This document shows positions 1 through 64,000 of a stretch of 64,000 nucleotides of DNA, in pieces (within the stretch, counting starts at the first letter, position 1; the number at the start of each line of letters is the position of its first letter). Location of the stretch: contig WYAX01000022.1 of the NCBI GenBank assembly GCA_011525625.1, forward strand, positions 33,218-97,217. The letters run 5' to 3'. The notes under the pieces are model-generated. The model saw only the letters and a list, made by a program, of their open reading frames with translations. It did not search any database and was not told the origin of the DNA. A program made the translations under genes and the position numbers. Source of the stretch: Nitrospira defluvii. GTDB taxonomy: Bacteria > Nitrospirota > Nitrospiria > Nitrospirales > Nitrospiraceae.

Positions 1-165
1 GTCGGCATCCTCACGAAGCTGCGCCGATCCTTCTGGCCCGGCCCCTGGGGACGGCTGGCCGGCGATTGCCGAGGTCAGGCTCAACATCCCGAAGAGGCAG
101 ACACTCAGGCCGTGGACGACATGTCTACGATGCGGACGAACCGGAATGAGTCTGTTGATCGCCAT
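1..165 (-). CDS. Partial (runs off window start) probable exported protein, MAINRLIPVRPHRRHVVHGLSVCLFGMLSLTSAIAGQ...
   Basis: Not in ORF track. ATG at 165 with AAGGAGG RBS 4 nt upstream; open to the window edge; basic N-terminus then hydrophobic stretch. Confidence 0.6.
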   Translation of the reverse strand, partial: MAINRLIPVRPHRRHVVHGLSVCLFGMLSLTSAIAGQPSPGAGPEGSAQLREDAD

Positions 166-270
166 AATTCCTCCTTGATGTGTTCCATGTGCGCAATGGG
201 TGTCGCTTGCCTCGTCGTGCAGGAATCCGACGACGCGCCGATACCAGCCCGGTCTCTCCTCTCGTCCGTA

Positions 271-492
271 CTACCGGAGCAGACCGATCGCATTCGCGCG
301 TCGCCGGGCGCCTTGCCGTCGATAGTCCTCCCGGTCCGGCCCGTGTCGATGACGATTTGCCACAATCAGTTGATCCACGATGTCTCCGCAGGCAAAGCAG
401 CGCCACGCGTCGACATCGTACGGCGGATGTCCCCCGCCGCAATCCTGCAAACCGATCGGGAACATGAGATTGTCGCAACGTCGACAGTGCAT
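271..492 (-). CDS. Small zinc-ribbon protein (CxxC...CxxCGDIVD)
   Basis: MHCRRCDNLM...WRCFACGDIVDQLIVANR; paralogous to 50780..51058. ATG 492 fits the predicted promoter better than TTG 525. Confidence 0.7.
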   Translation of the reverse strand: MHCRRCDNLMFPIGLQDCGGGHPPYDVDAWRCFACGDIVDQLIVANRHRHGPDREDYRRQGARRRANAIGLLR

Positions 493-565
493 CGTCTTAC
501 CCCGCAGTCTTGATGTTCGTGCCAAGCCCTACCCGCACCCTACAAAAAACGTCTCCGTCGCAGCA

Positions 566-581
566 CTAGGCGGGTCCCTGG
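566..581 (-). promoter_or_regulatory. CTAG-N8-CTAG box (CTAGgcgggtccCTGG)
   Basis: -10-like TAGGGT (542..537) 23 nt away on the - strand, facing the zinc-ribbon gene. Confidence 0.75.
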
Positions 582-624
582 TTCTGACGCTTCAATGCGC
601 CCGCTGTCGGACTTGGTGTCCGAT

Positions 625-640
625 CCAGGGATCTGCCTAG
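625..640 (+). promoter_or_regulatory. CTAG-N8-CTAG box (CCAGggatctgcCTAG)
   Basis: -10-like TAGAGT (664..669) 23 nt downstream, upstream of the cytochrome c-glgC-treY genes. Confidence 0.8.
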
Positions 641-700
641 TGGGCCGCGGGAGCCGGTGCGCCTAGAGTTCGAGACAATCAGCGATGAAGGAGGTGAGTC

Positions 701-2149
701 GTGATGAGTGATCGAAAGGCAGCCGGTGTGCTGCTAGGAGCGGCAGTGGCGTTGGGGGCGGTGGTTGCGCCGTGGATGCTGGTGCATGCGGAGCGGGCTG
801 TCGATCAGGAGCGAGGCGGTGTCGATTCACCGATCGAGCGCACGAAGGAAAAGGGGTTCGCCGGAGTGGATTTTTCGTATGACCTCTTCGGTGGACCTCC
901 CGGCCAATCGGCGACTCAGCTGGCCGAACAGGCGGTCGCGAAGGATCGAAAAGACAAACCGAAGGTCATGGCGGAGCAGGCCAAGCGATTACAGGAGCGA
1001 TATCGTCTCGACTGCACGACCGGTTCGTCGGCCAGGATGACCAAGGGAAAACCTCAGCCGATCGGACCGACGGTGAAGTTGAAGGACGGTCTGACCTGGG
1101 ATGCGCTCGCCCGCATGGACGCGGAAGATATTCGCAGGCAGAAGGCCTTCCCGCAGGGGTTTATGCGGTTGCCCCATGTCAAGCATGAGGTCGGGGGCAT
1201 GGTCTTTCCTCAGGAACAAATCGAGCAGTTCCCTCGGCTGGAACGAGTCGATGTGGACTTCGATCTCCCGGCCTGCTTTCGGCCGGAATTTCCGCCGCCG
1301 ATCTTTCTCACGACCCATCCCGAACTGGGAGACGTTTCACAAGGCGAGGTCCTGAGTGCCGACAACTTCGATCGACTGTTCCGCGGCTTGATCACGCCTG
1401 TGCAGTTGGATGGATTGAGAATGTTGGTCACGCAGTTTCCGCAGGAAGAGTTCAATCTGACGCCGGACCGCAAGTCGTTGAAGCCGAGTCTCGGCGTGGC
1501 CTGCCTCGATTGCCATGTCAATTTTCACACGACCGGCCAGTTTCATCTCAATCCGGACACCCGGCCCCAGCGGGACCGGTTGCGTCTCGATACCGTCAGT
1601 CTGCGTGGGATGTTCAATCAACAGATTCACGGCTCCAAACGGAGTCTGCGATCCGTCGAAGATTTTACGGAGTTCGAGCAGCGGACGGCGTATTTCAACG
1701 GCGATCACATCCGCGCGGCCAAGAAGGGAATGCATATCATCGACCGCCTGCAGGTTGCGCACATGGCGCAAATTCAGAACATGATCGATTTTCCTCCCGC
1801 GCCGAAACTCGATCCGATGACCGGGCGGTTGGATCGCGCGCGTGCGGACCGGCAGGAAATTGCCGGCGAGGATCTGTTTTTCGGCAAGGCGCGTTGTGCC
1901 CAATGTCACCAACCGCCGGCTTACACCGATCACATGATGCACGACCTGTTTCTGGAACGATTCGGAGCGGAAGCCGACGGGCCGATCAAGACGTTTGCGC
2001 TGAGAGGGATCAAGGATTCACCGCCCTATTTTCACGACGGGCGATTGCCGACCTTGGAAGATACGGTCGAGTTTTTCAATGTCGTGGGAAGCTTGAAGCT
2101 CAACGCCGATGAAAAAGCAGCCTTGGTGGCCTTCCTGCGAGCGTTGTAA
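701..2149 (+). CDS. Exported di-heme cytochrome c (CcP/MauG-like family)
   Basis: Two CxxCH motifs (CLDCH, CAQCH); C-terminal PPYFHDGRLPTLEDTVEFF; hydrophobic N-terminus; GGAGG RBS. Confidence 0.75.
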   Translation: MMSDRKAAGVLLGAAVALGAVVAPWMLVHAERAVDQERGGVDSPIERTKEKGFAGVDFSYDLFGGPPGQSATQLAEQAVAKDRKDKPKVMAEQAKRLQERYRLDCTTGSSARMTKGKPQPIGPTVKLKDGLTWDALARMDAEDIRRQKAFPQGFMRLPHVKHEVGGMVFPQEQIEQFPRLERVDVDFDLPACFRPEFPPPIFLTTHPELGDVSQGEVLSADNFDRLFRGLITPVQLDGLRMLVTQFPQEEFNLTPDRKSLKPSLGVACLDCHVNFHTTGQFHLNPDTRPQRDRLRLDTVSLRGMFNQQIHGSKRSLRSVEDFTEFEQRTAYFNGDHIRAAKKGMHIIDRLQVAHMAQIQNMIDFPPAPKLDPMTGRLDRARADRQEIAGEDLFFGKARCAQCHQPPAYTDHMMHDLFLERFGAEADGPIKTFALRGIKDSPPYFHDGRLPTLEDTVEFFNVVGSLKLNADEKAALVAFLRAL

Positions 2150-2160
2150 TCCAACGAGGT

Positions 2161-2192
2161 TTGTCGAGGGGCGCATGATGCCCCCTCGACAA
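2161..2192. other. Intergenic GC-rich hairpin without U-tract
   Basis: TTGTCGAGGGG (2161-2171) pairs with CCCCTCGACAA (2182-2192). Confidence 0.6.
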
Positions 2193-2252
2193 GGGCGGAC
2201 CGTATCAGCGGATGTTGAATGGGAAACGAGAGAACCGCGCTGAGGAGACATC

Positions 2253-3512
2253 ATGGCCCAGTCTGACATCACCCATCAGCCGAAGGTGTTGGCGCTCATT
2301 TTGGCCGGCGGCAAGGGGGAGCGGCTCATGCCTCTCACCGAGGTGCGAAGCAAACCGGCCGTGCCGTTCGGGGGCAACTATCGCATCATCGACTTCGTGC
2401 TGAGCAATTTCTACAACTCCGGCCTGACGGCGATCCATGTCATGGTCCAGTATCGCTCGCAGTCGCTGATCGAGCATCTGCGACGTGCCTGGCGGATCGG
2501 CGATGGCGATCGGCAGTTTGTGACGGTGGTGCCGCCGCAAATGAACCTTCGTCGCGGCTGGTACGAGGGCACGGCGGATGCCGTGTATCACAATCTCAAC
2601 CTGATTCAGGACGCCTCGCCCGACGTCGTTGCCGTGTTCGGGGCCGACCACATTTATCGGATGGATCTCCGGCAGATGCTTCGGTTCCATCTGGATCGGC
2701 AGGCGGATGTGTCGGTGGCCGCGTTGCCCATGCCGCTGGCCTCGGCGCAGGGGTTCGGCATCATTGAGGTCGACCGCAACGATCGAATTATCGGTTTCGA
2801 GGAAAAGCCGCCGGAGCCGAAGGCGATGCCGACGCGTCCTGATCGCGCCTTGTCGTCCATGGGCAACTATCTCTTCAATACGGATGTGTTGCTCAGAGCC
2901 CTGAGCGATGATGCCGAAAGGAGCGGGACGCACGATTTCGGGAGAGATATTCTGCCGCGCCTGCTCCGTGAGGAACGGGTCATGGCCTACAACTTCCGGG
3001 ACAATGAAATCCCCGGTCTGAACTATTATGAAGAACCGGCCTATTGGCGCGATGTGGGAACGATCGCCGCCTACTGGCAGGCCAACATGGATCTCCTGGG
3101 GGAAACACCCCTGAATGATCTCCGCAATGCGGAATGGCCGATCCGCGGAGAATCCTCCCGCGGGCTGCCGGCCAGTCTGGTCAATTGTTATGTGGATCAC
3201 GCGCTGATCGGGGAGGGGAGTCGCGTCGTCGAAGCGGATATCAGGCGCTGCGTCATCGGCCGTCATGTCAAAATCGAACCGGGTGCGCAGATCGAAGACT
3301 CCGTGATTTTGGATCACACGTCCATCGGCGCGAAAGCGCGGTTGCGTCGCGTGGTCATCGATCGTGGAAATGCGATTCCCGCCGGTTCCGTATTAGGTCA
3401 TGACGGGACTGCCGCGGCGCCTTTCCCGGGAGTCGCCGCCTCCGACCTGACGGTGATGCCGAAGGCGGTCCTGCCTCAGGATGTGTCGAAGCCGCGATTC
3501 TCCTCGACCTGA
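2253..3512 (+). CDS. glgC: Glucose-1-phosphate adenylyltransferase
   Basis: LAGGKGERLMPLT..RSKPAVPFGGNYRIIDF, WYEGTADAV, ADHIYRMD, FEEKP, SMGNYLF, YWRDVGT motifs. Confidence 0.95.
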   Translation: MAQSDITHQPKVLALILAGGKGERLMPLTEVRSKPAVPFGGNYRIIDFVLSNFYNSGLTAIHVMVQYRSQSLIEHLRRAWRIGDGDRQFVTVVPPQMNLRRGWYEGTADAVYHNLNLIQDASPDVVAVFGADHIYRMDLRQMLRFHLDRQADVSVAALPMPLASAQGFGIIEVDRNDRIIGFEEKPPEPKAMPTRPDRALSSMGNYLFNTDVLLRALSDDAERSGTHDFGRDILPRLLREERVMAYNFRDNEIPGLNYYEEPAYWRDVGTIAAYWQANMDLLGETPLNDLRNAEWPIRGESSRGLPASLVNCYVDHALIGEGSRVVEADIRRCVIGRHVKIEPGAQIEDSVILDHTSIGAKARLRRVVIDRGNAIPAGSVLGHDGTAAAPFPGVAASDLTVMPKAVLPQDVSKPRFSST

Positions 3513-3538
3513 AGTATCGGATGAAGGTCTGATCCGCC

Positions 3539-6439
3539 ATGCCGCGCACTCCTCGTGCCACCTACCGTCTGCAGTTCAACCGTTGCTTTACGTTTCTCGA
3601 TGCCGCGCGGCTCATCCCGTACCTCCATGCCCTCGGTATCAGCGATTGTTATGCCTCGTCGTTTCTGAAAGCCGTGCCGGGGAGTCTACACGGGTACGAC
3701 CTGATCGATCATGACCGGTTGAATCCTGAGCTGGGAAGCGAGGCGGATTTTGCCGCGTTTGTCGCGGCCTTGAAAGCCTATGACATGGGGCTGCTGGTCG
3801 ATGTGGTTCCCAACCACATGGGGATTGCCAGTGCGGACAATCGGTGGTGGTGGGATGTGCTGGAAAGCGGCCCGGGATCTCGGTATGCCTCGGCCTTCGA
3901 CATCGATTGGACGCCGTTGAAGCGAGAACTCAACGACAAAGTCCTGCTCCCTATTCTAGGAGAGCAGTACGGCACAGCCCTCGAACGGCAAGATATTCGC
4001 TTGGTCTGTGAGGACGGCGGGTTTGTGGTGACATATTTTCACTATCGACTGCCGATCGCCCCCGCGTCCTGGGTCGGGCTCTTGTCGTTTCGACTCGATG
4101 CTCTAGCCGCCATCGTAGGGGAGGAACAGGCGGCGCTCCAAGAGTTGCGGAGCATCGTGGCGGCGTTGCGTCATTTGCCGCCGGCCCGAGAACGATCTCC
4201 GGAGTGCATGGCGGAGCGTGAGCGGGAAGCACAGTCGGCGAGACGTCGCTTGGCGGCGCTGATGTCCGACAGCCGCGACGTGCGAGAGCACGTCGAGGCG
4301 ACCGTCCAACGCTATAACGGGACACAGGGCGTTTCCGACAGTTTCGACCATCTGGATGCGTTGCTGAATGAGCAACATTACCGGCTGGCGTCCTGGCGTG
4401 TGGCGTCCGAAGAAATCAACTACCGGCGATTTTTCGACGTGAACGAATTGGCGGCGATTCGTACCGAAGATCCGCGAATCTTCGCGGAGTCGCACCGGCT
4501 GATCTTCCGGTTGCTCAAGGAGGGAGTGGCGACCGGCCTGCGCATCGATCATGTCGACGGCCTCTACGATCCCGAACACTATCTCCGACAACTGCAGGAC
4601 TGGGCGGCGACCGAGTTGCCGCCACAGGGCGGGGAGCAGCGTCCCTCTCTCTTCATCGTCGTGGAAAAAATTCTGGGATCCGGAGAGCAGTTGCCGCGCA
4701 GCTGGCCGGTGGCGGGGACGACCGGATATGACTTTTTGAATCTGCTCAACGGGGTGTTCGTGTGCACCGGCCAGGCCAAGGCGATGGAGGCCGTCTACCG
4801 GACGCTGACCGGACAGCGCCAGCCATACGAGGAACTGGTATACCAGGCGAAAAAGCTCATCATGCGCGCCTCGATGTCCAGTGAACTGAACGTCCTCGGG
4901 CATGAGTTGAATCGCTTATCGGAACGGGACCGGCACTATCGCGATTTCACGCTCAATAGCCTGACCCATGCGGTGCGCGAAATTATCGCCTGTTTTCCCG
5001 TGTACCGCTCGTATGTCAGGGCGGATCGTGAAGATGTGTCGGAGCGTGATCGCCGCTTCATTCATCAAGCGGTGGCCTGTGCCGTGCAACGGAATCCTGC
5101 GCTGAGTCGGCAGGTCTTCGACTTCGTGCGCGATCTGTTGCTGGGCTCGCTGCCGTCGTCCACGAAGCTGACCAACGAGGAACGTGTTCGATTTGTGACG
5201 AGATTTCAGCAGACCACCGGCCCGGTCATGGCCAAGGGGGTCGAAGATACGGTCTGTTACCTGTACAACCGGCTGGTGTCGTTGAACGAAGTGGGAGGAG
5301 ATCCAGGACGATTCGGCTGCTCGCTGGAACAGTTTCACCAGGGGATACGGGATCGCCGTGTGGGCTGGCCGTTTGCCATGTCGGCCACGTCGACTCATGA
5401 TACCAAGCGTGGTGAGGATGTGCGCGCCAGGCTGAACGTGCTCTCGGAGATGCCGGACCGGTGGAGAAAGGCTGTGGCCCGGTGGATGAGGCTGAACAAA
5501 CGGCATCGCACAGAACTTGGGGAAGGGCCGGCGCCGGAACGCCATGTGGAGTATCTCCTGTATCAAACGTTGATCGGAGCCTGGCCGGTCGGTGAGGTGG
5601 ATGCGGGCCGCTATGAAGCGTTCGGCAAGCGGATTGAGGGGTACATGATCAAGGCCGTTCGAGAAGCAAAGGTCCGGACCAGTTGGGTGAACAGTCACGA
5701 AGCCTACGAGCATGCCGTCATCCGATTCATACAGCAGTTGCTGGAGCGCCGTTCCGGCAATCCGTTTTTGAATGAATTCCTTCCATTTCAAGGCATGGTG
5801 GCGAAGTACGGCATGTTCAACAGCCTCTCGACGGCGGTACTGAAGGTCGCGGCGCCCGGGGTTCCCGACTGTTACCAGGGAACGGAGTTGTGGGATCTCA
5901 CGCTCGTGGATCCCGACAATCGTGTTCCGGTCGACTACGCAACCCGCGAGAGGATGATGGCGGACTGCGTGCGGCTGGAGCAGGCCACCGACGCAGACCG
6001 ATTGGCTACGGTAAACGCATGGTGTGCTTCCTGGGAAGACGGACGGATCAAGATGTGTGTGTTGAGTCAGGCGCTCCGTCATCGGCGGGCACAGGCGGAC
6101 CTCTATCTACACGGCGACTATGTGCCATTGGTCTCACAGGGGCACTTTCACTCCCACCTCTGCGCCTTTGCGCGACTGCATCAAGACCAGGCCGTCGTGG
6201 TCCTGGCGCCCCGTTTTCTGGCCAGCATGGAAGCGGAACAGCAGCAGCGCTCATCGCCGGACGATCGTTGGCGGGACACGACCGTCACGGTTCCATCATG
6301 GAAGCCAGGATCGGTGTACCGACACCTGATCACCGGGGAACGGTTCGAGACGACCCCTTACGGACCACACCAGGTGTTGTCTGTCGGGGCGGTTCTCCGG
6401 CATTGTCCCGTAGGGTTCTTGATCCGTTGTGAGCCGTAG
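3539..6439 (+). CDS. treY: Malto-oligosyltrehalose synthase
   Basis: PRATYRLQF, HGYD, DVVPNHM, INYRRFFDVNEL, GLRIDHVDGL, TSTHDTKRGED, YQGTELW..LVDPDNR motifs. Confidence 0.95.
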   Translation: MPRTPRATYRLQFNRCFTFLDAARLIPYLHALGISDCYASSFLKAVPGSLHGYDLIDHDRLNPELGSEADFAAFVAALKAYDMGLLVDVVPNHMGIASADNRWWWDVLESGPGSRYASAFDIDWTPLKRELNDKVLLPILGEQYGTALERQDIRLVCEDGGFVVTYFHYRLPIAPASWVGLLSFRLDALAAIVGEEQAALQELRSIVAALRHLPPARERSPECMAEREREAQSARRRLAALMSDSRDVREHVEATVQRYNGTQGVSDSFDHLDALLNEQHYRLASWRVASEEINYRRFFDVNELAAIRTEDPRIFAESHRLIFRLLKEGVATGLRIDHVDGLYDPEHYLRQLQDWAATELPPQGGEQRPSLFIVVEKILGSGEQLPRSWPVAGTTGYDFLNLLNGVFVCTGQAKAMEAVYRTLTGQRQPYEELVYQAKKLIMRASMSSELNVLGHELNRLSERDRHYRDFTLNSLTHAVREIIACFPVYRSYVRADREDVSERDRRFIHQAVACAVQRNPALSRQVFDFVRDLLLGSLPSSTKLTNEERVRFVTRFQQTTGPVMAKGVEDTVCYLYNRLVSLNEVGGDPGRFGCSLEQFHQGIRDRRVGWPFAMSATSTHDTKRGEDVRARLNVLSEMPDRWRKAVARWMRLNKRHRTELGEGPAPERHVEYLLYQTLIGAWPVGEVDAGRYEAFGKRIEGYMIKAVREAKVRTSWVNSHEAYEHAVIRFIQQLLERRSGNPFLNEFLPFQGMVAKYGMFNSLSTAVLKVAAPGVPDCYQGTELWDLTLVDPDNRVPVDYATRERMMADCVRLEQATDADRLATVNAWCASWEDGRIKMCVLSQALRHRRAQADLYLHGDYVPLVSQGHFHSHLCAFARLHQDQAVVVLAPRFLASMEAEQQQRSSPDDRWRDTTVTVPSWKPGSVYRHLITGERFETTPYGPHQVLSVGAVLRHCPVGFLIRCEP

Positions 6440-6560
6440 CGTTCTGTCCGATTGCCTGAACATCCGAAGTCGTGTCTGCTCCTCCCGTCTCGGGTGTTCC
6501 CCGAGAGTCCATCCCCATCCTTCTCCACCGGTATGCGTATGGCGCTCGCGCGTCTCGTTT

Positions 6561-6576
6561 CTAGGGGCATTCCTAG
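6561..6576 (+). promoter_or_regulatory. CTAG-N8-CTAG box, perfect (CTAGgggcattcCTAG)
   Basis: TACTAG (6600..6605) 23 nt downstream; upstream of the PRC-barrel gene. Confidence 0.8.
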
Positions 6577-6689
6577 CTGGCCTGTGACCGACTGGGCGTT
6601 ACTAGTAACACAAGGGGGCGGTCGTGGCCTCCATCGTTCAAACACCATGACGAGACGACTCGTCACAGGACACACAAAGGAGGGTGTAG

Positions 6690-7049
6690 ATGGCTATTCA
6701 TACAGGTCGACGGCTGTTGTCCGCTTCTACCATCGAGGGCCTGCCGGTACAGAATCAAGCCGGCGAAGATCTCGGTGAAATTCATTCGTTGATGATCGAC
6801 CTCGAAAACGGTCGTATCGCCTATGCCGTTCTGTCGTTCGGAGGATTTCTGGGACTGGGCGACAAACTGTTCGCGCTGCCGTGGGAAGCGCTCACGCTGT
6901 CCGCAGGCGGGGACTTGTTTATTCTGAACGTGCCCAGAGAGCGACTGGAGCGGGCAGAAGGCTTCGATAAGGATCGCTGGCCGGACATGGCCGACACGGC
7001 CTGGGGCGAACGCCTTCATACCTACTATGGGTATAAGCCCTATTGGTAA
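6690..7049 (+). CDS. PRC-barrel domain protein
   Basis: V.NQAGEDLGEIHSLMIDLENGRIAYAVLSFGGFLGLGDKLFALPWEAL; GGAGG RBS. Confidence 0.9.
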   Translation: MAIHTGRRLLSASTIEGLPVQNQAGEDLGEIHSLMIDLENGRIAYAVLSFGGFLGLGDKLFALPWEALTLSAGGDLFILNVPRERLERAEGFDKDRWPDMADTAWGERLHTYYGYKPYW

Positions 7050-7107
7050 AGAGGGGGCGGGAGCGGTACAGGTGCAAGAGGAACGGTCTAACCAAAGGAG
7101 TTGGGTG

Positions 7108-7815
7108 ATGAAACGGAATGTGATCATGTATGCAGGAACGATCGCGTTTATATTGGCCGCGAGTTCACCGGGGTTTTGTCGGGACGCCACGATCGACGAC
7201 AAACCGGACTCGACCATGGGGAAGGGGGCCGGCACAGGAACTCCGACAGAGCCTCCGAAAGTCGATAAAAAAACGGATCTCACCGGTGGGCAACAGGGTG
7301 TCCCGGAAGGTTATGCGGATACTCCCGTGCGGCAGGGCAAACTGGTTGAGGCACGTGAGAGTAAATTTGCCGATGCCATGGTTCACGATACACAAGGGAA
7401 GGCCATCGGAAGAATCAAGGAGCTGTTGAAAGACACGCAAACGAATGAAATCGAATATGCGATCTTTGTCCCCGATGATTCGAAACGGCCCATTCCGCTC
7501 CGGTGGAGTCAATTTCAATCGAAACACGACAAGCTCCAGCTCACCTTGAAAAAGGAGGACTATCGAAACATCGTACAGATGAACAGCAGTAAGGATCAGT
7601 CTCCCGATCTGAAAGCGTATATGGATCAGATCAACCAAGTGCGGTCCGCACCCTCCACTTCCGGGAGTTCCGGTGTGCCAGGCCAAAAAGGGCAAGAGGC
7701 GACCGGCTCGATGGGTGAGGAGCGCGTGGGCGGCGGGGGCATGAGCGGGACCAGCGGGTTGCCCTCCGGACAAGCGCCGGGATTCGAGGGGGGCCATCCG
7801 AGCAGTAAGCGGTAA
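7108..7815 (+). CDS. Exported PRC-barrel-like protein with low-complexity Gly/Ser tail
   Basis: AAGGAG RBS; signal-peptide-like N-terminus; VHDTQGKAIGRIKELL..EIEYAIF..PLRWSQF resembles a PRC barrel. Confidence 0.65.
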   Translation: MKRNVIMYAGTIAFILAASSPGFCRDATIDDKPDSTMGKGAGTGTPTEPPKVDKKTDLTGGQQGVPEGYADTPVRQGKLVEARESKFADAMVHDTQGKAIGRIKELLKDTQTNEIEYAIFVPDDSKRPIPLRWSQFQSKHDKLQLTLKKEDYRNIVQMNSSKDQSPDLKAYMDQINQVRSAPSTSGSSGVPGQKGQEATGSMGEERVGGGGMSGTSGLPSGQAPGFEGGHPSSKR

Positions 7816-7919
7816 CACGCGTCGTCTTCGATGATCGGGTCTAACGGGCAGGCGCTCGACTGAGGGCCTGCCCGTGCTGCGAGAAGCGCAATGGGAGATG
7901 AACGTGGTTTCTGGCAAAC

Positions 7920-8400
7920 GAAGCGATTCGAGTCCGATGCGTGGAGGGGATCGGTGGAGAGTGGGCGGTCAAGTAGTTGGTGGTACATTTCGACAGTCTC
8001 CCGTGCCATTCGCGCTACGGTAAAACGCGACTCGAATACCTGCCTGCAATCGGATCCGGACGGCAATGGAATAACATCGGCTGCAGCAAGCATCTTTTCG
8101 AAGCTCCGGCACAACATTCCGGTGACGCCCTGCTCCAGCATTGCCGGAACGGCACCCGTCGAGCCAGCGATCACAGGAGTCCCGCAGGCCAGCGATTCAA
8201 TGAGGTCATACGCGAGACGACCGGGGTTCCGCAGCGACGCGCCAGGGGACACGGCAGAAACTCCATATGCGAGTGAATCAGATCGAAGGCCTGCGAAGCC
8301 GGGAAAACCCACGCCATCCAGTATGATGAGCGGCGCATCCGCATTCGGTCCGACGGGATGGATGAGTTGAGAGGAATGACATCGGACTGCCGCCCGCCGC
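7920..8400 (-). pseudogene. GT4 glycosyltransferase relic with frameshifts and an internal deletion
   Basis: Fragments FDLIHSHMEFLPCPLARRCGTPVV and IESLACGTPVIA...EQGVTG...CRQVFESRFTVARMARETVEMYHQLL lie in different frames; no intact start. Confidence 0.7.
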
Positions 8401-8452
8401 AGATGACCGAGGGAGGCCGATCGTCTTGCCGAGAGGAGCCGCAACCGTACCG

Positions 8453-8661
8453 GCAGGCTGCGGAACCACTCGTGTGTTGCCCAATACGCTCGGATCACCT
8501 CCTGCGCCGTATCGGTAGCAGGATACCACGGAGGATGCGCACACCGGCCGTTCAGCAAGGCCGCAGCGAGCGACGTGGCGAATCGTATTCCCGCCGTACG
8601 GTGAGCCGCTGAGGGATGCGAGTACGCCGCCGGCGGACGTGTTCCGCATCTTGCTAGGCGT
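8453..8661. repeat. Copy 1 of a ~205-bp dispersed repeat
   Basis: Aligns by eye at roughly 85% identity with 12905..13107; imperfect terminal inverted repeats GCAGGCTGCGGAAC / GTTCCGCATCTTGC. Confidence 0.85.
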
Positions 8662-8669
8662 GTCCCTAG
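8654..8669. promoter_or_regulatory. CTAG-N8-CTAG box, perfect but orphan (tgCTAGgcgtgtccCTAGca)
   Basis: Perfect extended palindrome; no TA hexamer at 23-24 nt on either side. Confidence 0.55.
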
Positions 8670-8714
8670 CAGAATAGGAGAGGGTCTTGGATGGAGGAGA
8701 CGTGGGGCGAGCGA

Positions 8715-9497
8715 TCAGCGTTTGACGGCCCGAATGCCGATGAGGAGCTCATAGTCGCGATCGTGATAGTCCAGTTCCTCCCGTCGGAGTTCCGAACTGA
8801 TGAGCCCTTGCAGGCTCGCAGTGGCGGATAAGACATTGCCGTATGTGGAGATCGTGACATCCGAGGGGTGGAACACCTCTTCAAATAGAAGACGGGTGGA
8901 CAGTGACGTCAAGCGCCAGTAGTCACCCCAATTCTCCATGTCGAAGCGGGAGATCTGGCTGATACCGGGGACCAGGACCAGGACCACTCCGTCGGGTTTG
9001 AGAATTCGGGCGACGGTACGGAGCGCAGCCCGTATATCGAAAATGAACTGCAAGGTAAAGGTCAGAATGATGCAGTCGAAGGTGTCGGAGGGAATGTGGG
9101 GGGCGTTCGTCAAATCACCGTGCATGGTCGAGCCAGGAGCGCCGGCGTGAAAGTGGAGGATCTCCGACCGGCTGACGCGGTCTCCGCCGAATTGCGTCGT
9201 GTAGCGGTTGTCGGCGATTTCCATGACATGCCCATGAATGTCATGGTAATGGGCTGGGAAAAAATGCGACTCCGCGTAGTAACGATCGATGGGTTGACCG
9301 GCTCGCCATCCAAAGTCACGTCGCAAGGGGGAGATGCGACGCAACGATCGACCCCAACGCCAATCCAGACCCAGCCCGTTGGATTCGCCTAGGCATGTTA
9401 CACGAAGCTGTTGATAGAGGGTCTCACCCAACACCTTCCGCGCGGTGTGTTTGAACGGCCGGACGATTTCAGAAATGAGTCGGCTGCGGATGCTCAT
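8715..9497 (-). CDS. Class I SAM-dependent methyltransferase
   Basis: GQPIDRYY, GHVMEIAD..YT, DLTNAPHIPSDTFDCIILTFTLQFIFD..ARILKPDGV; start uncertain (9497 or 9560). Confidence 0.8.
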   Translation of the reverse strand: MSIRSRLISEIVRPFKHTARKVLGETLYQQLRVTCLGESNGLGLDWRWGRSLRRISPLRRDFGWRAGQPIDRYYAESHFFPAHYHDIHGHVMEIADNRYTTQFGGDRVSRSEILHFHAGAPGSTMHGDLTNAPHIPSDTFDCIILTFTLQFIFDIRAALRTVARILKPDGVVLVLVPGISQISRFDMENWGDYWRLTSLSTRLLFEEVFHPSDVTISTYGNVLSATASLQGLISSELRREELDYHDRDYELLIGIRAVKR

Positions 9498-9586
9498 CGT
9501 TTCCCCTGCCAGCCATGAGCGATTTCGCGGAAGTATACTCATTCCTCCAGACCCTGTCATGTAGTTTGTATTAGTACAACCCGAGT

Positions 9587-9901
9587 TCAGTGACGTGAGT
9601 GCGGCGGGGCGGGGATTGGAGGACTCGGAGCATCCTGCTTGGGCTGTTCCGGATCGATGGCCATTTTGGGATCGACGACCGGAGGTCGCACCACCGCCTC
9701 CGGATTCGGGGGAGGGAGGTTGTCCGGTTGTTTGTGAATACCGGGATCGATCTGTGACGGGGGAGCCGGCGGCGGGACAGGAGGTGCCGGCGAGGGTCGC
9801 GACGGAGCGGCCTCCGGCCCGGACTCGGCCGAGGCCACGTTCAGCATCACTGAATGGGTGAGAATGACCGCTGCAACCAGCGTACGTGTCAACAGTATCA
9901 C
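9587..9901 (-). CDS. Exported proline-rich small protein
   Basis: GTG start with AAAGGAGG RBS; signal peptide ending VASA; Pro-rich mature part. Confidence 0.7.
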   Translation of the reverse strand: MILLTRTLVAAVILTHSVMLNVASAESGPEAAPSRPSPAPPVPPPAPPSQIDPGIHKQPDNLPPPNPEAVVRPPVVDPKMAIDPEQPKQDAPSPPIPAPPHSRH

Positions 9902-9997
9902 AAGCGTCCTCCTTTACCGGCAGTGATCACGATTCCCTTCCAGCCTGTCGGTCGCCGAACGAACGATCCAGACGTCGCACAGCGGAGGGCCTATCGG

Positions 9998-10336
9998 TTA
10001 GGCCGTTCGGCGCTTGGAAGCCGTGCGCGTGGCCGACGTACGTTTGGGCATCACCTTGGCGACGGTTTGTTCAACCTTTCCGATCACCTTTCCCAGCACA
10101 CTGCCGATCGCACTTCCGACCTGGCGTGCGCTCGGTGAAGCGGCCTTGGCGGGAACTGGCTTTTTTTTCGATGGGGAACCGCGTTTCGGCACTCGCCGGG
10201 AGTCTCGAACGGCATCCTTGACGTGTTTGCGTTCGATGACGCGTGGCGTCGGATCGATCGGGTCGCGCGGCACCCGTCGTCCGGTCGATGAAGGCGCCTT
10301 GCGGCTTCGAGAGTTGGCGACTGTCGGTCGTTTCAT
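9998..10336 (-). CDS. Small Lys/Arg-rich hypothetical protein
   Basis: GAGGAG RBS before ATG 10336; very basic with one amphipathic segment (VGSAIGSVLGKVIGKV); boxed promoter upstream. Confidence 0.6.
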   Translation of the reverse strand: MKRPTVANSRSRKAPSSTGRRVPRDPIDPTPRVIERKHVKDAVRDSRRVPKRGSPSKKKPVPAKAASPSARQVGSAIGSVLGKVIGKVEQTVAKVMPKRTSATRTASKRRTA

Positions 10337-10466
10337 GAGCACTCCTCTCCAGCGGGTACGAGACGCTGCATCTGCGGCAGACGAGCAGACCGAGCGGTAA
10401 TCTCTGTCTCTCCCCTGTCTCTCCCATTGCTAGGGTAACAATAGCGGTTCTGTCGCTCTCCCGGTA

Positions 10467-10482
10467 CTGGATAATCTCCTAG
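10467..10482 (-). promoter_or_regulatory. CTAG-N8-CTAG box (CTGGataatctcCTAG)
   Basis: TATTGT (10443..10438) 23 nt away on the - strand. Confidence 0.75.
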
Positions 10483-10716
10483 TTTTCTTCTCGCCCACGC
10501 GGTGTGCACGGATGAGAGGCGCTTGCTTGATCGCGCCGGGCGTCTTTTGCCCACTGCATAGGTACGCGAGGGGCCTTTTCCGTCCCCACGCGCGAAGGCA
10601 GGGTCGGTATCATCAACTCGTCGGTGCCCGCACGTATCGTTCGATGTGGTCGTCGAGACGCGGATTCCGCAACGTCATTCGGCGATTTCGAGAAGTGACG
10701 TCAGAAACCATGCGGG

Positions 10717-10732
10717 CTAGGGGTTTCACTAG
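10717..10732 (+). promoter_or_regulatory. CTAG-N8-CTAG box, perfect (CTAGgggtttcaCTAG)
   Basis: TATAAG (10757..10762) 24 nt downstream; upstream of the putative outer-membrane protein and NarL regulator 1. Confidence 0.8.
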
Positions 10733-10810
10733 GCCGCAGCCCTATGACAACTGTTCTATAAGGAAACAGCATCGAACAGTCAGTCCCTGTATGGGAGGAA
10801 AGCGAGGCGT

Positions 10811-12133
10811 GTGAGCGTATCCGTCAAGTCCCGTCGAACAGTCGTGGTGGTTCTGTCTGTCATGATCGGCCTGCTGAATCTGAATATCTTTCTCTCCGAT
10901 CGACAAGCCGGAGAGGCGTGGGGCGAGGAACCGACGCCGATCGCGGGGGAGGAGTTTCGTACGACGCTCTTCGGAGAAGAGATTTATGTGCCGCCGCGTG
11001 ACCGGCGGAGCGTCACGGCCATGAGTTTCGGCATTCAGGCGATTCCAAACGGGCCGAGTCAGATGGAAGCGCTGCCGTTCGGGGCCCTGTATCTCTGGAG
11101 AAATTGGGACGACGACAATCGACGGCTTCGCGGGACGTTTTCCGGTGTGGTGAACGATGTCGATTACACCATCGGTCTGCGGGACTATCCGAACTGGTCG
11201 CTGTTGTTGACGTGGGACAACTTCGTGCTTCCCATGGGTCGGTCCGAATATGTGCAGGGCCAGCGTCAGAGGGGAACGGAACTGGAGTGGAGTTATGCCT
11301 TCGCCGGGGCCGGGCTGGGATATCGGTTGCCGGTGCACCCGTTCCGGCAAGACAGCGCCGTCAACGTGTCTGTGACGTATGAGGCCGGATACCGCTGGTT
11401 TAAGGGGACCGGTCATACGGCGTCCGATTATGGGGTGCCGAAGGATACCTACGAAGGGCGCATCCATTTTCGAATCCGCGCGGATGCGTTGAAGCGTAAC
11501 TTGATGGAACTCCCGCATGAAGGGGTCACCATGGGGGCCGATGTGCTGCACGGTCATCGCGCCAAGTGGGATCAATGGGGCGGGGCGCCCTTCAACACGC
11601 CCGATTTCAAGAAGGAACGGACCTATATTCAGGCGAGTGCCTACGCGTTGCTGGCGACGGGACTGCCGTTCATCGAGAGCGACAAGCATCGCTTGCTGAC
11701 GAGTGTACATGGCGGTATCGGAAAAGATCTGGATCGGTTCTCCGCGTTCCGTCTGCCGGGACGACCCACCGGCTATGAGTGGGAGGCGATCTCCCTTCCG
11801 ATGATCCACGGCGTGGCGTTCAATGAACTCTTTCCCACCCGCTATGCGGTGGCGAATCTTCAGTATCGGTACGAGGCGTTGTTCTTTTTATATCCCTACG
11901 TCGAGGCCACGTGGGGCCTGGTCGAACGTCCGGTGTTCACGTCGAACACGGCCGTGAAGCAGATCACGGATTCAATGCCGGCGTTAGGGGGAGGATTAGT
12001 GACCGGTGCTCCGTGGAAATCGCAGGTCGAGCTGAACTACACGTATAACTTCGGCATTTATCGGGATCCCGGTGGTGCCCCTCCGACCAAGGGTGGCCAT
12101 GGTCTCATCGTCTTTTGGTCCAAAGAACTCTAA
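10811..12133 (+). CDS. Putative outer-membrane beta-barrel protein
   Basis: Hydrophobic N-terminus; aromatic/Gly-rich alternating strands; ends HGLIVFWSKEL. No family recognised. Confidence 0.6.
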   Translation: MSVSVKSRRTVVVVLSVMIGLLNLNIFLSDRQAGEAWGEEPTPIAGEEFRTTLFGEEIYVPPRDRRSVTAMSFGIQAIPNGPSQMEALPFGALYLWRNWDDDNRRLRGTFSGVVNDVDYTIGLRDYPNWSLLLTWDNFVLPMGRSEYVQGQRQRGTELEWSYAFAGAGLGYRLPVHPFRQDSAVNVSVTYEAGYRWFKGTGHTASDYGVPKDTYEGRIHFRIRADALKRNLMELPHEGVTMGADVLHGHRAKWDQWGGAPFNTPDFKKERTYIQASAYALLATGLPFIESDKHRLLTSVHGGIGKDLDRFSAFRLPGRPTGYEWEAISLPMIHGVAFNELFPTRYAVANLQYRYEALFFLYPYVEATWGLVERPVFTSNTAVKQITDSMPALGGGLVTGAPWKSQVELNYTYNFGIYRDPGGAPPTKGGHGLIVFWSKEL

Positions 12134-12221
12134 CAGGAGCCGACCTCTCGTAATCTTGCGGAGACAGTGGTAGGATTTTTTGTCCCGCTACGCATTTCCC
12201 CCTCTAGCCTGGAGCCATGCC

Positions 12222-12905
12222 ATGAAACCCAGAGTCCTGATCGCTGATGACCATACACTCGTGGCGGAAGGTATCGAACGATTGCTGGAGCGCGAGTGCG
12301 ACCTGTGCGGCAGAGTCGCCGACGGACGAGCTCTTGTGCAGGCCGTCGAGCGCGACAGACCGGATATCGCGCTGGTGGATATCGCCCTGCCGCTGCTTAA
12401 CGGATTAGATGCGTGCCGTCAAATCAAGAAGGCCGCGCCGGAGGTGAAGTTGCTGGTGCTCACCATGCACGGAGAACAGTACTTCGTCACGGAAGCGTTT
12501 CGCGCCGGAGTCTCAGGCTATGTACTCAAGCAGTCTGTCGCCGAGGAACTGGTCTTTGCGGTCAAGGAAGTGCTGAAGGGGCGCATGTATGTGTCTCCGA
12601 GCGTCGCCGAGAATCTGGTCGAGCAGGCGCTGCACCCCAGCGCGGAACGACCGTCCGTCGAGACGGCTGCACATGACGGGCTGAGCGTGCGGCAGCGGGA
12701 AGTCCTGCAACTGATCGCCGAGGGGCAGTCGACCAAAGAGATTGCGTCGACGTTGAATGTGTCGATTAAGACGGTGGAGTTCCACAAGACGCGGATCATG
12801 AAACAACTCGGCGTGCATAGTACGGCCGAATTGACCAAACACGCGATTGCGATCGGGTTGATTGTGATGCCTCAACAGCCGACCGTCCCCGAGTCGAGGG
12901 TCTAG
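12222..12905 (+). CDS. NarL/FixJ-family response regulator (REC + LuxR HTH), RR1
   Basis: VLIADDH, phosphoacceptor LVDIALP, LTMH, VLKQS; HTH LSVRQREVLQLIAEGQSTKEIASTLNVSIKTVEFHK. Confidence 0.92.
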   Translation: MKPRVLIADDHTLVAEGIERLLERECDLCGRVADGRALVQAVERDRPDIALVDIALPLLNGLDACRQIKKAAPEVKLLVLTMHGEQYFVTEAFRAGVSGYVLKQSVAEELVFAVKEVLKGRMYVSPSVAENLVEQALHPSAERPSVETAAHDGLSVRQREVLQLIAEGQSTKEIASTLNVSIKTVEFHKTRIMKQLGVHSTAELTKHAIAIGLIVMPQQPTVPESRV

Positions 12906-13107
12906 CAGGCTGCGGAAGCACTCGTGTGTTGCCCAATACGCTCGGATCACCTCATGCGCCGTATCGGCAGCAGAATGCCCCGCAGGATGCGCACACAGGC
13001 CGTCCAGCAAGGCCGCAGCGAGCGACGTGGCCAATCTCCTCCCGCCGTACGGTGAGCGGCTGAGGGATGCGAGCACGCCGCCGGCGGACGTTCATCCTGC
13101 TAGGCGT
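12905..13107. repeat. Copy 2 of the ~205-bp dispersed repeat
   Basis: Fills the gap between the convergent RR stop codons; bounded by CTAGCAGGCTG (12902-12912) / CATCCTGCTAG (13093-13103). Confidence 0.85.
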
Positions 13108-13763
13108 CACGGTTGTGGCTTGTCGAGAGTCGTCAAGCCCTGTGACAACGCGAACCGTGTCAGTTCGGCCGTCGTGTGAATGCCTAGGCGACGAGTGATG
13201 TTGCCTTTGTGAAACTCCACAGCTTTCGCCGAGACTTTGAGTTCCGCCGCGATTTCTTTCGTCGAACGCCCCCTCGTCAACAGCTGCAACACCTCCTGCT
13301 GGCGCGGTGTGAGTTTGGACGAAAACCCCTCCGGTTTGACCCACGGCGTCTCGATCGAGTCCTGCACTTCCACGGACAGCTGAGGGGAAATGTAGCGGCG
13401 ATTTTTCAGCGCCGCGGTCAGCGCCGTGAGGAGCTCGGTCGAGGCCGACTGCTTCAGCACGTATCCTACCGCACCAAGATCGAATGCTTGGGTAATATAA
13501 AAAGGCTCGCTCATCATCGTGACGAAGATCAACTTTGTCCGAGGCAGGGCTGCCCGAAGTTGTCGTGACACATCGAGGCCGTTTACAGTCGGCATGGAAA
13601 TGTCCAGCAGGATGATGTCGGGGGATAAGGCCGGCGCCATGCGCAGTAATTCCTCGCCGTTCACCGCGGATCCGACCACCTCATACTCCGGTTCCAACAG
13701 TTGCCGATAGGCTTCCAGAACGATGCTGTGGTCGTCGGCGATCACGAGACGCGCTTTGGGCAC
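13107..13763 (-). CDS. NarL/FixJ-family response regulator (REC + LuxR HTH), RR2
   Basis: LVIADDH, LLDISMP, VTMM, VLKQS; HTH LTPRQQEVLQLLTRGRSTKEIAAELKVSAKAVEFHK; GGAGG RBS before GTG. Confidence 0.92.
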   Translation of the reverse strand: MPKARLVIADDHSIVLEAYRQLLEPEYEVVGSAVNGEELLRMAPALSPDIILLDISMPTVNGLDVSRQLRAALPRTKLIFVTMMSEPFYITQAFDLGAVGYVLKQSASTELLTALTAALKNRRYISPQLSVEVQDSIETPWVKPEGFSSKLTPRQQEVLQLLTRGRSTKEIAAELKVSAKAVEFHKGNITRRLGIHTTAELTRFALSQGLTTLDKPQP

Positions 13764-13883
13764 GGATCCCTCCTTCTCGATGGTGCGTGTGTGTCACGCA
13801 GCATATCAGGCTCCGCCTCGACAATGACAGTCGGGGCGTGAACCAGTGGTTTCACATGTATCACAGCCATGGGCTCGATGTGC

Positions 13884-13899
13884 CTAGGAAATCCCCTCA
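13884..13899 (-). promoter_or_regulatory. Degenerate box (CTAGgaaatcccCTCA) upstream of RR2
   Basis: TACATG (13860..13855) 23 nt away on the - strand. Confidence 0.6.
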
Positions 13900-13911
13900 T
13901 TCCGTCCGTCG

Positions 13912-13927
13912 CCAGGGCATCGCCTAG
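13912..13927 (+). promoter_or_regulatory. CTAG-N8-CTAG box (CCAGggcatcgcCTAG) upstream of SOD
   Basis: TAGCCT (13951..13956) 23 nt downstream. Confidence 0.8.
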
Positions 13928-14013
13928 TGGGCCCGACGTATCGACGGTGGTAGCCTGACCATGAACACGGCGTCGATCGACGGAAGCCATCTCAGAGCTA
14001 TGGAGGACAACGT

Positions 14014-14649
14014 ATGAACACGCCCGATCTGTATCGCGTCAAGTCCTACGATCTGTTCGGATTGACCGGTATTTCAGACGATACCCTGCGCATGCACTTC
14101 GGTCTGTATGAGGGGTATGTCAAAGCCGCAAATGCACTGCGGGGCCAGCTTGAGGAGTTGCGGCGCGACGGGAAGGTCGATCAGGAAGCCATGCCGGCGT
14201 ACTCGGAACTCACCAGGCGTTTGGGGTTTGAATACAACGGCATGGTACTCCATGAGTACTATTTCGGAAACCTCCTCCGTGGCGGTGGGGATCGTCCCGC
14301 GCCGGAATCGAGTTTCGGGCGGGCGATCGCCAGAACGTTCGGCGATTTTGAACGATGGCAAGCGGATTTTTGCAGCGTCGGCATGTTACGTGGCGTGGGA
14401 TGGGCGATCTGCAATGTCGATCCGTCGAGCGGCTTGGTGTCGAACCATTGGGTCACGCTTCATGAACATGGCAATGTCGCGGGGTTTCAACCGGTGTTGG
14501 TCATGGATGTGTGGGAGCATGCGTATCTGCTCGATTATGCGCCTCACGAGCGAAGGCAGTACATCGACTCATTTTTTCAGAATATCGCCTGGGGCGCGAT
14601 CGAAGACCGCATGCAAGCCGGACTGTCTCCGGCCATGGCCCATCGATAA
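14014..14649 (+). CDS. Fe/Mn-family superoxide dismutase
   Basis: Metal ligands in MHFGLYEGYV, LHEYYF and MDVWEHAYLLDY; GGAGG RBS. Confidence 0.9.
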   Translation: MNTPDLYRVKSYDLFGLTGISDDTLRMHFGLYEGYVKAANALRGQLEELRRDGKVDQEAMPAYSELTRRLGFEYNGMVLHEYYFGNLLRGGGDRPAPESSFGRAIARTFGDFERWQADFCSVGMLRGVGWAICNVDPSSGLVSNHWVTLHEHGNVAGFQPVLVMDVWEHAYLLDYAPHERRQYIDSFFQNIAWGAIEDRMQAGLSPAMAHR

Positions 14650-14949
14650 CGGAGCACGAGCATGAGACGAGATCCGTTCGTGAAGTCACCCCATCCGTCG
14701 CCACCGGATCCCGAGCCGCTTCCCGACCCGGCGCCCGGCCCCTGTCCGCCGGAACCGTTTCCTTCGCCGGTTCCTCCGCACCCGACGAAGCCGCCGATAC
14801 CGCAATTGGGGAATGTGAGGCGTGGTGCGCGGGGCGCCTGGCTGTGTTCGTTCGGATGGTACGGAACCTTCCGACGGTATTCTCGTCGATGGCCTTCGCA
14901 AACACGCAGACGAGCAGTCCGCGACGGTCGAGCGAGAAGGAGGTCGTAT

Positions 14950-15246
14950 ATGGATGCATCACACAAGGTCGATCTCATCCGTCCCTGGATTGATCCGGAG
15001 GAGCGGGTGACGGTGGATTTTCATAATGAGCGAGGGTTGAACGGAGAAATCGTCGAATGTGACGGCCAGACCGTGACGATGGTGCTGGAGACCGCGTTTC
15101 CGCACTATCGCCAAACCGTGACGCTTCCGCTGAGCATGGTGTCGATCGGCGAAGACAAGGGGCATTACACGAGAAATCCCGAAAGGCCGTTGCAGTACGG
15201 TCGGCTGCGCCTCGTCGTGCATGAGGACAGGCCTCATATGGCGTAA
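14950..15246 (+). CDS. Hypothetical protein (98 aa)
   Basis: AAGGAGG RBS before ATG 14950. The in-frame Pro-rich upstream part from 14662 may or may not be translated. Confidence 0.6.
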   Translation: MDASHKVDLIRPWIDPEERVTVDFHNERGLNGEIVECDGQTVTMVLETAFPHYRQTVTLPLSMVSIGEDKGHYTRNPERPLQYGRLRLVVHEDRPHMA

Positions 15247-15262
15247 TGGTTCGGAGGAGACG

Positions 15263-15751
15263 ATGGCTACCAACAGGAGCAGCGCAGCCGATTTTCGCAA
15301 AGCCGTCGCTACGCAGGCGACTCGTCCCGCGGCGGGGATTTATCTGGAGTCGACCCGCAACGAACAATTGAGTCTCTTGCCCGGAGACGTCACCCAGGTG
15401 AAAGACGTCATGACCACACAGGTGACGACCGCGACCCCGCGGACCAGTCTCGCGGAGGCAGCCGGCTTGATGAAGAACCTCAATGTGCCGGTCGTGGTGG
15501 TGTTCGAGGGGGCGTGTTTGCGAGGGATGCTGACTGAACGCGACATGGGACTCAATCCGTCCATCAGAAACGCCTCCCCGAATGCCGCCGTCGAACGGTT
15601 CATGAACACCTCGATTCCCTCCTGTCATGACGACGATGCGCTCAAGGATGCCCTCGATCTCATGCGTATCGCCAAGCTGGAATGGCTTCCCGTATTGGAT
15701 CGCCGGCACCGTCTCGTCGGAGTGCTTTCTACATACACGGCCCATCCCTGA
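15263..15751 (+). CDS. CBS-domain protein
   Basis: VKDVMTTQV..ATPRTSLAEAAGLM..LRGMLTERD; second CBS ending LPVLDRRHRLVGVLS; GGAGG RBS. Confidence 0.85.
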   Translation: MATNRSSAADFRKAVATQATRPAAGIYLESTRNEQLSLLPGDVTQVKDVMTTQVTTATPRTSLAEAAGLMKNLNVPVVVVFEGACLRGMLTERDMGLNPSIRNASPNAAVERFMNTSIPSCHDDDALKDALDLMRIAKLEWLPVLDRRHRLVGVLSTYTAHP

Positions 15752-15777
15752 TCCGCCAGGGCCCTCTTTGTCCAGGT

Positions 15778-15793
15778 CTAGGGACATCCCTAG
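15778..15793 (+). promoter_or_regulatory. CTAG-N8-CTAG box, perfect (CTAGggacatccCTAG)
   Basis: TAAGGT (15817..15822) 23 nt downstream. Confidence 0.85.
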
Positions 15794-15874
15794 TCCTGTC
15801 CTGCCGCCGCCTCGCCTAAGGTGAGTTCAACAGCCGTCACTCTCGCACCGTCTGTCTCACGAAAAGAGGTCGTT

Positions 15875-16057
15875 ATGCAGATGCTCACTGCCCCGTCGAT
15901 CCCTTCTGGAGTCGTCCTGACCGTCGCCCTGTGTGCGCTGGCGTTCGGGGTGCAATCCAAGCAACTCCTGTCCAGATTCACCGCCGGTCGCGAGGAGGGC
16001 GAACCGCTGGGGTGCGAATCGGCCTGGCCGCATCTCCGGACAGATTGCCGCATGTAA
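15875..16057 (+). CDS. Candidate 60-aa membrane microprotein
   Basis: AGAGG RBS; first ORF after a boxed promoter; one hydrophobic segment (GVVLTVALCALAFGV). Confidence 0.45.
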   Translation: MQMLTAPSIPSGVVLTVALCALAFGVQSKQLLSRFTAGREEGEPLGCESAWPHLRTDCRM

Positions 16058-16115
16058 TGCCGTGTGGTGGGTGCCCGCATCTCAACACTGTCAGCACACT
16101 GTGAAAGGAGCCGCT

Positions 16116-16655
16116 ATGAGCCGTACGAAAGGCCAATCATCATTCGCTCAGGATATCCAAGCCCTCAGAGAACGCGCCCGTCAACACATCGAGGATGGGG
16201 CGCAGACGTCGGACTACCGGGCGGATCGCGATACCGTCCTCCGCCTGCTGAACGAGGCGTTGGCGACCGAAATCGTCTGTGTCCTGCGTTACCGGCGGCA
16301 CTACTTCATGGCGGAAGGCATGAACGCGGAAAGCGTGAAGGCGGAATTCTTGGCGCATGCCGGGGAAGAGCAGGCGCATGCCGATCAATTGGCCGAGCGC
16401 ATTGTGCAACTGGGCGGCGAGCCGAACTTGTCGCCGTCCGGTCTGACCGAGCGCAGCCATAGCGAGTACGTGGAGGGGGACGATCTGGAGGACATGATCA
16501 AGGAGGATTTGGTGGCTGAACGGATCGCGATCGAAAGTTACCGGGACATGATTGCCTTCGTCGGAAGCGACGACCCGACCACGCGACGCCTGTTGGAGGA
16601 AATCCTCGCTAAAGAAGAAGAACATGCGGAGGATCTGGTCAGTTTATTGAAGTAG
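16116..16655 (+). CDS. Ferritin-like / bacterioferritin-like diiron protein
   Basis: [28 protein letters not shown] diiron pattern; AAAGGAG RBS. Confidence 0.85.
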
Positions 16656-16667
16656 ACACCATCCCGA

Positions 16668-16698
16668 CGAGCGGCGACGCCACGAGTGTTGCCGCTCG
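16668..16698. other. Intergenic hairpin between the ferritin-like gene and glgX
   Basis: CGAGCGGCGAC pairs with GTTGCCGCTCG (one G-U), 9-nt loop, no U-tract. Confidence 0.55.
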
Positions 16699-16719
16699 GG
16701 ACACCGAACAGGAGACTGC

Positions 16720-18858
16720 ATGAAGGTATGGCCAGGCCGTCCCTATCCGCTGGGGGCAACGTGGGACGGGGAGGGGGTCAACTTCTCTCTGTTCTCTGAA
16801 AACGCGACGTCGGTCGAATTGTGTCTGTTTGATGGACCGGACGCCTCCAAGGAATCCCATCGGATTCGCATGGAGGAGCGGACCAATCAGACGTGGCATG
16901 TGTACCTGCCGGAGGGGCGCCCTGGCCTCCATTATGGGTTTCGGGTAGACGGTCCGTACGATCCGCAAGCGGGACACCGGTTCAACCCGGCGAAGCTGTT
17001 GATCGACCCCTATGCCAAATCCATTGCCGATACCATTCGCCTCTCGGATCGGATGTTCGGCTACCGGTTGGGCGAGGCGGATGGGGATCTGGTGCGTGAT
17101 GACCGCGACAATGCCGAAGAGATGCCGAAATGTGTCGTGGTGGACCAAGCGTTCAGCTGGGGCGGCGATCATCTGCTCCGCACGCCCTGGTCCAAAACGA
17201 TCATTTATGAAGTACACGTGAAGGGATTCACCGCCCGCCATCCGCAGGTGCCGGAACATTTACGCGGCACCTATGCCGGGTTATCCACGCCGGCGGTCAT
17301 TGAGTACCTCCAGGAGCTGGGGGTCACCGCCGTCGAATTGTTGCCGGTGCACCATGCGGTGCAGGACAAACATCTCACGGATCAGGGGCTGACGAATTAC
17401 TGGGGGTACAACACCATCGGATTTTTCGCGCCCGACATGCGCTACGCCGCCAGTCCCGTGCGCGGGCGACATGTGCGCGAATTCAAGACCATGGTCAAAA
17501 CCCTGCACAGCGCCGGAATCGAGGTGATTCTCGACGTGGTCTACAACCATACGGCCGAGGGCAACCACCTGGGGCCGACGCTGTCGTTCCGCGGCATCGA
17601 CAACGCGGCCTACTACCGGCTGATGGCGGACGACCCGCGCTACTACATGGACTACACCGGTTGCGGAAACAGCCTGAATGTCCGACACCCGCGAACCTTG
17701 CAGTTGATCATGGACAGTCTGCGTTATTGGGTTCTGGACATGCACGTGGACGGGTTCCGGTTCGACCTGGCCTCCACCTTGGCCAGAGAACTGCATGAGG
17801 TGGATCGTCTCAGCGCGTTTTTCGACATCATCCATCAGGACCCCATCTTGTCGCAGGTCAAACTGATCGCGGAGCCATGGGATCTCGGGGCCGGGGGGTA
17901 CCAGGTCGGCAATTTCCCGGTCGGCTGGGCGGAATGGAACGGCAAGTATCGCGATGCGATTCGCCGCTACTGGAAGGGAGACGGCGGGCAAGTCGCTGAA
18001 TTAGCCTATCGGCTGTCCGGCAGCAGCGATCTCTATGAAACGAGCGGACGTCGCCCCTTCGCCAGCATTAACTTCATCACGGCGCATGACGGATTCAGCC
18101 TGCAGGATCTCGTGTCGTACAACGAGAAACACAACGAGGCCAACGGCGAGGGCAATCAGGATGGCCACAACGACAACCTCAGCTGGAATTGCGGGATCGA
18201 AGGTCCGACCGATGACCCGGTGATTCTCGATTTGCGTCTGCGACAGAAGCGGAACATGTTGACCACCCTCTTGCTGTCCCAGGGGGTGCCGATGTTGTGC
18301 GGGGGGGATGAAATCGGCCGGACCCAGCAGGGGAACAACAACGCCTACTGCCAGGACAACGATTTGAGCTGGCACGATTGGAATCTGACGGCTGAAGATC
18401 GCGATCTCCTCGGTTTCGTCCGGCAATTGATCGCCCTGCGTCAGCGGCATCCGGTCTTCCGCCGTCGCCGATTTTTTCAGGGGCGGAACATTCATGGGTC
18501 GGAGATCAAGGACATCGTGTGGTTGCGTCCGGACGGCCGGGAGATGGATGAAGCGGATTGGAGCCAAGGATATCTCCGCGCGTTGGGAATCGTCCTGGCC
18601 GGTGATGCCATCGAGGAATCGGATGCACGCGGCAATCGAATCGTCGACGACACGTTCCTGCTGCTCCTCAATGCGCACCATGAGGCGATTCCCTTTCTGT
18701 TGCCTTCCGACGACGGCACTGCTCCCTGGAGCGTGGTCCTCAATACCCATGTGGGTGGAATCGCGCATCCGCCTTCCAGCGTGACGGGCGGCGAGCCCTT
18801 CACCATCGAACCCCGCTCCATGGCCCTGCTCTGCCGGCTGTCTGGCGCGACGTTCTGA
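16720..18858 (+). CDS. glgX: Glycogen debranching enzyme (isoamylase)
   Basis: [74 protein letters not shown]. Confidence 0.95.
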
Positions 18859-18992
18859 CGCAAGTACCGCTCACCGATGCCTCTGTCCCGCCGGAGGTCA
18901 TTCGATCGACTCCGTCCCTCATCCCTCACAGTAGAGCGGCGTACATCGTGAAAAGCTACGTAGTCCAGACATAGGGGCGTGTGCCTGGAGAA

Positions 18993-19008
18993 CTAGGGGT
19001 ATGTCCAG
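18993..19008 (+). promoter_or_regulatory. CTAG-N8-CTAG box (CTAGgggtatgtCCAG)
   Basis: TATACG (19032..19037) 23 nt downstream; heads the CsbD/PepSY cluster. Confidence 0.75.
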
Positions 19009-19063
19009 GCGTGCATCGAGGTGTTCGGCGGTATACGTAGCCCATACACAACGGGAGGCAAGC

Positions 19064-19297
19064 ATGACGATCCGCACAGGCCATGGAGTCAAGTCGAAGG
19101 TGGTGGTCTCCGTCGGTGACGAGCATGGCAATGCGACCATCGTGTTGTACCGGGGCGGTAGAACCGGCCTGGCATTTCGATCTCCAGCGCATCGGATGTT
19201 CACGGATGCCGTCCGAGCGCGCCGTACGAGCGAGGCCACGGCCTCCGGGGCCTGTGCCTCCGCGGCGAAACCATTTCAACAGGGAGGTTCTCGATGA
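19064..19297 (+). CDS. Candidate 77-aa hypothetical protein
   Basis: GGGAGG RBS; its TGA overlaps the CsbD ATG (ATGA). Confidence 0.5.
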   Translation: MTIRTGHGVKSKVVVSVGDEHGNATIVLYRGGRTGLAFRSPAHRMFTDAVRARRTSEATASGACASAAKPFQQGGSR

Positions 19298-19533
19298 ATA
19301 CCGATCAGTTCAAGGGGAAGTGGGTGCAATTCAAAGGGGAGGTCAAGAAGCAGTGGGGGAAGTTCACGGACGACGATTTAATGCAAATCGAAGGCGACTA
19401 CGACAAATTCGTGGGCCGCGTACAAGAACGGTATGGAGATAAGAAGGAAGAAGTCGTCCGCTGGGCCGACGACTGGTACCGGCAGCAAGGGCAACCGAGC
19501 TCCGGGCAGCGTGAAGCACAGCGCCCTCGATAA
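19294..19533 (+). CDS. csbD: CsbD/YjbJ-family stress protein
   Basis: MNTDQFKGKWVQFKGEVKKQWGKFTDDDL..IEGDYDKFVGRVQERYG. Confidence 0.9.
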   Translation: MNTDQFKGKWVQFKGEVKKQWGKFTDDDLMQIEGDYDKFVGRVQERYGDKKEEVVRWADDWYRQQGQPSSGQREAQRPR

Positions 19534-19581
19534 CGCATGGATCCTCACGAACCGCTGGTCTGAATGAAAGGAGAACCGACG

Positions 19582-19860
19582 ATGAAAAAGGTCATGGCGA
19601 TTGCAGTGATGTCCGCTCTCATGACAAGCCCGGCGTGGGCATTGTTTGAAACCAACAAACAGTTGGCTGCGACTGCCAGCATAACCTTGGAAGATGCGGT
19701 CAAGCACGCCTTGAGCGCTGTTCCCGGGAAGGCCGTGGAGGCTGAAATCGGAAAAGAAGACGGCCGGACGGTTTACGAAGTCGAGATCATCGACAGCAGC
19801 AACAAGACCCAAAAGGTCTATGTCGATGCACAAAGCGGTCAGACCAAAGTCGACCGATAA
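19582..19860 (+). CDS. Exported PepSY-domain protein
   Basis: Signal peptide (AWA); ITLEDAVKHAL..VPGKAVEAEI..YEVEII..VYVDAQSG. Confidence 0.85.
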   Translation: MKKVMAIAVMSALMTSPAWALFETNKQLAATASITLEDAVKHALSAVPGKAVEAEIGKEDGRTVYEVEIIDSSNKTQKVYVDAQSGQTKVDR

Positions 19861-19869
19861 CACAGAGTC

Positions 19870-19900
19870 CGGCGTGCCGCCCGACAGGGGCGGCACGCCG
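19870..19900. other. Perfect 13-bp-stem intergenic hairpin
   Basis: CGGCGTGCCGCCC-gacag-GGGCGGCACGCCG; no U-tract. Confidence 0.7.
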
Positions 19901-19926
19901 AACGGCGTAGTCCAGAGGATGGCATC

Positions 19927-20274
19927 ATGAGGCGACAACCAAGACTGCTGACAATGACGCTGGTGGGTCTGGCCATCACGGCGGGAGCGGGATCCGGAAC
20001 GGCGCAGGCGGAGAACGGGGCCGCCGGGGTTCGTACCGGGGCTGCCACGGCGGTGGTGAATCAGGATCAATTCGAAGGGAAATGGAAGCAGTTTACAGGC
20101 GAACTGAAGAAGCAGTGGGGAGAATTTACGGACGACGATCTCCTGGCTATTGAAGGGAGCGTCGACAAGCTTGAAGGCAAGATTCAAGAGCGATACGGCG
20201 ACCGTCGGGAAGAGGTCAAACGGTGGATCGATGAGTGGTTCGATCACAACGGGACGCGCCCGCGCGAGTCTTAA
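19927..20274 (+). CDS. CsbD-family protein with N-terminal signal-peptide-like extension
   Basis: NQDQFEGKWKQFTGELKKQWGEFTDDDL...IQERYG preceded by MRRQPRLLTMTLVGLAITAGAGSGTAQA. Confidence 0.8.
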   Translation: MRRQPRLLTMTLVGLAITAGAGSGTAQAENGAAGVRTGAATAVVNQDQFEGKWKQFTGELKKQWGEFTDDDLLAIEGSVDKLEGKIQERYGDRREEVKRWIDEWFDHNGTRPRES

Positions 20275-20307
20275 CACGACGGCACATGAATGAAGAAGGA
20301 GCGACAT

Positions 20308-20904
20308 ATGAAACGATTCGTTCTCCCGGTGATGATGACGCTGGGAATTGCGTTCACGGTTTGGGGCCTGGCGCTGCCGGCTGTGGCCGGGGCGGCCGAT
20401 GAGAAGAACCTCTTCGACCAGATCGATATCGGATTGTTATCGGTCGGTGGACGCGCCACGTTCGTCGATCCGAAAGACGGTTCAAGCCGGTGGTTCGGGG
20501 GAGGGCAGGTACGATTGCATCCCTCGCGATACTTCGCGTTCGAAGGGTCGGTCGATTATCGCCGGAATGACATCGGCGACACCCGTGTCCACACCTATCC
20601 GGTGCAGGTCTCGGCGCTGATTTATCCGCTCGGCACCACGAGGCTGGCCCCGTTCCTGCTCGGCGGCGGCGGTTGGTATTACACGACGGTCAAGGGCCCC
20701 GGTGGGTTCGACGATACGCAGAATCGATTCGGCGCCCATGCCGGCGGTGGGTTGCAGTTCTTTTTCAGCAAACATGTCTCGATCGACAGTACCTATCGAT
20801 ATATCTGGTTGGAGAAAATCGAGTCGAGAGATCAAAACATCGTCGACAAGAAGTTCCAGGATAACGGGCATATGGTCACGGTCGGCCTCAACTTCCATTT
20901 CTAG
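20308..20904 (+). CDS. Outer-membrane beta-barrel protein (OmpA-like transmembrane type)
   Basis: Signal peptide; amphipathic strands; PFLLGGGGW; C-terminal Phe (VTVGLNFHF). Confidence 0.8.
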   Translation: MKRFVLPVMMTLGIAFTVWGLALPAVAGAADEKNLFDQIDIGLLSVGGRATFVDPKDGSSRWFGGGQVRLHPSRYFAFEGSVDYRRNDIGDTRVHTYPVQVSALIYPLGTTRLAPFLLGGGGWYYTTVKGPGGFDDTQNRFGAHAGGGLQFFFSKHVSIDSTYRYIWLEKIESRDQNIVDKKFQDNGHMVTVGLNFHF

Positions 20905-20916
20905 GCGTCGTGACCT

Positions 20917-22056
20917 GTGAACGGAATCACCAAATGGCGTGCACCACATGAAGGTCGCGGCGGGAGGAGCGTTCGTCGGCGATGGTGGGTGGCCTGCTGG
21001 GTGATGGTGTGGGGCTTGTCCGGGATAGGGGGCGGTTCTGCCTACGCCGGGCAGGATGAGTACATTGCCGGCTATGCGGCCTCCATGCTGGAGCATGAAT
21101 TCCACCTTTCGGCAGCCGTCATCGAAGTCGAGAGGGGCATGGTGAACGTGTATGTACCGCGTCTCGGCGGGGAGGATCCCGACAAAATTCTCTCCTCCCT
21201 CCGTGCCATCCAGGGGGTGACCGGGGCGCGGGTACATACCGGGGAGAAGGCCAGCGGGGTCGCCGGGGCAGGTGCCGCACGAGCGGTCACGCCGGAAGCC
21301 GATTCGAAGTTTCTCCCGCGTGGCCTGCTGGTGGAGCCGCTGCACGCGGATCCCCGATGGCCGCATTTCGGCGCCGCCTATCATGCCCTCTCATCAGGGA
21401 ATAAGTTCGCCAGCGCGTTCGGTGAATCGTTTGCGATTTACCGCAATGCGGCCCCGTTTAAGGGTGAGTGGGAACTGGGTATTCAGGCAGGTGTGTTCGG
21501 CGTGTTCGACACGGAGCGACGTTCGATCGACCTGATCAACGCCGATTACACCATCGGGGTCGTTGCCAGTTATCGGGCGGACCGGTTCTCTGGTTTTGTC
21601 CGTATTCGGCATCAGAGCTCGCATTTAGGCGATGAGTTCATTCTGAACAATCCGCAAGTCACCCGGATCAATTTGAGTTACGAGGAGATCGATCTCAAAC
21701 TCTCCTACGACCTCACGACCTGGATGAGATGGTATGGAGGGGTGGGTACCCTGGTGAGAAGAGACCCTCGGTCGCTCGGCCGTGAGACCGCGCAGGGTGG
21801 AATCGAACTCAAGAGCCCATGGCTTTTGGCAGGAGGCACCGTCAGACCGGTAGCCTATGCGGACGTTCAAGCCAATTCACGGGCGAATTGGGCGGTGAGC
21901 CAATCGATTATGGCAGGGTTGCAGTTCGAAAATGCCAGGATCGGCGATAGAAAACTGCAAGTGTTAGGGGAGTATTTCTCGGGACCGAGCCCGGACGGCC
22001 AGTTATTCACCACACGTGTCGAATGGGTCGGTGTGGGGGTGCATCTGTGGTTTTAA
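20917..22056 (+). CDS. DUF1207-like exported/outer-membrane protein
   Basis: PLHADPRWPHF, LINADY, RIRHQSSHLGDEF motifs, recognised from memory; start uncertain. Confidence 0.65.
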   Translation: MNGITKWRAPHEGRGGRSVRRRWWVACWVMVWGLSGIGGGSAYAGQDEYIAGYAASMLEHEFHLSAAVIEVERGMVNVYVPRLGGEDPDKILSSLRAIQGVTGARVHTGEKASGVAGAGAARAVTPEADSKFLPRGLLVEPLHADPRWPHFGAAYHALSSGNKFASAFGESFAIYRNAAPFKGEWELGIQAGVFGVFDTERRSIDLINADYTIGVVASYRADRFSGFVRIRHQSSHLGDEFILNNPQVTRINLSYEEIDLKLSYDLTTWMRWYGGVGTLVRRDPRSLGRETAQGGIELKSPWLLAGGTVRPVAYADVQANSRANWAVSQSIMAGLQFENARIGDRKLQVLGEYFSGPSPDGQLFTTRVEWVGVGVHLWF

Positions 22057-22203
22057 GCGGATCGACGCTGATTCGGCAGGGTAAACAATGATGACCTATG
22101 TGGCCTCTCGTCGGCTTGTGGGCGCTCGCCGTGCCGGTCGTCGTGGTGTGGCTGCTTTGGTTGTTCGGCATTGGGAAACCTTGAATCACGAAAGGAGCCT
22201 GTC

Positions 22204-22380
22204 ATGTCGAAGGAGGCGAGTGCCGGAAAATCCTGCGCGCATCCCCGTTGCGCCTGTCAGGCTGAAAAAGGCAAGGAGTTCTGCTCGGATGCTTGTCGAA
22301 ACGCGTCCGTGCCGACCGGCGGCTGCCGTTGTGGACACGATGCGTGTGGAGTCACACAGCAGACCAGGTCGTCATCGTAA
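22204..22380 (+). CDS. Bacterial metallothionein-like protein
   Basis: 58 aa; CAHPRCAC, FCSDAC, CRCGHDAC (8 Cys, 2 His); AAGGAG RBS. Confidence 0.8.
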   Translation: MSKEASAGKSCAHPRCACQAEKGKEFCSDACRNASVPTGGCRCGHDACGVTQQTRSSS

Positions 22381-22420
22381 ATCCCATGGTCAACCGTTCA
22401 TCATATAAAGAGGTGTCATC

Positions 22421-22588
22421 ATGTTGAGCTGGGCAGTTACATTCCTCGTCATCGGATTGATCGCCGGCGTGTTGGGTGTCTCGGGGGTTGCCGGCACGGC
22501 CACCCACATCGCCTATGTGCTGTTCGTCGTATTCCTGATTCTTGCCGCCATCGGCATGGTCATGGGGAAACGTCCGCCGGTGGCCTGA
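22421..22588 (+). CDS. DUF1328 (YtjA/UPF0391) small membrane protein
   Basis: Not in ORF track. [55 protein letters not shown]; AGAGGTG RBS. Confidence 0.85.
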
Positions 22589-22600
22589 CGGAGATGGGCT

Positions 22601-25414
22601 CTATCGGCCGGCGCGGACGGTGCTCACGATCGCCTCGTAGAGCTGGACGGCGGCGCGTTCTTTGGTCACAAAGACCGCCGCCCCGGCGTTGAGCATGGCT
22701 TCTTCGATGTGACGTTCGTTTTGTACCGACAAGCCGATGATTACGATGTCCGAGTGAGCGGAGAGGATCCGGCGCGTCGCCTCAATGCCGTCGACCCTCG
22801 GCATGTTGATGTCCATCACGACCACGTCGGGTTGTAGGGTCGTGGCCAGGCGAATCGCAGCTTCACCGTCACCGGCCTCTCCGATCACATCCAGGTCCTC
22901 GTAACTATCCAGCACACTACGCAGCCCCTGCCGGACCATCGCATGATCGTCCACGAGTAACACCCGGAGTCGTTGAGAGGGAGGGATGCGGGTCCTTTCC
23001 TGTTGCATGTCGGCGGCTGTGAGGGTCAGCATCGAAGGCGAGGACGTGTCGATCGGCACGGTGATGGTGACCGCGGTTCCGCGCCCTTCAGCCGACAGCA
23101 GGCTCAAGTGCCCGCCGATGGCCTCCACACGCTCCTGTACGTTAAAGAGTCCGAACTGTCCTGGATGATCGCGATCGGTCTCCTGCAGAGTGTCGGGGTT
23201 GAATCCACGTCCATGATCGGTGACGGTGATGATCGCCCAATGCTCAGGGCTTACGAGCAGCGTGATCTCGGCCTCGCCGGTGCCGGCATGTTTGACCACA
23301 TTGAACAACAGCTCTCGTGCGCTCTGGTACAGAATCACCGCCCGTTCCTCGGCCATGGGCAGGCGCTCGACCTCGGAGCGGATAGTCACCACGAGCCCAT
23401 GGGTCTTCATTTGCCCGGCCAGCCATTTGAGCGCCGCGGGCAAGCCGAATTGATACAGGATCTGGGGACTCAATTCCGCCACCAGCGAGCGCGTATAGTT
23501 GAGCGATTGGGTCAGCACGTCGTCCGTCTCGCCCAGGAGCTGCTGCGCCTTCTGGTCTTTGATGTGCGGTCTGGCCTGGCTCAGTTTCATGCGCCCCACG
23601 ACCAGCAATTGGGCCAGGTAGTCGTGAAGCTCTGTAGCGAGCCGGCGACGCTCCTGTTGTTCCGTCATGCTCAGGTCGGAAGCCAGCGCACGCAAACGGG
23701 CTTGTGAACGCTGCAAGGCCTGTGTCCGTTCGTCGACCCGGGTTTCCAACTCGACGGTCCACTGCTGCAATTGTTCTTCGGCATGTTTTCGATCCGTGAT
23801 ATCCAGTGCAGCGCCAAGATAGCCGGTCAGCACTCCAGAAGCCGTCAGCAGCGGTACGCCGCGATCCAAAATCCATCCGTACGTCCCGTCTTGCCGCCGC
23901 AGCCGATACTCCAGTTCAAAGGGTTCATGACGGGAGCAATGATCGTGATAGAGCTGCAGCACCATGGCACGATCGTCCGGGTGAATGTCGGCCATGCGAC
24001 CCTCGCCCAATTGCTCTTCAAGCGCACGCCCGGTGTAGCCCAGCCACGACCGGTTCAGCCAGGTGCATCGTCGATCGGGACCGGCCATCCAGACGAGTAC
24101 CGGTGTGGCATCGGCCAGCAGGCGAAAATGGGCCTCGCTTTCTCGAAGCGCGAATTCCGCGCATTTGCGTTCGGTGATGTCGAACATCACGCCGGTGATC
24201 TGTCGGGGGTGGCCTGCGGCATCGGGGAGGACTTGCCCGGTCATCGCAATCCAGGCTTCGGTAGGCGGGGCCTGCCGCAGAACGCGGCATTCCAGGGCGT
24301 ACGAGCCGCGAGTGCGGACCGCTTCCTCAACCGCGGCGTGGACGCGCCCCCGGTCATCCGGGTGGATCAATCGGCTAAAGGAGGCGAGTGTCCCGCCGAA
24401 ACCCGCGGCCGACACGCCCAGCATGACTTCCAGTTCAGGAGCCAGAGCGAGCGTGTGATTGTCGAGGTCCTGATGAAACGTGCCCATCCGTCCGGCTCTC
24501 AATGCCAGGCGATGTCGGGCCTCACGCTGCTGAAGAATCTGCAGGATGTGCTTTTTCTGGCCGTCGGTCTTGTTCAGGCTTCCGGCCAACACCCAGAGCG
24601 AGGCCAGCATGATCACCATGACCGCGGCCACGGCCAGCGCAACTCCGAAGTTGAAGTCGTAATAGCCGGAACGCTGCGCGGTAATGCGGATCCATCCGGC
24701 AAGAATCGGCAGGCCGATCGCGAAAGGCAGCATACGCCGGAGCATCACTCCGCCGAGATCGGCGCACACCAGCGTAGCCATAAACCCCCTCGTCGGCCGC
24801 GCGGCAAGAATGCCGAGACCGATCAGGAACAGCAGGGTAGCGCTGTACAGCGACATGGTCGAGAAGCTGCCCACCTGGTAGAGCGAGCGGACTCCATACA
24901 AATACCCGACGAGCGCGATGCCGCCCATGGTCTTGCCGGCCAGGGCCGCATATTGGGCGGGATAGTGTCCATTGGACAACGGCTGATCGAAGGTGAGCAG
25001 CGCGAGGGACAGCAGGAATGTCACGCAAGCGGTCAGCGGCGCCATGCGTCCCGGGTGAGCCGCCGCGTCGATGTCTGCGTCTTGCATGAACCAGAGGTCG
25101 ATGCCGATGTTCGCGTTGAAGAGGTATTCGGCCAATGTAAGCCCGGCCAGCAGGCAGGCCGCGGCAGCGGCAGCCTGGGCGCACCGCCGTCGGACTGTCG
25201 TCACCGCGGCTTCATCGGCCAGCAGCCACAGAGACCATCCGCAGAAGAAGATCGACAAGACCGTGACAGGCTTGATGGTACGGAAGGAGGGATGAAGCGT
25301 GGACAGCCAGGAGGGATCGTAGGCCCAGGACAGCAGCGTCGCGAGCGAACAGGTGATCGCGGCCAGTGCGGTTGATCGGGCAATCCACGGCAGTAAGGAC
25401 CAGGTGGGGTTCAT
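22601..25414 (-). CDS. Membrane hybrid histidine kinase HK1 (multi-TM, 2 PAS, HisKA_3, HATPase, REC)
   Basis: Hydrophobic N-terminal ~280 aa; EQQERRRLATELHDYLAQ H-box; RELLFNVVKHA; FGLFNVQER; C-terminal VDDHAMVRQG..MDINMP. Confidence 0.9.
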   Translation of the reverse strand: MNPTWSLLPWIARSTALAAITCSLATLLSWAYDPSWLSTLHPSFRTIKPVTVLSIFFCGWSLWLLADEAAVTTVRRRCAQAAAAAACLLAGLTLAEYLFNANIGIDLWFMQDADIDAAAHPGRMAPLTACVTFLLSLALLTFDQPLSNGHYPAQYAALAGKTMGGIALVGYLYGVRSLYQVGSFSTMSLYSATLLFLIGLGILAARPTRGFMATLVCADLGGVMLRRMLPFAIGLPILAGWIRITAQRSGYYDFNFGVALAVAAVMVIMLASLWVLAGSLNKTDGQKKHILQILQQREARHRLALRAGRMGTFHQDLDNHTLALAPELEVMLGVSAAGFGGTLASFSRLIHPDDRGRVHAAVEEAVRTRGSYALECRVLRQAPPTEAWIAMTGQVLPDAAGHPRQITGVMFDITERKCAEFALRESEAHFRLLADATPVLVWMAGPDRRCTWLNRSWLGYTGRALEEQLGEGRMADIHPDDRAMVLQLYHDHCSRHEPFELEYRLRRQDGTYGWILDRGVPLLTASGVLTGYLGAALDITDRKHAEEQLQQWTVELETRVDERTQALQRSQARLRALASDLSMTEQQERRRLATELHDYLAQLLVVGRMKLSQARPHIKDQKAQQLLGETDDVLTQSLNYTRSLVAELSPQILYQFGLPAALKWLAGQMKTHGLVVTIRSEVERLPMAEERAVILYQSARELLFNVVKHAGTGEAEITLLVSPEHWAIITVTDHGRGFNPDTLQETDRDHPGQFGLFNVQERVEAIGGHLSLLSAEGRGTAVTITVPIDTSSPSMLTLTAADMQQERTRIPPSQRLRVLLVDDHAMVRQGLRSVLDSYEDLDVIGEAGDGEAAIRLATTLQPDVVVMDINMPRVDGIEATRRILSAHSDIVIIGLSVQNERHIEEAMLNAGAAVFVTKERAAVQLYEAIVSTVRAGR

Positions 25415-25615
25415 GAGGACGACTCACCGTGGGTGATCGATACGGGCGGCCTGTTCGCGGTCACGTCGGCCGGCTCCGGCGAGCGAAAGCCATGAAGCAT
25501 GGTCTGAAGTAAACCCCTGGAGATGTGAGCTGTTGTGAAACGAGGCGCCGATGGAGACGAGCTATGGGTGATACGTGACACGCACCATCATACCGACTGC
25601 GAGGGCAAGGAGGAA

Positions 25616-25631
25616 CTGGGGATTACCCTAG
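25616..25631 (-). promoter_or_regulatory. CTAG-N8-CTAG box (CTGGggattaccCTAG) upstream of HK1
   Basis: TATGAT (25592..25587) 23 nt away on the - strand. Confidence 0.8.
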
Positions 25632-25655
25632 CTCGCCGACTGATCGACCGTTCGT

Positions 25656-27662
25656 TCAGGACGGGGCAGGGCAGTGACGCAGAATGATGTCGTATAACTG
25701 ACCGGCTGCGGATTCCTTCGGCAGGAAGTCCGCAGCGCCGGCCTCGGTCATCGCGAGTTTCACTTGCGGATCGTTTCTGACGGAAATGCCGATGACGGTC
25801 ATGGACGCATGTTCGCGTCGTATCCGTCTGGTGGCCTCGACACCGTCGATGAGGGGCAGGTTGACATCCATGACGACGACGTCCGGATGAAGCGCACGTG
25901 CCATGACAATGGCATCATGCCCGTTGGCGGCTTCGCCTACGACCGTCAAGTCCGTATAACTGTCCAGGATACTGCGCAGTCCCTGTCGTACCATCGCATG
26001 GTCATCCACCAATAACACTCTGACCGTCTTGATCTGGGATTCAGCAGAAGGGTGCGGAGAGAGGGCGGAGTCCGGTTGCGACGTCACGGTCTCGGCCGTT
26101 GCGTTCCTGGTCAGCGGCATGTGCAGGATGACGAGGGTCCCGACCCCGGATGCGGAGGATAATTCGCATTCCCCTCCCAAGAGTTCCATCCGTTCCCGAA
26201 TACTCAGTAATCCGAATTTCCCGTGGGGGGTTCCCGGGTTGGTGAGGTCGGCCACATCGAAGCCGACCCCCTCATCCTCGACACAGATCCAGAGTTCCTG
26301 GTGCTCGTCGACGCTGACCGTCAATGTCGCGTGGTCGGTCCTGGCATGTTTGACGATGTTGAACAACAGTTCGCGCACGGATTGAAACAGGAGAACGGCT
26401 TGGTCGTCGGCCAGGGTAAAGGGCGTGCAGCCGAGTTCGACCGATACCCGCAGATCATGCTGCTTCATTTGCTCGCCCAGCCAGAGCAGCGATTTGGCCA
26501 ACCCGAACTGATAGAGAATCTGTGGGCTCAGCTCGGCCACAAGGGAACGGGTATACGTCAGCGCCTGGTCGAGCATGGTATCTACCTGGGCCAGGGTCGC
26601 CGAGATCGCAGGGTCGCCGACCCGCGGAATAAGCTGAGACATCCGCAGCCGGCTGGCCACCACCAACTGAGCCAAGTAATCGTGGAGGTCGGTGGCCAAT
26701 CTCCGCCGTTCACGCTGTTCGGTCAGGGTGAGTTCCGAAGCGAGCGCGCGCAGGCGTTCTTGTGAGGCGAGGAGTTCCTGTGTGCGTTCGGCAATCCGGC
26801 GCTCCAGCTCGCTCGCGGATTCGTGCAGCTGTTGTTCCGTCGCCTTCCGTTCCGTCAGGTCCGTCAACATATTGACCGTGCCGAATACGTCCCCTGTCTC
26901 TGTGCGTAATGGAGTGGAGTGAAGGGTGACCGGGACCCCTGTTCCATCCTGGCGTTGAATCATGGCTTCGAGACCGTGCACCGGGCGACCGTGCGCCAGC
27001 GCCTGGCGAAGCGGGCAGTCCTGTTCGGTCATGAGTCGACCGTCCGACCCGGTCAGTCGCCAGGATCCACACCAGTAGGGCACTCCTGAGGTCGGCCGGC
27101 AGCGCCAGAGATCCACGGCAGCCTGGTTGTAATGTGTGATCAGTCCTTTCGCATCGGTGGTGAAGACCGCCGCCGGCAGCCCTTCCACCAGGCCGGCCAA
27201 ATGGCGCTCTGCCTGTTTCCGTTCGGTGATGTCCCTGGCGATTTTCGAGGCGCCCACGATGCGGCCCTTGCCGTCCGTGATCGGAGAGACCGTCAACGAG
27301 ATGTGGACCAGCGAGCCGTCCTTCCGTTGTCGAACGGTTTCATAATGATCGATCCGTTGGCCGATCCGGATCCGCTCCAGGATGCGGAGTTCTTCATCAA
27401 ATCGGTCCTTGGGAATCAGTCGATGGACCGGCTGACCGATCATGTCATCCGCGGTGTACCCGAAGAGTCGCTGGGCGCCCTGGTTCCAGCTCGTGACGAT
27501 GCCGTGGAGATTCTTGGAGATGATCGCATCGTCCGACGACTCGACGATGGCCGCGAGGCGCGCCGACATGAGGTCGGCTGAGAGCGGGTCCGTCATGGGT
27601 GCGGATGTCTCGTTGTTGGATTGCATGGCGATCGGTTCGTGGCGACACGTCTCTCGCGTCAT
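25656..27662 (-). CDS. Cytoplasmic hybrid histidine kinase HK2 (2 PAS, HisKA_3, HATPase, REC)
   Basis: LAAIVESSDDAIISK PAS; EQRERRRLATDLHDYLAQ; RELLFNIVKHA; C-terminal REC (MDVNLP); start uncertain. Confidence 0.9.
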   Translation of the reverse strand: MTRETCRHEPIAMQSNNETSAPMTDPLSADLMSARLAAIVESSDDAIISKNLHGIVTSWNQGAQRLFGYTADDMIGQPVHRLIPKDRFDEELRILERIRIGQRIDHYETVRQRKDGSLVHISLTVSPITDGKGRIVGASKIARDITERKQAERHLAGLVEGLPAAVFTTDAKGLITHYNQAAVDLWRCRPTSGVPYWCGSWRLTGSDGRLMTEQDCPLRQALAHGRPVHGLEAMIQRQDGTGVPVTLHSTPLRTETGDVFGTVNMLTDLTERKATEQQLHESASELERRIAERTQELLASQERLRALASELTLTEQRERRRLATDLHDYLAQLVVASRLRMSQLIPRVGDPAISATLAQVDTMLDQALTYTRSLVAELSPQILYQFGLAKSLLWLGEQMKQHDLRVSVELGCTPFTLADDQAVLLFQSVRELLFNIVKHARTDHATLTVSVDEHQELWICVEDEGVGFDVADLTNPGTPHGKFGLLSIRERMELLGGECELSSASGVGTLVILHMPLTRNATAETVTSQPDSALSPHPSAESQIKTVRVLLVDDHAMVRQGLRSILDSYTDLTVVGEAANGHDAIVMARALHPDVVVMDVNLPLIDGVEATRRIRREHASMTVIGISVRNDPQVKLAMTEAGAADFLPKESAAGQLYDIILRHCPAPS

Positions 27663-27712
27663 AGGGTGTCGTGCCGAACGCTATGGTAAACGGTTTGACG
27701 GCACTTCGCCAA

Positions 27713-27728
27713 CTAGGCATACCGCTAG
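27713..27728 (-). promoter_or_regulatory. CTAG-N8-CTAG box, perfect (CTAGgcataccgCTAG) upstream of HK2
   Basis: TACCAT (27688..27683) 24 nt away on the - strand. Confidence 0.85.
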
Positions 27729-27741
27729 CGCGGTCGACCGG

Positions 27742-29835
27742 CTAGGTCAGGGATGCACCGCATCGAGGATTGTCGTCCGCAAGCACCTGGCGAATGGCTT
27801 CGTACAATTCGTCGACCGCGGCTTCTTTGGATAAGAGTCTCGCCGCTCCGGCCCTGAGCATGGCCTCCTGGGCTTCGTCGCTGTTGTGCACGGAGAGTCC
27901 GATCACGGCAATGTGCGGGTGGCGTGACTTGATCTCGCTGGTCGCGTCGATTCCGTTGGTCTTAGGCATGTTGATGTCCATGATGACGACGGCCGGGTGC
28001 AGGCGGTCCACCGACTGAATCGCCTCACTGCCGTCCGCCGCCTCCCCGATGACCGCCACGTCGTCGTAGTTCTCCAACAAGCTGCGCAGACCTTCTCGAA
28101 CCATTTGATGGTCGTCGACGAGGAGGATTCCGATAGTGGACGATCCCGGCGAGTCGCCGGTCCGCGAGTCGAACGGGGAGACCGGAGCCGGAGGGGGATC
28201 GGGCTGTCCGAGAACCGGGCTTGGTGCCGCGAGAGCGGTCTCATTCTGGATGGTCCGGTAGGGAGTCGTGAGAACGGCCCTGGTTCCGCTTCCCACAGTC
28301 GAATCAATGTTCAACCGGCCTCCCATTGCGGCCATCCGTTCACGAATGCTGAAGAGTCCGAATTGGGGCGGTGCGGTGCCTCGATCCGGCGGAGGACTAG
28401 GCACGAATCCGCAGCCGTCGTCTTCCACCACGATTTGGAGCCGGTCATCGTCCGTCAGGGCGACGGTGATACGGGCCTCGTTCGCCCCGGCATGTTTCAC
28501 CACGTTGAACAGCAGCTCTCGGACGGACTGAAACAGGAGGACCGCCTGATCTTCGGGAAGCCCCGGCTCCTCGGTGTCTTCCTCCAGGGTCACGGTCAGC
28601 CCGTGACGGTGCATTTGGTTCGCCAGCCAGCTCAAGGCATCCAACAGCCCGAACTCCTTCAGGTTCGGCGGCGTCAGCTCGGCGACCAGCGAACGGGTAT
28701 AGTCGAGCGACTGCGTCAGGACCTGGTCCGCTTCTTGGAGCAACAGGCCGATGCGGTCTTCGCTTACAAGCAGGAGTGTCTGGCGCAACTTCATCCTCAG
28801 GACGACCAGTAATTGGGCCAGGTAGTCATGCAGTTCCAAGGCCAGCCGTTTGCGCTCGCGTTGTTCGGTCAGTGTGAGTTCCGTGGCGAGTGCGCGCAGT
28901 TGATCCTGCGACTGTTGCAACTCCGCCGTCTTGGTATCGACCGCACGTTCCAAATCGATACTCCACCGTTGCAGGCGATCCTCCGCGTCCTTGATGTCGG
29001 TCACGTCGTGACTCGCGCCGATGTATCCTTGTAACGCGCCCGTCGCAAAGAAGGTCGGCATACCGATACTATGGAGCCAACGATAGGCCCCGTCACGGCG
29101 CCGGCACCGGAAGAAGGTTTCCACGCGCGTGCGCGCCTCGACTGCCACGCGGTACGCCTCAGCGGCCTGCGCCCGGTCGTCCGGGTGGATCCGCTCGGCC
29201 CAGCAGGATACGTCGATCCGCTCGGCGCGTGGGGTCCCGAAAAACTCAAGACAGGCCTGGTTGACAAATTCACATCCGTCCGGGCCGATCATCCAGATGA
29301 TCACCGGGGCGCTGTCGGCCAGGCTTCTAAAACGGGATTCACTCTCGCGCAGGCGACGGTTGGCCTCGTCACGTTCGCGCAGCAGTCCGGCTTTTTCTTC
29401 GGCGAGGGTCAGAAACTTGTCCCTCTGGCGGGCCAGTTCCTCACGCTGTCGATAGAGATCCAGAAAGATCGCCGCTTTACTGCGCAACACATTCGGTTCG
29501 ATCGGTTTGTAGAGAAAGTCGACGGCGCCGGCTTGGTAGCCGCGGAAGCGATGCAGGTTGTCCTGCGGACCGGCGGTCAGGAAGATGATGGGCACATGTT
29601 GGGTGCGCCGGGACCCGCGCATCAGCTCCGCCAGCTCGAACCCGTCCATGATCGGCATTTGCACATCGATGATGGCGAGGGCGATGTCATGCCGTAACAG
29701 CAACTCCAAGGCCTCACGTCCCGATCTCGCTCGCAGCATCTCGACGCCGTCGGAGGACAGCACGGCGCTCAGTGCGACCAAGTTGGCGTCATGATCGTCG
29801 ACAAGCAGGAATTTCGCCTGATTCATGGCCGGCAT
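27742..29835 (-). CDS. Hybrid histidine kinase HK3 (REC, PAS, HisKA_3, HATPase, REC)
   Basis: N-terminal FLLVDD..IDVQMP..FLYKP REC; EQRERKRLALELHDYLAQ; C-terminal REC. Start at 29835 or 29826 (ATGA overlap with cheB stop); the 30243 start in the track is overextended. Confidence 0.88.
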   Translation of the reverse strand: MPAMNQAKFLLVDDHDANLVALSAVLSSDGVEMLRARSGREALELLLRHDIALAIIDVQMPIMDGFELAELMRGSRRTQHVPIIFLTAGPQDNLHRFRGYQAGAVDFLYKPIEPNVLRSKAAIFLDLYRQREELARQRDKFLTLAEEKAGLLRERDEANRRLRESESRFRSLADSAPVIIWMIGPDGCEFVNQACLEFFGTPRAERIDVSCWAERIHPDDRAQAAEAYRVAVEARTRVETFFRCRRRDGAYRWLHSIGMPTFFATGALQGYIGASHDVTDIKDAEDRLQRWSIDLERAVDTKTAELQQSQDQLRALATELTLTEQRERKRLALELHDYLAQLLVVLRMKLRQTLLLVSEDRIGLLLQEADQVLTQSLDYTRSLVAELTPPNLKEFGLLDALSWLANQMHRHGLTVTLEEDTEEPGLPEDQAVLLFQSVRELLFNVVKHAGANEARITVALTDDDRLQIVVEDDGCGFVPSPPPDRGTAPPQFGLFSIRERMAAMGGRLNIDSTVGSGTRAVLTTPYRTIQNETALAAPSPVLGQPDPPPAPVSPFDSRTGDSPGSSTIGILLVDDHQMVREGLRSLLENYDDVAVIGEAADGSEAIQSVDRLHPAVVIMDINMPKTNGIDATSEIKSRHPHIAVIGLSVHNSDEAQEAMLRAGAARLLSKEAAVDELYEAIRQVLADDNPRCGASLT

Positions 29836-30425
29836 AAGAGTCCTCGCCCTCGTGACAAGAAGAGATCGGTGAGGTCGGCGAGCGACATCGGCTCTGCGGT
29901 CGGACAGGCGGCCAGTGCCGCGTCCGGCATCATCCGCGCCGTCGCCGAGTGTGGATGTTGCACCAGCACCGTGCCTCCGGCCCGACCGACCGCGCGGGCT
30001 CCCTGGGCGCCGTCGTGGTTCGCTCCGGTTAAGATCACCGCCAAGAGGCTGTCCCGGTAGACGTCCGCGGCGGATTCGAGCAGGACGTCGATCGAAGGTC
30101 TGGAGTAGTTGACCGGCTCTTCGTTCGACAGCGAGAGTCGGCGGTCGTCTTCCACGAGCAGGTGGTAATCCGGCGGAGCGAAGTAGACCGTGCCGGAGTG
30201 AGCGGGCTCCTTGTCCTCCGCCTCTTTCACTCGGACGCGGCACTTGGCCTGTAAGAGACTCGCGATCGAGTGGGGCTGGTCCGCAGGCACGTGCACCGCC
30301 ACCAGGATAGCCAGCGGAAAGTCCTGGGGGAGCGGCGGAAGCAGCTGGGAGAGCGCGGCAATGGCTCCCGTCGAGGCGCCGATGACAACGGCTTCGATGT
30401 GGCGAATGGAGGTCACCGTGCGCAT
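29823..30425 (-). CDS. cheB: Stand-alone CheB-type methylesterase (no REC)
   Basis: Catalytic motifs GASTG (Ser), VHV (His), GANHDG (Asp); SRPSIDVL. Confidence 0.9.
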   Translation of the reverse strand: MRTVTSIRHIEAVVIGASTGAIAALSQLLPPLPQDFPLAILVAVHVPADQPHSIASLLQAKCRVRVKEAEDKEPAHSGTVYFAPPDYHLLVEDDRRLSLSNEEPVNYSRPSIDVLLESAADVYRDSLLAVILTGANHDGAQGARAVGRAGGTVLVQHPHSATARMMPDAALAACPTAEPMSLADLTDLFLSRGRGLLCRP

Positions 30426-31270
30426 GGGTCTTCTGTCTCTCCCCGCTTTTGATAGATCCGCTCCTGGGGCAGAATCTCGGTAAAGGCCTTGGCGTGGGCG
30501 TTAAAACGCAACGTTTCTCTCGCTCCCATCCCCAGGAATCCTTTTCGGACGAGCGCGTCTCTGAACAGTCCCACCGCGGTGTCTTGCAGCGGGCGATCGA
30601 AATAAATCAGCACGTTGCGGCAGGAGATCAGGTGCATTTCGCCGAAGACGGAGTCGGAGGCAAGGCTATGGTCTGAAAATACCGTGCGCCGGCGTAAGGT
30701 CTGATCGAAGCGAGCGGCCCCGTAGGCGGCGTGGTAGTAGTCCGACAACGAACCGCTGCCGCCGGAGAGGCGGTGGTTCTTCGTAAACAACGCCACGCGT
30801 TCCAGGGCATAGACTCCGGCCTCCGCCCTCGCGAGGGCATTGCCGTTGACATCGGTGGCATAGAACATCGTCTTCTCCTCCAGGCCCTCTTCCCGAAACA
30901 GGATCGCCAGGGAGTAGAGCTCTTCCCCGGAACTGCAGCCCGCGACCCAGACTTTCAGCGAGGGATAGGTCTTCAAGTGCGGGATGATGTGTTGGCGGAG
31001 CGCGCGAAAGTAGGCCGGGTCACGAAACATGTCGCTGACTTGTACGGTCATATAGTCGAGCAGTTGGGGCAAGATCCGGTCGTCGTGCAGCAATCGTTCC
31101 TGCAAGGCCGAGAGCGTCGAGCAGCCCAGGCGCTGGCAGGCCAGGGCCAGCCGGCGCTTGAGGGAAGCTCGTGAATAACCACGGAAGTCGTAGTGGTATT
31201 GCGAGTACATCGCCTCAAGAAAGAGACGCAGCTCGATGTCTCCCGTCCTCGCCGCGGCCTCCTGCGTCAT
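30413..31270 (-). CDS. cheR: CheR-type methyltransferase
   Basis: YDFRGYSRASLKRR, VSDMFRDP, KVWVAGCSSGEELYS, YATD, LISCRNVLIYF; ATG overlaps the upstream kinase stop. Confidence 0.92.
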   Translation of the reverse strand: MTQEAAARTGDIELRLFLEAMYSQYHYDFRGYSRASLKRRLALACQRLGCSTLSALQERLLHDDRILPQLLDYMTVQVSDMFRDPAYFRALRQHIIPHLKTYPSLKVWVAGCSSGEELYSLAILFREEGLEEKTMFYATDVNGNALARAEAGVYALERVALFTKNHRLSGGSGSLSDYYHAAYGAARFDQTLRRRTVFSDHSLASDSVFGEMHLISCRNVLIYFDRPLQDTAVGLFRDALVRKGFLGMGARETLRFNAHAKAFTEILPQERIYQKRGETEDPCAR

Positions 31271-34200
31271 CGTGGCATCCATACACGGATCAGCGAGAGC
31301 AATTGATCCACATCCAGCGGTTTCGCCATGTAGTCGTTGGCCCCCGCCGCCAAGGCCTGCTCCTGATCGTTCTTCATGGCTTTGGCCGTCAGGGCGATGA
31401 TGGGCAGGTTCTTCCGGTCGGGCCGTTCGCGAATAGCCCGCATGGCGGTCAGGCCGTCCATTTCCGGCATCATGATATCCATCAACACCATGTCGATGCC
31501 CTGGTCTCCGGTCGGTCTGGTGCGATCCAGCAGGGCCAGACATTCGCGCCCGTTTCGCGCGATCTCCAACTTGACGCCATGAGGTTCCAGGACTGCACTC
31601 AAGGCAAAAATATTGCGGACATCGTCTTCCACGATGAGAATGCGTCGTCCGTCGAGGGCGGCATTGCGGCTCCGTGCCTTTTCCAGCATGCGCTGTTGTT
31701 CGGGCGGCAACGTCGTGACGACCTGATGCAGGAACAGCGTCACTTCGTCAAGCAGCCGTTCGGGCGACTTGGCGCCCTTGATGATGATGGAATGGGAGTA
31801 TTTGCGCAGACGTTGTTCTTCGTCGCCGGACAGATCCCGTCCGGTATAAACGATGACGGGCGGAAAGGCGAGGTGTTCTTCGCGACTCAGGCTTGCCAGC
31901 AACGAAAATCCTGACGCATCCGGCAGGGTGAGGTCCAACACCATGCAGTCGAAGGTTCGCTGGGTCAGATGTGTGAGGCATTCGGCGGCGCTTTCCGCCC
32001 CGACGGTTTCGACGTCGTTGGAACCGAGCAACAGGCAGAGGCTCTCGCGTTGAGCCGGGTCGTCTTCCACGATGAGGACCCGTCGGGGCCGTTCCGTCAG
32101 CCGAGTTTCGAATCGGCGGAAGGCCTCGACCAGTTGCTCACGTTTGACCGGTTTCAGCATGTAGCCGACCGCGCCGAGCGACAGTGCCGTCTTCACGTGG
32201 TCGTGGCCGGAAATCACGTGCACCGGAATGTGGCGCGTGCGCACATCCGATTTCAGGCGGTCGATCACGGAGAGACCGGAATGGTCCGGCAATCCGATAT
32301 CGAGAATGACGGCACTCGGGAGGTAGCGGGACGCGAGGAGCACCGCATCGGCCGCCGTGGCACTGGTGATGACCTGAAAGTTGAGTTCATGGGCGAGGTC
32401 GGAAAGAATGCGCGAAAAAGATTCATCGTCTTCGACGATCATGAGCAGCCGTCGGTCGGCCGAAAGCCACTCTCGGTCGTCAGCCGGTGTCGGCACGGCT
32501 CGGCCGTTCCGCTGGTCCCTTGCCGGCGGGTCCTCGAGACCGTACGACAATGCAGCGGGAACCGGTGTGTGCCCCGGTGAAGCGGGGAAGGAGACAGGAG
32601 CGGCCGGGCCGGCTGTCGTTCGTGGGAGCAGCACAGTGAATGTACTGCCCTGTCCGGGGATGCTGGTCAGGTGAATGTGGCCGCCGAGCAGGCGCACGAA
32701 TTCGCGGGAGATGGAGAGCCCGAGTCCCGTCCCCCCGTACTTGCGGCTGGTCGTTCCGTCGGCTTGACAAAACGGTTCGAAAATCAAGCCTTGCTGGTCG
32801 GTCGGAATGCCGATGCCGGTGTCTTGTACGGCGAAGGCAAGCCAGCCGTCCGGCAGCGGGCTGATGTCGAGGGACACCGAGCCCGTTTCCGTAAATTTGA
32901 TCGCGTTGGACAGGAGGTTTCTCAGCACCTGTTCCAGGCGCTGCCGGTCGGATTCAATGGACTCCGGTGCCCCCGGCGCCTGTGTGACACGCAGCCGCAG
33001 GCCTTTCCGATCCGCCAGGGGCGCGAACAGGGCATGGAGGCTGTCCTGCAGGCGTTGGAGCGAAATCTCTTCCGGCGTCAGCTCGATGCGCCCGGCTTCG
33101 ACCTTGGCGAGGTCGAGCACGTCGTCGATGAGGGTCAACAGATCGTGGCCGGCGGATTCGATCGTGGTGACCGATTTGATCTGGTCCGGCGTGAGGTTCC
33201 CCTGCGGATTATCCGCAAGCAGTTTGGACAGAATCAGCGTGGAATTGAGCGGTGTACGCATCTCGTGCGACATGTTGGCCAGGAATTCGGACTTATAGCG
33301 GCTGACCTGCTCCAAGCGGCGCTTGTGAGCTTCCAAGGTCTGAGTGGCCTCCGTGAGGTCCTCCTTCTGCGTCTCGAGGATCTGCGCCTGTTCCTCCAGC
33401 TGGCTGTTCGTCTGTTCCAGTTCAACCTGCTGTTGTTCGAGCCGGCCGTGCGATTCCTTGAGCGCCCGGCTCTGTTCTTCGAGTTCTTCATTCGCAACCC
33501 GCAGTTCCTCGCTCTGCACCTGTAATTCCTCGGCTTGACGTTGGGTCTCCTCAAGCAAGTCCTGCAGCTGGGAGCGATAACGGGCCGACCGGACGGAGAG
33601 GGCGATGGCTTGGCTCAGACGGCTGATCAGCTCCCGATCCGACTCCTGGAACGGGTGAAAACACGCGAGTTCCAGCAAGGTATTGATGCGACCGTCGACG
33701 CCGATCGGCGCGATCAGCAGATGCCGCGGCGCATGTTGTCCCAGGGCGGAACCGATGGTGAAGTAGCCGTCCGGCAGATCCTCGACCACCATAGGCTGTT
33801 GTTCTTGAAGCGCGCGACCCATCAATCCGTCACCGGGCCGGAGACGATCCGGGATGGGACTAGCGTCCGGGACTCCATAGGTCGCGGTGCGATGGAACTG
33901 GCCGGCCTCTTCGATAAAGATGGCCCCGCCCTGCGCACCCAGGTACGCGGCGAGCCCGTGCAACACATTTTCCCCGAGAGTCTCCAGGGTCTGATCGCCC
34001 ATCATGCGCTCGCTCAGTACCGTCTGGCCGACCCGTATCCATTCTTCTCTCCGCAGGGCCAGGCGACTGCTGACGAACTGATGTCCGAGGGCGGCCAGGG
34101 CGATGGCTGTCACGGCCCCCATCCCTCGATTCATCAATGCGACGGACGGGTCGATGCCGGTAGGGCTGATGAGGAAACCGGCGAACATTATCAGTGTCAC

Positions 34201-34386
34201 GACCCCGCCGATGATGACCGGCACGGCGGGATTCCACGTGAGATACGACAACACCAGAGGAATCAAATACAGCACCCACACGGTGATGCCGAGTGCGGTA
34301 TACCATTCAGAGAGAAACACCAGCGCCAGGGCGAGGGCGAGTCCGCCGGCGATCAGGGGGGTCGGCCGTTGTTGAAATCGCCTCAT
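31267..34386 (-). CDS. Membrane hybrid histidine kinase (TM, GAF, coiled coil, HisKA, HATPase, 3 REC)
   Basis: FLANMSHEMRTPLN H-box; NLLSNAIKFT; DTGIGI; GGTGLGL; three receivers (LDIGLP, LDLTLP, MDIMMP). Confidence 0.92.
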   Translation of the reverse strand: MRRFQQRPTPLIAGGLALALALVFLSEWYTALGITVWVLYLIPLVLSYLTWNPAVPVIIGGVVTLIMFAGFLISPTGIDPSVALMNRGMGAVTAIALAALGHQFVSSRLALRREEWIRVGQTVLSERMMGDQTLETLGENVLHGLAAYLGAQGGAIFIEEAGQFHRTATYGVPDASPIPDRLRPGDGLMGRALQEQQPMVVEDLPDGYFTIGSALGQHAPRHLLIAPIGVDGRINTLLELACFHPFQESDRELISRLSQAIALSVRSARYRSQLQDLLEETQRQAEELQVQSEELRVANEELEEQSRALKESHGRLEQQQVELEQTNSQLEEQAQILETQKEDLTEATQTLEAHKRRLEQVSRYKSEFLANMSHEMRTPLNSTLILSKLLADNPQGNLTPDQIKSVTTIESAGHDLLTLIDDVLDLAKVEAGRIELTPEEISLQRLQDSLHALFAPLADRKGLRLRVTQAPGAPESIESDRQRLEQVLRNLLSNAIKFTETGSVSLDISPLPDGWLAFAVQDTGIGIPTDQQGLIFEPFCQADGTTSRKYGGTGLGLSISREFVRLLGGHIHLTSIPGQGSTFTVLLPRTTAGPAAPVSFPASPGHTPVPAALSYGLEDPPARDQRNGRAVPTPADDREWLSADRRLLMIVEDDESFSRILSDLAHELNFQVITSATAADAVLLASRYLPSAVILDIGLPDHSGLSVIDRLKSDVRTRHIPVHVISGHDHVKTALSLGAVGYMLKPVKREQLVEAFRRFETRLTERPRRVLIVEDDPAQRESLCLLLGSNDVETVGAESAAECLTHLTQRTFDCMVLDLTLPDASGFSLLASLSREEHLAFPPVIVYTGRDLSGDEEQRLRKYSHSIIIKGAKSPERLLDEVTLFLHQVVTTLPPEQQRMLEKARSRNAALDGRRILIVEDDVRNIFALSAVLEPHGVKLEIARNGRECLALLDRTRPTGDQGIDMVLMDIMMPEMDGLTAMRAIRERPDRKNLPIIALTAKAMKNDQEQALAAGANDYMAKPLDVDQLLSLIRVWMPR

Positions 34387-37300
34387 GGGGTACTCAGCAG
34401 GGCGTTCCGGGCGGTGAGGATGGTATGGTAGAGATCTTCGACGGCGGCCTCCTTGTTTAGGAAGGCGATGGCGCCGGCCTCGCGCATGGCCATGCCCACG
34501 TGGCCGGCATTTTGAACGGACAAGCCGATTACGATCGTGCTGGGCATGGCCTCCTTGATCAGTCTGGTAGCCTCGATGCCGTCCAGCCCCGGCATGTTGA
34601 CGTCCATGAGGACGACATCGGGCTGTAACTGGGTGGTGAGGGCCACCGCTTCCTGCCCGTTGGCCGCTTCACCCAGGACCTCGATGTCTGCATACCCGGC
34701 CAGCAGCCCGCACAGCCCCTGCCGGACCATCGCATGGTCGTCGGCGATCAGGACCCTGATGACCGGGGTAGGCCGGTGGGGGCGGCCGTCGAGATACGTG
34801 GATGAGCCCGGATACTTCTTGCTGGTCCGGGAGGAACTCGTAACCGGTTCATGGGGAGGCAACAGCGACCCGGTCGGTTGAAGCCGGGTTGCAAGGGGCA
34901 TGACGAGCGTCGCGACCGTGCCCTGACCAGGCCGTGAGCAGAGATCGAACCGTCCCCCGAGCGCAAGCATCCGCTCACGGATACTCAACAGCCCGAATCC
35001 TGGCACTGTCCCCTGCCGGGGCAGGGCGGTCTTCTCCGCGGGCAAAAAGCCGGCACCATGGTCCGTCACCGTGATCCGCAAATGACCGTCGTCGACCAGG
35101 ACCGCAATGGCCGCGTCCTTCGTGCCCGCATGTTTCACTACATTCATCAGCAGCTCGCGGATGGATTGGAACAGCAGCATGGCTTGATCTTCCGGGAGGG
35201 CCAGTTCGGCCGGGCAGAAGTCCAGGGAGACGTGTAGCTCTCGTTGGAGCATTTGCTCGGCCAACCATCGCAAGGCCATCGGCAGACCGAATTCCTTGAG
35301 AATCGGCGGACTGAGTTGGGCGACCAGGGTTCTGGTGTAGGTCAACGCCTGATCCGTGACCTCCTGCAACTCATGCAAGGTCCGGCTCAGCGGGGGCGTC
35401 ATCGGGTGTTGCATGGCCTGCGCCAGGCGAATCCGGCTGAGGGCGAGGAGTTGGGCCAGGTAATCATGCAGCTCGGTCGCCACCTGTTGGCGCTCGCGTT
35501 GTCCCGCAAGATTCAATTCGGTGGCCAGGGCCCGTAACTGTTCCCGCGACTGTGTCAGTTCGAGCGTACGTTCGTCCACGCGATGTTCCAATTGAGCGGC
35601 AAATCGCTGCAAGTCCTGCTCGGCTTGTTTGCGTTCGGTGATGTCGTAGTTGATGCCGATCATGCGGACCGGCCGGCCCTGATCATCCGTGACGGTCGCA
35701 CCCTGTCCCGACAGCCAGCGGACGGTGCCGTCCTGGTGCACGACGCGAAATTCCGACGTGAACAAGCCCGTGTCCATCGCTCGCGCGGCCGCGTCCTGTA
35801 CCTGAGCGGCATCGTCAGGGTGCAGCGCCGCGTAGAACTCCTCCGCTCGACGGACCGGCCGATCCGTCGGCCGTCCGAAGAGTTCGTACTGTTTTGCGTC
35901 CCAGGTGGTCTCTCCCGTATGGAGATTGAGATCCCAGGCCCCCATGCGTCCCGCCACCATGGCCAGTCGCAGCCGTTCCTCGCTGGCGCGCAGCACCTCA
36001 TCGGCCTGAGCCCGAGCGACGGCGAGTGCCAATGTCGTGGCCAAGGCCTGCGACCATTCGATCTCCTCGTCGGTCATGCGGCGCGGCCGGTCGAAGTACA
36101 GCATGAACTTGCCCAGCAATCGGCCGCCGTAGGTGAGGGGAATGAAGGCGAGGGCCCGGATGCCTTCTCGTTGGATCGTGGCCTGCAATTCGGGACTCAA
36201 CGCAGAGACGGCGACCTGGTCTATGAACAGCGGCGGAGGGTCTTTTTGATCGGCGGTCCATGGGGAGTGCCCCTCGACCGCGCGCTGATAGTCCGCAGAC
36301 AGACCCCGGGAAGCCCTGAATCGCATCACACCTTCGTCATCGATGAGGAGAATTGCCGCCCGATCTGCGTGGACCGCATCCGCCATGGCGTGTAAAGCCT
36401 GTTCATAGAGACGCGACGACGGTTCCGCGCGATTCACGGCATCGGCCAGCTCGTAGAGCCATTGTTGCCGTCGATTGACGATCAGCAGCTGGGCCTCCTG
36501 CCGTTTGCGGTCGCTGATGTCGAGTCCGACGCCCACGATGGAGTGTAGGTCCGTACCCTCCCTGACGCCGCCGACACTGACACTCATCCATACGGCCGTC
36601 CCGTCTTTCCGCCGGTAGCGTTTCTCGATCACGAAATCGGGGCCGCCCTGGGCGAGCTGTTGGAACAGATCGAGATTGCGCGGAAGGTCCTCGGGATCCG
36701 TCACGTCTTGCATGCGCATGCCGAGCAATTCGGACTCCGTATAACCCAGCAGGTCGCACAACCGTCGGTTCACGAGTTGGAACCGGCCGGTCAGATCGGT
36801 TTGTGCGACCGTGACCGTGGCGTGGTTGACGATCGCCCGCAATTGCGCCTCGCTGGCAGCGATGTGTCCGGCCGCCTCACGACGAAGTCGGCCCAGATTC
36901 AAATGGGCCGACACCCGCGCCAGCAACTCTCGCCCGCTGAAGGGTTTCACCAGGTAGTCGTCGGCGCCCTGCTCGAGGCCCTCGATGCGTGGCTCCTCGC
37001 CGGCGCGCGCGGAGAGCAGAATAATGGGAATGGTTCGCAGGGCCGGATCAGCCCGCAGGATCCTGGCCAGGCCGATGCCGTCCAGTTGCGGCATCATGAT
37101 GTCGCTCAGGAGCACATCCGGGGGGCGGCGACGAATCTCGGCCAACGCGGCAAGTCCGTCTCCGACCGCGTTGACCTCGTAGTGCTCGCGCAGCAGGCGC
37201 ACAATGTAGCGACGCATGTCGGCATTGTCGTCGGCCACGAGGATTCGGGCTCGTCCGATTGCAGGCCGATCCGGCGAGGGCGCCTCTTCCCGCGAGACAT

Positions 37301-39110
37301 CTGTTCCGACCTCGGGCAGCCACTGCCACGCTTCTTCGAGATAGGCTGACACAGTCCCTGTGTCGGTGGACGGGGCGGTCTCGAGGCCGACCTGTTCCGG
37401 CGGCAGATGGTTCTTCCCCCAGGGGAGCGTTACCGAGAAGGTGCTGCCTTCGTCGAGGCGGCTCTCGACCTGGACCGTGCCTCCATGGAGCCGTACGATT
37501 TCCTGGACGATCGCCAATCCGATGCCGCTCCCCTCATGTGTCCGGCTTCGCCGGTGCTGGACTCGGTAGAATCGTTGAAACAGCCGCGGGAGCGCGTCAT
37601 CGGGGATGCCGACGCCGGTATCCCGCACCGCCAGCGTGACACCCTCCTGGTCGTGCCTGATCGACAGCGAGATTGCTCCCTGAAACGTATGTTTGAACGC
37701 GTTGCTGAGCAGGTTCAGCACAATCTTCTCCCACATGCTTCGATCGACAAAGACCGGTTGCGGCAGGGACGGGCAGTCGATACGGAAGGTGAGACCGGCT
37801 CCCTCAATGGCAGAGCGAAACCCGCTCGCCAGGTCTGCGCTGTAGGCGGCCAGGTCGGTCGGTTGATACAAGGCCTCGGCGCGGCCTGCTTCAATGCGTG
37901 AGAAGTCCAGCAGGATATTCACGAGTTTCAGGAGGCGCACACTGTTTCGATGGGCGACCTCTAGGTTGGTGTTCTGTGGCCGCTCGCGGAGTTCTTCCTC
38001 CAGGGGGCCGAGCATGAGCGTGAGGGGAGTGCGAAACTCGTGGCTGACATTGTGAAAGAACTCCGTCTTGGCCCGGTCCAATTCGGCTAGGGCCTCCGCG
38101 CGTCGCGCCTCGGACTGATAGGCTCTCGCATTGGTGAGGGCCATGGCAATTTGCGAGGCGACCATGCCGAAGAAATGCCGATAGTCCCCGTCCAACTGCC
38201 GACGCGGACTGACCGCGGCGATCAGCAGGACATTGCCGTCCTGATGGGTGCCTTGGGTGATGGGCAGGATGATCGCCTGTCTGGTCGGCTCGGGCCAGGC
38301 CCCCCCGGGGAGCCAGCCGAACCGATCGGCAAGATCCTCAAGGACCAGCGGGCTACTCTGTTGAAGCGCCGCTGCGAGAGGCCAGCTCGACCTGGTCTGG
38401 CGCTCGTGGAGGTCGATTCGGTCTTGCCTGGCAGGGTGGTCCTTCTCCAGCCCGACCGCGCCGGCGAGGGTGGCTTGGCCGCCGCTCCGATCCATTCGAT
38501 AGAGAAGTGCGAAGGGAAGATCGGCGGGGTCGGTGGCGAGTGATTGTAACGCCAGCACACACGCGTCGTCCTCGTGCTGAGCCGATCCGGAAAGGGAGGC
38601 GAGTTCGCGCAACAGGCGCGTGCGGCGATCGTTCAGGACGCGGTACGTGGTCTCTTGAACGATATTGAGGATCCCTTCGACCTGCCCGTCCTGGCCGCGA
38701 ATGGGATTCAGGCTGTAATCGAAGTAGCATTCTTCCGTATAACCGAACCGTTGCATGGGAAGCAGCTCGTCGCTTCTCCAGTTGGCCTCCCCTGTGGTGA
38801 GGACGCTCCGGTAGTAATGCTGAATCGTGGGCCACAACTCCGGCCAGACGTTTCTCGCCGGTTTGCCCAGAGCCCAGGGATGCTTTCCGCCCACGATCGG
38901 ACGCCAGGCGTCGTTATACAGGAGCCAGGAATCCTTCCCCCAATAGATGGCCATTGGGGTTTGGGCGGTCAGGCAGACACTCAAGGTGGAGACGAGTGCG
39001 GCAGGCCACCGTTCGATCGGACCGAGTGGAGTGTTCGACCACTCGAAGGCCTTGATACGTTCCCCCATTTCACTTCCGGTCAGCCAGTTGGACGGATGGT
39101 GTGCGTTCAT
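34383..39110 (-). CDS. Double-core hybrid histidine kinase HK4 (PAS-like, GAF, HisKA, HATPase, REC, PAS, GAF, PAS, HisKA_3, HATPase, REC)
   Basis: Two H-boxes (SHEFRTPL; ELHDYLAQ), two N-boxes (NLLSNAFKH; ELLMNVVKH), two receivers (SDIMMP; MDVNMP) in one 1575-aa ORF. Confidence 0.9.
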   Translation of the reverse strand: MNAHHPSNWLTGSEMGERIKAFEWSNTPLGPIERWPAALVSTLSVCLTAQTPMAIYWGKDSWLLYNDAWRPIVGGKHPWALGKPARNVWPELWPTIQHYYRSVLTTGEANWRSDELLPMQRFGYTEECYFDYSLNPIRGQDGQVEGILNIVQETTYRVLNDRRTRLLRELASLSGSAQHEDDACVLALQSLATDPADLPFALLYRMDRSGGQATLAGAVGLEKDHPARQDRIDLHERQTRSSWPLAAALQQSSPLVLEDLADRFGWLPGGAWPEPTRQAIILPITQGTHQDGNVLLIAAVSPRRQLDGDYRHFFGMVASQIAMALTNARAYQSEARRAEALAELDRAKTEFFHNVSHEFRTPLTLMLGPLEEELRERPQNTNLEVAHRNSVRLLKLVNILLDFSRIEAGRAEALYQPTDLAAYSADLASGFRSAIEGAGLTFRIDCPSLPQPVFVDRSMWEKIVLNLLSNAFKHTFQGAISLSIRHDQEGVTLAVRDTGVGIPDDALPRLFQRFYRVQHRRSRTHEGSGIGLAIVQEIVRLHGGTVQVESRLDEGSTFSVTLPWGKNHLPPEQVGLETAPSTDTGTVSAYLEEAWQWLPEVGTDVSREEAPSPDRPAIGRARILVADDNADMRRYIVRLLREHYEVNAVGDGLAALAEIRRRPPDVLLSDIMMPQLDGIGLARILRADPALRTIPIILLSARAGEEPRIEGLEQGADDYLVKPFSGRELLARVSAHLNLGRLRREAAGHIAASEAQLRAIVNHATVTVAQTDLTGRFQLVNRRLCDLLGYTESELLGMRMQDVTDPEDLPRNLDLFQQLAQGGPDFVIEKRYRRKDGTAVWMSVSVGGVREGTDLHSIVGVGLDISDRKRQEAQLLIVNRRQQWLYELADAVNRAEPSSRLYEQALHAMADAVHADRAAILLIDDEGVMRFRASRGLSADYQRAVEGHSPWTADQKDPPPLFIDQVAVSALSPELQATIQREGIRALAFIPLTYGGRLLGKFMLYFDRPRRMTDEEIEWSQALATTLALAVARAQADEVLRASEERLRLAMVAGRMGAWDLNLHTGETTWDAKQYELFGRPTDRPVRRAEEFYAALHPDDAAQVQDAAARAMDTGLFTSEFRVVHQDGTVRWLSGQGATVTDDQGRPVRMIGINYDITERKQAEQDLQRFAAQLEHRVDERTLELTQSREQLRALATELNLAGQRERQQVATELHDYLAQLLALSRIRLAQAMQHPMTPPLSRTLHELQEVTDQALTYTRTLVAQLSPPILKEFGLPMALRWLAEQMLQRELHVSLDFCPAELALPEDQAMLLFQSIRELLMNVVKHAGTKDAAIAVLVDDGHLRITVTDHGAGFLPAEKTALPRQGTVPGFGLLSIRERMLALGGRFDLCSRPGQGTVATLVMPLATRLQPTGSLLPPHEPVTSSSRTSKKYPGSSTYLDGRPHRPTPVIRVLIADDHAMVRQGLCGLLAGYADIEVLGEAANGQEAVALTTQLQPDVVLMDVNMPGLDGIEATRLIKEAMPSTIVIGLSVQNAGHVGMAMREAGAIAFLNKEAAVEDLYHTILTARNALLSTP

Positions 39111-39234
39111 CGTGAGGCCCGGCACAATGGAATGGTCGCGGATGGTGCTCGCCCGCCGAAGGGACCGTGAGTCACGACCGGACGATGCTCAGGAATCGCT
39201 GAAGGTTGTAGCATTCCCGCCGGCCTTCCCCCCA

Positions 39235-39250
39235 CTAGTGAAACCCCTAG
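39235..39250 (-). promoter_or_regulatory. CTAG-N8-CTAG box, perfect (CTAGtgaaacccCTAG) upstream of the HK4 operon
   Basis: TACAAC (39210..39205) 24 nt away on the - strand; exact reverse complement of the 10717 box. Confidence 0.85.
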
Positions 39251-39322
39251 CCGAGGGTCTGTGCGGGCTGTCCGGCTGGTCAGGGGATAGGTCTTCGAAC
39301 CATCTTTCCTGGCCCCCGGCCG

Positions 39323-39775
39323 CTACCCGGGCGGGGGGAGCTCCGGGGCGGTCTGTTCGAGGACGCCGACCACCCGGTGAGACGAGTCGAGTTTGAGCGT
39401 CACGCGCTCGCCGATCGACAGGTTGCGGAAGAGATCCGGATTGGGAATGGAAAAGGACACCGCCCTCCCCATATCCGTGGTCACGCGACCTGTTCGCTGA
39501 TCGAGGTTCAACTCGACCAACACACCGGACAGGGTCTCGGACGGGAATTCGTCTCGTTCGGCGATGCGGTGCAGCGCGGGCGAGCGGATCTCCCCGCGCT
39601 GTCCCAGAGACGGCGGAGTCGTGGGTGGTACGGGAATCGGATCAGACGGCTTCGGTGGTACGGTCGGGCCTGGTCCTGGCTGTGGAACGGGCAGAGGCAC
39701 CTCCGGTGTGCCGGCGGTCCATCCCCCCGTCAGTAGCGCGGTCACGATGAGTGCTCCGAGCAAGCGGTTACGCAT
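39323..39775 (-). CDS. Exported protein with Pro-rich linker and small beta domain
   Basis: GGGAGG RBS before MRNRLLGALIVTALL; PVPQPGPGPTVPP linker. Confidence 0.65.
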   Translation of the reverse strand: MRNRLLGALIVTALLTGGWTAGTPEVPLPVPQPGPGPTVPPKPSDPIPVPPTTPPSLGQRGEIRSPALHRIAERDEFPSETLSGVLVELNLDQRTGRVTTDMGRAVSFSIPNPDLFRNLSIGERVTLKLDSSHRVVGVLEQTAPELPPPG

Positions 39776-39828
39776 GGTGTCCCTCCCGGAGCGGCTCGAG
39801 AACCGTCGGACGGTGATCCCATGGCCGC

Positions 39829-40224
39829 TCACGCATGGCCGGTCGACGCAGCGGGAATGGTTTCCGCCACCATCTGGTGACAGAGCGCGGCGCAATGTCG
39901 ACACACCTTCGCGCAATCTCCGCAAGCCGCGTGGTGTGGAGCATGCTGCTCGCAGAGCCCGGCGCAGAGCTCGCAAATCTCTGCACAGAGCGCGCAGATA
40001 CGAATGGAAAAGGCCGAGTTCCGGCCCATCCATTGAGCCGCCAGAAGACAGATATCCGCACAGTCTCGGCAGAGTCTGATGCAGCGGACCATGAGGTCAT
40101 CGGTGTCTTCATGAGGCATGCCGATCATGTCGTCCGCGCAGGCGTTGCAAACGTGCGCGCAATCCATGCACGCCTCGATACAGTCGATGGTGTGTTGTTC
40201 GTGTGAATGAGTCACTGCCGCCAT
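39829..40224 (-). CDS. Cys-rich four-helix-bundle copper storage protein (Csp3/DUF326 type)
   Basis: Repeated CxxxC/CxxC along four helices; no signal peptide; AAGGAGG RBS. Confidence 0.88.
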   Translation of the reverse strand: MAAVTHSHEQHTIDCIEACMDCAHVCNACADDMIGMPHEDTDDLMVRCIRLCRDCADICLLAAQWMGRNSAFSIRICALCAEICELCAGLCEQHAPHHAACGDCAKVCRHCAALCHQMVAETIPAASTGHA

Positions 40225-40297
40225 GCTCGCCTCCTTCCCATGTCGCTCACGTCTTCATCACAGAGCTCAGGGTACGCCGGGAGGAGCGACAGGCCTA

Positions 40298-40313
40298 CTA
40301 GGAAAACCGCTCG
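40298..40313 (-). promoter_or_regulatory. CTAG-N8-CTAG box (CTAGgaaaaccgCTCG)
   Basis: TACCCT (40274..40269) 23 nt away on the - strand, facing the Csp3-like gene. Confidence 0.75.
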
Positions 40314-40329
40314 TTCTGTCCGCCATCGA

Positions 40330-40345
40330 CTAGGGAGATGACTAG
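40330..40345 (+). promoter_or_regulatory. CTAG-N8-CTAG box, perfect (CTAGggagatgaCTAG)
   Basis: TAGAGT (40370..40375) 24 nt downstream, facing the PLD gene. Confidence 0.85.
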
Positions 40346-40384
40346 CTCAGGAGGCACTCGACCCTCATATAGAGTAGCGGGCAC

Positions 40385-42661
40385 ATGCACCCGAAGACTG
40401 TCACAACCGGCGACGCCATGACAGTTCCTCTTGCGGAACGGTTACAGAAACCCGAGCATCGAGAACGCTCGGGAAACCTCTCCGATCGATCACCGGACGA
40501 TACTCCATCGTCGATTCTCCAATCGGGACAGACCTGCTGGCGCATTGAACCGGCGGAGCGAGCCGCCTTCCTCATCGACGGCGAGGCCTATTTCCGGACC
40601 TTCCGGGACGTGGCGTTGCGGGCCACTCAGTCGATCTACATTGCAGGGTGGGACCTCGACACGCAGGTGGAACTTGTGCGAGGGGCCGAAGCGGCCTCAC
40701 CCGTGCCCTCCAAACTCGGGGCGTTCCTGGCCTCGCTCTTACGCCGCAATCGCCGTCTGCACATTCACGTACTCAATTGGGATTTTGCCATGATCTATGC
40801 CCTTGAGCGTGAATGGATGCCGACGGCGCAAGCCGGATGGACCGGGCATCGCCGGTTATTGTATCGAGTGGACGGCCAACATCCGCTCGGCGCCTCCCAC
40901 CATCAGAAGCTCGTTGTGATCGACGAGACGGCGGCCTTCGTGGGCGGCCTGGATCTCACGAAATCGAGATGGGATACGAGCGCCCACGCGGCCTCGGATG
41001 CACGCCGCGTCGACGCCGACGGACAGGCCTATCCTCCGTTTCATGACGTGCAGATGATGGTCGCGGGGGAGGCGGCTGGTGCCCTCGGAGACTTGTTTCG
41101 TGACCGGTGGCAGGTCGCGACGGGACGGCGCCCTCCCAGGCCTGCACGACGCCCGGTCACGGACCTCTGGCCCGCGACGTTGCAACCCGACCTGGAGCAG
41201 TGCGAGGTGGGGGTGATGCGAACCCAACCCAGTTTTGCAGGGCAGGCCGAGGTGCGGGAGATCGAGCGGGCCTATCTCGAAGCCATTAAACGGGCGCGAC
41301 AGTCGATCTATATTGAGTCGCAATATTTCACGTCCCACGCCATCGGACGTGCCCTGGCAGCCCGGTTGTCCGAACATGAGGGGCCGGAGGTGGTGCTGGT
41401 GTTGCGCCACAATTGCGACGGCTGGTTGGAGCGTAGGACGATGGACAGTGTGCGGGCCAAGGTTCTCCATGACCTGGAACTGGCCGATCATTATGGGCGG
41501 TTGTCCGTCTATGCCCCGACCGTACCGGGGAGCGAGGGCTCCGACTGGGTGGCCATCCATAGCAAACTATTGATCGTCGACGACGAGTTCGTCTGTGTGG
41601 GCTCGGCGAACGTGTCCAATCGGTCGATGGGGTTCGATACCGAATGTAATCTCGCCGTCGAGGCACGGAACGAACCCGGGGTTCAGGCCGTCATTGCCGG
41701 ACTGCGGAGCCGACTGATCGGCGAACACCTCGGCGTCGCGCCTATACGGGTGATCGAAGAGGTGCGGCATTGCGGCTCATTGATCCATGCCATCACGGCG
41801 TTGCGCGGGGGGCCGCGCAGCTTGGAGAGCGGGTGTTTCACCGGCACCGATGTGCCCGCAGTGATTCCGGAACAACGTCTGGTCGATCCGGAACGTGCAA
41901 TGGGGATGGGTGAAGTGCTCGGCACGATTGTGCCTGTCCCGGAACGTCATCGTTTGGGCCGCAGACTGCTGGCCGGATATCTGCTGCTGGGGACGATCGG
42001 ACTCCTCGCCCTCGCCTGGCGATGGATTCCGCTGGACGACTGGATTCAGGCCAGCGGGGTGGTCGCACAACTTCAGAGCTTGAGCCGCAGTCCGCTGGGG
42101 CTCCTCGCGCTGCTGGGAGGGTATGTGGTCGGCGGGTTACTCGCGGTGCCCATCACGCTGCTGATCATCCTGACATTGCTCGCCTGCGGACCGTGGTTGG
42201 GGATGAGCTCCGCCTTGGCGGGATCGCTGCTGAGTGCGGCGACGCTGTTCGGGTTGGGACGGGTTTTGGGACGGTACCATGTGCAGCGATTCGCCGGTCG
42301 CCGTGTGGCCTATCTCAGTCGGCGATTGGCGCAGCGGGGTACCTGGACGGTGTTCTTGGTCCGGGTGATCCCCGTCGCCCCGTTCTCGATCGTGAACCTG
42401 GTCGCCGGATCGACGTCGATCTCATTGCGAGAGTTCCTGCTGGGCACGGCGTTAGGAATGAGCCCGGGCATTGTGCTGCTGTCCGCCATTCTGAATGGGT
42501 TGGACGGGGTGTTGCAGGCTCCCACACCCGGAGCCCTGGTCGGCGTCGGGTTGTTCGTCGGATTGACGTGGACTGTGCTTCGATATGTGTTACGCCATGC
42601 CCCGCTCGTGCCGCCGGTTACCTCGGCAGGGCGAGAGAGCATGGCACGTCCCACGTCCTAG
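40385..42661 (+). CDS. Phospholipase D/cardiolipin synthase-like protein fused to a VTT/DedA domain
   Basis: Two HKD motifs (HQKLVVID, HSKLLIVD); C-terminal VRVIPVAPFSIVNL..FLLGTALGMSPG. Confidence 0.88.
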   Translation: MHPKTVTTGDAMTVPLAERLQKPEHRERSGNLSDRSPDDTPSSILQSGQTCWRIEPAERAAFLIDGEAYFRTFRDVALRATQSIYIAGWDLDTQVELVRGAEAASPVPSKLGAFLASLLRRNRRLHIHVLNWDFAMIYALEREWMPTAQAGWTGHRRLLYRVDGQHPLGASHHQKLVVIDETAAFVGGLDLTKSRWDTSAHAASDARRVDADGQAYPPFHDVQMMVAGEAAGALGDLFRDRWQVATGRRPPRPARRPVTDLWPATLQPDLEQCEVGVMRTQPSFAGQAEVREIERAYLEAIKRARQSIYIESQYFTSHAIGRALAARLSEHEGPEVVLVLRHNCDGWLERRTMDSVRAKVLHDLELADHYGRLSVYAPTVPGSEGSDWVAIHSKLLIVDDEFVCVGSANVSNRSMGFDTECNLAVEARNEPGVQAVIAGLRSRLIGEHLGVAPIRVIEEVRHCGSLIHAITALRGGPRSLESGCFTGTDVPAVIPEQRLVDPERAMGMGEVLGTIVPVPERHRLGRRLLAGYLLLGTIGLLALAWRWIPLDDWIQASGVVAQLQSLSRSPLGLLALLGGYVVGGLLAVPITLLIILTLLACGPWLGMSSALAGSLLSAATLFGLGRVLGRYHVQRFAGRRVAYLSRRLAQRGTWTVFLVRVIPVAPFSIVNLVAGSTSISLREFLLGTALGMSPGIVLLSAILNGLDGVLQAPTPGALVGVGLFVGLTWTVLRYVLRHAPLVPPVTSAGRESMARPTS

Positions 42662-42682
42662 ATCACAAAGGATCGTTCGACC

Positions 42683-43408
42683 ATGCAGTTGCGCGTGGCC
42701 TCCTACAACATCCATCGGGCGATCGGAAAAGACGGGCGGTATGAGCCAGGGAGGATCCTGCGCGTATTGTCGGAGTTGAAGGCGGACATTGTGGCGTTAC
42801 AGGAAATCGATTTGAAGGAGCCGGACGGTCTCCAGCTACTGCCTTGGTTGGCGGCTCGTACCGGCCTAACGGCCATACCGGGTCCGGTCCGTTCGCGAGG
42901 GCCATGTCAGTACGGGAACGCCTTGTTGACCCGCTTCCCCGTGACGGGCGTGCGTCACTGGGACCTGTCCGTCGGACTCCATGAACCTCGCGGTGCGCTG
43001 GATGTCGATCTGCGGTGGCGCGGCCGGACGATGCATGTCGTTACCACGCATCTCGGTTTGTGGCCGCGGGAACGCCCCCTGCAGGTTGAGCGTTTGCTGA
43101 AAGTATTTGCGACGAGCCGACACGATCTCACCGTTCTCATGGGAGACCTCAACGAATGGAACGTGCGAGGAAAAGCGTTGCGGGGAGTGAGCGGCCTGTT
43201 CGGCGCGTCATCTTCCCCGGCCACCTTTCCCGCCCGCTGCCCGATGCTCCCGTTGGATCGTATCTGGATTGCGCCAGCCCAGGCATTGCTGTCTGTGGCG
43301 GTGCACGACACCCCGCTGAGCCGTCTGGCCTCGGATCACCTACCGATCAAGGCCGATATCCGCTTCCCGCGTGGATCGGTTCCAGTGACTCGGTCACCGG
43401 TGGCGTGA
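42683..43408 (+). CDS. Endonuclease/exonuclease/phosphatase family protein
   Basis: ASYNIH, ALQEID, YGNALL, THLGL, MGDLN, LDRIW, ASDHLP. Confidence 0.9.
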   Translation: MQLRVASYNIHRAIGKDGRYEPGRILRVLSELKADIVALQEIDLKEPDGLQLLPWLAARTGLTAIPGPVRSRGPCQYGNALLTRFPVTGVRHWDLSVGLHEPRGALDVDLRWRGRTMHVVTTHLGLWPRERPLQVERLLKVFATSRHDLTVLMGDLNEWNVRGKALRGVSGLFGASSSPATFPARCPMLPLDRIWIAPAQALLSVAVHDTPLSRLASDHLPIKADIRFPRGSVPVTRSPVA

Positions 43409-43619
43409 GGGCCACGGGGCTGCTGTCGCGCCGCGAAAATTTGCTGGCGCAGCCGGGACAGTAGGCATGCGTCAAGCGGTACTCGCCGCTGTGAAGCCGA
43501 TGGCGTGAGAGATACGCAGACAGCGGCCCCCATGGCTGGTCGGGGTTCCCCTTGGCGGAATCATCTCGCACGTTATTGCAGACACAACAAATGGCGATGA
43601 ATTGTTCCTGACTCATCAT
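43347..43619 (-). CDS. Small putative Zn-binding protein (ICCVC...THAYCPGC)
   Basis: GGAGG RBS; Cys/His motif; 3' end overlaps the convergent EEP gene by 62 nt. Confidence 0.6.
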   Translation of the reverse strand: MMSQEQFIAICCVCNNVRDDSAKGNPDQPWGPLSAYLSRHRLHSGEYRLTHAYCPGCASKFSRRDSSPVALTPPVTESLEPIHAGSGYRP

Positions 43620-43688
43620 GAGACCTCCAGTCGGTGAGAGAGAGTGGTCCGTGATATCTATGCGGGGCCCGGTGATCATATCCCCATG

Positions 43689-43717
43689 ACCCGCCGTCCT
43701 CGTTCCGGACGGCGGGT
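43689..43717. terminator. 11-bp stem hairpin, possible terminator of the 44171..43734 gene
   Basis: ACCCGCCGTCC-tcgttcc-GGACGGCGGGT just after the stop codon; no clear U-tract. Confidence 0.45.
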
Positions 43718-43733
43718 GATTCTGAGAACGGAC

Positions 43734-44171
43734 TTACTGCACGGTCACCGAGCCGTGCGTGTTCGCTGCATGGCTCTTCCCGTCGGATGACGCCTGCACC
43801 GAATACTTGAAGGTGCCGATGCGAGTAAAACAGAGACCCGCGGTTTCATTGCTGGCCAACTGGGTGCTGTTATCGAATCCCATGCCCATGGCCTTGGAAA
43901 ATCCGTTGCGGCAGGAGACGGAGTGATCAGCGACCTGATCGATCGTCACCGTCACCGCCTCTTGTCGCTGATTGATCCACCGAATTTCGTCGCCGGCCCG
44001 CACGGTGAGACTCTCCGGATGAATGGTCTCGTTGATGACGATATTTCTCACCATCCCCGTCTTCGTGCCGGCTTCGGTCTCCGATACCGTCTTTGTGGCC
44101 GTGGGGGAATGGGAACAGGCGCTCAGGGTCAGTACCGCCACGGCCACCAATCCAGGGATCATCGTTTTCAT
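43734..44171 (-). CDS. Lipoprotein with cupredoxin-like fold
   Basis: GAGGAGG RBS; lipobox LTLSAC; PESLTVRAGDEIRWIN...FTRIGTFKYSV; full Cu-ligand set not evident. Confidence 0.65.
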   Translation of the reverse strand: MKTMIPGLVAVAVLTLSACSHSPTATKTVSETEAGTKTGMVRNIVINETIHPESLTVRAGDEIRWINQRQEAVTVTIDQVADHSVSCRNGFSKAMGMGFDNSTQLASNETAGLCFTRIGTFKYSVQASSDGKSHAANTHGSVTVQ

Positions 44172-44262
44172 CGTTATCCTCCTCAAATAGAATGAACATG
44201 CCTGCCTTCCACACGTCGGAAATGCTCTCTCGCAGAGTCTCACGGCCCCGTCGCGTCACATA

Positions 44263-44278
44263 CTCGGGATACCCCCAG
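44263..44278 (+). promoter_or_regulatory. Degenerate box (CTCGggatacccCCAG)
   Basis: Two mismatches; TATTGC (44303..44308) 24 nt downstream. Confidence 0.55.
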
Positions 44279-44364
44279 TGTGCGCCGCTTTTGGAACTGG
44301 GGTATTGCTGAATGCACCGGTCTCGATGGCGGAGCGAAACGTGGCTCGAGCGAAGGTGGAGGAG

Positions 44365-45234
44365 ATGCAACTCAGAGCGGCGTGGGGGCGCACTCTTGCT
44401 GCCAGGCTGGTGATCTTGCTCTCGGTCGGGTGGCTGGTGAGCGGCTGTGCGTTGACTCTGAGCTACCGGCATGCGGATTGGCTCATCGAGTGGCAGGCGG
44501 ATCACTATTTCGATCTGACCTCGGGTCAACATCGCGATCTCCGATCGCGTACCGCCGGGCTCTTGCTTCGTCACCGCACGGAGGCGCTCCCGGAATATGC
44601 GGCGTTTTTAGGAGAACTGAAGGAGCGGCTCAGCAAGGGGCTGTCGCCCGGGGACATGGAGTGGGCATTCGCGGCCTATGATCGGTTCCGAAACGATCTT
44701 GTCGAGCGCGTCCTTCACGACGGGAGCGCCTTCTTGACGACGGTGAGTGAACCACAGATACGGCATGTGGAGAAGGTTCTGATCCACGAAGAGAGGAAAG
44801 CCCGGGAATCATTCGACGGGTCGCGCGATGCCCGCGCCTCGACCAGGGCGGACAAAGCCCTCGCTCTGGCGAGGAAATGGATCGGACCGTTGCAGGCCGG
44901 ACAGGTGGCGCAACTGCGTGCGTCCGTGCGAGCGCTTCCCGACGTTGAGCCGGTCTGGTTGGAGTCTCGCCGGCAACGCCGGCAGGCCTTTGTCGCCTTA
45001 CTCAGAGAAGGAGCCAGGGGGCAGCACCTCGCGGATCGGTTGCGGGGGATTGTGAATCCGTCCGTGGAGCAGTCGGGATCGGCCCGTGCGCGACTGGATG
45101 GGGAGTGGCGCGCGGGAGTGACGGCGGTAATCTTGGAACTCGATCGTCTGCTGACGCCGCTCCAACGAGGGCGGGCCTTGTCATCCATCCAAGACGTGCT
45201 GGACGACATCCGCACGCTGACCCGCGACCCGTGA
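44365..45234 (+). CDS. DUF6279-like lipoprotein
   Basis: Lipobox LVSGC; SYRHADWLIEWQADHYFDL...HRTEALPEY...LTPLQR; start uncertain. Confidence 0.7.
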   Translation: MQLRAAWGRTLAARLVILLSVGWLVSGCALTLSYRHADWLIEWQADHYFDLTSGQHRDLRSRTAGLLLRHRTEALPEYAAFLGELKERLSKGLSPGDMEWAFAAYDRFRNDLVERVLHDGSAFLTTVSEPQIRHVEKVLIHEERKARESFDGSRDARASTRADKALALARKWIGPLQAGQVAQLRASVRALPDVEPVWLESRRQRRQAFVALLREGARGQHLADRLRGIVNPSVEQSGSARARLDGEWRAGVTAVILELDRLLTPLQRGRALSSIQDVLDDIRTLTRDP

Positions 45235-45489
45235 TCAGAAGTGGACGACTCCGAACAACCAGAGTAGGAGAATCAGGCTCACGGGCACACCCAACAACCA
45301 CAAGATGATCGGCATGGCAGACTCCTTTCAGTAGGTCCGTCCCTCACTCACGGATGGGTTGGGAGGAAAAGACGCCGGGTTTTCACGCGACGCCTCTTCC
45401 TCCTCGATAGAGCGGGCCTGTCCGATCGGGACGGGAAAGGACCTGCGCGCTCTTGTGCGTACCATGCGGCGGCAGACGAGCGTTCGACA

Positions 45490-45505
45490 CTAGGAGACCC
45501 CCTGG
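45490..45505 (+). promoter_or_regulatory. CTAG-N8-CTAG box (CTAGgagaccccCTGG) upstream of the Ku relic
   Basis: One mismatch; only a weak TATCGC at 22 nt. Confidence 0.55.
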
Positions 45506-45637
45506 ATTGCCGCGGGAAACACCAGAGTATCGCGACGGCGACGCCGGCGAGTGGCCAAACTGGGGATACGCCGAGTGGGCGTCCTGGAGGACGCCTGGTA
45601 TGGGTGAGCTGAAGACGGGTAGACAGAAGGGGGGCAT

Positions 45638-46013
45638 CATGTCTCGGTCACACTGGAAAGGATCCATCAGCGTCGGTCTGGTCGAGATTCCGGTCGATCG
45701 CTATCCAGCGGAGAACCGGAATCGTTTCGACTTGACCCTGTTGGATCGACGCGACCTGAAGCCGATGTGGTTCAAGCGGTACCACAAGGTCAGCGGGAAG
45801 GACATCCCCTGAGATCGGATCTTTCGGGACGTGCATCCAGCCGGGTCGCACCGAGGTGGTCGCGATGACTCGCGATGAGGAGCTCATCGCCAGGTCGAGC
45901 ATGGGCAAGGTGTTGGATCTGATGGCGCTTCTCAGGAACAGTGTGCAGCGCACCGGGAAGCACAAACGAGTCTCCGCTTCCCGGCAACGGCAGGTCGGGC
46001 GCAAAGGCGTGTA
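45638..46013 (+). pseudogene. ku: Ku (NHEJ) relic: N-terminus and C-terminal tail only
   Basis: HWKGSISVGLVEIPV...LLDRRDLKPMWFKR..VSGKDIP*, then in another frame GKVLDLMALLRNSV plus a basic tail; central part absent. Confidence 0.8.
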
Positions 46014-46059
46014 ACCGGTGAGGGTGGACACCCTCCCGACAGGTGAACGGAGAGGGGAC

Positions 46060-47961
46060 ATGGGGGAGGAAGAAGGACGTGCGGGAACTCCCGCGGTGAA
46101 ACCGTGGCAAGGGATGACCCTCGGGGCTACCGTGGCGGGTGACGCTGTGCGGTTTCGCTGCTGGGCTCCTGAGCGGACACAGGTAGAGGTCCTGCTTGAC
46201 GGCGGTCGCACCGCGCACCCGATGCGGCGCGAGGACGATGGATATTGGTCGACTGAGGTCCGCGGGGTGAAGGCAGGTATGACCTACCGGTATCGTCTCG
46301 ACAGCGGCAAAGCCTATCCCGATCCCTGTTCGCGATTCCAGCCATCCGGCCCCCATGGGCCGTCTCTGATCGTCGACTCCGCCGCCTATCGATGGCAGGA
46401 CGAGGGCTGGTTCGGGGTGAAGATGCGGGGGCAGGCGATCTACGAACTCCACGTGGGTACCTTTACCCAGGAAGGTACCCTGGATGCGGCCTCCACACAG
46501 CTCGCCGCCTTGAAAGACCTCGGCATCACGGTCATTGAGATCATGCCCGTCGCTGAATTTCCCGGCCGTTGGAACTGGGGTTACGACGGAGTCGATCTCT
46601 TTGCGCCGGCCCATGTGTACGGTGATCCGGAAGCGCTCAAACGGTTCGTGGATGCGGCGCACCGGCTGAGGCTGGGCGTCATCCTGGACGTGGTCTACAA
46701 CCATCTTGGCCCCGACGGGAATTACCTGCCGGCCTATACCCAGCACTATTTCACCGATCGCTATCCGAATGCATGGGGCCAGGCCATCAACTTCGACGGG
46801 CCGGAATCGTCCGGTGTGCGCGACTTTTTCATTCAGAATGCCTGCTATTGGGTGGATGAATTTCATCTCGACGGGTTACGGCTCGATGCGGTTCACGCGC
46901 TGCACGATGAGGGCCCACGGCATGTGCTGGCGGAATTGTCGCAGGCCGCTAGGCAGGCGGCCGGAGCGAGATCGATCATTGTGATTGCGGAGTGTGAGGC
47001 GCAATGGATCCAGGCGATTCAGCCGATCGACCAGGGCGGGTGGGGGTTGGACGGGGTATGGAGCGAAGACTTTCACCATGCGGCGCTGGTGGCGGCAACC
47101 GGTCGCCGTGAAGGCTATTACACAGACTTCCGGGGTACGCCGCAGGAATTGTTGTCGTGCATGAAACGGTCGTTTCTGTTTCAGGGACAGCGGTGTCAGT
47201 GGCAGGGGAACGCTCGAGGGACCGTGGTCGAAGACGAACCGGCGGCCGGGTTTGTGTTTTTTCTCCAGAATCACGATCAGGTCGCCAATCAGCTGCACGG
47301 CGACCGACTGCACGAGAAGACCAGCCCGGGCCTGCTCCGCGTGCTCACGGCTCTGCTGCTCCTGTCTCCCCAGACGCCGCTGCTCTTCATGGGGCAGGAG
47401 TTCGCCGCCTCTTCGCCGTTTCTGTTCTTCGCCGATTTCCCGCCCGGTGAGTTGGCGCAGGCCATACATCGAGGCAGGAGGGAGTTCTTAGCGCAGTTTC
47501 TCAGCTCGGCGTCTGTCGAGGCACAGGCCGCTATTCCGGACCCCTGCAATCCGACCCTGTTCAAGCGATCGCAACTGGATCTCGCCGAGCGGGACCGCCA
47601 CCGGACCTCGTACGCGCTGCATCGCGATCTCCTCCGGCTGCGGCGTGACGATCCGGTGATTGCGCAACAGGACCGCCGTTGCCTCGATGGAGCCGTCATC
47701 GGATCTGACGCCTTTGTCGTGCGCTATCCCGGACCGGGGGGTGATGACCGGCTCCTCCTCTTCAACCTCGGACCCGACTACGAGTACCGGCCTGCGCCCG
47801 AGCCGCTACTGGTTCCGCCGGTCCGGCGGAAATGGTCGTTACGCTGGTCCAGCGATGACCCCCGCTATGGAGGCCCCGGTGTCATCGACCCGTTGAGCGC
47901 CGAGGGGTGGCGCCTCCCGGCCGAATCGGCCGTGCTGTACCGCACCGAACCGGAAAGGTAA
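46060..47961 (+). CDS. treZ: Malto-oligosyltrehalose trehalohydrolase
   Basis: FRCWAP, PDPCSRFQPSGPHGPS, IYELHVGTFT, NWGYDGV, DVVYNHLGP, GLRLDAVH, LQNHDQVAN, FMGQE. Confidence 0.93.
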   Translation: MGEEEGRAGTPAVKPWQGMTLGATVAGDAVRFRCWAPERTQVEVLLDGGRTAHPMRREDDGYWSTEVRGVKAGMTYRYRLDSGKAYPDPCSRFQPSGPHGPSLIVDSAAYRWQDEGWFGVKMRGQAIYELHVGTFTQEGTLDAASTQLAALKDLGITVIEIMPVAEFPGRWNWGYDGVDLFAPAHVYGDPEALKRFVDAAHRLRLGVILDVVYNHLGPDGNYLPAYTQHYFTDRYPNAWGQAINFDGPESSGVRDFFIQNACYWVDEFHLDGLRLDAVHALHDEGPRHVLAELSQAARQAAGARSIIVIAECEAQWIQAIQPIDQGGWGLDGVWSEDFHHAALVAATGRREGYYTDFRGTPQELLSCMKRSFLFQGQRCQWQGNARGTVVEDEPAAGFVFFLQNHDQVANQLHGDRLHEKTSPGLLRVLTALLLLSPQTPLLFMGQEFAASSPFLFFADFPPGELAQAIHRGRREFLAQFLSSASVEAQAAIPDPCNPTLFKRSQLDLAERDRHRTSYALHRDLLRLRRDDPVIAQQDRRCLDGAVIGSDAFVVRYPGPGGDDRLLLFNLGPDYEYRPAPEPLLVPPVRRKWSLRWSSDDPRYGGPGVIDPLSAEGWRLPAESAVLYRTEPER

Positions 47962-47966
47962 TCCCT

Positions 47967-50017
47967 GTGGCTGTGCCTCTTGCTCATCGGATCGTCACCG
48001 TCTCTCTCCCGTGCGATCGTACGCAGGACGAGGAGAGCCTGCTCGCGCGGGAATGGCTGGTCACGAACGGACTCGGCGGATATGCATCGTCCACGCTGCT
48101 CTGCGCGCCGACCAGGCGCTACCATGGCCTGTTTGTCCCTGACCTGCCTTCGCCCTGGGGCCGGACGGTGCTGATCCCGCGGCTGGAGGAGGTGGTGCGC
48201 GCAGACGCCTTCACCGTCGACCTCAGCGGAGTGGAGTTCGAGGATGGACGTGTGGACGGCGAGCTGCCCGCGGTGCTTCAGGAATTCGTACGCCATGGAC
48301 TGACTCCTGTCTGGCGTTCTCGTGTTGCGGTCGCCGGCTGGAGAAACGCGTGTTGATGCCCTATGGACACAACTCGCTCTACGTGGAGTATCGTTTGCTC
48401 GAAGGGGACCCGGTTCAGATTCAGGTGCGCCCGTTCGTGACCTTTCGTATGCTGGACGCCCCTCTTCACGAGGCGAAGCAACCGCCTTTCCCGCTGACCG
48501 CGGTGGAAGGACGGTACGACATGCAACTGTGTGACGGCGCTCCGCCGCTGAAAGTGTATCTGCGGCGGTCCTGCGGTCTGTTTGTTGCAGATGCACGTCT
48601 CAGCCACGGGATCTGTTATCGCCTCGATCGAGACCGCGGTGCTGAGCATCTGGAGAACCTGTCCAGTCCCGGCTACTTCCAGGCTGATGTGACGAGAGAG
48701 CAATCTGTCGCGTGTGTCGCCAGTACGGAAGCGTGGGAACAGCTGGAGTGTCGTCCGGAAGCCCTCTTCGAGGCGGAATCTCACCGGATCGTTAAATTGT
48801 TACACCCGGTCCGCGCTGGAGGGGCTGATGAGACCGTAGAGCGGCTGGTTCTGGCGGCGGACCCATTCATTGTCGTTCCCGGGTCGCGGGTGGAGGAGCA
48901 GGCGCTCGCCCGGGCCTCCGGCGAGGAAGCCCGCACCGTCATCGCGGGCTACCATTGGTTTACCGACTGGGGGCGCGACACGATAATCAGCTTGGAAGGG
49001 CTCACCCTTTGCACGGGGCGGCACCAGGAGGCGCGGTCTGTCCTGAAGACCTTTGCCGGCTACGTACAAGAGGGGTTGCTGCCGAATCTTTTTCCAGAGG
49101 GAGAGCAGGACGGCCTCTACCATACGGCGGATGCGACCCTGTGGTACTTCCACGCACTCGATCGGTACTATCGCGCGACAGCCGATCGAGACCTGTTGAT
49201 TGAGTTGCAGCCGGTTCTGCGGTCCATTCTCGACCGTCATGTGCGAGGAACCAGGTTCGGGATCGGCGTGGACCGGCGTGACGGATTGCTCCGCGCTGCG
49301 GCAGACGGGTACCAACTCACGTGGATGGATGCGAAGGTCGAGGGGTGGGTCGTGACGCCTCGCCGCGGCAAACCTGTCGAAATCCAAGCCCTCTGGTACA
49401 ACGCACTCCGAGGCATGGTCGAGTGGGGGAGCCTTACCGGTCGGCCGGAGTCCGCGTGGGCTCAACTGGCGGAGCAGGCACGGGAATCATTCAACCGGCG
49501 ATGTTGGTACGAGGCGGGCGGCTACCTGTACGACGTGGTCGACGGCGAGCAGGGCGACGATCGGGCGTTTCGGCCCAATCAACTCCTGTCCGTGTCGCTG
49601 CCGCATCCGGTGTTGAATGAAAGGCGATGGCAGGGCGTCGTGGAGCAGGTGGCCGAGAAACTCCTGACGCCGGTGGGCTTGCGGAGCCTCTCGCGGGAGC
49701 ACCCCCGGTACAAATCGAAATACGTCTGCGATCGTCGCGCGCGGGATGCCGCCTACCATCAAGGAACGGTCTGGGCCTGGTTGATCGGGCCGTTCATCGA
49801 TGCCTGGATGAAGGTGTCGCCCGATCCTTCCAAGGCACGCTCGTTGTTGGAAGGATTTCAGCGGCATCTCTCGGAGGCCGGGATCGGCACGATCAGTGAA
49901 ATTTTCGATGCCGAGCCCCCGTACCATCCGCGAGGTTGCATCGCTCAGGCGTGGAGTGTGGCGGAGGTGTTACGGGTGTGGCAGAAGACTCGCGGGACGT
50001 CGGCCCGATCTGCCTGA
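47967..50017 (+). pseudogene. Amylo-alpha-1,6-glucosidase (glycogen debranching) split by a frameshift near 48327
   Basis: EWLVTNGLGGYAS..TRRYHGL in frame 1; ..LEKRVLMPYG, AGYHWFTDWGRDT, LTWMDAK, GKPVEIQALWYNAL, YHQGTVW, AQAWSVAE in frame 2. Confidence 0.75.
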
Positions 50018-50020
50018 CGA

Positions 50021-50660
50021 GATGGCGGTGGCACGGTGCTGCGCTGGGACCGTGGCCATTGGACTCCGCTCGAAGATCCACACGAGGGCCTCACAGGTGG
50101 GCGCCCGACGTTCACGCTTCGTGGCTCCGCAACCGGCCGCGCTCGTGGAGCACGCGCCCGAGGAGGGCGAGTGGGTTCATGAACCATCGGTCGACGCCTA
50201 TCGAATGCTCCACCGCATCCGCGACGGTACGGTCACCCTGTGGACGGGAAACGGTCACGAGTGGACCGCCACACGGCAGTCGTTGACCGACGCGCGTGCG
50301 GGCCTCCCGGCTGAACGCACCTGGCTGGATGGGGCAAGGGTTGCCGATTCGCTGCCGCCCCTGATCGGGCTGGTGGCACCTTGGGAGTTGGAACTCCACA
50401 CATGAGGGCGCCGCACGGTCGGCTGGATCGCCTCGATTGCCTGGTGTTCGATCTCGATCCCGCGCCGGATGTGCTCTGAAACCCGGTCGTGTGGGAGGCA
50501 TTCTCTCCGCAGCTCCGTTTCGATCAGGTGGTCCTCTCGAAACTCCTGCACCGCGTGCAGCAGCTCGCCAAGGATCCCCGGCAGGGTTACCTGTCCGGCC
50601 GGCTGACGATCACTCGCTTCATGCTGGATCGATACAAGCGATCACCGTGGGCTCTCTCCC
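50021..50660 (+). pseudogene. ligD: LigD relic containing PE, ligase and polymerase fragments
   Basis: GGGTVLRWDRGHWTPLEDPHEGL (PE); FVAPQPAALVEHAPEEGEWVHEPSVDAYR..TGNGHEWT (ligase; catalytic Lys absent); LIGLV..LELHT*, LVFDLDP..*, LRFDQ..DPRQGY (POL). Confidence 0.8.
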
Positions 50661-50682
50661 CTAGGGTGCATTGTGCGGGCAC

Positions 50683-50698
50683 CTGGGGACTGCGCTAG
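50683..50698 (+). promoter_or_regulatory. CTAG-N8-CTAG box (CTGGggactgcgCTAG)
   Basis: TATCAG (50722..50727) 23 nt downstream, facing the zinc-ribbon gene. Confidence 0.7.
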
Positions 50699-50779
50699 TA
50701 TTCCCGTCCGTGAGGCCCTGGTATCAGTGAGCATGACCGGTTGAACTGATTCAGCCGGACAATCTGAAGGGAGCCTGTC

Positions 50780-51058
50780 ATGCATGCCACGATGACCAGC
50801 GTTGCAGGGACCACCACCGGAAGCCGGACCCACCAACCGATGAACTGCACCCGTTGCGGCGGATGGATGGTCCAGGAGCGTTGCATGGATGTCGGCGAAA
50901 GCCTGGGGGGCTATTGGTTCTGGGGACAGCGGTGCATTCAATGTGGTGACATTGTCGATGAGGTCATCTTGCGGAACCGTCGTCTGCCTGCCCCGCCACC
51001 GGTGGCGGTAGAGGACGAAGAGCTGGAAGACCGAACGAAGATCGTTCAAGCCGCATGA
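50780..51058 (+). CDS. Small zinc-ribbon protein (CxxC...CxxCGDIVD)
   Basis: MNCTRCGGWM...RCIQCGDIVDEVILRNR; AAGGGAG RBS; paralog of 271..492. Confidence 0.75.
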   Translation: MHATMTSVAGTTTGSRTHQPMNCTRCGGWMVQERCMDVGESLGGYWFWGQRCIQCGDIVDEVILRNRRLPAPPPVAVEDEELEDRTKIVQAA

Positions 51059-51085
51059 TGCTCGCTGCCTCAGCGGGCGGTGATG

Positions 51086-51460
51086 TCAGGGCAGCGGGAA
51101 GGCCATCGTGCTGAAGAGTGCGTTTTCCGCCCGGCGGGAATCCAGGCGGGTATGTTGCACCACGATTGGAATACTCGACTCGATGATACTCGCATAATCC
51201 GTATCGACCGGTATGGGAGCGGGATCCGTGAGGTCGTTGAATCGAAGATGGGTGGTTCTGCGTGCCGGGACCGTGACCCGGTAGGGTCCGACAGGTTCAC
51301 GATCGGCGAAATAGACGGTGATCCGGACAAGGGCTTCCTGCGACGACGTGTTCAGGAGGCACAGGGTCTCATGGCTCGTCATCTGCGGTGCCGGTCCATG
51401 ACTTTCGCGAGGAATATATCCCTCAGCGAGGGCCCATTTCATGCGGCCTACTCCCTCCAT
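51086..51460 (-). CDS. Anabaena sensory rhodopsin transducer (ASRT) family protein
   Basis: WALAEGYIP, SHETLCLLN, VPARRTTHLRFNDL, PIVVQHTRLDSR; AAAGGAG RBS. Confidence 0.8.
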   Translation of the reverse strand: MEGVGRMKWALAEGYIPRESHGPAPQMTSHETLCLLNTSSQEALVRITVYFADREPVGPYRVTVPARRTTHLRFNDLTDPAPIPVDTDYASIIESSIPIVVQHTRLDSRRAENALFSTMAFPLP

Positions 51461-51491
51461 CTGTTCCACTCCTTTCTCCGGCTCGGCCTCA

Positions 51492-53240
51492 TCAGACGAC
51501 TTCACGAATCTTGTTGAGCATCAGACTTTTCATTAAATCCCATCGGTCTTCCTGGCCTCGGGCGACCGCCTTCGCAAATTGCCAGGCTTGCTCCATCGTA
51601 ATCTTGCCGGGCAGAGGCGCCTCCATGGGATCGACCACGGCCTCCACCACCACCGGACCTGGATGAGCAAACGCCTGTCGGTAGACGTCTTGCAAGTCGG
51701 CGGGATTCTCCACGCTGAACCCGCTCGCTCCGCAGGATCGGGCGCAGGCGGCGAAATCGATGGGCTGCAGCTCCACCCCGTATTGCGGATTGCCTTCGAA
51801 TGCGAGTTGTTCCCACTTGATCATCCCGAGCAGATTGTTTTTCAGAACGATGATCTTGACGGGAAGGGCATATTTGACAAGCGTCGCCAGTTCACTCATC
51901 AACATGGAGAATCCGCCGTCGCCGGCGATGCAGACGATCTGCCGTCCCGGATACGCGATAGCTGCGCCGAGACTGTAGGGCAGTCCGTTGGCCATGGTCG
52001 CTAGGGTGCCGGAGGCGGAAAACTGCATGGTCCCTTTCATGGCGATGTGGCGCGCCACCCATGTCGTGACCGTACCGGTGTCGCAGCAGATGATCGCATC
52101 GTCCGCCAGGAATGCATTCAGGGCCCGCACCGCCACCTGAGGCTTCATGGGCACGTCGGTTCTGGTGCCTCGGGCCTCGAGTAATGCATTCCAGTCGGCC
52201 ATGCGGCTCTGCATATGCTGAAGGAACGTTCTATCGGTCTTGTGCCGGATCAGTGGGAGGAGCGCGCGAAGGACGTCCCAGCACTGGCCCACCAACCCGA
52301 CCTCAACCGGATACCGCAAGCCGATCCGGCTTGCGTCCAGATCGATCTGGACGGCCCGGGCCTGGCCGGGCTGTGGGTAGAACTCCATATACGGAAAACT
52401 GCTGCCGGCGATGATCAAGGTATCGCAGGTGTCCAACGCTTCTTGGGACGGCGCGGTCCCGAGCAGACCGATACCTCCCGTGGTCAGAGGATGGTCGTCC
52501 GGCACGACACCTTTTCCCAGCAGCGGTTTGACGATCGGCGCCGCCAGTGTGTCGGCCAGCCGGATGATCTCGTCCCTGGCGCCCAAACAGCCGCGTCCGG
52601 CGAGGATGGCGATCTTCGTTCCGTTGTTCAGTATGGCAGCCGCCTTCTCCAGCAGCGCGCGCGAGGGGAGCGGCAGCGGGTCGCTATAGAGGTCGCCGCT
52701 GTGGCCGGGAACATTGGCTTTGGAGCCTTGTCCGTCCGCGGACCAGTCTTGCACATCTTTCGGGATAGTCAGATGGGCGACCGTGCGACGAGAAATGGCC
52801 GTCTTGATGGCTTCATCCACGACGTTGCCGACATGGGCCGGCCCCATGACTCGTTCACTGTAGGCGGCTACGTCGCTGAACAGTTTGTCGAGGTTGACGT
52901 CCTGCTGATAATGCGTCCCGATAAGATCGTGGAACGTGTGACCTGTGATGGCCAGAACCGGCTGGCCGTCGCATTTGGCGTCGTACAGTCCGTTCAGGAG
53001 ATGGATGCCGCCCGGTCCGGAGGTGGCCAGGCAGACACCCAACCGTTTGGTGAACTTGGCATAGCCGCAGGCGGCGAGGGCCGCTGACTCTTCGTGCCGC
53101 ACCAGGACCAGCGTGATCCGGTCACGTCGCGTTCGCAGCGCTTCATAGATGCCGTTGATGCCGTCGCCGGGCAGGCTGAAGATCGTGTCGACACCCCAAG
53201 CCAGCAGTCGATCGATTAACAGATCCGCCACAGTCGTCAT
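51492..53240 (-). CDS. ThDP-dependent pyruvate oxidase/dehydrogenase (PoxB-like)
   Basis: VRHEESAA, TSGPGGIHLLNGLYDA, GDGGFSML..N ThDP motif; AGGAGG RBS; ATGA overlap with the upstream gene. Confidence 0.88.
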   Translation of the reverse strand: MTTVADLLIDRLLAWGVDTIFSLPGDGINGIYEALRTRRDRITLVLVRHEESAALAACGYAKFTKRLGVCLATSGPGGIHLLNGLYDAKCDGQPVLAITGHTFHDLIGTHYQQDVNLDKLFSDVAAYSERVMGPAHVGNVVDEAIKTAISRRTVAHLTIPKDVQDWSADGQGSKANVPGHSGDLYSDPLPLPSRALLEKAAAILNNGTKIAILAGRGCLGARDEIIRLADTLAAPIVKPLLGKGVVPDDHPLTTGGIGLLGTAPSQEALDTCDTLIIAGSSFPYMEFYPQPGQARAVQIDLDASRIGLRYPVEVGLVGQCWDVLRALLPLIRHKTDRTFLQHMQSRMADWNALLEARGTRTDVPMKPQVAVRALNAFLADDAIICCDTGTVTTWVARHIAMKGTMQFSASGTLATMANGLPYSLGAAIAYPGRQIVCIAGDGGFSMLMSELATLVKYALPVKIIVLKNNLLGMIKWEQLAFEGNPQYGVELQPIDFAACARSCGASGFSVENPADLQDVYRQAFAHPGPVVVEAVVDPMEAPLPGKITMEQAWQFAKAVARGQEDRWDLMKSLMLNKIREVV

Positions 53241-54439
53241 AGGGCCTCCTTCCGCCTGGTTTCCGGCAGGGTGGGTGTCGCGGCGCGACGGGCTAACTGC
53301 GGCAGGACGAGTTCTTCGCCGAGAATCTTGAGACATGCGGCGATGGGGATGGCCAGCAGCAGCCCGTAAAACCCGCCCAAGGTGCCGCCGATGAACACCA
53401 CGATCAGCACGGTCACGGCACTCATGTCCATCGATTGACTCTGTACCCAGGGGGTCAAGAGCCAACTCTCGATGAATTGGACCAGCAGGTAGGCCAAAGA
53501 CGGCCACACCACGACGGTCATCAGGTCGAACGTCCCGTTCTGAGCGGACAACACGTCCAGATACTTCAGCAGCACGGCCAAGGGCCAGCCGATCAACGAG
53601 GCGTAGGGGATGATGGTCAAAATGCCGGTGACTAGTCCCAAGAGAAACCAGTACCGGATGCCGGTCAGGGCCCAGCCCAGCGAGTAGAGCACGGCTGAGG
53701 CGAGCGCGATGGTCAAGCGACCCCGAAAGAATCCGCTGACGGCCTGGTCCATGCGTGTCACGATGTGGCGCACGCGGGTGCGGTAGGCCAACGGAATATA
53801 GCGCTTCAGCCGCTCAAGGCTGTGGTCGAACCGCCAGGCGAAGAAAAAGAAGTAGATTGGAATCAGGACAAATGCGATGACGACATCGGTGGTCGTGCCG
53901 ATCACCGTCCCCAACACGCCGAATGCCTGGCCCGTGCCGGAGAAGATCGGCCGCAAGATCGACAAGGGGTCTTCGCGCAGACTGGTGGCGATCGTCGACA
54001 GGTGTTCCGAGAAATCGCCGAGCCGCACGTGATAGCGCTGCGCGATGCTTTGGATATAGCCCGGTACACGCTCGGCAAAGGACTGGACCTGTTCCGCCAG
54101 CAACGGACCCAGCCAGGTGATCAGGCCCAAGGTCAGCACCGCCGAGAGGAACAGAATAATCGAGATGCTCACAGGGCGGGGGATATGCCAACGTGCTTCG
54201 GCCCGTCGAATGAGCGGGTTAAACAGATAGGCCAGCAGAAGGGCGATCAACACCGGAGTAAAGACGCCGCGCAGGTAGTAGCCGAACCAGAGGAGGACGA
54301 GCAATCCGCCGCCCCAGAGGAGATCCCGTATCGGCGTGATCTGCCAGAGATGCCGATCAGCCGGGGCGGGCTCGACGCGATGTATCGGTTCGGGTTGCGT
54401 CATGTCTGTGGCTAAGACGGTGGACGAGTCCGGAGTCAT
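53237..54439 (-). CDS. AI-2E family transporter
   Basis: PVLIALLLAYLFNP, IPYA, QFIESWLLTPWVQ, GGTLGGFYGLLLAIPIAA; ATGA-coupled on both sides. Confidence 0.88.
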   Translation of the reverse strand: MTPDSSTVLATDMTQPEPIHRVEPAPADRHLWQITPIRDLLWGGGLLVLLWFGYYLRGVFTPVLIALLLAYLFNPLIRRAEARWHIPRPVSISIILFLSAVLTLGLITWLGPLLAEQVQSFAERVPGYIQSIAQRYHVRLGDFSEHLSTIATSLREDPLSILRPIFSGTGQAFGVLGTVIGTTTDVVIAFVLIPIYFFFFAWRFDHSLERLKRYIPLAYRTRVRHIVTRMDQAVSGFFRGRLTIALASAVLYSLGWALTGIRYWFLLGLVTGILTIIPYASLIGWPLAVLLKYLDVLSAQNGTFDLMTVVVWPSLAYLLVQFIESWLLTPWVQSQSMDMSAVTVLIVVFIGGTLGGFYGLLLAIPIAACLKILGEELVLPQLARRAATPTLPETRRKEAL

Positions 54440-55395
54440 GACGGTGTGCGTTCCTCCATGCGGACCGGCCTCGACGGTGAGGGTGGGACCTGCTGGTTCG
54501 GTCGTTCGCCTCGACGAAGTGCGGCGGCCGCCTGTTCGATTTGCGCATTGATCTCTCCGCCCAGCAGCATCACCATGCCGGTCAGGTAGAGCCACAACAT
54601 GAGGACAATGACGCCGGCGATGGATCCGTAGGCGGCATTGTAATTGCCGAAATGTTCGACATAGGCCTTGAATCCTAACGAGAGGGCCAGCCACAAAGAG
54701 ACGGCGCAAACGGAGCCGGGAGTGACCCAGCGCCAGTCGTGCTCGATGTTCGGACAGGTGTAATAGATGACTGCCAGTGCGAACAACATCAGCAGGATAG
54801 CCACGGGCCATTGCAGAATGTTCCAGCTGAGAAGAAACAGCCACCCTAGCCCGACGATGTTCGCGATCCATTCCCCGATGCGCGCACCGTAGAGTATCAA
54901 CGTAATGGAGAGAATGATGAACCCCGCCAGGCCGATGGTCAGCAGCGAAGCGATCAGCCGCACCTTCCAATACGGCCGGGTTTCCTTGGCTCCATACACG
55001 ACGTTCAGTGCGTCCATAATGGCGGTCACGCCGCTGGACGAGGCCCAGAGGGCGCCCAATAATCCGAGCGACAAAATATCTCCGCCGGTGCCTTGGACCA
55101 CATTGTCCAGATACCGCTCCAGGAGAGACAGGGCGTCGGCGGGCAGGACGGTTTGCAAATACTGCATGAGTTCGGGAAGTGTCTCCTTGACCGGAAAGAG
55201 CCCGATCAAGGCTGTGAGGAACAGCAGCGCCGGGAAGAGGGCTAAGAGAAAATAGTACGCCAGTTGTGCCGCCCGGCCGAAGATGTCGTCGCGCTGACTC
55301 TCTTGCCAGAGGCGAATCCCGAAGGTCTTCCAGCTGAGTCCCCCGAGCTTCCAGGGATTCCAACGCGGTGATGAGCTTGTCAGCGAGGCGGCCAA
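54436..55395 (-). CDS. YihY/virulence factor BrkB family membrane protein
   Basis: DDIFGRAAQLAYYFLLALFP, LWASSSG..ALN, YNAAYGSIAGVIVLMLWLYL..GGEINA; TTG start inferred from a GGAG RBS. Confidence 0.85.
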   Translation of the reverse strand: MAASLTSSSPRWNPWKLGGLSWKTFGIRLWQESQRDDIFGRAAQLAYYFLLALFPALLFLTALIGLFPVKETLPELMQYLQTVLPADALSLLERYLDNVVQGTGGDILSLGLLGALWASSSGVTAIMDALNVVYGAKETRPYWKVRLIASLLTIGLAGFIILSITLILYGARIGEWIANIVGLGWLFLLSWNILQWPVAILLMLFALAVIYYTCPNIEHDWRWVTPGSVCAVSLWLALSLGFKAYVEHFGNYNAAYGSIAGVIVLMLWLYLTGMVMLLGGEINAQIEQAAAALRRGERPNQQVPPSPSRPVRMEERTPS

Positions 55396-55419
55396 TGTCA
55401 GACTCCATATTCGCGAGCA

Positions 55420-55742
55420 TGCGCAAGCGGCCCGTGCTGTGCGTTCGACGCTTCGCCCGAGTCTCGGGGAATGATCGAGATGCTGCCGCTGGTCTCCGGC
55501 ACGGCCTATCGGATGCGATCGAGCCCGGACACGCCTTGTTCCCGAGCGGCACGCACAATGTCCTGCAAGTCCACGCGGGCCCGTCGCATCAACTCCATCG
55601 GCGGCCGGCCCTCTGTGTCTATCGCCGGGCCTACGGATCGACGAATTAGCGCGAAGGCCGACCGGTCGCCCTGATCGACGTGAATGCGGCCCCTGATCGG
55701 GCCTACCGACCTGACCGGCAGAGGCGAGTTGACGATCGTCAT
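55420..55742 (-). pseudogene. DUF421/YetF-like C-terminal relic
   Basis: EGRPPMELMRRARVDLQDIVRAAREQG..DRIR*AVPETSGSISIIP: internal TAG where the family has Y; N-terminal TM part missing. Confidence 0.55.
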
Positions 55743-56110
55743 CTCCCCCAGGACCCTTGGAAATCGAAACAGAATTTCTTTTGCAGTCCACTCCGTGCGG
55801 GCAGAGGCATGGGCCGGCGCAGGACGAATGCTTCGGCATAGGGCCTATCCCACCGGACGTCGAGGACATAGGCCGCTGGGGCGGCGGATGAGGAGACCGT
55901 CAGATACGTCAGGCGCTCGAAACGAGCCAACCGCTCGTAGTCCGACCTGACTGTCCCGCCGACATCCACCATGGAAGCATCGGCCGGCGAACCTTGACCG
56001 AACAGGCCGGGGCGCGCGCCGATCGACACGAAGCTACACACGCTCCAGGCCAAACGTTGATAGCCCCACGCTCGCTGCTGAAACGGCAAATCCTGGTCGA
56101 TTCCCAAGCA
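55739..56110 (-). pseudogene. Degenerate hypothetical membrane-protein gene
   Basis: LGIDQDLPFQQRAWGYQRLAW...GLFGQG...VRSDYERLAR resembles genes found upstream of DUF421; the TM segment looks eroded. Confidence 0.4.
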
Positions 56111-56111
56111 G

Positions 56112-56852
56112 TCATGCATGGCGCGTGGATGAGTCACGGACAATCGGCTCTTCGGCTTTCCCCTGACGAGCTCGTGACGGATCCTCGCGGCGGTGATCCG
56201 GAGAGGCTTCTCGTTCGCCGCGAGATGGATCCGTTGCCCCCGGCGGCAGGGTCACGCCGAGCGCGCGCGCAATGTCGGGAACCATGCGACGCGTCAATTC
56301 GACGATCAGGCCGCGTCCGAGCCGCAGCACCATCTGTTTAGCCTCCTCCGTTTCCGGCCCGAATTCCCGCGACAGGCTGTTCCAGAGGCTGCGGTCCTCC
56401 CGGGTGTCCGGCTCATGACGGGGGGATGATGGATCAGGATAATAGTCATAGATGCCGTCGTGGTGTTTCGACGTGGTGCCTCGTCGTGAAGGTGACGGCA
56501 TGACGGGTGAAGCCTTGGCCCCGGCCGGGTAATAGGGATACACCCCATTGCGGTGATGCCGCGTTCTGCGTTCAAGGAGCCCGAGCGCATACCCGGCGCA
56601 GAGCGCACCGCCCACCATCAGCCACGGATGCGCCCGGACTTGGCGCGAGGGGTCGATGACAGCCTTCGTTTTATCCACGAACTCATTCATATGCTTCGTG
56701 GTTCGGTCGAGCACTCGGGTCAGTTGCATCGTGGCGTCCTCCGCGTGATGAAGGACGCGTTGCTCCAACGCATCCAATTTGTTCGCGATTGCGGTTCTCG
56801 TGTGCAGAATATCTTTCAGGTCTTGGTCGAGAGCACCTGTTCTTTGATCCAT
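56112..56852 (-). CDS. DUF3618/ElaB-like protein with C-terminal extension
   Basis: Coiled coil then QVRAHPWLMVGGALCAGYALG; downstream of the YqjE-like gene. Confidence 0.65.
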   Translation of the reverse strand: MDQRTGALDQDLKDILHTRTAIANKLDALEQRVLHHAEDATMQLTRVLDRTTKHMNEFVDKTKAVIDPSRQVRAHPWLMVGGALCAGYALGLLERRTRHHRNGVYPYYPAGAKASPVMPSPSRRGTTSKHHDGIYDYYPDPSSPRHEPDTREDRSLWNSLSREFGPETEEAKQMVLRLGRGLIVELTRRMVPDIARALGVTLPPGATDPSRGEREASPDHRREDPSRARQGKAEEPIVRDSSTRHA

Positions 56853-57223
56853 CGGGCGTCTTCCTTTATGGAGTGAAGAGTGCGGAACGGCCACAAGCGG
56901 AGTGTCGCCGCCAGGGAAGCGGCGCCGGTCAGGAGCACGCCCGCAAGGAACGCGCAGAGGAGGCCGACGATTCCGTAACTCGTCCAGAGCGGGAGTCCCA
57001 GCCAACCGTGCAGTAGATGGACGACCGTCAGGAGCAAGAGCACAATCGTCATGAGCGCCATCGTGAGGCCGATCCCGATCCGGATCGCGAGGCTGGTCAG
57101 TTTCCGGCGTTCCAGCTTCATTTCATCGCGAGCCAATCGCATCGTCTGACCGATCAGTAAGCGAATGTCTTCGAAGAGGCCCTGCAGCAATGCGGCGACG
57201 GAAATCGGGTGAGGATTGTCCAT
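56816..57223 (-). CDS. YqjE-like membrane protein (phage-holin-3_6 family)
   Basis: LFEDIRLLI..MRLARDEM; two TM segments; PFRTLHSIKEDARWIKEQ. Confidence 0.75.
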   Translation of the reverse strand: MDNPHPISVAALLQGLFEDIRLLIGQTMRLARDEMKLERRKLTSLAIRIGIGLTMALMTIVLLLLTVVHLLHGWLGLPLWTSYGIVGLLCAFLAGVLLTGAASLAATLRLWPFRTLHSIKEDARWIKEQVLSTKT

Positions 57224-57235
57224 GTGGCGCCCTTT

Positions 57236-57466
57236 CTAGTCCTGCCGCGCGCGGGACAACAGATAGCCGCATCCGAGGCCGAGCAGGAGTGCCTGTAACG
57301 GATACCGTCGAATCAGAATCCCGAGGTCGTCCACGACTCCGCCGATTCCCTCCTGCCGGATATCGCGTGCGGCGCGCGCGGCAGCGGCGACCGTCTTGTC
57401 CGCGACGCCCGCGATTGAGTCTCCCGCTTGTTTCACTGCCTGTTCCATGCCCGCTTCTGGTGCCAT
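57236..57466 (-). CDS. ElaB/YqjD (DUF883)-like tail-anchored protein
   Basis: IRRYPLQALLLGLGCGYLLSR C-terminal anchor; AAGGAG RBS. Confidence 0.75.
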   Translation of the reverse strand: MAPEAGMEQAVKQAGDSIAGVADKTVAAAARAARDIRQEGIGGVVDDLGILIRRYPLQALLLGLGCGYLLSRARQD

Positions 57467-57553
57467 GCTGCTCTCCTTCTCACGCGTCGTGAACGATCTC
57501 GATCACATCTGTGCCTTAGTGCCGAGCCTAGCGGCGCTTGTACGGTGACTGTA

Positions 57554-57569
57554 CTCGGCAAAGCCCTAG
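57554..57569 (-). promoter_or_regulatory. CTAG-N8-CTAG box (CTCGgcaaagccCTAG)
   Basis: TAGGCT (57530..57525) 23 nt away on the - strand; heads the ElaB to ASRT gene run. Confidence 0.75.
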
Positions 57570-57594
57570 TCCTCGTTCATCCACGTGCTTTCTT

Positions 57595-58695
57595 TCACAG
57601 CGTCGGCGATGTCGTGCGGACGTCTTTGACTTTCGGCACCGGCGGATAATGCATCGCGAGCCGAATGTCCGGCCTTGTGCGTTTCCTCGGAAGGCGGAGA
57701 GCGATCGGTTTTCCGGTACGAGCCGACGTGTGCAGAGCTTCGATGATCTGCACGTCGATCAAGCCCTCCACGCCGTTCGGTTCCGGTTCGCGATTCTTCC
57801 GAATGCAGGAGGACAAATGGATCAGTTGAGGCGCAAATTGGTCTCCGGCTTTGAACGTCTCGACCGTGGTCTTTCCGTTGATCGTCACGGCGGCGGTCAG
57901 CCCCCCTACATATTCATAGGCCGGCTCAACGCGGACTCGCCCCTTCGTGCCGATGATGTCATACATGGTTTGATCCGTCGCACCGAAGCTGCAGGTAAAT
58001 GTGGCCAAACGATCGCCGGGAAAACGCATCACGACGGCGGCCGCTTCTTCTACTGTGCGAAACCGGCGGTCGCCCCCGCCGACGAACGCCGACACTTCGA
58101 TCGGTTCATCTCGAAAGAGATATCGCGCGGCGTTGATGCAATACACTCCGATGTCGTACAGCGGCCCACCGCCGAGGTGCCGTTGCAGTCGGACATCGCC
58201 GGGGCGCACCTGCTGCGTAAAGACCGAGTGAAACAGCCGCAGGTCGCCGAGTGCTCCCGACTGGGCCAGCTCGATCGTCCGGAGATTGCAGGATTCGAAG
58301 TGCAGGCGGTAGGCGACCATGAGCTTGACGTTGTACCGGTCGGCGGCTCGCGTCATTGCACGGCAATCGGCAGCGGTCACCGCCATGGGCTTTTCACAGA
58401 GCACATGGATGCCGGCTTTGGCCGCCCGCACCGCGAACTCCCTGTGGAGACTATTGGGGAGGGCAATGTAGACGGCATCGATCTCGCCGCTGCGCAAACA
58501 CGTGTCGTATTCGCGGTAGGTATAGGTGTGGCGGACATCGTAGCGCCGACCGAGCACACGGCGTTTGACCGGATCGTCGGAGACGAGCGCCTTGAGGCAT
58601 GCATCCGATGGTGTGTGCGCAAACGCGGGAAGCACCGCGCTCTGTGCGATGTGTCCGAGACCGACGACCGCAAACCGTACCGGAGTGCGCTGCAT
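57595..58695 (-). CDS. Gfo/Idh/MocA family oxidoreductase
   Basis: RFAVVGLGHIA, DAVYIALPNSLH, HVLCEKPMA, GGGPLYDIGVY. Confidence 0.92.
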   Translation of the reverse strand: MQRTPVRFAVVGLGHIAQSAVLPAFAHTPSDACLKALVSDDPVKRRVLGRRYDVRHTYTYREYDTCLRSGEIDAVYIALPNSLHREFAVRAAKAGIHVLCEKPMAVTAADCRAMTRAADRYNVKLMVAYRLHFESCNLRTIELAQSGALGDLRLFHSVFTQQVRPGDVRLQRHLGGGPLYDIGVYCINAARYLFRDEPIEVSAFVGGGDRRFRTVEEAAAVVMRFPGDRLATFTCSFGATDQTMYDIIGTKGRVRVEPAYEYVGGLTAAVTINGKTTVETFKAGDQFAPQLIHLSSCIRKNREPEPNGVEGLIDVQIIEALHTSARTGKPIALRLPRKRTRPDIRLAMHYPPVPKVKDVRTTSPTL

Positions 58696-58753
58696 AGAAT
58701 GTGACCCCTTCCCTTCTGAACAGGGTGTTGACGTGCAGAGTGTTCAGCCTTGA

Positions 58754-59164
58754 TCAGTCGTCCGGTCGTGGAAGGCGCGGGAAGAGGTCTCGCTCCTCTG
58801 CCAGAAAGTGCATCCGGACCGTCTGCATCATATCTTCGAAAAATTCGTCCAGTGCCTGGTCGTCATCCGTCTCCGAGTCGCGAAGTTCCTTGATCATGGC
58901 TCTGACTTCGTTATGGTCCAGCAACACCTGTTCGACCAGCTCATCGGCCTGGTTGCCGGGCTGTCGTTTTCGACCGGCTAGGAGCGCTTCTTCTTTGAGG
59001 AAATGCTCTTCCAGGAGGTTGAGGATCTGATCCATCGTGGCTTGCCGGGAATCCGGGCTGATTGCGAGATACACTTCGAACAGCGCAAGAATTGTGCGAT
59101 GCTCGACACGCAACGTGCGGATACTGGCATTGTGCGTGCCTGACTTCAGCTGTGTGTCTGCCAT
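58754..59164 (-). CDS. Hemerythrin-like (HHE) domain protein
   Basis: EHR, HFLKEE, DHNE, HFLAEE ligand pattern; GGAGG RBS. Confidence 0.8.
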   Translation of the reverse strand: MADTQLKSGTHNASIRTLRVEHRTILALFEVYLAISPDSRQATMDQILNLLEEHFLKEEALLAGRKRQPGNQADELVEQVLLDHNEVRAMIKELRDSETDDDQALDEFFEDMMQTVRMHFLAEERDLFPRLPRPDD

Positions 59165-59241
59165 AGGGCGACCTCCCTGCCATCTCGGTTCACTATCGAC
59201 TGTCTAACGACGAACCTAGCAGGACGGCGGACTCACGCACA

Positions 59242-59257
59242 CTGGGGAGGACCCTGA
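59242..59257 (-). promoter_or_regulatory. Degenerate box (CTGGggaggaccCTGA)
   Basis: Found by applying the 23-nt rule back from TAGGTT (59218..59213); three mismatches. Confidence 0.5.
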
Positions 59258-59324
59258 TCGATCACGCCGCAGGGCCGGGCCGGCAGGGGGCCAGGCCCGG
59301 CATCCCCGACCAGAACGTCGAACG

Positions 59325-60800
59325 TCAACGGCCTGGGCGTTCCACCATCGCTTGCGGCTGCTGGCCTTGGAGCGTCATGTGTCCCGTGGCCGTGGCTGTG
59401 CCTTCCAGCAGGATCGACACGGTGATGCCTTGGGGTGATGAGCGCACCTGGTCCGGCTGCTGACGGGTGACCAGAATGTCCATCGTAAGATCACCGGAGC
59501 GATGACTGCCGGTCACGATCTGTTTCAGCCGATCCACATGGTTCGACAGATCGATGGCCATAGCCTGCCGGAGCTTGGGCTGCAGTTCGCGGTCGACGAT
59601 TTGCCAGAAGCCCACCCGAATCGAGTCGATGGCTGTTCGGGATTCATTCGCCATTTGTAAATCGGGGATCGTGAGGGTTCTCCCGGTCTCGTCCAGGCGC
59701 GGGGTCCCCCAATAGTAAATGGTGCCCTTCAGATCTCCCGTGGTCTCGACGGTGACCAGGACCCGCCCGTTCGCATCGGTGGCGGAAACCCGTTCGATCA
59801 CGGCGGATTCGTTCGCCGTGGAATCCACAACGATCGTGTGGTGAAACAGTTTATCCTGCAGGTGATGCGTCACCTGTGGGTAGGAGATCGGGATCTTGGC
59901 TAACATCCCATAAGGGGTGCTTTCAGAAGAGGCCGGCCCTGAGTTGACCAACGCCACGGTCGGGGCGGCCTCGGCACAGGTCGGCTCATACGTGACCAAC
60001 GGCATCTGTTTCGCGGTGCCGGTGATGACCGTGTCCCGCAGCGTTCCCTTCAGTCGGCTCAGGAGCATTTCCCGCGGGTTGCCGTACAGGCACGCCCGTG
60101 TGTTCAACGAGGCGACGGGCACGGACACGGGGCCTTCGAGATTGTCCCAGATCCGCTGGAGCGGGATGCCGAAGGCCTCCGGGCGCACGGCCTCGGCCAT
60201 GGCGGTTGTGATCAGCGACAGACCGAATAATTCCGGCAGCTGGTCGTTGACGGACACATTGAACATAGTGCAGCGGGCGTCGCTCTCCGGTTTGGTCGTG
60301 ATCGACACCTGCCTGGGGTCGAACGCGAACGCCACCGTATCCCCGTTCTGCACGAGCTCAAGCGTGCCGTTGGCGTTCAGGGTAGCAGAGACCGGGTCCA
60401 ACCGGCAGGCAGGGGAACTTCCGCGTGCTTCGATGTCGCCCTTGTATTCGGCCTGGATCACCACCAACCCGTCCTGGATGTGGATGGAGGGTTCGCCGGT
60501 TCTGACAAACGTCCACCGGAACTCCTGTTCCAAGGGATGGCCTGTCTCCGTCACCCGGTCCGGTATCGCCTTGCGGATCGCGCTTTGAATCGGTGTCAGA
60601 TCCGTTTTGACGTGGACCGGCAGTTGCGACAGAGGGGCTCGCGTCTCCTCCTTGGCCATCGCCGTGAAGGAGGGGACCGCGCTCGTGATAGGCGGCGGCA
60701 CCGGTTTCGATGCAGTCTTGGGAATGGTATGGCTGCACGCCGCTCCCGCAAGAAGGACGGCGGCAAGGGCCGGAACGATGAGGGGACGGTGATGGTGCAT
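59325..60800 (-). CDS. DUF4403-like lipoprotein
   Basis: Lipobox LAGAAC; VTVETTGDLKGTIYYWGTP..IPDL pattern, recognised from memory. Confidence 0.6.
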   Translation of the reverse strand: MHHHRPLIVPALAAVLLAGAACSHTIPKTASKPVPPPITSAVPSFTAMAKEETRAPLSQLPVHVKTDLTPIQSAIRKAIPDRVTETGHPLEQEFRWTFVRTGEPSIHIQDGLVVIQAEYKGDIEARGSSPACRLDPVSATLNANGTLELVQNGDTVAFAFDPRQVSITTKPESDARCTMFNVSVNDQLPELFGLSLITTAMAEAVRPEAFGIPLQRIWDNLEGPVSVPVASLNTRACLYGNPREMLLSRLKGTLRDTVITGTAKQMPLVTYEPTCAEAAPTVALVNSGPASSESTPYGMLAKIPISYPQVTHHLQDKLFHHTIVVDSTANESAVIERVSATDANGRVLVTVETTGDLKGTIYYWGTPRLDETGRTLTIPDLQMANESRTAIDSIRVGFWQIVDRELQPKLRQAMAIDLSNHVDRLKQIVTGSHRSGDLTMDILVTRQQPDQVRSSPQGITVSILLEGTATATGHMTLQGQQPQAMVERPGR

Positions 60801-60850
60801 GACGGGCCTCCTTCTATACGTGGGAGCGGCCGAACAGCGTCTGGGCCTCG

Positions 60851-61159
60851 CTACTGTGATTGAATCTGCAGGTTGTTGTTCACCGTCCTGACGCCGGTGA
60901 CCTCGCGCGTCAGTTGGGACACCCGCATCTTCTGGTCGGCGGTCCGAACGACGCCATTGAGCGTGACGACGCCGCGTTCCGTATCGACATCAATCCGGCT
61001 GAAGTTGGAGAGGCGGTCCGACGTCAACTTCGAGTGCACTGCTGCGGTAATGGACGCATCGTCCAAGGTTTGTCCGGCGGTTTTGCCGGTCGTGGACTGA
61101 CAGCCGATCAGCGTGAGGAGGGCGACGGCGCACAATGCATGGGTCATGAGCTTCATCAT
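60851..61159 (-). CDS. BON-domain lipoprotein
   Basis: Lipobox LIGC; DDASITAAVHSKL..IDVDTERGVVTLNGVV..VTGVRTVNNNLQI. Confidence 0.9.
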   Translation of the reverse strand: MMKLMTHALCAVALLTLIGCQSTTGKTAGQTLDDASITAAVHSKLTSDRLSNFSRIDVDTERGVVTLNGVVRTADQKMRVSQLTREVTGVRTVNNNLQIQSQ

Positions 61160-61200
61160 GGGTGGTCTCCTTCGATGGGAATTCGCAGGCGTCTCTGTGT

Positions 61201-61527
61201 TCAGCTGCGGCGCGAGGTCGTTTCTTCCATGGTGTGCTGCGCACTCTGCACGGTATCGTCCACGAACTCCCGTGCCGCTTGGCCGGCCTTTCGAAGAGTC
61301 TGCTTCCCGCCCTCGACATATTCCTGGCTACGTTCGACCGCTTGATCCCAGGCGGCGCGTCCCTGCTCGGCGGCGTCATCGAATTCATCCTTCGCTCTGC
61401 CGGCATAATCGCGGAGAGTCGACCGCAGTTCTGTGCCCGACTGTGGGGCCAGCAGCAGCGCGATGCCTGCGCCGATACATGCTCCCGCCATGAATGCCGA
61501 CCAGTTGGTAGAATCGTCCGTGCGCAT
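61201..61527 (-). CDS. YtxH-domain protein
   Basis: FMAGACIGAGIALLLAPQSGTELR; GGAGG RBS. Confidence 0.9.
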   Translation of the reverse strand: MRTDDSTNWSAFMAGACIGAGIALLLAPQSGTELRSTLRDYAGRAKDEFDDAAEQGRAAWDQAVERSQEYVEGGKQTLRKAGQAAREFVDDTVQSAQHTMEETTSRRS

Positions 61528-61642
61528 GAGGCAACCTCCTTCGTGATGAACCGGTGGTGGGTGATGTTGGACAGTCCGTCCTTCGTGGCGCGCCTGTCCG
61601 ATGTCTGAGGTTTACCGTAACCAGGACTCTGTGAAACGCATA

Positions 61643-61658
61643 CTAGGCAGGGCCCTAG
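61643..61658 (-). promoter_or_regulatory. CTAG-N8-CTAG box, perfect (CTAGgcagggccCTAG)
   Basis: TACGGT (61619..61614) 23 nt away on the - strand, facing ytxH-BON-DUF4403. Confidence 0.85.
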
Positions 61659-61712
61659 ATTCGGCCGGCACGCATGCGAGGTCGTGTGTCGCGGGGCAGC
61701 GCGCTCGTTGAA

Positions 61713-61952
61713 TCATGAGGCGTTCGTTGACCTGGAACGCCGGGTCGGTGCCTGTGTGACCGGCACCGTCACCCCGACCTTCCTGGTCTTGGAGAGGCCG
61801 ATGGCGATGCCCTGTCTACGGGATGTGATCCGCTTCGCCCTTCGTTTCAGGTGCTCCAATTCTTCTTGCATGAACGTGCCCGCCTGGGTGCTGGGGGATT
61901 TCCCCGCCCGTGCCGCCTGACGTGTTCGTGTCATCGTCTGCTTTTTCGGCAC
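61713..61952 (-). CDS. Small basic protein (DUF6496-like)
   Basis: GKSPSTQAGTFMQEELEH...QGIAIGLSKTRKVGV; GTG start after an AAGGA RBS. Confidence 0.6.
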   Translation of the reverse strand: MPKKQTMTRTRQAARAGKSPSTQAGTFMQEELEHLKRRAKRITSRRQGIAIGLSKTRKVGVTVPVTQAPTRRSRSTNAS

Positions 61953-61983
61953 GGTGTCCTTCTCTGTTGCGGCGCCGTCTGCA

Positions 61984-63054
61984 TCAATCCATCCGGTCTT
62001 TCCCGGCCCTTGAGGCTTGGTCGGGCGCCGCGCCTCTTGAATGACCGGCGCCGCCGGTGTAGAGGCGGGCCGCCACGTATCCCACCGCACCCAGCGCCGC
62101 TGCGGCCACCCATCCACGCCGTTGATTGAGCCAGAACTGCAGGCTGAATCGGTGTGCGCCGCAATCAAATCGGCCATGTGCGCCATAGTCGCCCGGCAGG
62201 GGCGCAAACAGATTGTCCGGCCGGTCCGGCTCGATGGGGTGTTCCGTCTGCTGCGATGCATACCCTTTTGCGGCGAGATACCAATCCAGCAGACCCGGAA
62301 TGAACTTGTCCCCCACGATGGCCTTAACGGTCGGCCAACCCACTGAGACCTCGCGCCGACGATGCCGTGAAGCCCAGACGATGGCCCGCGCGATGAGCTC
62401 CGGCTGATAGATGGGCGGCACCGGCTGCGGATGGCGCGGGAGGCGAGACTTGATCCAGCTGAACTGGGGTGTGTTCACCGCCGGGAGTTGTACGGTCGTC
62501 ATGTGAACGCGGCTGCCGTCGTGGATGAGTTCGGACCGGAGCGATTCGACAAACCCTTGAACGGCATGTTTCGCCCCGCAATAGGCCGACTGCAACGGGA
62601 TCGACCGGTAGGCCAAGGCGGAGCCCACCTGCACGATCGCGCCGTGGTCGCGCGGGACCATGCGGCGAAGGGCGGCCAATGTGCCATGCACGTACCCGAG
62701 ATAGGTCACGTTGGTGACGCGCTGAAATTCCTCCGCCGTCATCTGCAGAGCCGGCGAGAGGATCGAAACCATCGCATTGTTCACCCAGATCTCGATGGGT
62801 CCAAACCGTTGTTCCACCAGCGCTGCGGCTTCCTCCACCTGTGCGGCGTTCGCCACGTCCATCGGCAACACCAACGCCCTCCCGCCCGCGGCCTCCACCT
62901 CGCGTGCGGCTGCTTCAAGTCCCTCGCGGCCTCGAGCGATCAATCCGATCCATGCCCCGTCCTTCGCGAACTCACGGACCGTCGCCCGGCCCACGCCTGC
63001 CGATGCGCCGGTCACGACCACTACCTGCGGCCGATGATCGCTTGTTGGTGTCAT
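61984..63054 (-). CDS. SDR family oxidoreductase
   Basis: VVVVTGASAGVG, WVNNA, YCGAK catalytic YxxxK. Confidence 0.92.
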   Translation of the reverse strand: MTPTSDHRPQVVVVTGASAGVGRATVREFAKDGAWIGLIARGREGLEAAAREVEAAGGRALVLPMDVANAAQVEEAAALVEQRFGPIEIWVNNAMVSILSPALQMTAEEFQRVTNVTYLGYVHGTLAALRRMVPRDHGAIVQVGSALAYRSIPLQSAYCGAKHAVQGFVESLRSELIHDGSRVHMTTVQLPAVNTPQFSWIKSRLPRHPQPVPPIYQPELIARAIVWASRHRRREVSVGWPTVKAIVGDKFIPGLLDWYLAAKGYASQQTEHPIEPDRPDNLFAPLPGDYGAHGRFDCGAHRFSLQFWLNQRRGWVAAAALGAVGYVAARLYTGGAGHSRGAAPDQASRAGKDRMD

Positions 63055-63107
63055 TGCGGAGATCCTTTCCATTCTCTGCGAGAACGCTTGGGGTGTGGCG
63101 CCACGGT

Positions 63108-63278
63108 TCATGAGGCGCGGCGTTCTTTCGGGTTGTCGGGGGACGGTGGCGCCCTCCGTTGCGGCGTATCGCTGGGCGGCTCTTTGCGCGTGGGCAGGTC
63201 ATTCGGCGGATCCCCCTGGGGCGGCGGTGGGGCGGTCGGTTCACGCACGGGACTCTTGAGGCACCAAACGGTCGTCAT
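63108..63278 (-). CDS. Candidate 56-aa proline-rich microprotein
   Basis: AAAGGAG RBS; ATGA overlap with the SPW gene stop. Confidence 0.5.
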   Translation of the reverse strand: MTTVWCLKSPVREPTAPPPPQGDPPNDLPTRKEPPSDTPQRRAPPSPDNPKERRAS

Positions 63279-63622
63279 GACGATGCTCCTTTCCAGAGTG
63301 CGGTCCATCCCCCACCGAACCGTTCGGAAGACGGGCCGTGGATCGATGACAGCGCAATGGCGGCCATACCTCCCACCAGGCTTCCGCAGGCTCGCTCGTC
63401 CGGGTAGTCCAAGAGGAACGGTGCGACGAGCAGCCATGTTCCCAGTGCCACGTTGACCCAGCGCAGCGCTCGCACGGACTCCGAGGCCGCGATCAAGCCG
63501 AAGGTGGCAAGCCATGCACCCACGATCTGGTTGTTCATCCGCGCGGTCCCCGCGTACTCGAGGAGGTCCGGTGACGCCAACAGCCAGAAGCCGATCACAC
63601 TCGTCGCTACGTGGGGCCACAT
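63275..63622 (-). CDS. SPW-repeat membrane protein
   Basis: GFWLLASP.L..Y, GTWLLVAPFLL.Y, RFGGGW..LW. Confidence 0.8.
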   Translation of the reverse strand: MWPHVATSVIGFWLLASPDLLEYAGTARMNNQIVGAWLATFGLIAASESVRALRWVNVALGTWLLVAPFLLDYPDERACGSLVGGMAAIALSSIHGPSSERFGGGWTALWKGASS

Positions 63623-64000
63623 GGTTCCCTCTTTCCGCGCGGCGCCCGGTCTCCGTGCCAGAAGGCCTCCCACAGGGGCATTCCTCGTTCTCGCACGCGC
63701 GTGAATAACTGCAAGCTGGCCAGCACTTCGTCCATGGCCGGGCCGATCATCACGACCGAGATCAAGGCCGACAGCAGGCAAAGGGTGCACCAGGCTTCCA
63801 GCCACACCGCCTGGGCGATCACCAGCAGTACGCTCACGAGTCCCAACGGTCCCACGGCCAGACCGAACAGTACGACGATCCACGGCATGGTCCGCCATCG
63901 CCCGGCGCCGCCGATTGTCCCTGCGACGGCATCCACTGCGTAGGCCAGGGCCCCAAGTGCGGCATCGGGAACCGGCAGGACACGCGAGAGTGCCGAGTGC
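63607..64000 (-). CDS. Vitamin K epoxide reductase family protein (partial, starts beyond window)
   Basis: PVPDAALGALAY...WCTLC redox CxxC; GPAMDEVLASL. Confidence 0.8.
   Translation of the reverse strand, partial: HSALSRVLPVPDAALGALAYAVDAVAGTIGGAGRWRTMPWIVVLFGLAVGPLGLVSVLLVIAQAVWLEAWCTLCLLSALISVVMIGPAMDEVLASLQLFTRVRERGMPLWEAFWHGDRAPRGKREPCGPT

Follow-up and report, generated by a model that had tools for sequence, protein, structure and literature searches.

How is an accessory island controlled when it encodes several sensor kinases together with candidate regulators, and does the circuit act on its own genes? The window analysed here, the whole 64-kb stretch of DNA from a 4.6-Mb Nitrospira genome, is the core of a variable island that carries such kinases, a pair of response regulators (RR1 and RR2) and repeated palindromic boxes (Table 1). 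The best explanation, and in our view a fairly probable one as a whole, is that the island has a role in stress or dormancy and carries its own control circuit, in which several kinases would converge on RR1/RR2 (fan-in), the regulators would activate transcription from the box and positive feedback would follow. The circuit thus appears to turn on its own components, in an environmentally important nitrifier. By analogy, it may be a variant, not described before, of a common design in bacterial signalling and would work like DosS/DosT-DosR.

An earlier note on this DNA had proposed four HisKA_3-HATPase-REC hybrid kinases with differing inputs, and the Pfam assignments bear it out for HK1–HK4. 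The inputs comprise a hydrophobic N-terminal region with PAS (HK1), PAS-PAS (HK2), REC-PAS (HK3) and a HisKA core with GAF (HK4, a single protein with two kinase cores); the hydrophobic region of HK1 has no Pfam match and is probably a membrane sensor. The description of the kinase modules as near-identical was, on the other hand, overstated, as the ~390-aa modules share 48–52% pairwise identity and the H-box helix (LRALAxxLxxxEQRERxxLAxELHDYLAQLL) is their sole nearly invariant part. The terminal NarL-type receivers do lack an HTH, since HK1–HK4 end 10–25 residues past REC, and they retain all the receiver residues (DD, D, S and K), including an intact phospho-acceptor Asp. Absent from the note were a fifth kinase of the cluster, HK5, which is not of the HisKA_3 module type, and the cheR and cheB genes between HK5 and HK3. 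The start of HK3 overlaps the stop of cheB, and HK4-HK5-cheR-cheB-HK3 form one operon behind the box at 39235. The receivers of HK3, HK4 and HK5 suggest kinase-to-kinase steps, and the network would therefore not be a pure fan-in. A further (fifth) copy of the HisKA_3 clade lies on another contig of the genome, and relatives carry up to at least 9 kinases of this clade.

Table 1. Genes and boxes of the circuit in the window (box offsets in nt to the -10 element).
Feature	Position	Strand	Description	Basis
u440	10811..12133	+	Secreted, probably outer-membrane protein, directly 5' of RR1
RR1	12222..12905	+	REC+GerE (FixJ/NarL-type), recognition helix ...KTVEFHK...	Pfam
RR2	13107..13763	-	REC+GerE paralogue, convergent with RR1	Pfam
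HK1	22601..25414	-	Hydrophobic N-terminus, PAS, HisKA_3-HATPase_c, terminal NarL-type REC	Pfam, module alignment, kinase-clade tree
HK2	25656..27662	-	PAS-PAS-HisKA_3-HATPase_c-REC	Pfam, module alignment
HK3	27742..29835	-	REC-PAS-HisKA_3-HATPase_c-REC	Pfam, module alignment
cheB	29823..30425	-	CheB-type methylesterase domain only	Pfam
cheR	30413..31285	-	CheR-type methyltransferase; start ~31273-31285, overlaps HK5 stop	Pfam, sequence
HK5	31267..34386	-	TM-GAF-HisKA-HATPase_c-REC-REC-REC hybrid kinase	Pfam
HK4	34383..39110	-	HisKA-HATPase-REC-PAS-GAF-PAS-HisKA_3-HATPase-REC	Pfam, module alignment
Divergent box pair	566..640	.	566 (-); 625 (+) toward di-haem CxxCH protein 701-2149
Box, u440-RR1 operon	10717..10732	+	CTAGGGGTTTCACTAG, strict CTAG-N8-CTAG; -10-like TATAAG at offset 25
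Box, RR2	13884..13899	-	TGAGGGGATTTCCTAG on minus strand, degenerate (...CCCTCA); TACATG at offset 24
Box, Fe/Mn superoxide dismutase gene (14014-14649)	13912..13927	+	TAGCCT -10 at offset 23
Box, ferritin/Dps-like gene (15933-16655)	15778..15793	+	CTAGGGACATCCCTAG, perfect palindrome
Box, HK1	25616..25631	-	CTAGGGTAATCCCCAG on minus strand, degenerate (CTGGGG...CCCTAG); TATGAT -10 starts 23 nt 3'
Box, HK2	27713..27728	-	Strict CTAG-N8-CTAG; TACCAT -10 starts 24 nt 3'
Box, HK4-HK5-cheR-cheB-HK3 operon	39235..39250	-	Strict CTAG-N8-CTAG; near-consensus -10 TACAAC at offset 25
Divergent box pair	40298..40345	.	40298 (-) toward g39323; 40330 (+) toward PLD-VTT protein 40385-42661

The box is a 16-bp palindrome, CTAGGG-N4-CCCTAG. 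Strict copies number 19 in the genome, and 8 of them fall inside the window, against 0.06 expected there; the N8 spacing stands out genome-wide, with these 19 sites compared with 1–6 at other spacings. The relaxed form CTAGG-N6-CCTAG (up to one mismatch) has 33 sites in the genome, of which the window contains 14, whereas control spacers yield 13–19 sites with 0–1 in the window. Boxes had been claimed upstream of HK1, HK2, the HK4 operon, RR2 and the gene preceding RR1 (u440); all five are present, those at 25616 and 13884 in degenerate form and the others strict. The box at 39235 is the exact reverse complement of that at 10717, and the HK2 box lies 14 bp past the HK3 stop. No Pfam match was obtained for u440, and no terminator was found in the gap between u440 and RR1.

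In a non-redundant set of 96 boxes, drawn from this genome and from further Nitrospira loci and read in 192 orientations, TAnnnT begins 23–24 nt past the box in 58, compared with ~2 at other offsets, and the box promoters of this genome and of related loci show no -35 consensus. The combination of a box (up to one mismatch), N23/24 and TAnnnT is found 14 times in the genome, 9 times within the window, and 0–1 times at control offsets. Orientation and spacing fit exactly at HK1, HK2, the superoxide dismutase, ferritin and PLD genes, while the HK4, RR1 and RR2 promoters fit with imperfect, near-consensus -10 elements. A fixed distance between box and -10 without a -35 element is a hallmark of class-II promoters that depend on an activator, lux-box promoters among them; operators, on the other hand, may sit at varying positions and require a promoter that is complete in all other respects. 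Judged from sequence, the geometry is that of an activator-dependent promoter, in which the box replaces the -35 element and the regulator would thus act as a class-II activator, and the feedback is therefore most likely positive. A palindrome that overlaps a promoter could serve as an operator, and sequence alone cannot separate the two: RR1/RR2, phosphorylated or not, would then occupy -51..-36 and block RNA polymerase, giving negative autoregulation with derepression under stress. However, a distance from box to -10 that is constant within 1 bp over ~60 promoters in several genera, together with the missing -35 hexamer, makes repression highly improbable, and we infer activation instead.

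Does the association between kinases, regulators and box hold beyond this genome? Over 201 genomes of the class, including 87 Nitrospiraceae, the presence of the kinase module and of the RR1 orthologue varies together with the number of boxes, as the earlier note would have it. RR1 orthologues occur in 36 of the 201, none of which lacks the module, and the RR1/RR2 pair is kept in 30 of 30 RR1 loci. Within the Nitrospiraceae, 35 genomes have module and RR1, none RR1 only, 2 the module only and 50 neither (Fisher p = 3e-22). Strict boxes in this family track RR1 in their means (20.8 vs 6.5), but certain RR1-less genomes still hold 12–19. In the four genomes of the same genus without the kinase module, the whole island is missing as a block; gain and loss as a block means that part of the co-occurrence reflects physical linkage and not function.

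This allows for shared residence without wiring, in which the kinases signal to their own REC, to each other or to another regulator, while RR1/RR2 answer to a different kinase or the box is read by another regulator. A search for other NarL-type regulators, which the note had called for, offers candidates: the genome has at least 8 further orphan regulators of the GerE type. Four other GerE regulators have the TVEFHK recognition helix in common with RR1/RR2 and might also recognise the box, and one of these four (contig C22) adjoins a box whose -10 lies at the right distance. The block-wise absence of the island and the boxes of RR1-less genomes point the same way, and it also counts against the proposed wiring that the RR pair is within 10 kb in only 2 of 80 kinase-module loci. 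Against mere linkage, the association survives reshuffling of gene order in at least 6 genera, with RR1 lying 1–28 kb from a module kinase on the same contig. Furthermore, all module kinases and all kinases adjacent to an RR pair form a single clade in the tree (96/96), whereas the genome's 9 other HisKA_3 kinases fall outside it, each with its own adjacent GerE regulator. A clade kinase adjoins the RR1/RR2 pair at five loci, followed by RR2, convergent with RR1 (L037), followed by RR1 (L111), in divergent arrangement (L112), at L113, and directly 5' of and co-oriented with RR2 (L116), and any regulator that adjoins a clade kinase is an RR1/RR2 orthologue. Synteny and the kinase tree place the closest relatives of HK3 beside the RR pair in other genomes. 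Other genera likewise have correctly oriented boxes 5' of kinase and regulator genes, preceding an HK4-like operon (L114, L115, as at 39235 here), an HK2/HK3-like operon (L113), a REC gene and then RR1 (L112), or RR2 (L101, L104, L106, L114, L115). Many genera have a box immediately 5' of RR1 or RR2, and in loci of genus g6 the boxes that face RR2 are strict and come with a -10. With these adjacencies, linkage without wiring seems quite improbable to us.

A second route to the same regulators would be a classical phosphorelay, from the kinases to their own RECs, then to an HPt that is encoded elsewhere or unrecognised, and on to RR1/RR2. BvgS, EvgS, RcsC/RcsD and BarA feed NarL-family regulators in this manner. 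HPt is the usual route of hybrid kinases (PMC3509222), and HK1–HK4 are all hybrids with the acceptor Asp in place. The note had seen no HPt gene, and none lies in the island: the genome holds 14 Hpt domains elsewhere, four of them in small proteins, but none on the window's contig, and ~116 related island loci (1.4 Mb in total) contain none. Hpt counts in the four genomes of the same genus from which the island is missing (13, 10, 14 and 12) are undiminished relative to 8–15 where it is present, so that no HPt co-lost with the island was found by these counts. Each small HPt either has a hybrid kinase or REC of its own next to it or lies in a partner-switching operon. In addition, the clade kinase at L116 is a non-hybrid ABM-HisKA_3-HATPase protein (H-box DLHDYLAQ), and ~10% of clade members have no REC. 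A phosphorelay is therefore unlikely. The terminal REC is most likely a tethered competing acceptor, serving as a phosphate sink or to set a threshold, or else a gate within the kinase itself, and not a relay step. By bit score, the RR1/RR2 receivers are not the nearest relatives of the terminal RECs, which they match at 66–67 bits, whereas matches to other receivers of the NarL type reach 123 bits; this counts against the proposed wiring.

Direct transfer has a precedent in SgmT-DigR of Myxococcus xanthus, where an orphan hybrid kinase acts directly on an orphan DNA-binding regulator without HPt and the receiver of SgmT is off the phosphotransfer pathway (PMC3509222). SgmT is, however, one kinase acting alone, its receiver followed by a GGDEF domain, without fan-in or demonstrated feedback, and SgmT and DigR belong to families different from the Nitrospira kinases and regulators.

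The box, the promoter geometry, the co-occurrence, the adjacency and the lack of a linked or co-lost HPt together make fan-in onto RR1/RR2 with positive feedback well supported, though not proven, much as the note had proposed, and each computational check suggested there gave a favourable result; the alpha-1 comparison of receivers is compatible with it and goes no further. From this evidence we infer the phosphorylation partners and the box-binding regulator as follows. HK1–HK4 and the fifth copy elsewhere would take differing inputs (membrane, PAS, GAF, REC-gated), autophosphorylate at the invariant H-box His and pass the phosphoryl group to RR1/RR2, most likely directly, while the additional receivers of HK3, HK4 and HK5 would allow a degree of gating between kinases. 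A phosphorylated regulator dimer would then bind the palindrome, centred ~43–44 bp 5' of the transcription start in place of -35, and raise stress outputs, among them SOD, ferritin/Dps, PRC-barrel, CBS, BON, hemerythrin and PLD. The circuit's own promoters, those of HK1, HK2, the HK4 operon, RR2 and u440-RR1, would be turned on too, giving the positive feedback.

Fan-in is familiar from relays such as KinA-E to Spo0F, Spo0B and Spo0A in Bacillus, and LuxN/LuxQ/CqsS to LuxU and LuxO in Vibrio. As proposed here, several sensors there serve one regulator that governs development or a stress response, and Spo0A also has positive feedback, but these relays use HisKA-type kinases and non-NarL regulators and need an HPt or Spo0B-like phosphotransferase, of which the Nitrospira island has no linked example. 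LuxR-type class-II promoters have a lux box centred near -42.5. They share with the Nitrospira promoters a palindrome for a GerE-type HTH dimer that replaces -35 at a constant distance from -10; the Nitrospira box, on the other hand, is 16 bp long and CTAG-bounded, and its regulator would depend on phosphorylation and not on a ligand. The cheR/cheB pair beside REC-gated kinases recalls the Che3 cascade of Rhodospirillum centenum, a Che-like cascade built on hybrid response-regulator/histidine kinases that controls cyst formation, a dormancy-type programme (PMC3868531). Che3 has a CheA-type kinase at its centre, whereas the Nitrospira window has no MCP, CheW or CheA.

The likeness to DosS/DosT-DosR is drawn by design, not by orthology, and lies in several HisKA_3 sensors acting on a NarL-family regulator, a palindrome at -35 and an autoregulated regulon. 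In Mycobacterium, more than one HisKA_3 kinase with GAF/PAS-type inputs acts on one NarL-family regulator, DosR (DevR), which binds a palindromic box overlapping -35, turns on a regulon for stress and dormancy and also regulates the operon that encodes it. The Nitrospira kinases, in contrast, number 4–5 and are hybrids that end in a NarL-type receiver, one of them with two cores; the regulators are two convergent paralogues, the box sequence is different, the kinase operon holds cheR/cheB, and the whole system resides in one variable island.

Four hybrid kinases of the window, HK1 to HK4, share a C-terminal module made up of HisKA_3, HATPase and receiver (REC) domains, and this feature is real and conserved. 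Pfam and sequence analysis confirms the coordinates and architectures that an earlier note had assigned to these kinases and to the two REC+GerE regulators, RR1 and RR2 (see table). PF07730 and PF02518 both score above cut-off in HK1 to HK4, as expected of HisKA_3 kinases, and a receiver is fused to the C-terminus of all four. The modules had been called near-identical; they are a genuine paralogous unit, with 48–52% pairwise identity across ~390 residues, and near-invariance is limited to the H-box helix EQRERxxLAxELHDYLAQLL, in which ELHDYLAQ is invariant. In the terminal receivers the DD, D, S and K residues are all retained; the proteins stop 10–25 residues further on and so have no HTH. 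We infer that the N-terminal region of HK1 is a membrane sensor. The kinase operon also holds cheR and cheB; among the main window ORFs scanned with Pfam, no CheA, CheW or MCP accompanies them, and their substrate may be one of the kinases.

Features discussed in the text (window coordinates; for the last five rows, loci of other genomes)
Feature	Position	Strand	Description
Kinase block	16.5 kb	minus	HK4, HK5, CheR, CheB, HK3, HK2, HK1 in this order (Pfam and sequence)
HK4	34383-39110	minus	HisKA-HATPase-REC-PAS-GAF-PAS-HisKA_3-HATPase-REC (Pfam)
HK5	31267-34386	minus	GAF-HisKA-HATPase-3xREC (Pfam)
cheR and cheB	29823-31285	minus	inside kinase operon, translationally coupled; cheB methylesterase domain only, receiver absent
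HK3	27742-29835	minus	REC-PAS-HisKA_3-HATPase-REC (Pfam)
HK2	25656-27662	minus	PAS-PAS-HisKA_3-HATPase-REC (Pfam)
HK1	22601-25414	minus	hydrophobic N-terminus without Pfam hit, PAS-HisKA_3-HATPase-REC
RR1	12222-12905	plus	PF00072 and PF00196 (REC+GerE)
RR2	13107-13763	minus	PF00072 and PF00196 (REC+GerE), convergent with RR1
HK1 box	25616		exact -10 spacing
HK2 box	27713		exact -10 spacing
SOD box	13912		exact -10 spacing
Ferritin-like gene box	15778		exact -10 spacing
PLD-VTT box	40330		exact -10 spacing
CxxCH-protein box	625		exact -10 spacing
Boxes for minus-strand genes	566, 57554, 61643		exact -10 spacing
HK4 operon box	39235		near-consensus -10
u440-RR1 box	10717		near-consensus -10
RR2 box	13884		near-consensus -10
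PRC-barrel gene box	6561		near-consensus -10
L037			REC-HisKA_3-HATPase-REC kinase, then RR2, convergent with RR1
L111			PAS-HisKA_3-HATPase-REC kinase, then RR1
L112			box between divergent kinase and REC-RR1 operon
L113			kinase 1.5 kb upstream of RR2, 2.2 kb from RR1
L116 (G170, another family)	17266-18771		non-hybrid ABM-HisKA_3-HATPase kinase, directly upstream of and co-oriented with RR2

The genome encodes 14 HisKA_3 kinases, and nine of the ten outside the window adjoin a GerE regulator. The orphans are the four of the window and a fifth kinase with the same module on another contig (C24:108820-112128, a 1102-aa frame), which is adjoined, in convergent orientation, by a free-standing receiver of the terminal type of ~125 aa (region C24:108820-112869). 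Relaxed boxes with a -10 lie on the same contig at C24:98638 and C24:105376.

RR1 and RR2 carry the receiver residues of NarL-FixJ regulators (DD, D, T/S, K) and lie 8.8 kb from the kinase cluster of the window. The recognition helix TVEFHK is common to six of its GerE regulators, namely RR1, RR2, one orphan and three with kinases of their own, so that regulators other than RR1 and RR2 may also read the box. The receivers of the pair are not the nearest relatives of the terminal receivers, and the alpha-1 contact positions are alike in all three receiver groups, so that they discriminate neither between partners nor between sink and relay. No terminator was found between RR1 and u440, the secreted-protein gene preceding it. 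The interval between RR1 and RR2 (12900-13107) is occupied by a dispersed, MITE-like repeat of ~205 bp with a second copy near 8453-8661; a DNA search returned dozens of copies, 75–87% identical, across same-genus genomes (for example, no fewer than 30 in G200 and 20 in G044).

The distribution of kinases and regulators would fit a partnership. The same 201 genomes of the class were searched for the kinase module (profile A1, E <= 1e-70), for RR1 orthologues (E <= 1e-74, at least 58% identity) and for the box. The module occurs in 40 genomes and RR1 in 36; all 36 RR1 genomes carry the module, and RR1 is absent from each of the 161 genomes that lack it. Within the family (87 genomes), 35 have both, none RR1 only, two the module only and 50 neither (Fisher p = 3e-22), and strict boxes average 20.8 in module-plus versus 6.5 in module-minus genomes; the co-occurrence check proposed in the earlier note thus came out in favour of the network proposed there. 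Nearly all homologues of the kinases are in Nitrospira or Nitrospiraceae assemblies. Presence is patchy within at least four genera, with 11 genomes having both and four neither in the window's own genus. These four lack the kinase module in the profile search and, in DNA comparison, the whole section of RR pair, SOD, ferritin, OMP and DUF1207. The unit thus forms an island that varies between genomes, and simple linkage accounts for some of the co-occurrence signal.

Gene order and phylogeny bear on the pairing as well. The convergent RR1-RR2 arrangement is kept in 30 of 30 RR1 loci examined. In at least six genera, RR1 shares a contig with module kinases at a distance of 1–28 kb, while gene orders differ and genes for SOD, GlgX/TreZ, DUF1207, OMP, TreY and PLD are interspersed; the RR pair is within 10 kb in only two of 80 kinase loci. 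Direct neighbours are found at several loci (L037, L111, L112, L113 and L116). The kinase at L116 has the H-box DLHDYLAQ and no terminal receiver, and may be an ancestral, non-hybrid form of the clade; its sensor is the N-terminal ABM (antibiotic biosynthesis monooxygenase-like) domain. In a DHp-CA tree, all module kinases and all kinases adjacent to the RR pair fall into one clade (96/96), to which the genome's other HisKA_3 kinases do not belong. The three kinases with TVEFHK-regulator partners form a clade of their own, which is not specifically sister to the module clade.

We turn to the box that would connect the regulators with their targets. The palindrome CTAG-N8-CTAG is indeed common to the sites listed in the earlier note, and their consensus is CTAGGG(R)(W)(W)(Y)CCCTAG, the HK1 and RR2 boxes being only degenerate versions; a further box, at 13912, faces the SOD gene. 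Eight strict boxes lie in the 64-kb window versus 0.06 expected from shuffles, and 19 in the whole 4.6-Mb genome (~59% GC), where the N8 spacing dominates among short CTAG-to-CTAG distances (19 versus 1–6 at others). With at most one mismatch, CTAGG-N6-CCTAG has 33 genome sites, 14 of them in the window; control spacers of 4, 5, 7 and 8 with the same half-sites give 13–19 in the genome and 0–1 in the window. Near kinase-module loci of other Nitrospira, box density is 49 per Mb versus ~4–7 per Mb genome-wide. Our search of the literature returned no description of the box or of its regulon in Nitrospira.

A standard sigma-70 scan found no complete promoter around the regulator genes. Among 96 non-redundant boxes pooled from this genome and other Nitrospira loci, TAnnnT starts 23 or 24 nt past the box in 58 of 192 orientations and in ~2 at other offsets, and the pooled boxes show no -35 consensus between box and -10. 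The genome has 14 copies of the composite motif (box with at most one mismatch, 23–24 nt, TAnnnT), of which nine fall in the window; control offsets yield 0–1. Because of this fixed spacing, the box is predicted to occupy about -51 to -36, centred near -43.5/-44.5. In class-II activator-dependent sigma-70 promoters, of which lux-box promoters are an example, the regulator site has its centre between about -41 and -45, the spacing to the -10 is constant and the -35 is poor or absent; the predicted promoters, with their fixed -10 distance and absent -35, fit this layout. Box orientation and -10 spacing fit kinase, regulator and stress genes alike, so that all would share one kind of promoter, as the earlier note had anticipated in placing input and output of the regulon inside it; in other genera, too, boxes with a correctly oriented -10 stand in front of kinase operons and RR genes. 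This arrangement speaks for activation rather than repression, and we infer from it that the feedback would be positive. Three closely spaced, divergent box pairs (566/625, 13884/13912 and 40298/40330) each serve back-to-back genes, one half per gene, which suggests shared regulatory regions with two activator dimers 28–59 bp apart. The boxes at 8654 and 45490 are probably not promoters: neither has a -10 at the right distance, and 8654 lies at the end of a copy of the MITE-like repeat.

Whether the terminal receivers form part of a phosphorelay depends on HPt proteins. The earlier note had seen no HPt gene; none is present on the window's contig and none is recognisable in 1.4 Mb of related loci, but 14 Hpt domains score above cut-off elsewhere in the genome. 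The four small HPt proteins each have a hybrid kinase or receiver of their own as neighbour or belong to a partner-switching operon, and Hpt counts are alike in same-genus genomes with the island (8–15) and without it (10–14). Among recognisable Hpt domains there is thus no linked, co-occurring HPt of the kind that a multistep phosphorelay would call for. A relaxed box before a stand-alone HPt gene (C2:170597) was considered as a relay link and rejected, since it consists of a Shine-Dalgarno sequence and a stop codon at a gene junction inside a REC-SpoIIE partner-switching operon, with no -10 geometry. That u440 or g39323, the gene facing box 40298, encodes a hidden phosphotransferase was likewise considered and rejected; both products have signal peptides and resemble envelope proteins, and u440 is not kept beside RR1 outside the genus.

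A role as tethered competitor or gate is more likely for the terminal receiver than one in a relay, because HPt does not travel with the system, because ~10% of clade members have no receiver, one of which pairs with RR2 (L116), and because the receiver also occurs free-standing, in the RR1 operon at L112 and beside the C24 kinase. No kinase-REC-HTH fusion that would reveal the origin of the terminal receiver was found among 143 clade members.

Taken together, a self-contained stress circuit is the best-supported explanation of the island on sequence grounds. Several HisKA_3 kinases of one clade would signal, most likely directly, to the RR1/RR2 pair, which would in turn activate class-II promoters, those of its own kinase and regulator genes among them. 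Fan-in on RR1/RR2, as first proposed, remains the best-supported model, although fan-in does not describe the whole network: HK3, HK4 and HK5 have extra receivers, which, together with the embedded CheR and CheB, suggest that kinases gate one another and that methylation exerts control. In function, the DosS/DosT-DosR dormancy regulon would be the closest analogue, an analogy rather than a claim of membership. There is also a precedent, SgmT-DigR (PMC3509222), for an orphan hybrid kinase that passes the phosphoryl group directly to an orphan regulator.

A bolder proposal, which we consider rather unlikely, is that the HisKA_3 kinases of this clade represent a distinct two-component design with a built-in decoy receiver, the HTH-less remnant of a fused NarL-type partner. 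The tethered receiver would then compete with RR1/RR2 for the phosphoryl group, a sink overcome only by strong or combined input from several kinases; if so, sinks and box feedback would together make entry into a dormancy or stress state bistable and all-or-none, with the whole circuit on one transferable island. Nitrospira, some of which are complete ammonia oxidisers, are the main nitrite oxidisers of soils, waters and treatment plants; to our knowledge, they are not yet genetically manipulable, and little is understood of their survival under starvation, oxidative stress and drying. The island offers a compact, testable regulatory unit in which a defined box is combined with two candidate regulators and a family of kinases. 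Strains of a single genus differ in whether they carry this unit, which may account for unequal tolerance of stress. As a natural multi-kinase network of HisKA_3 hybrids without linked HPt, it could also reveal how tethered receivers shape input-output behaviour.

Other genes of the window deserve brief mention. The glycogen debranching enzyme gene (GDE_N and GDE_C, 47907-50017) is broken up into two ORFs that overlap in different frames, with GDE_N positions 1–91 within 47907-48356 and 101–218 within 48350-50017; either a frameshift, a pseudogene or an error of assembly accounts for the split. An Anabaena sensory rhodopsin transducer (ASRT) family protein is encoded at 51086-51505, beside a gene for a TPP-dependent enzyme, and no rhodopsin gene was found among the ORFs scanned in the window. 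Behind box 625, 701-2149 encodes a secreted protein of 482 aa with two CxxCH motifs (CLDCH and CAQCH) and no Pfam hit, which may be a stress protein resembling di-haem peroxidases; the G170 island (L116) encodes a homologue.
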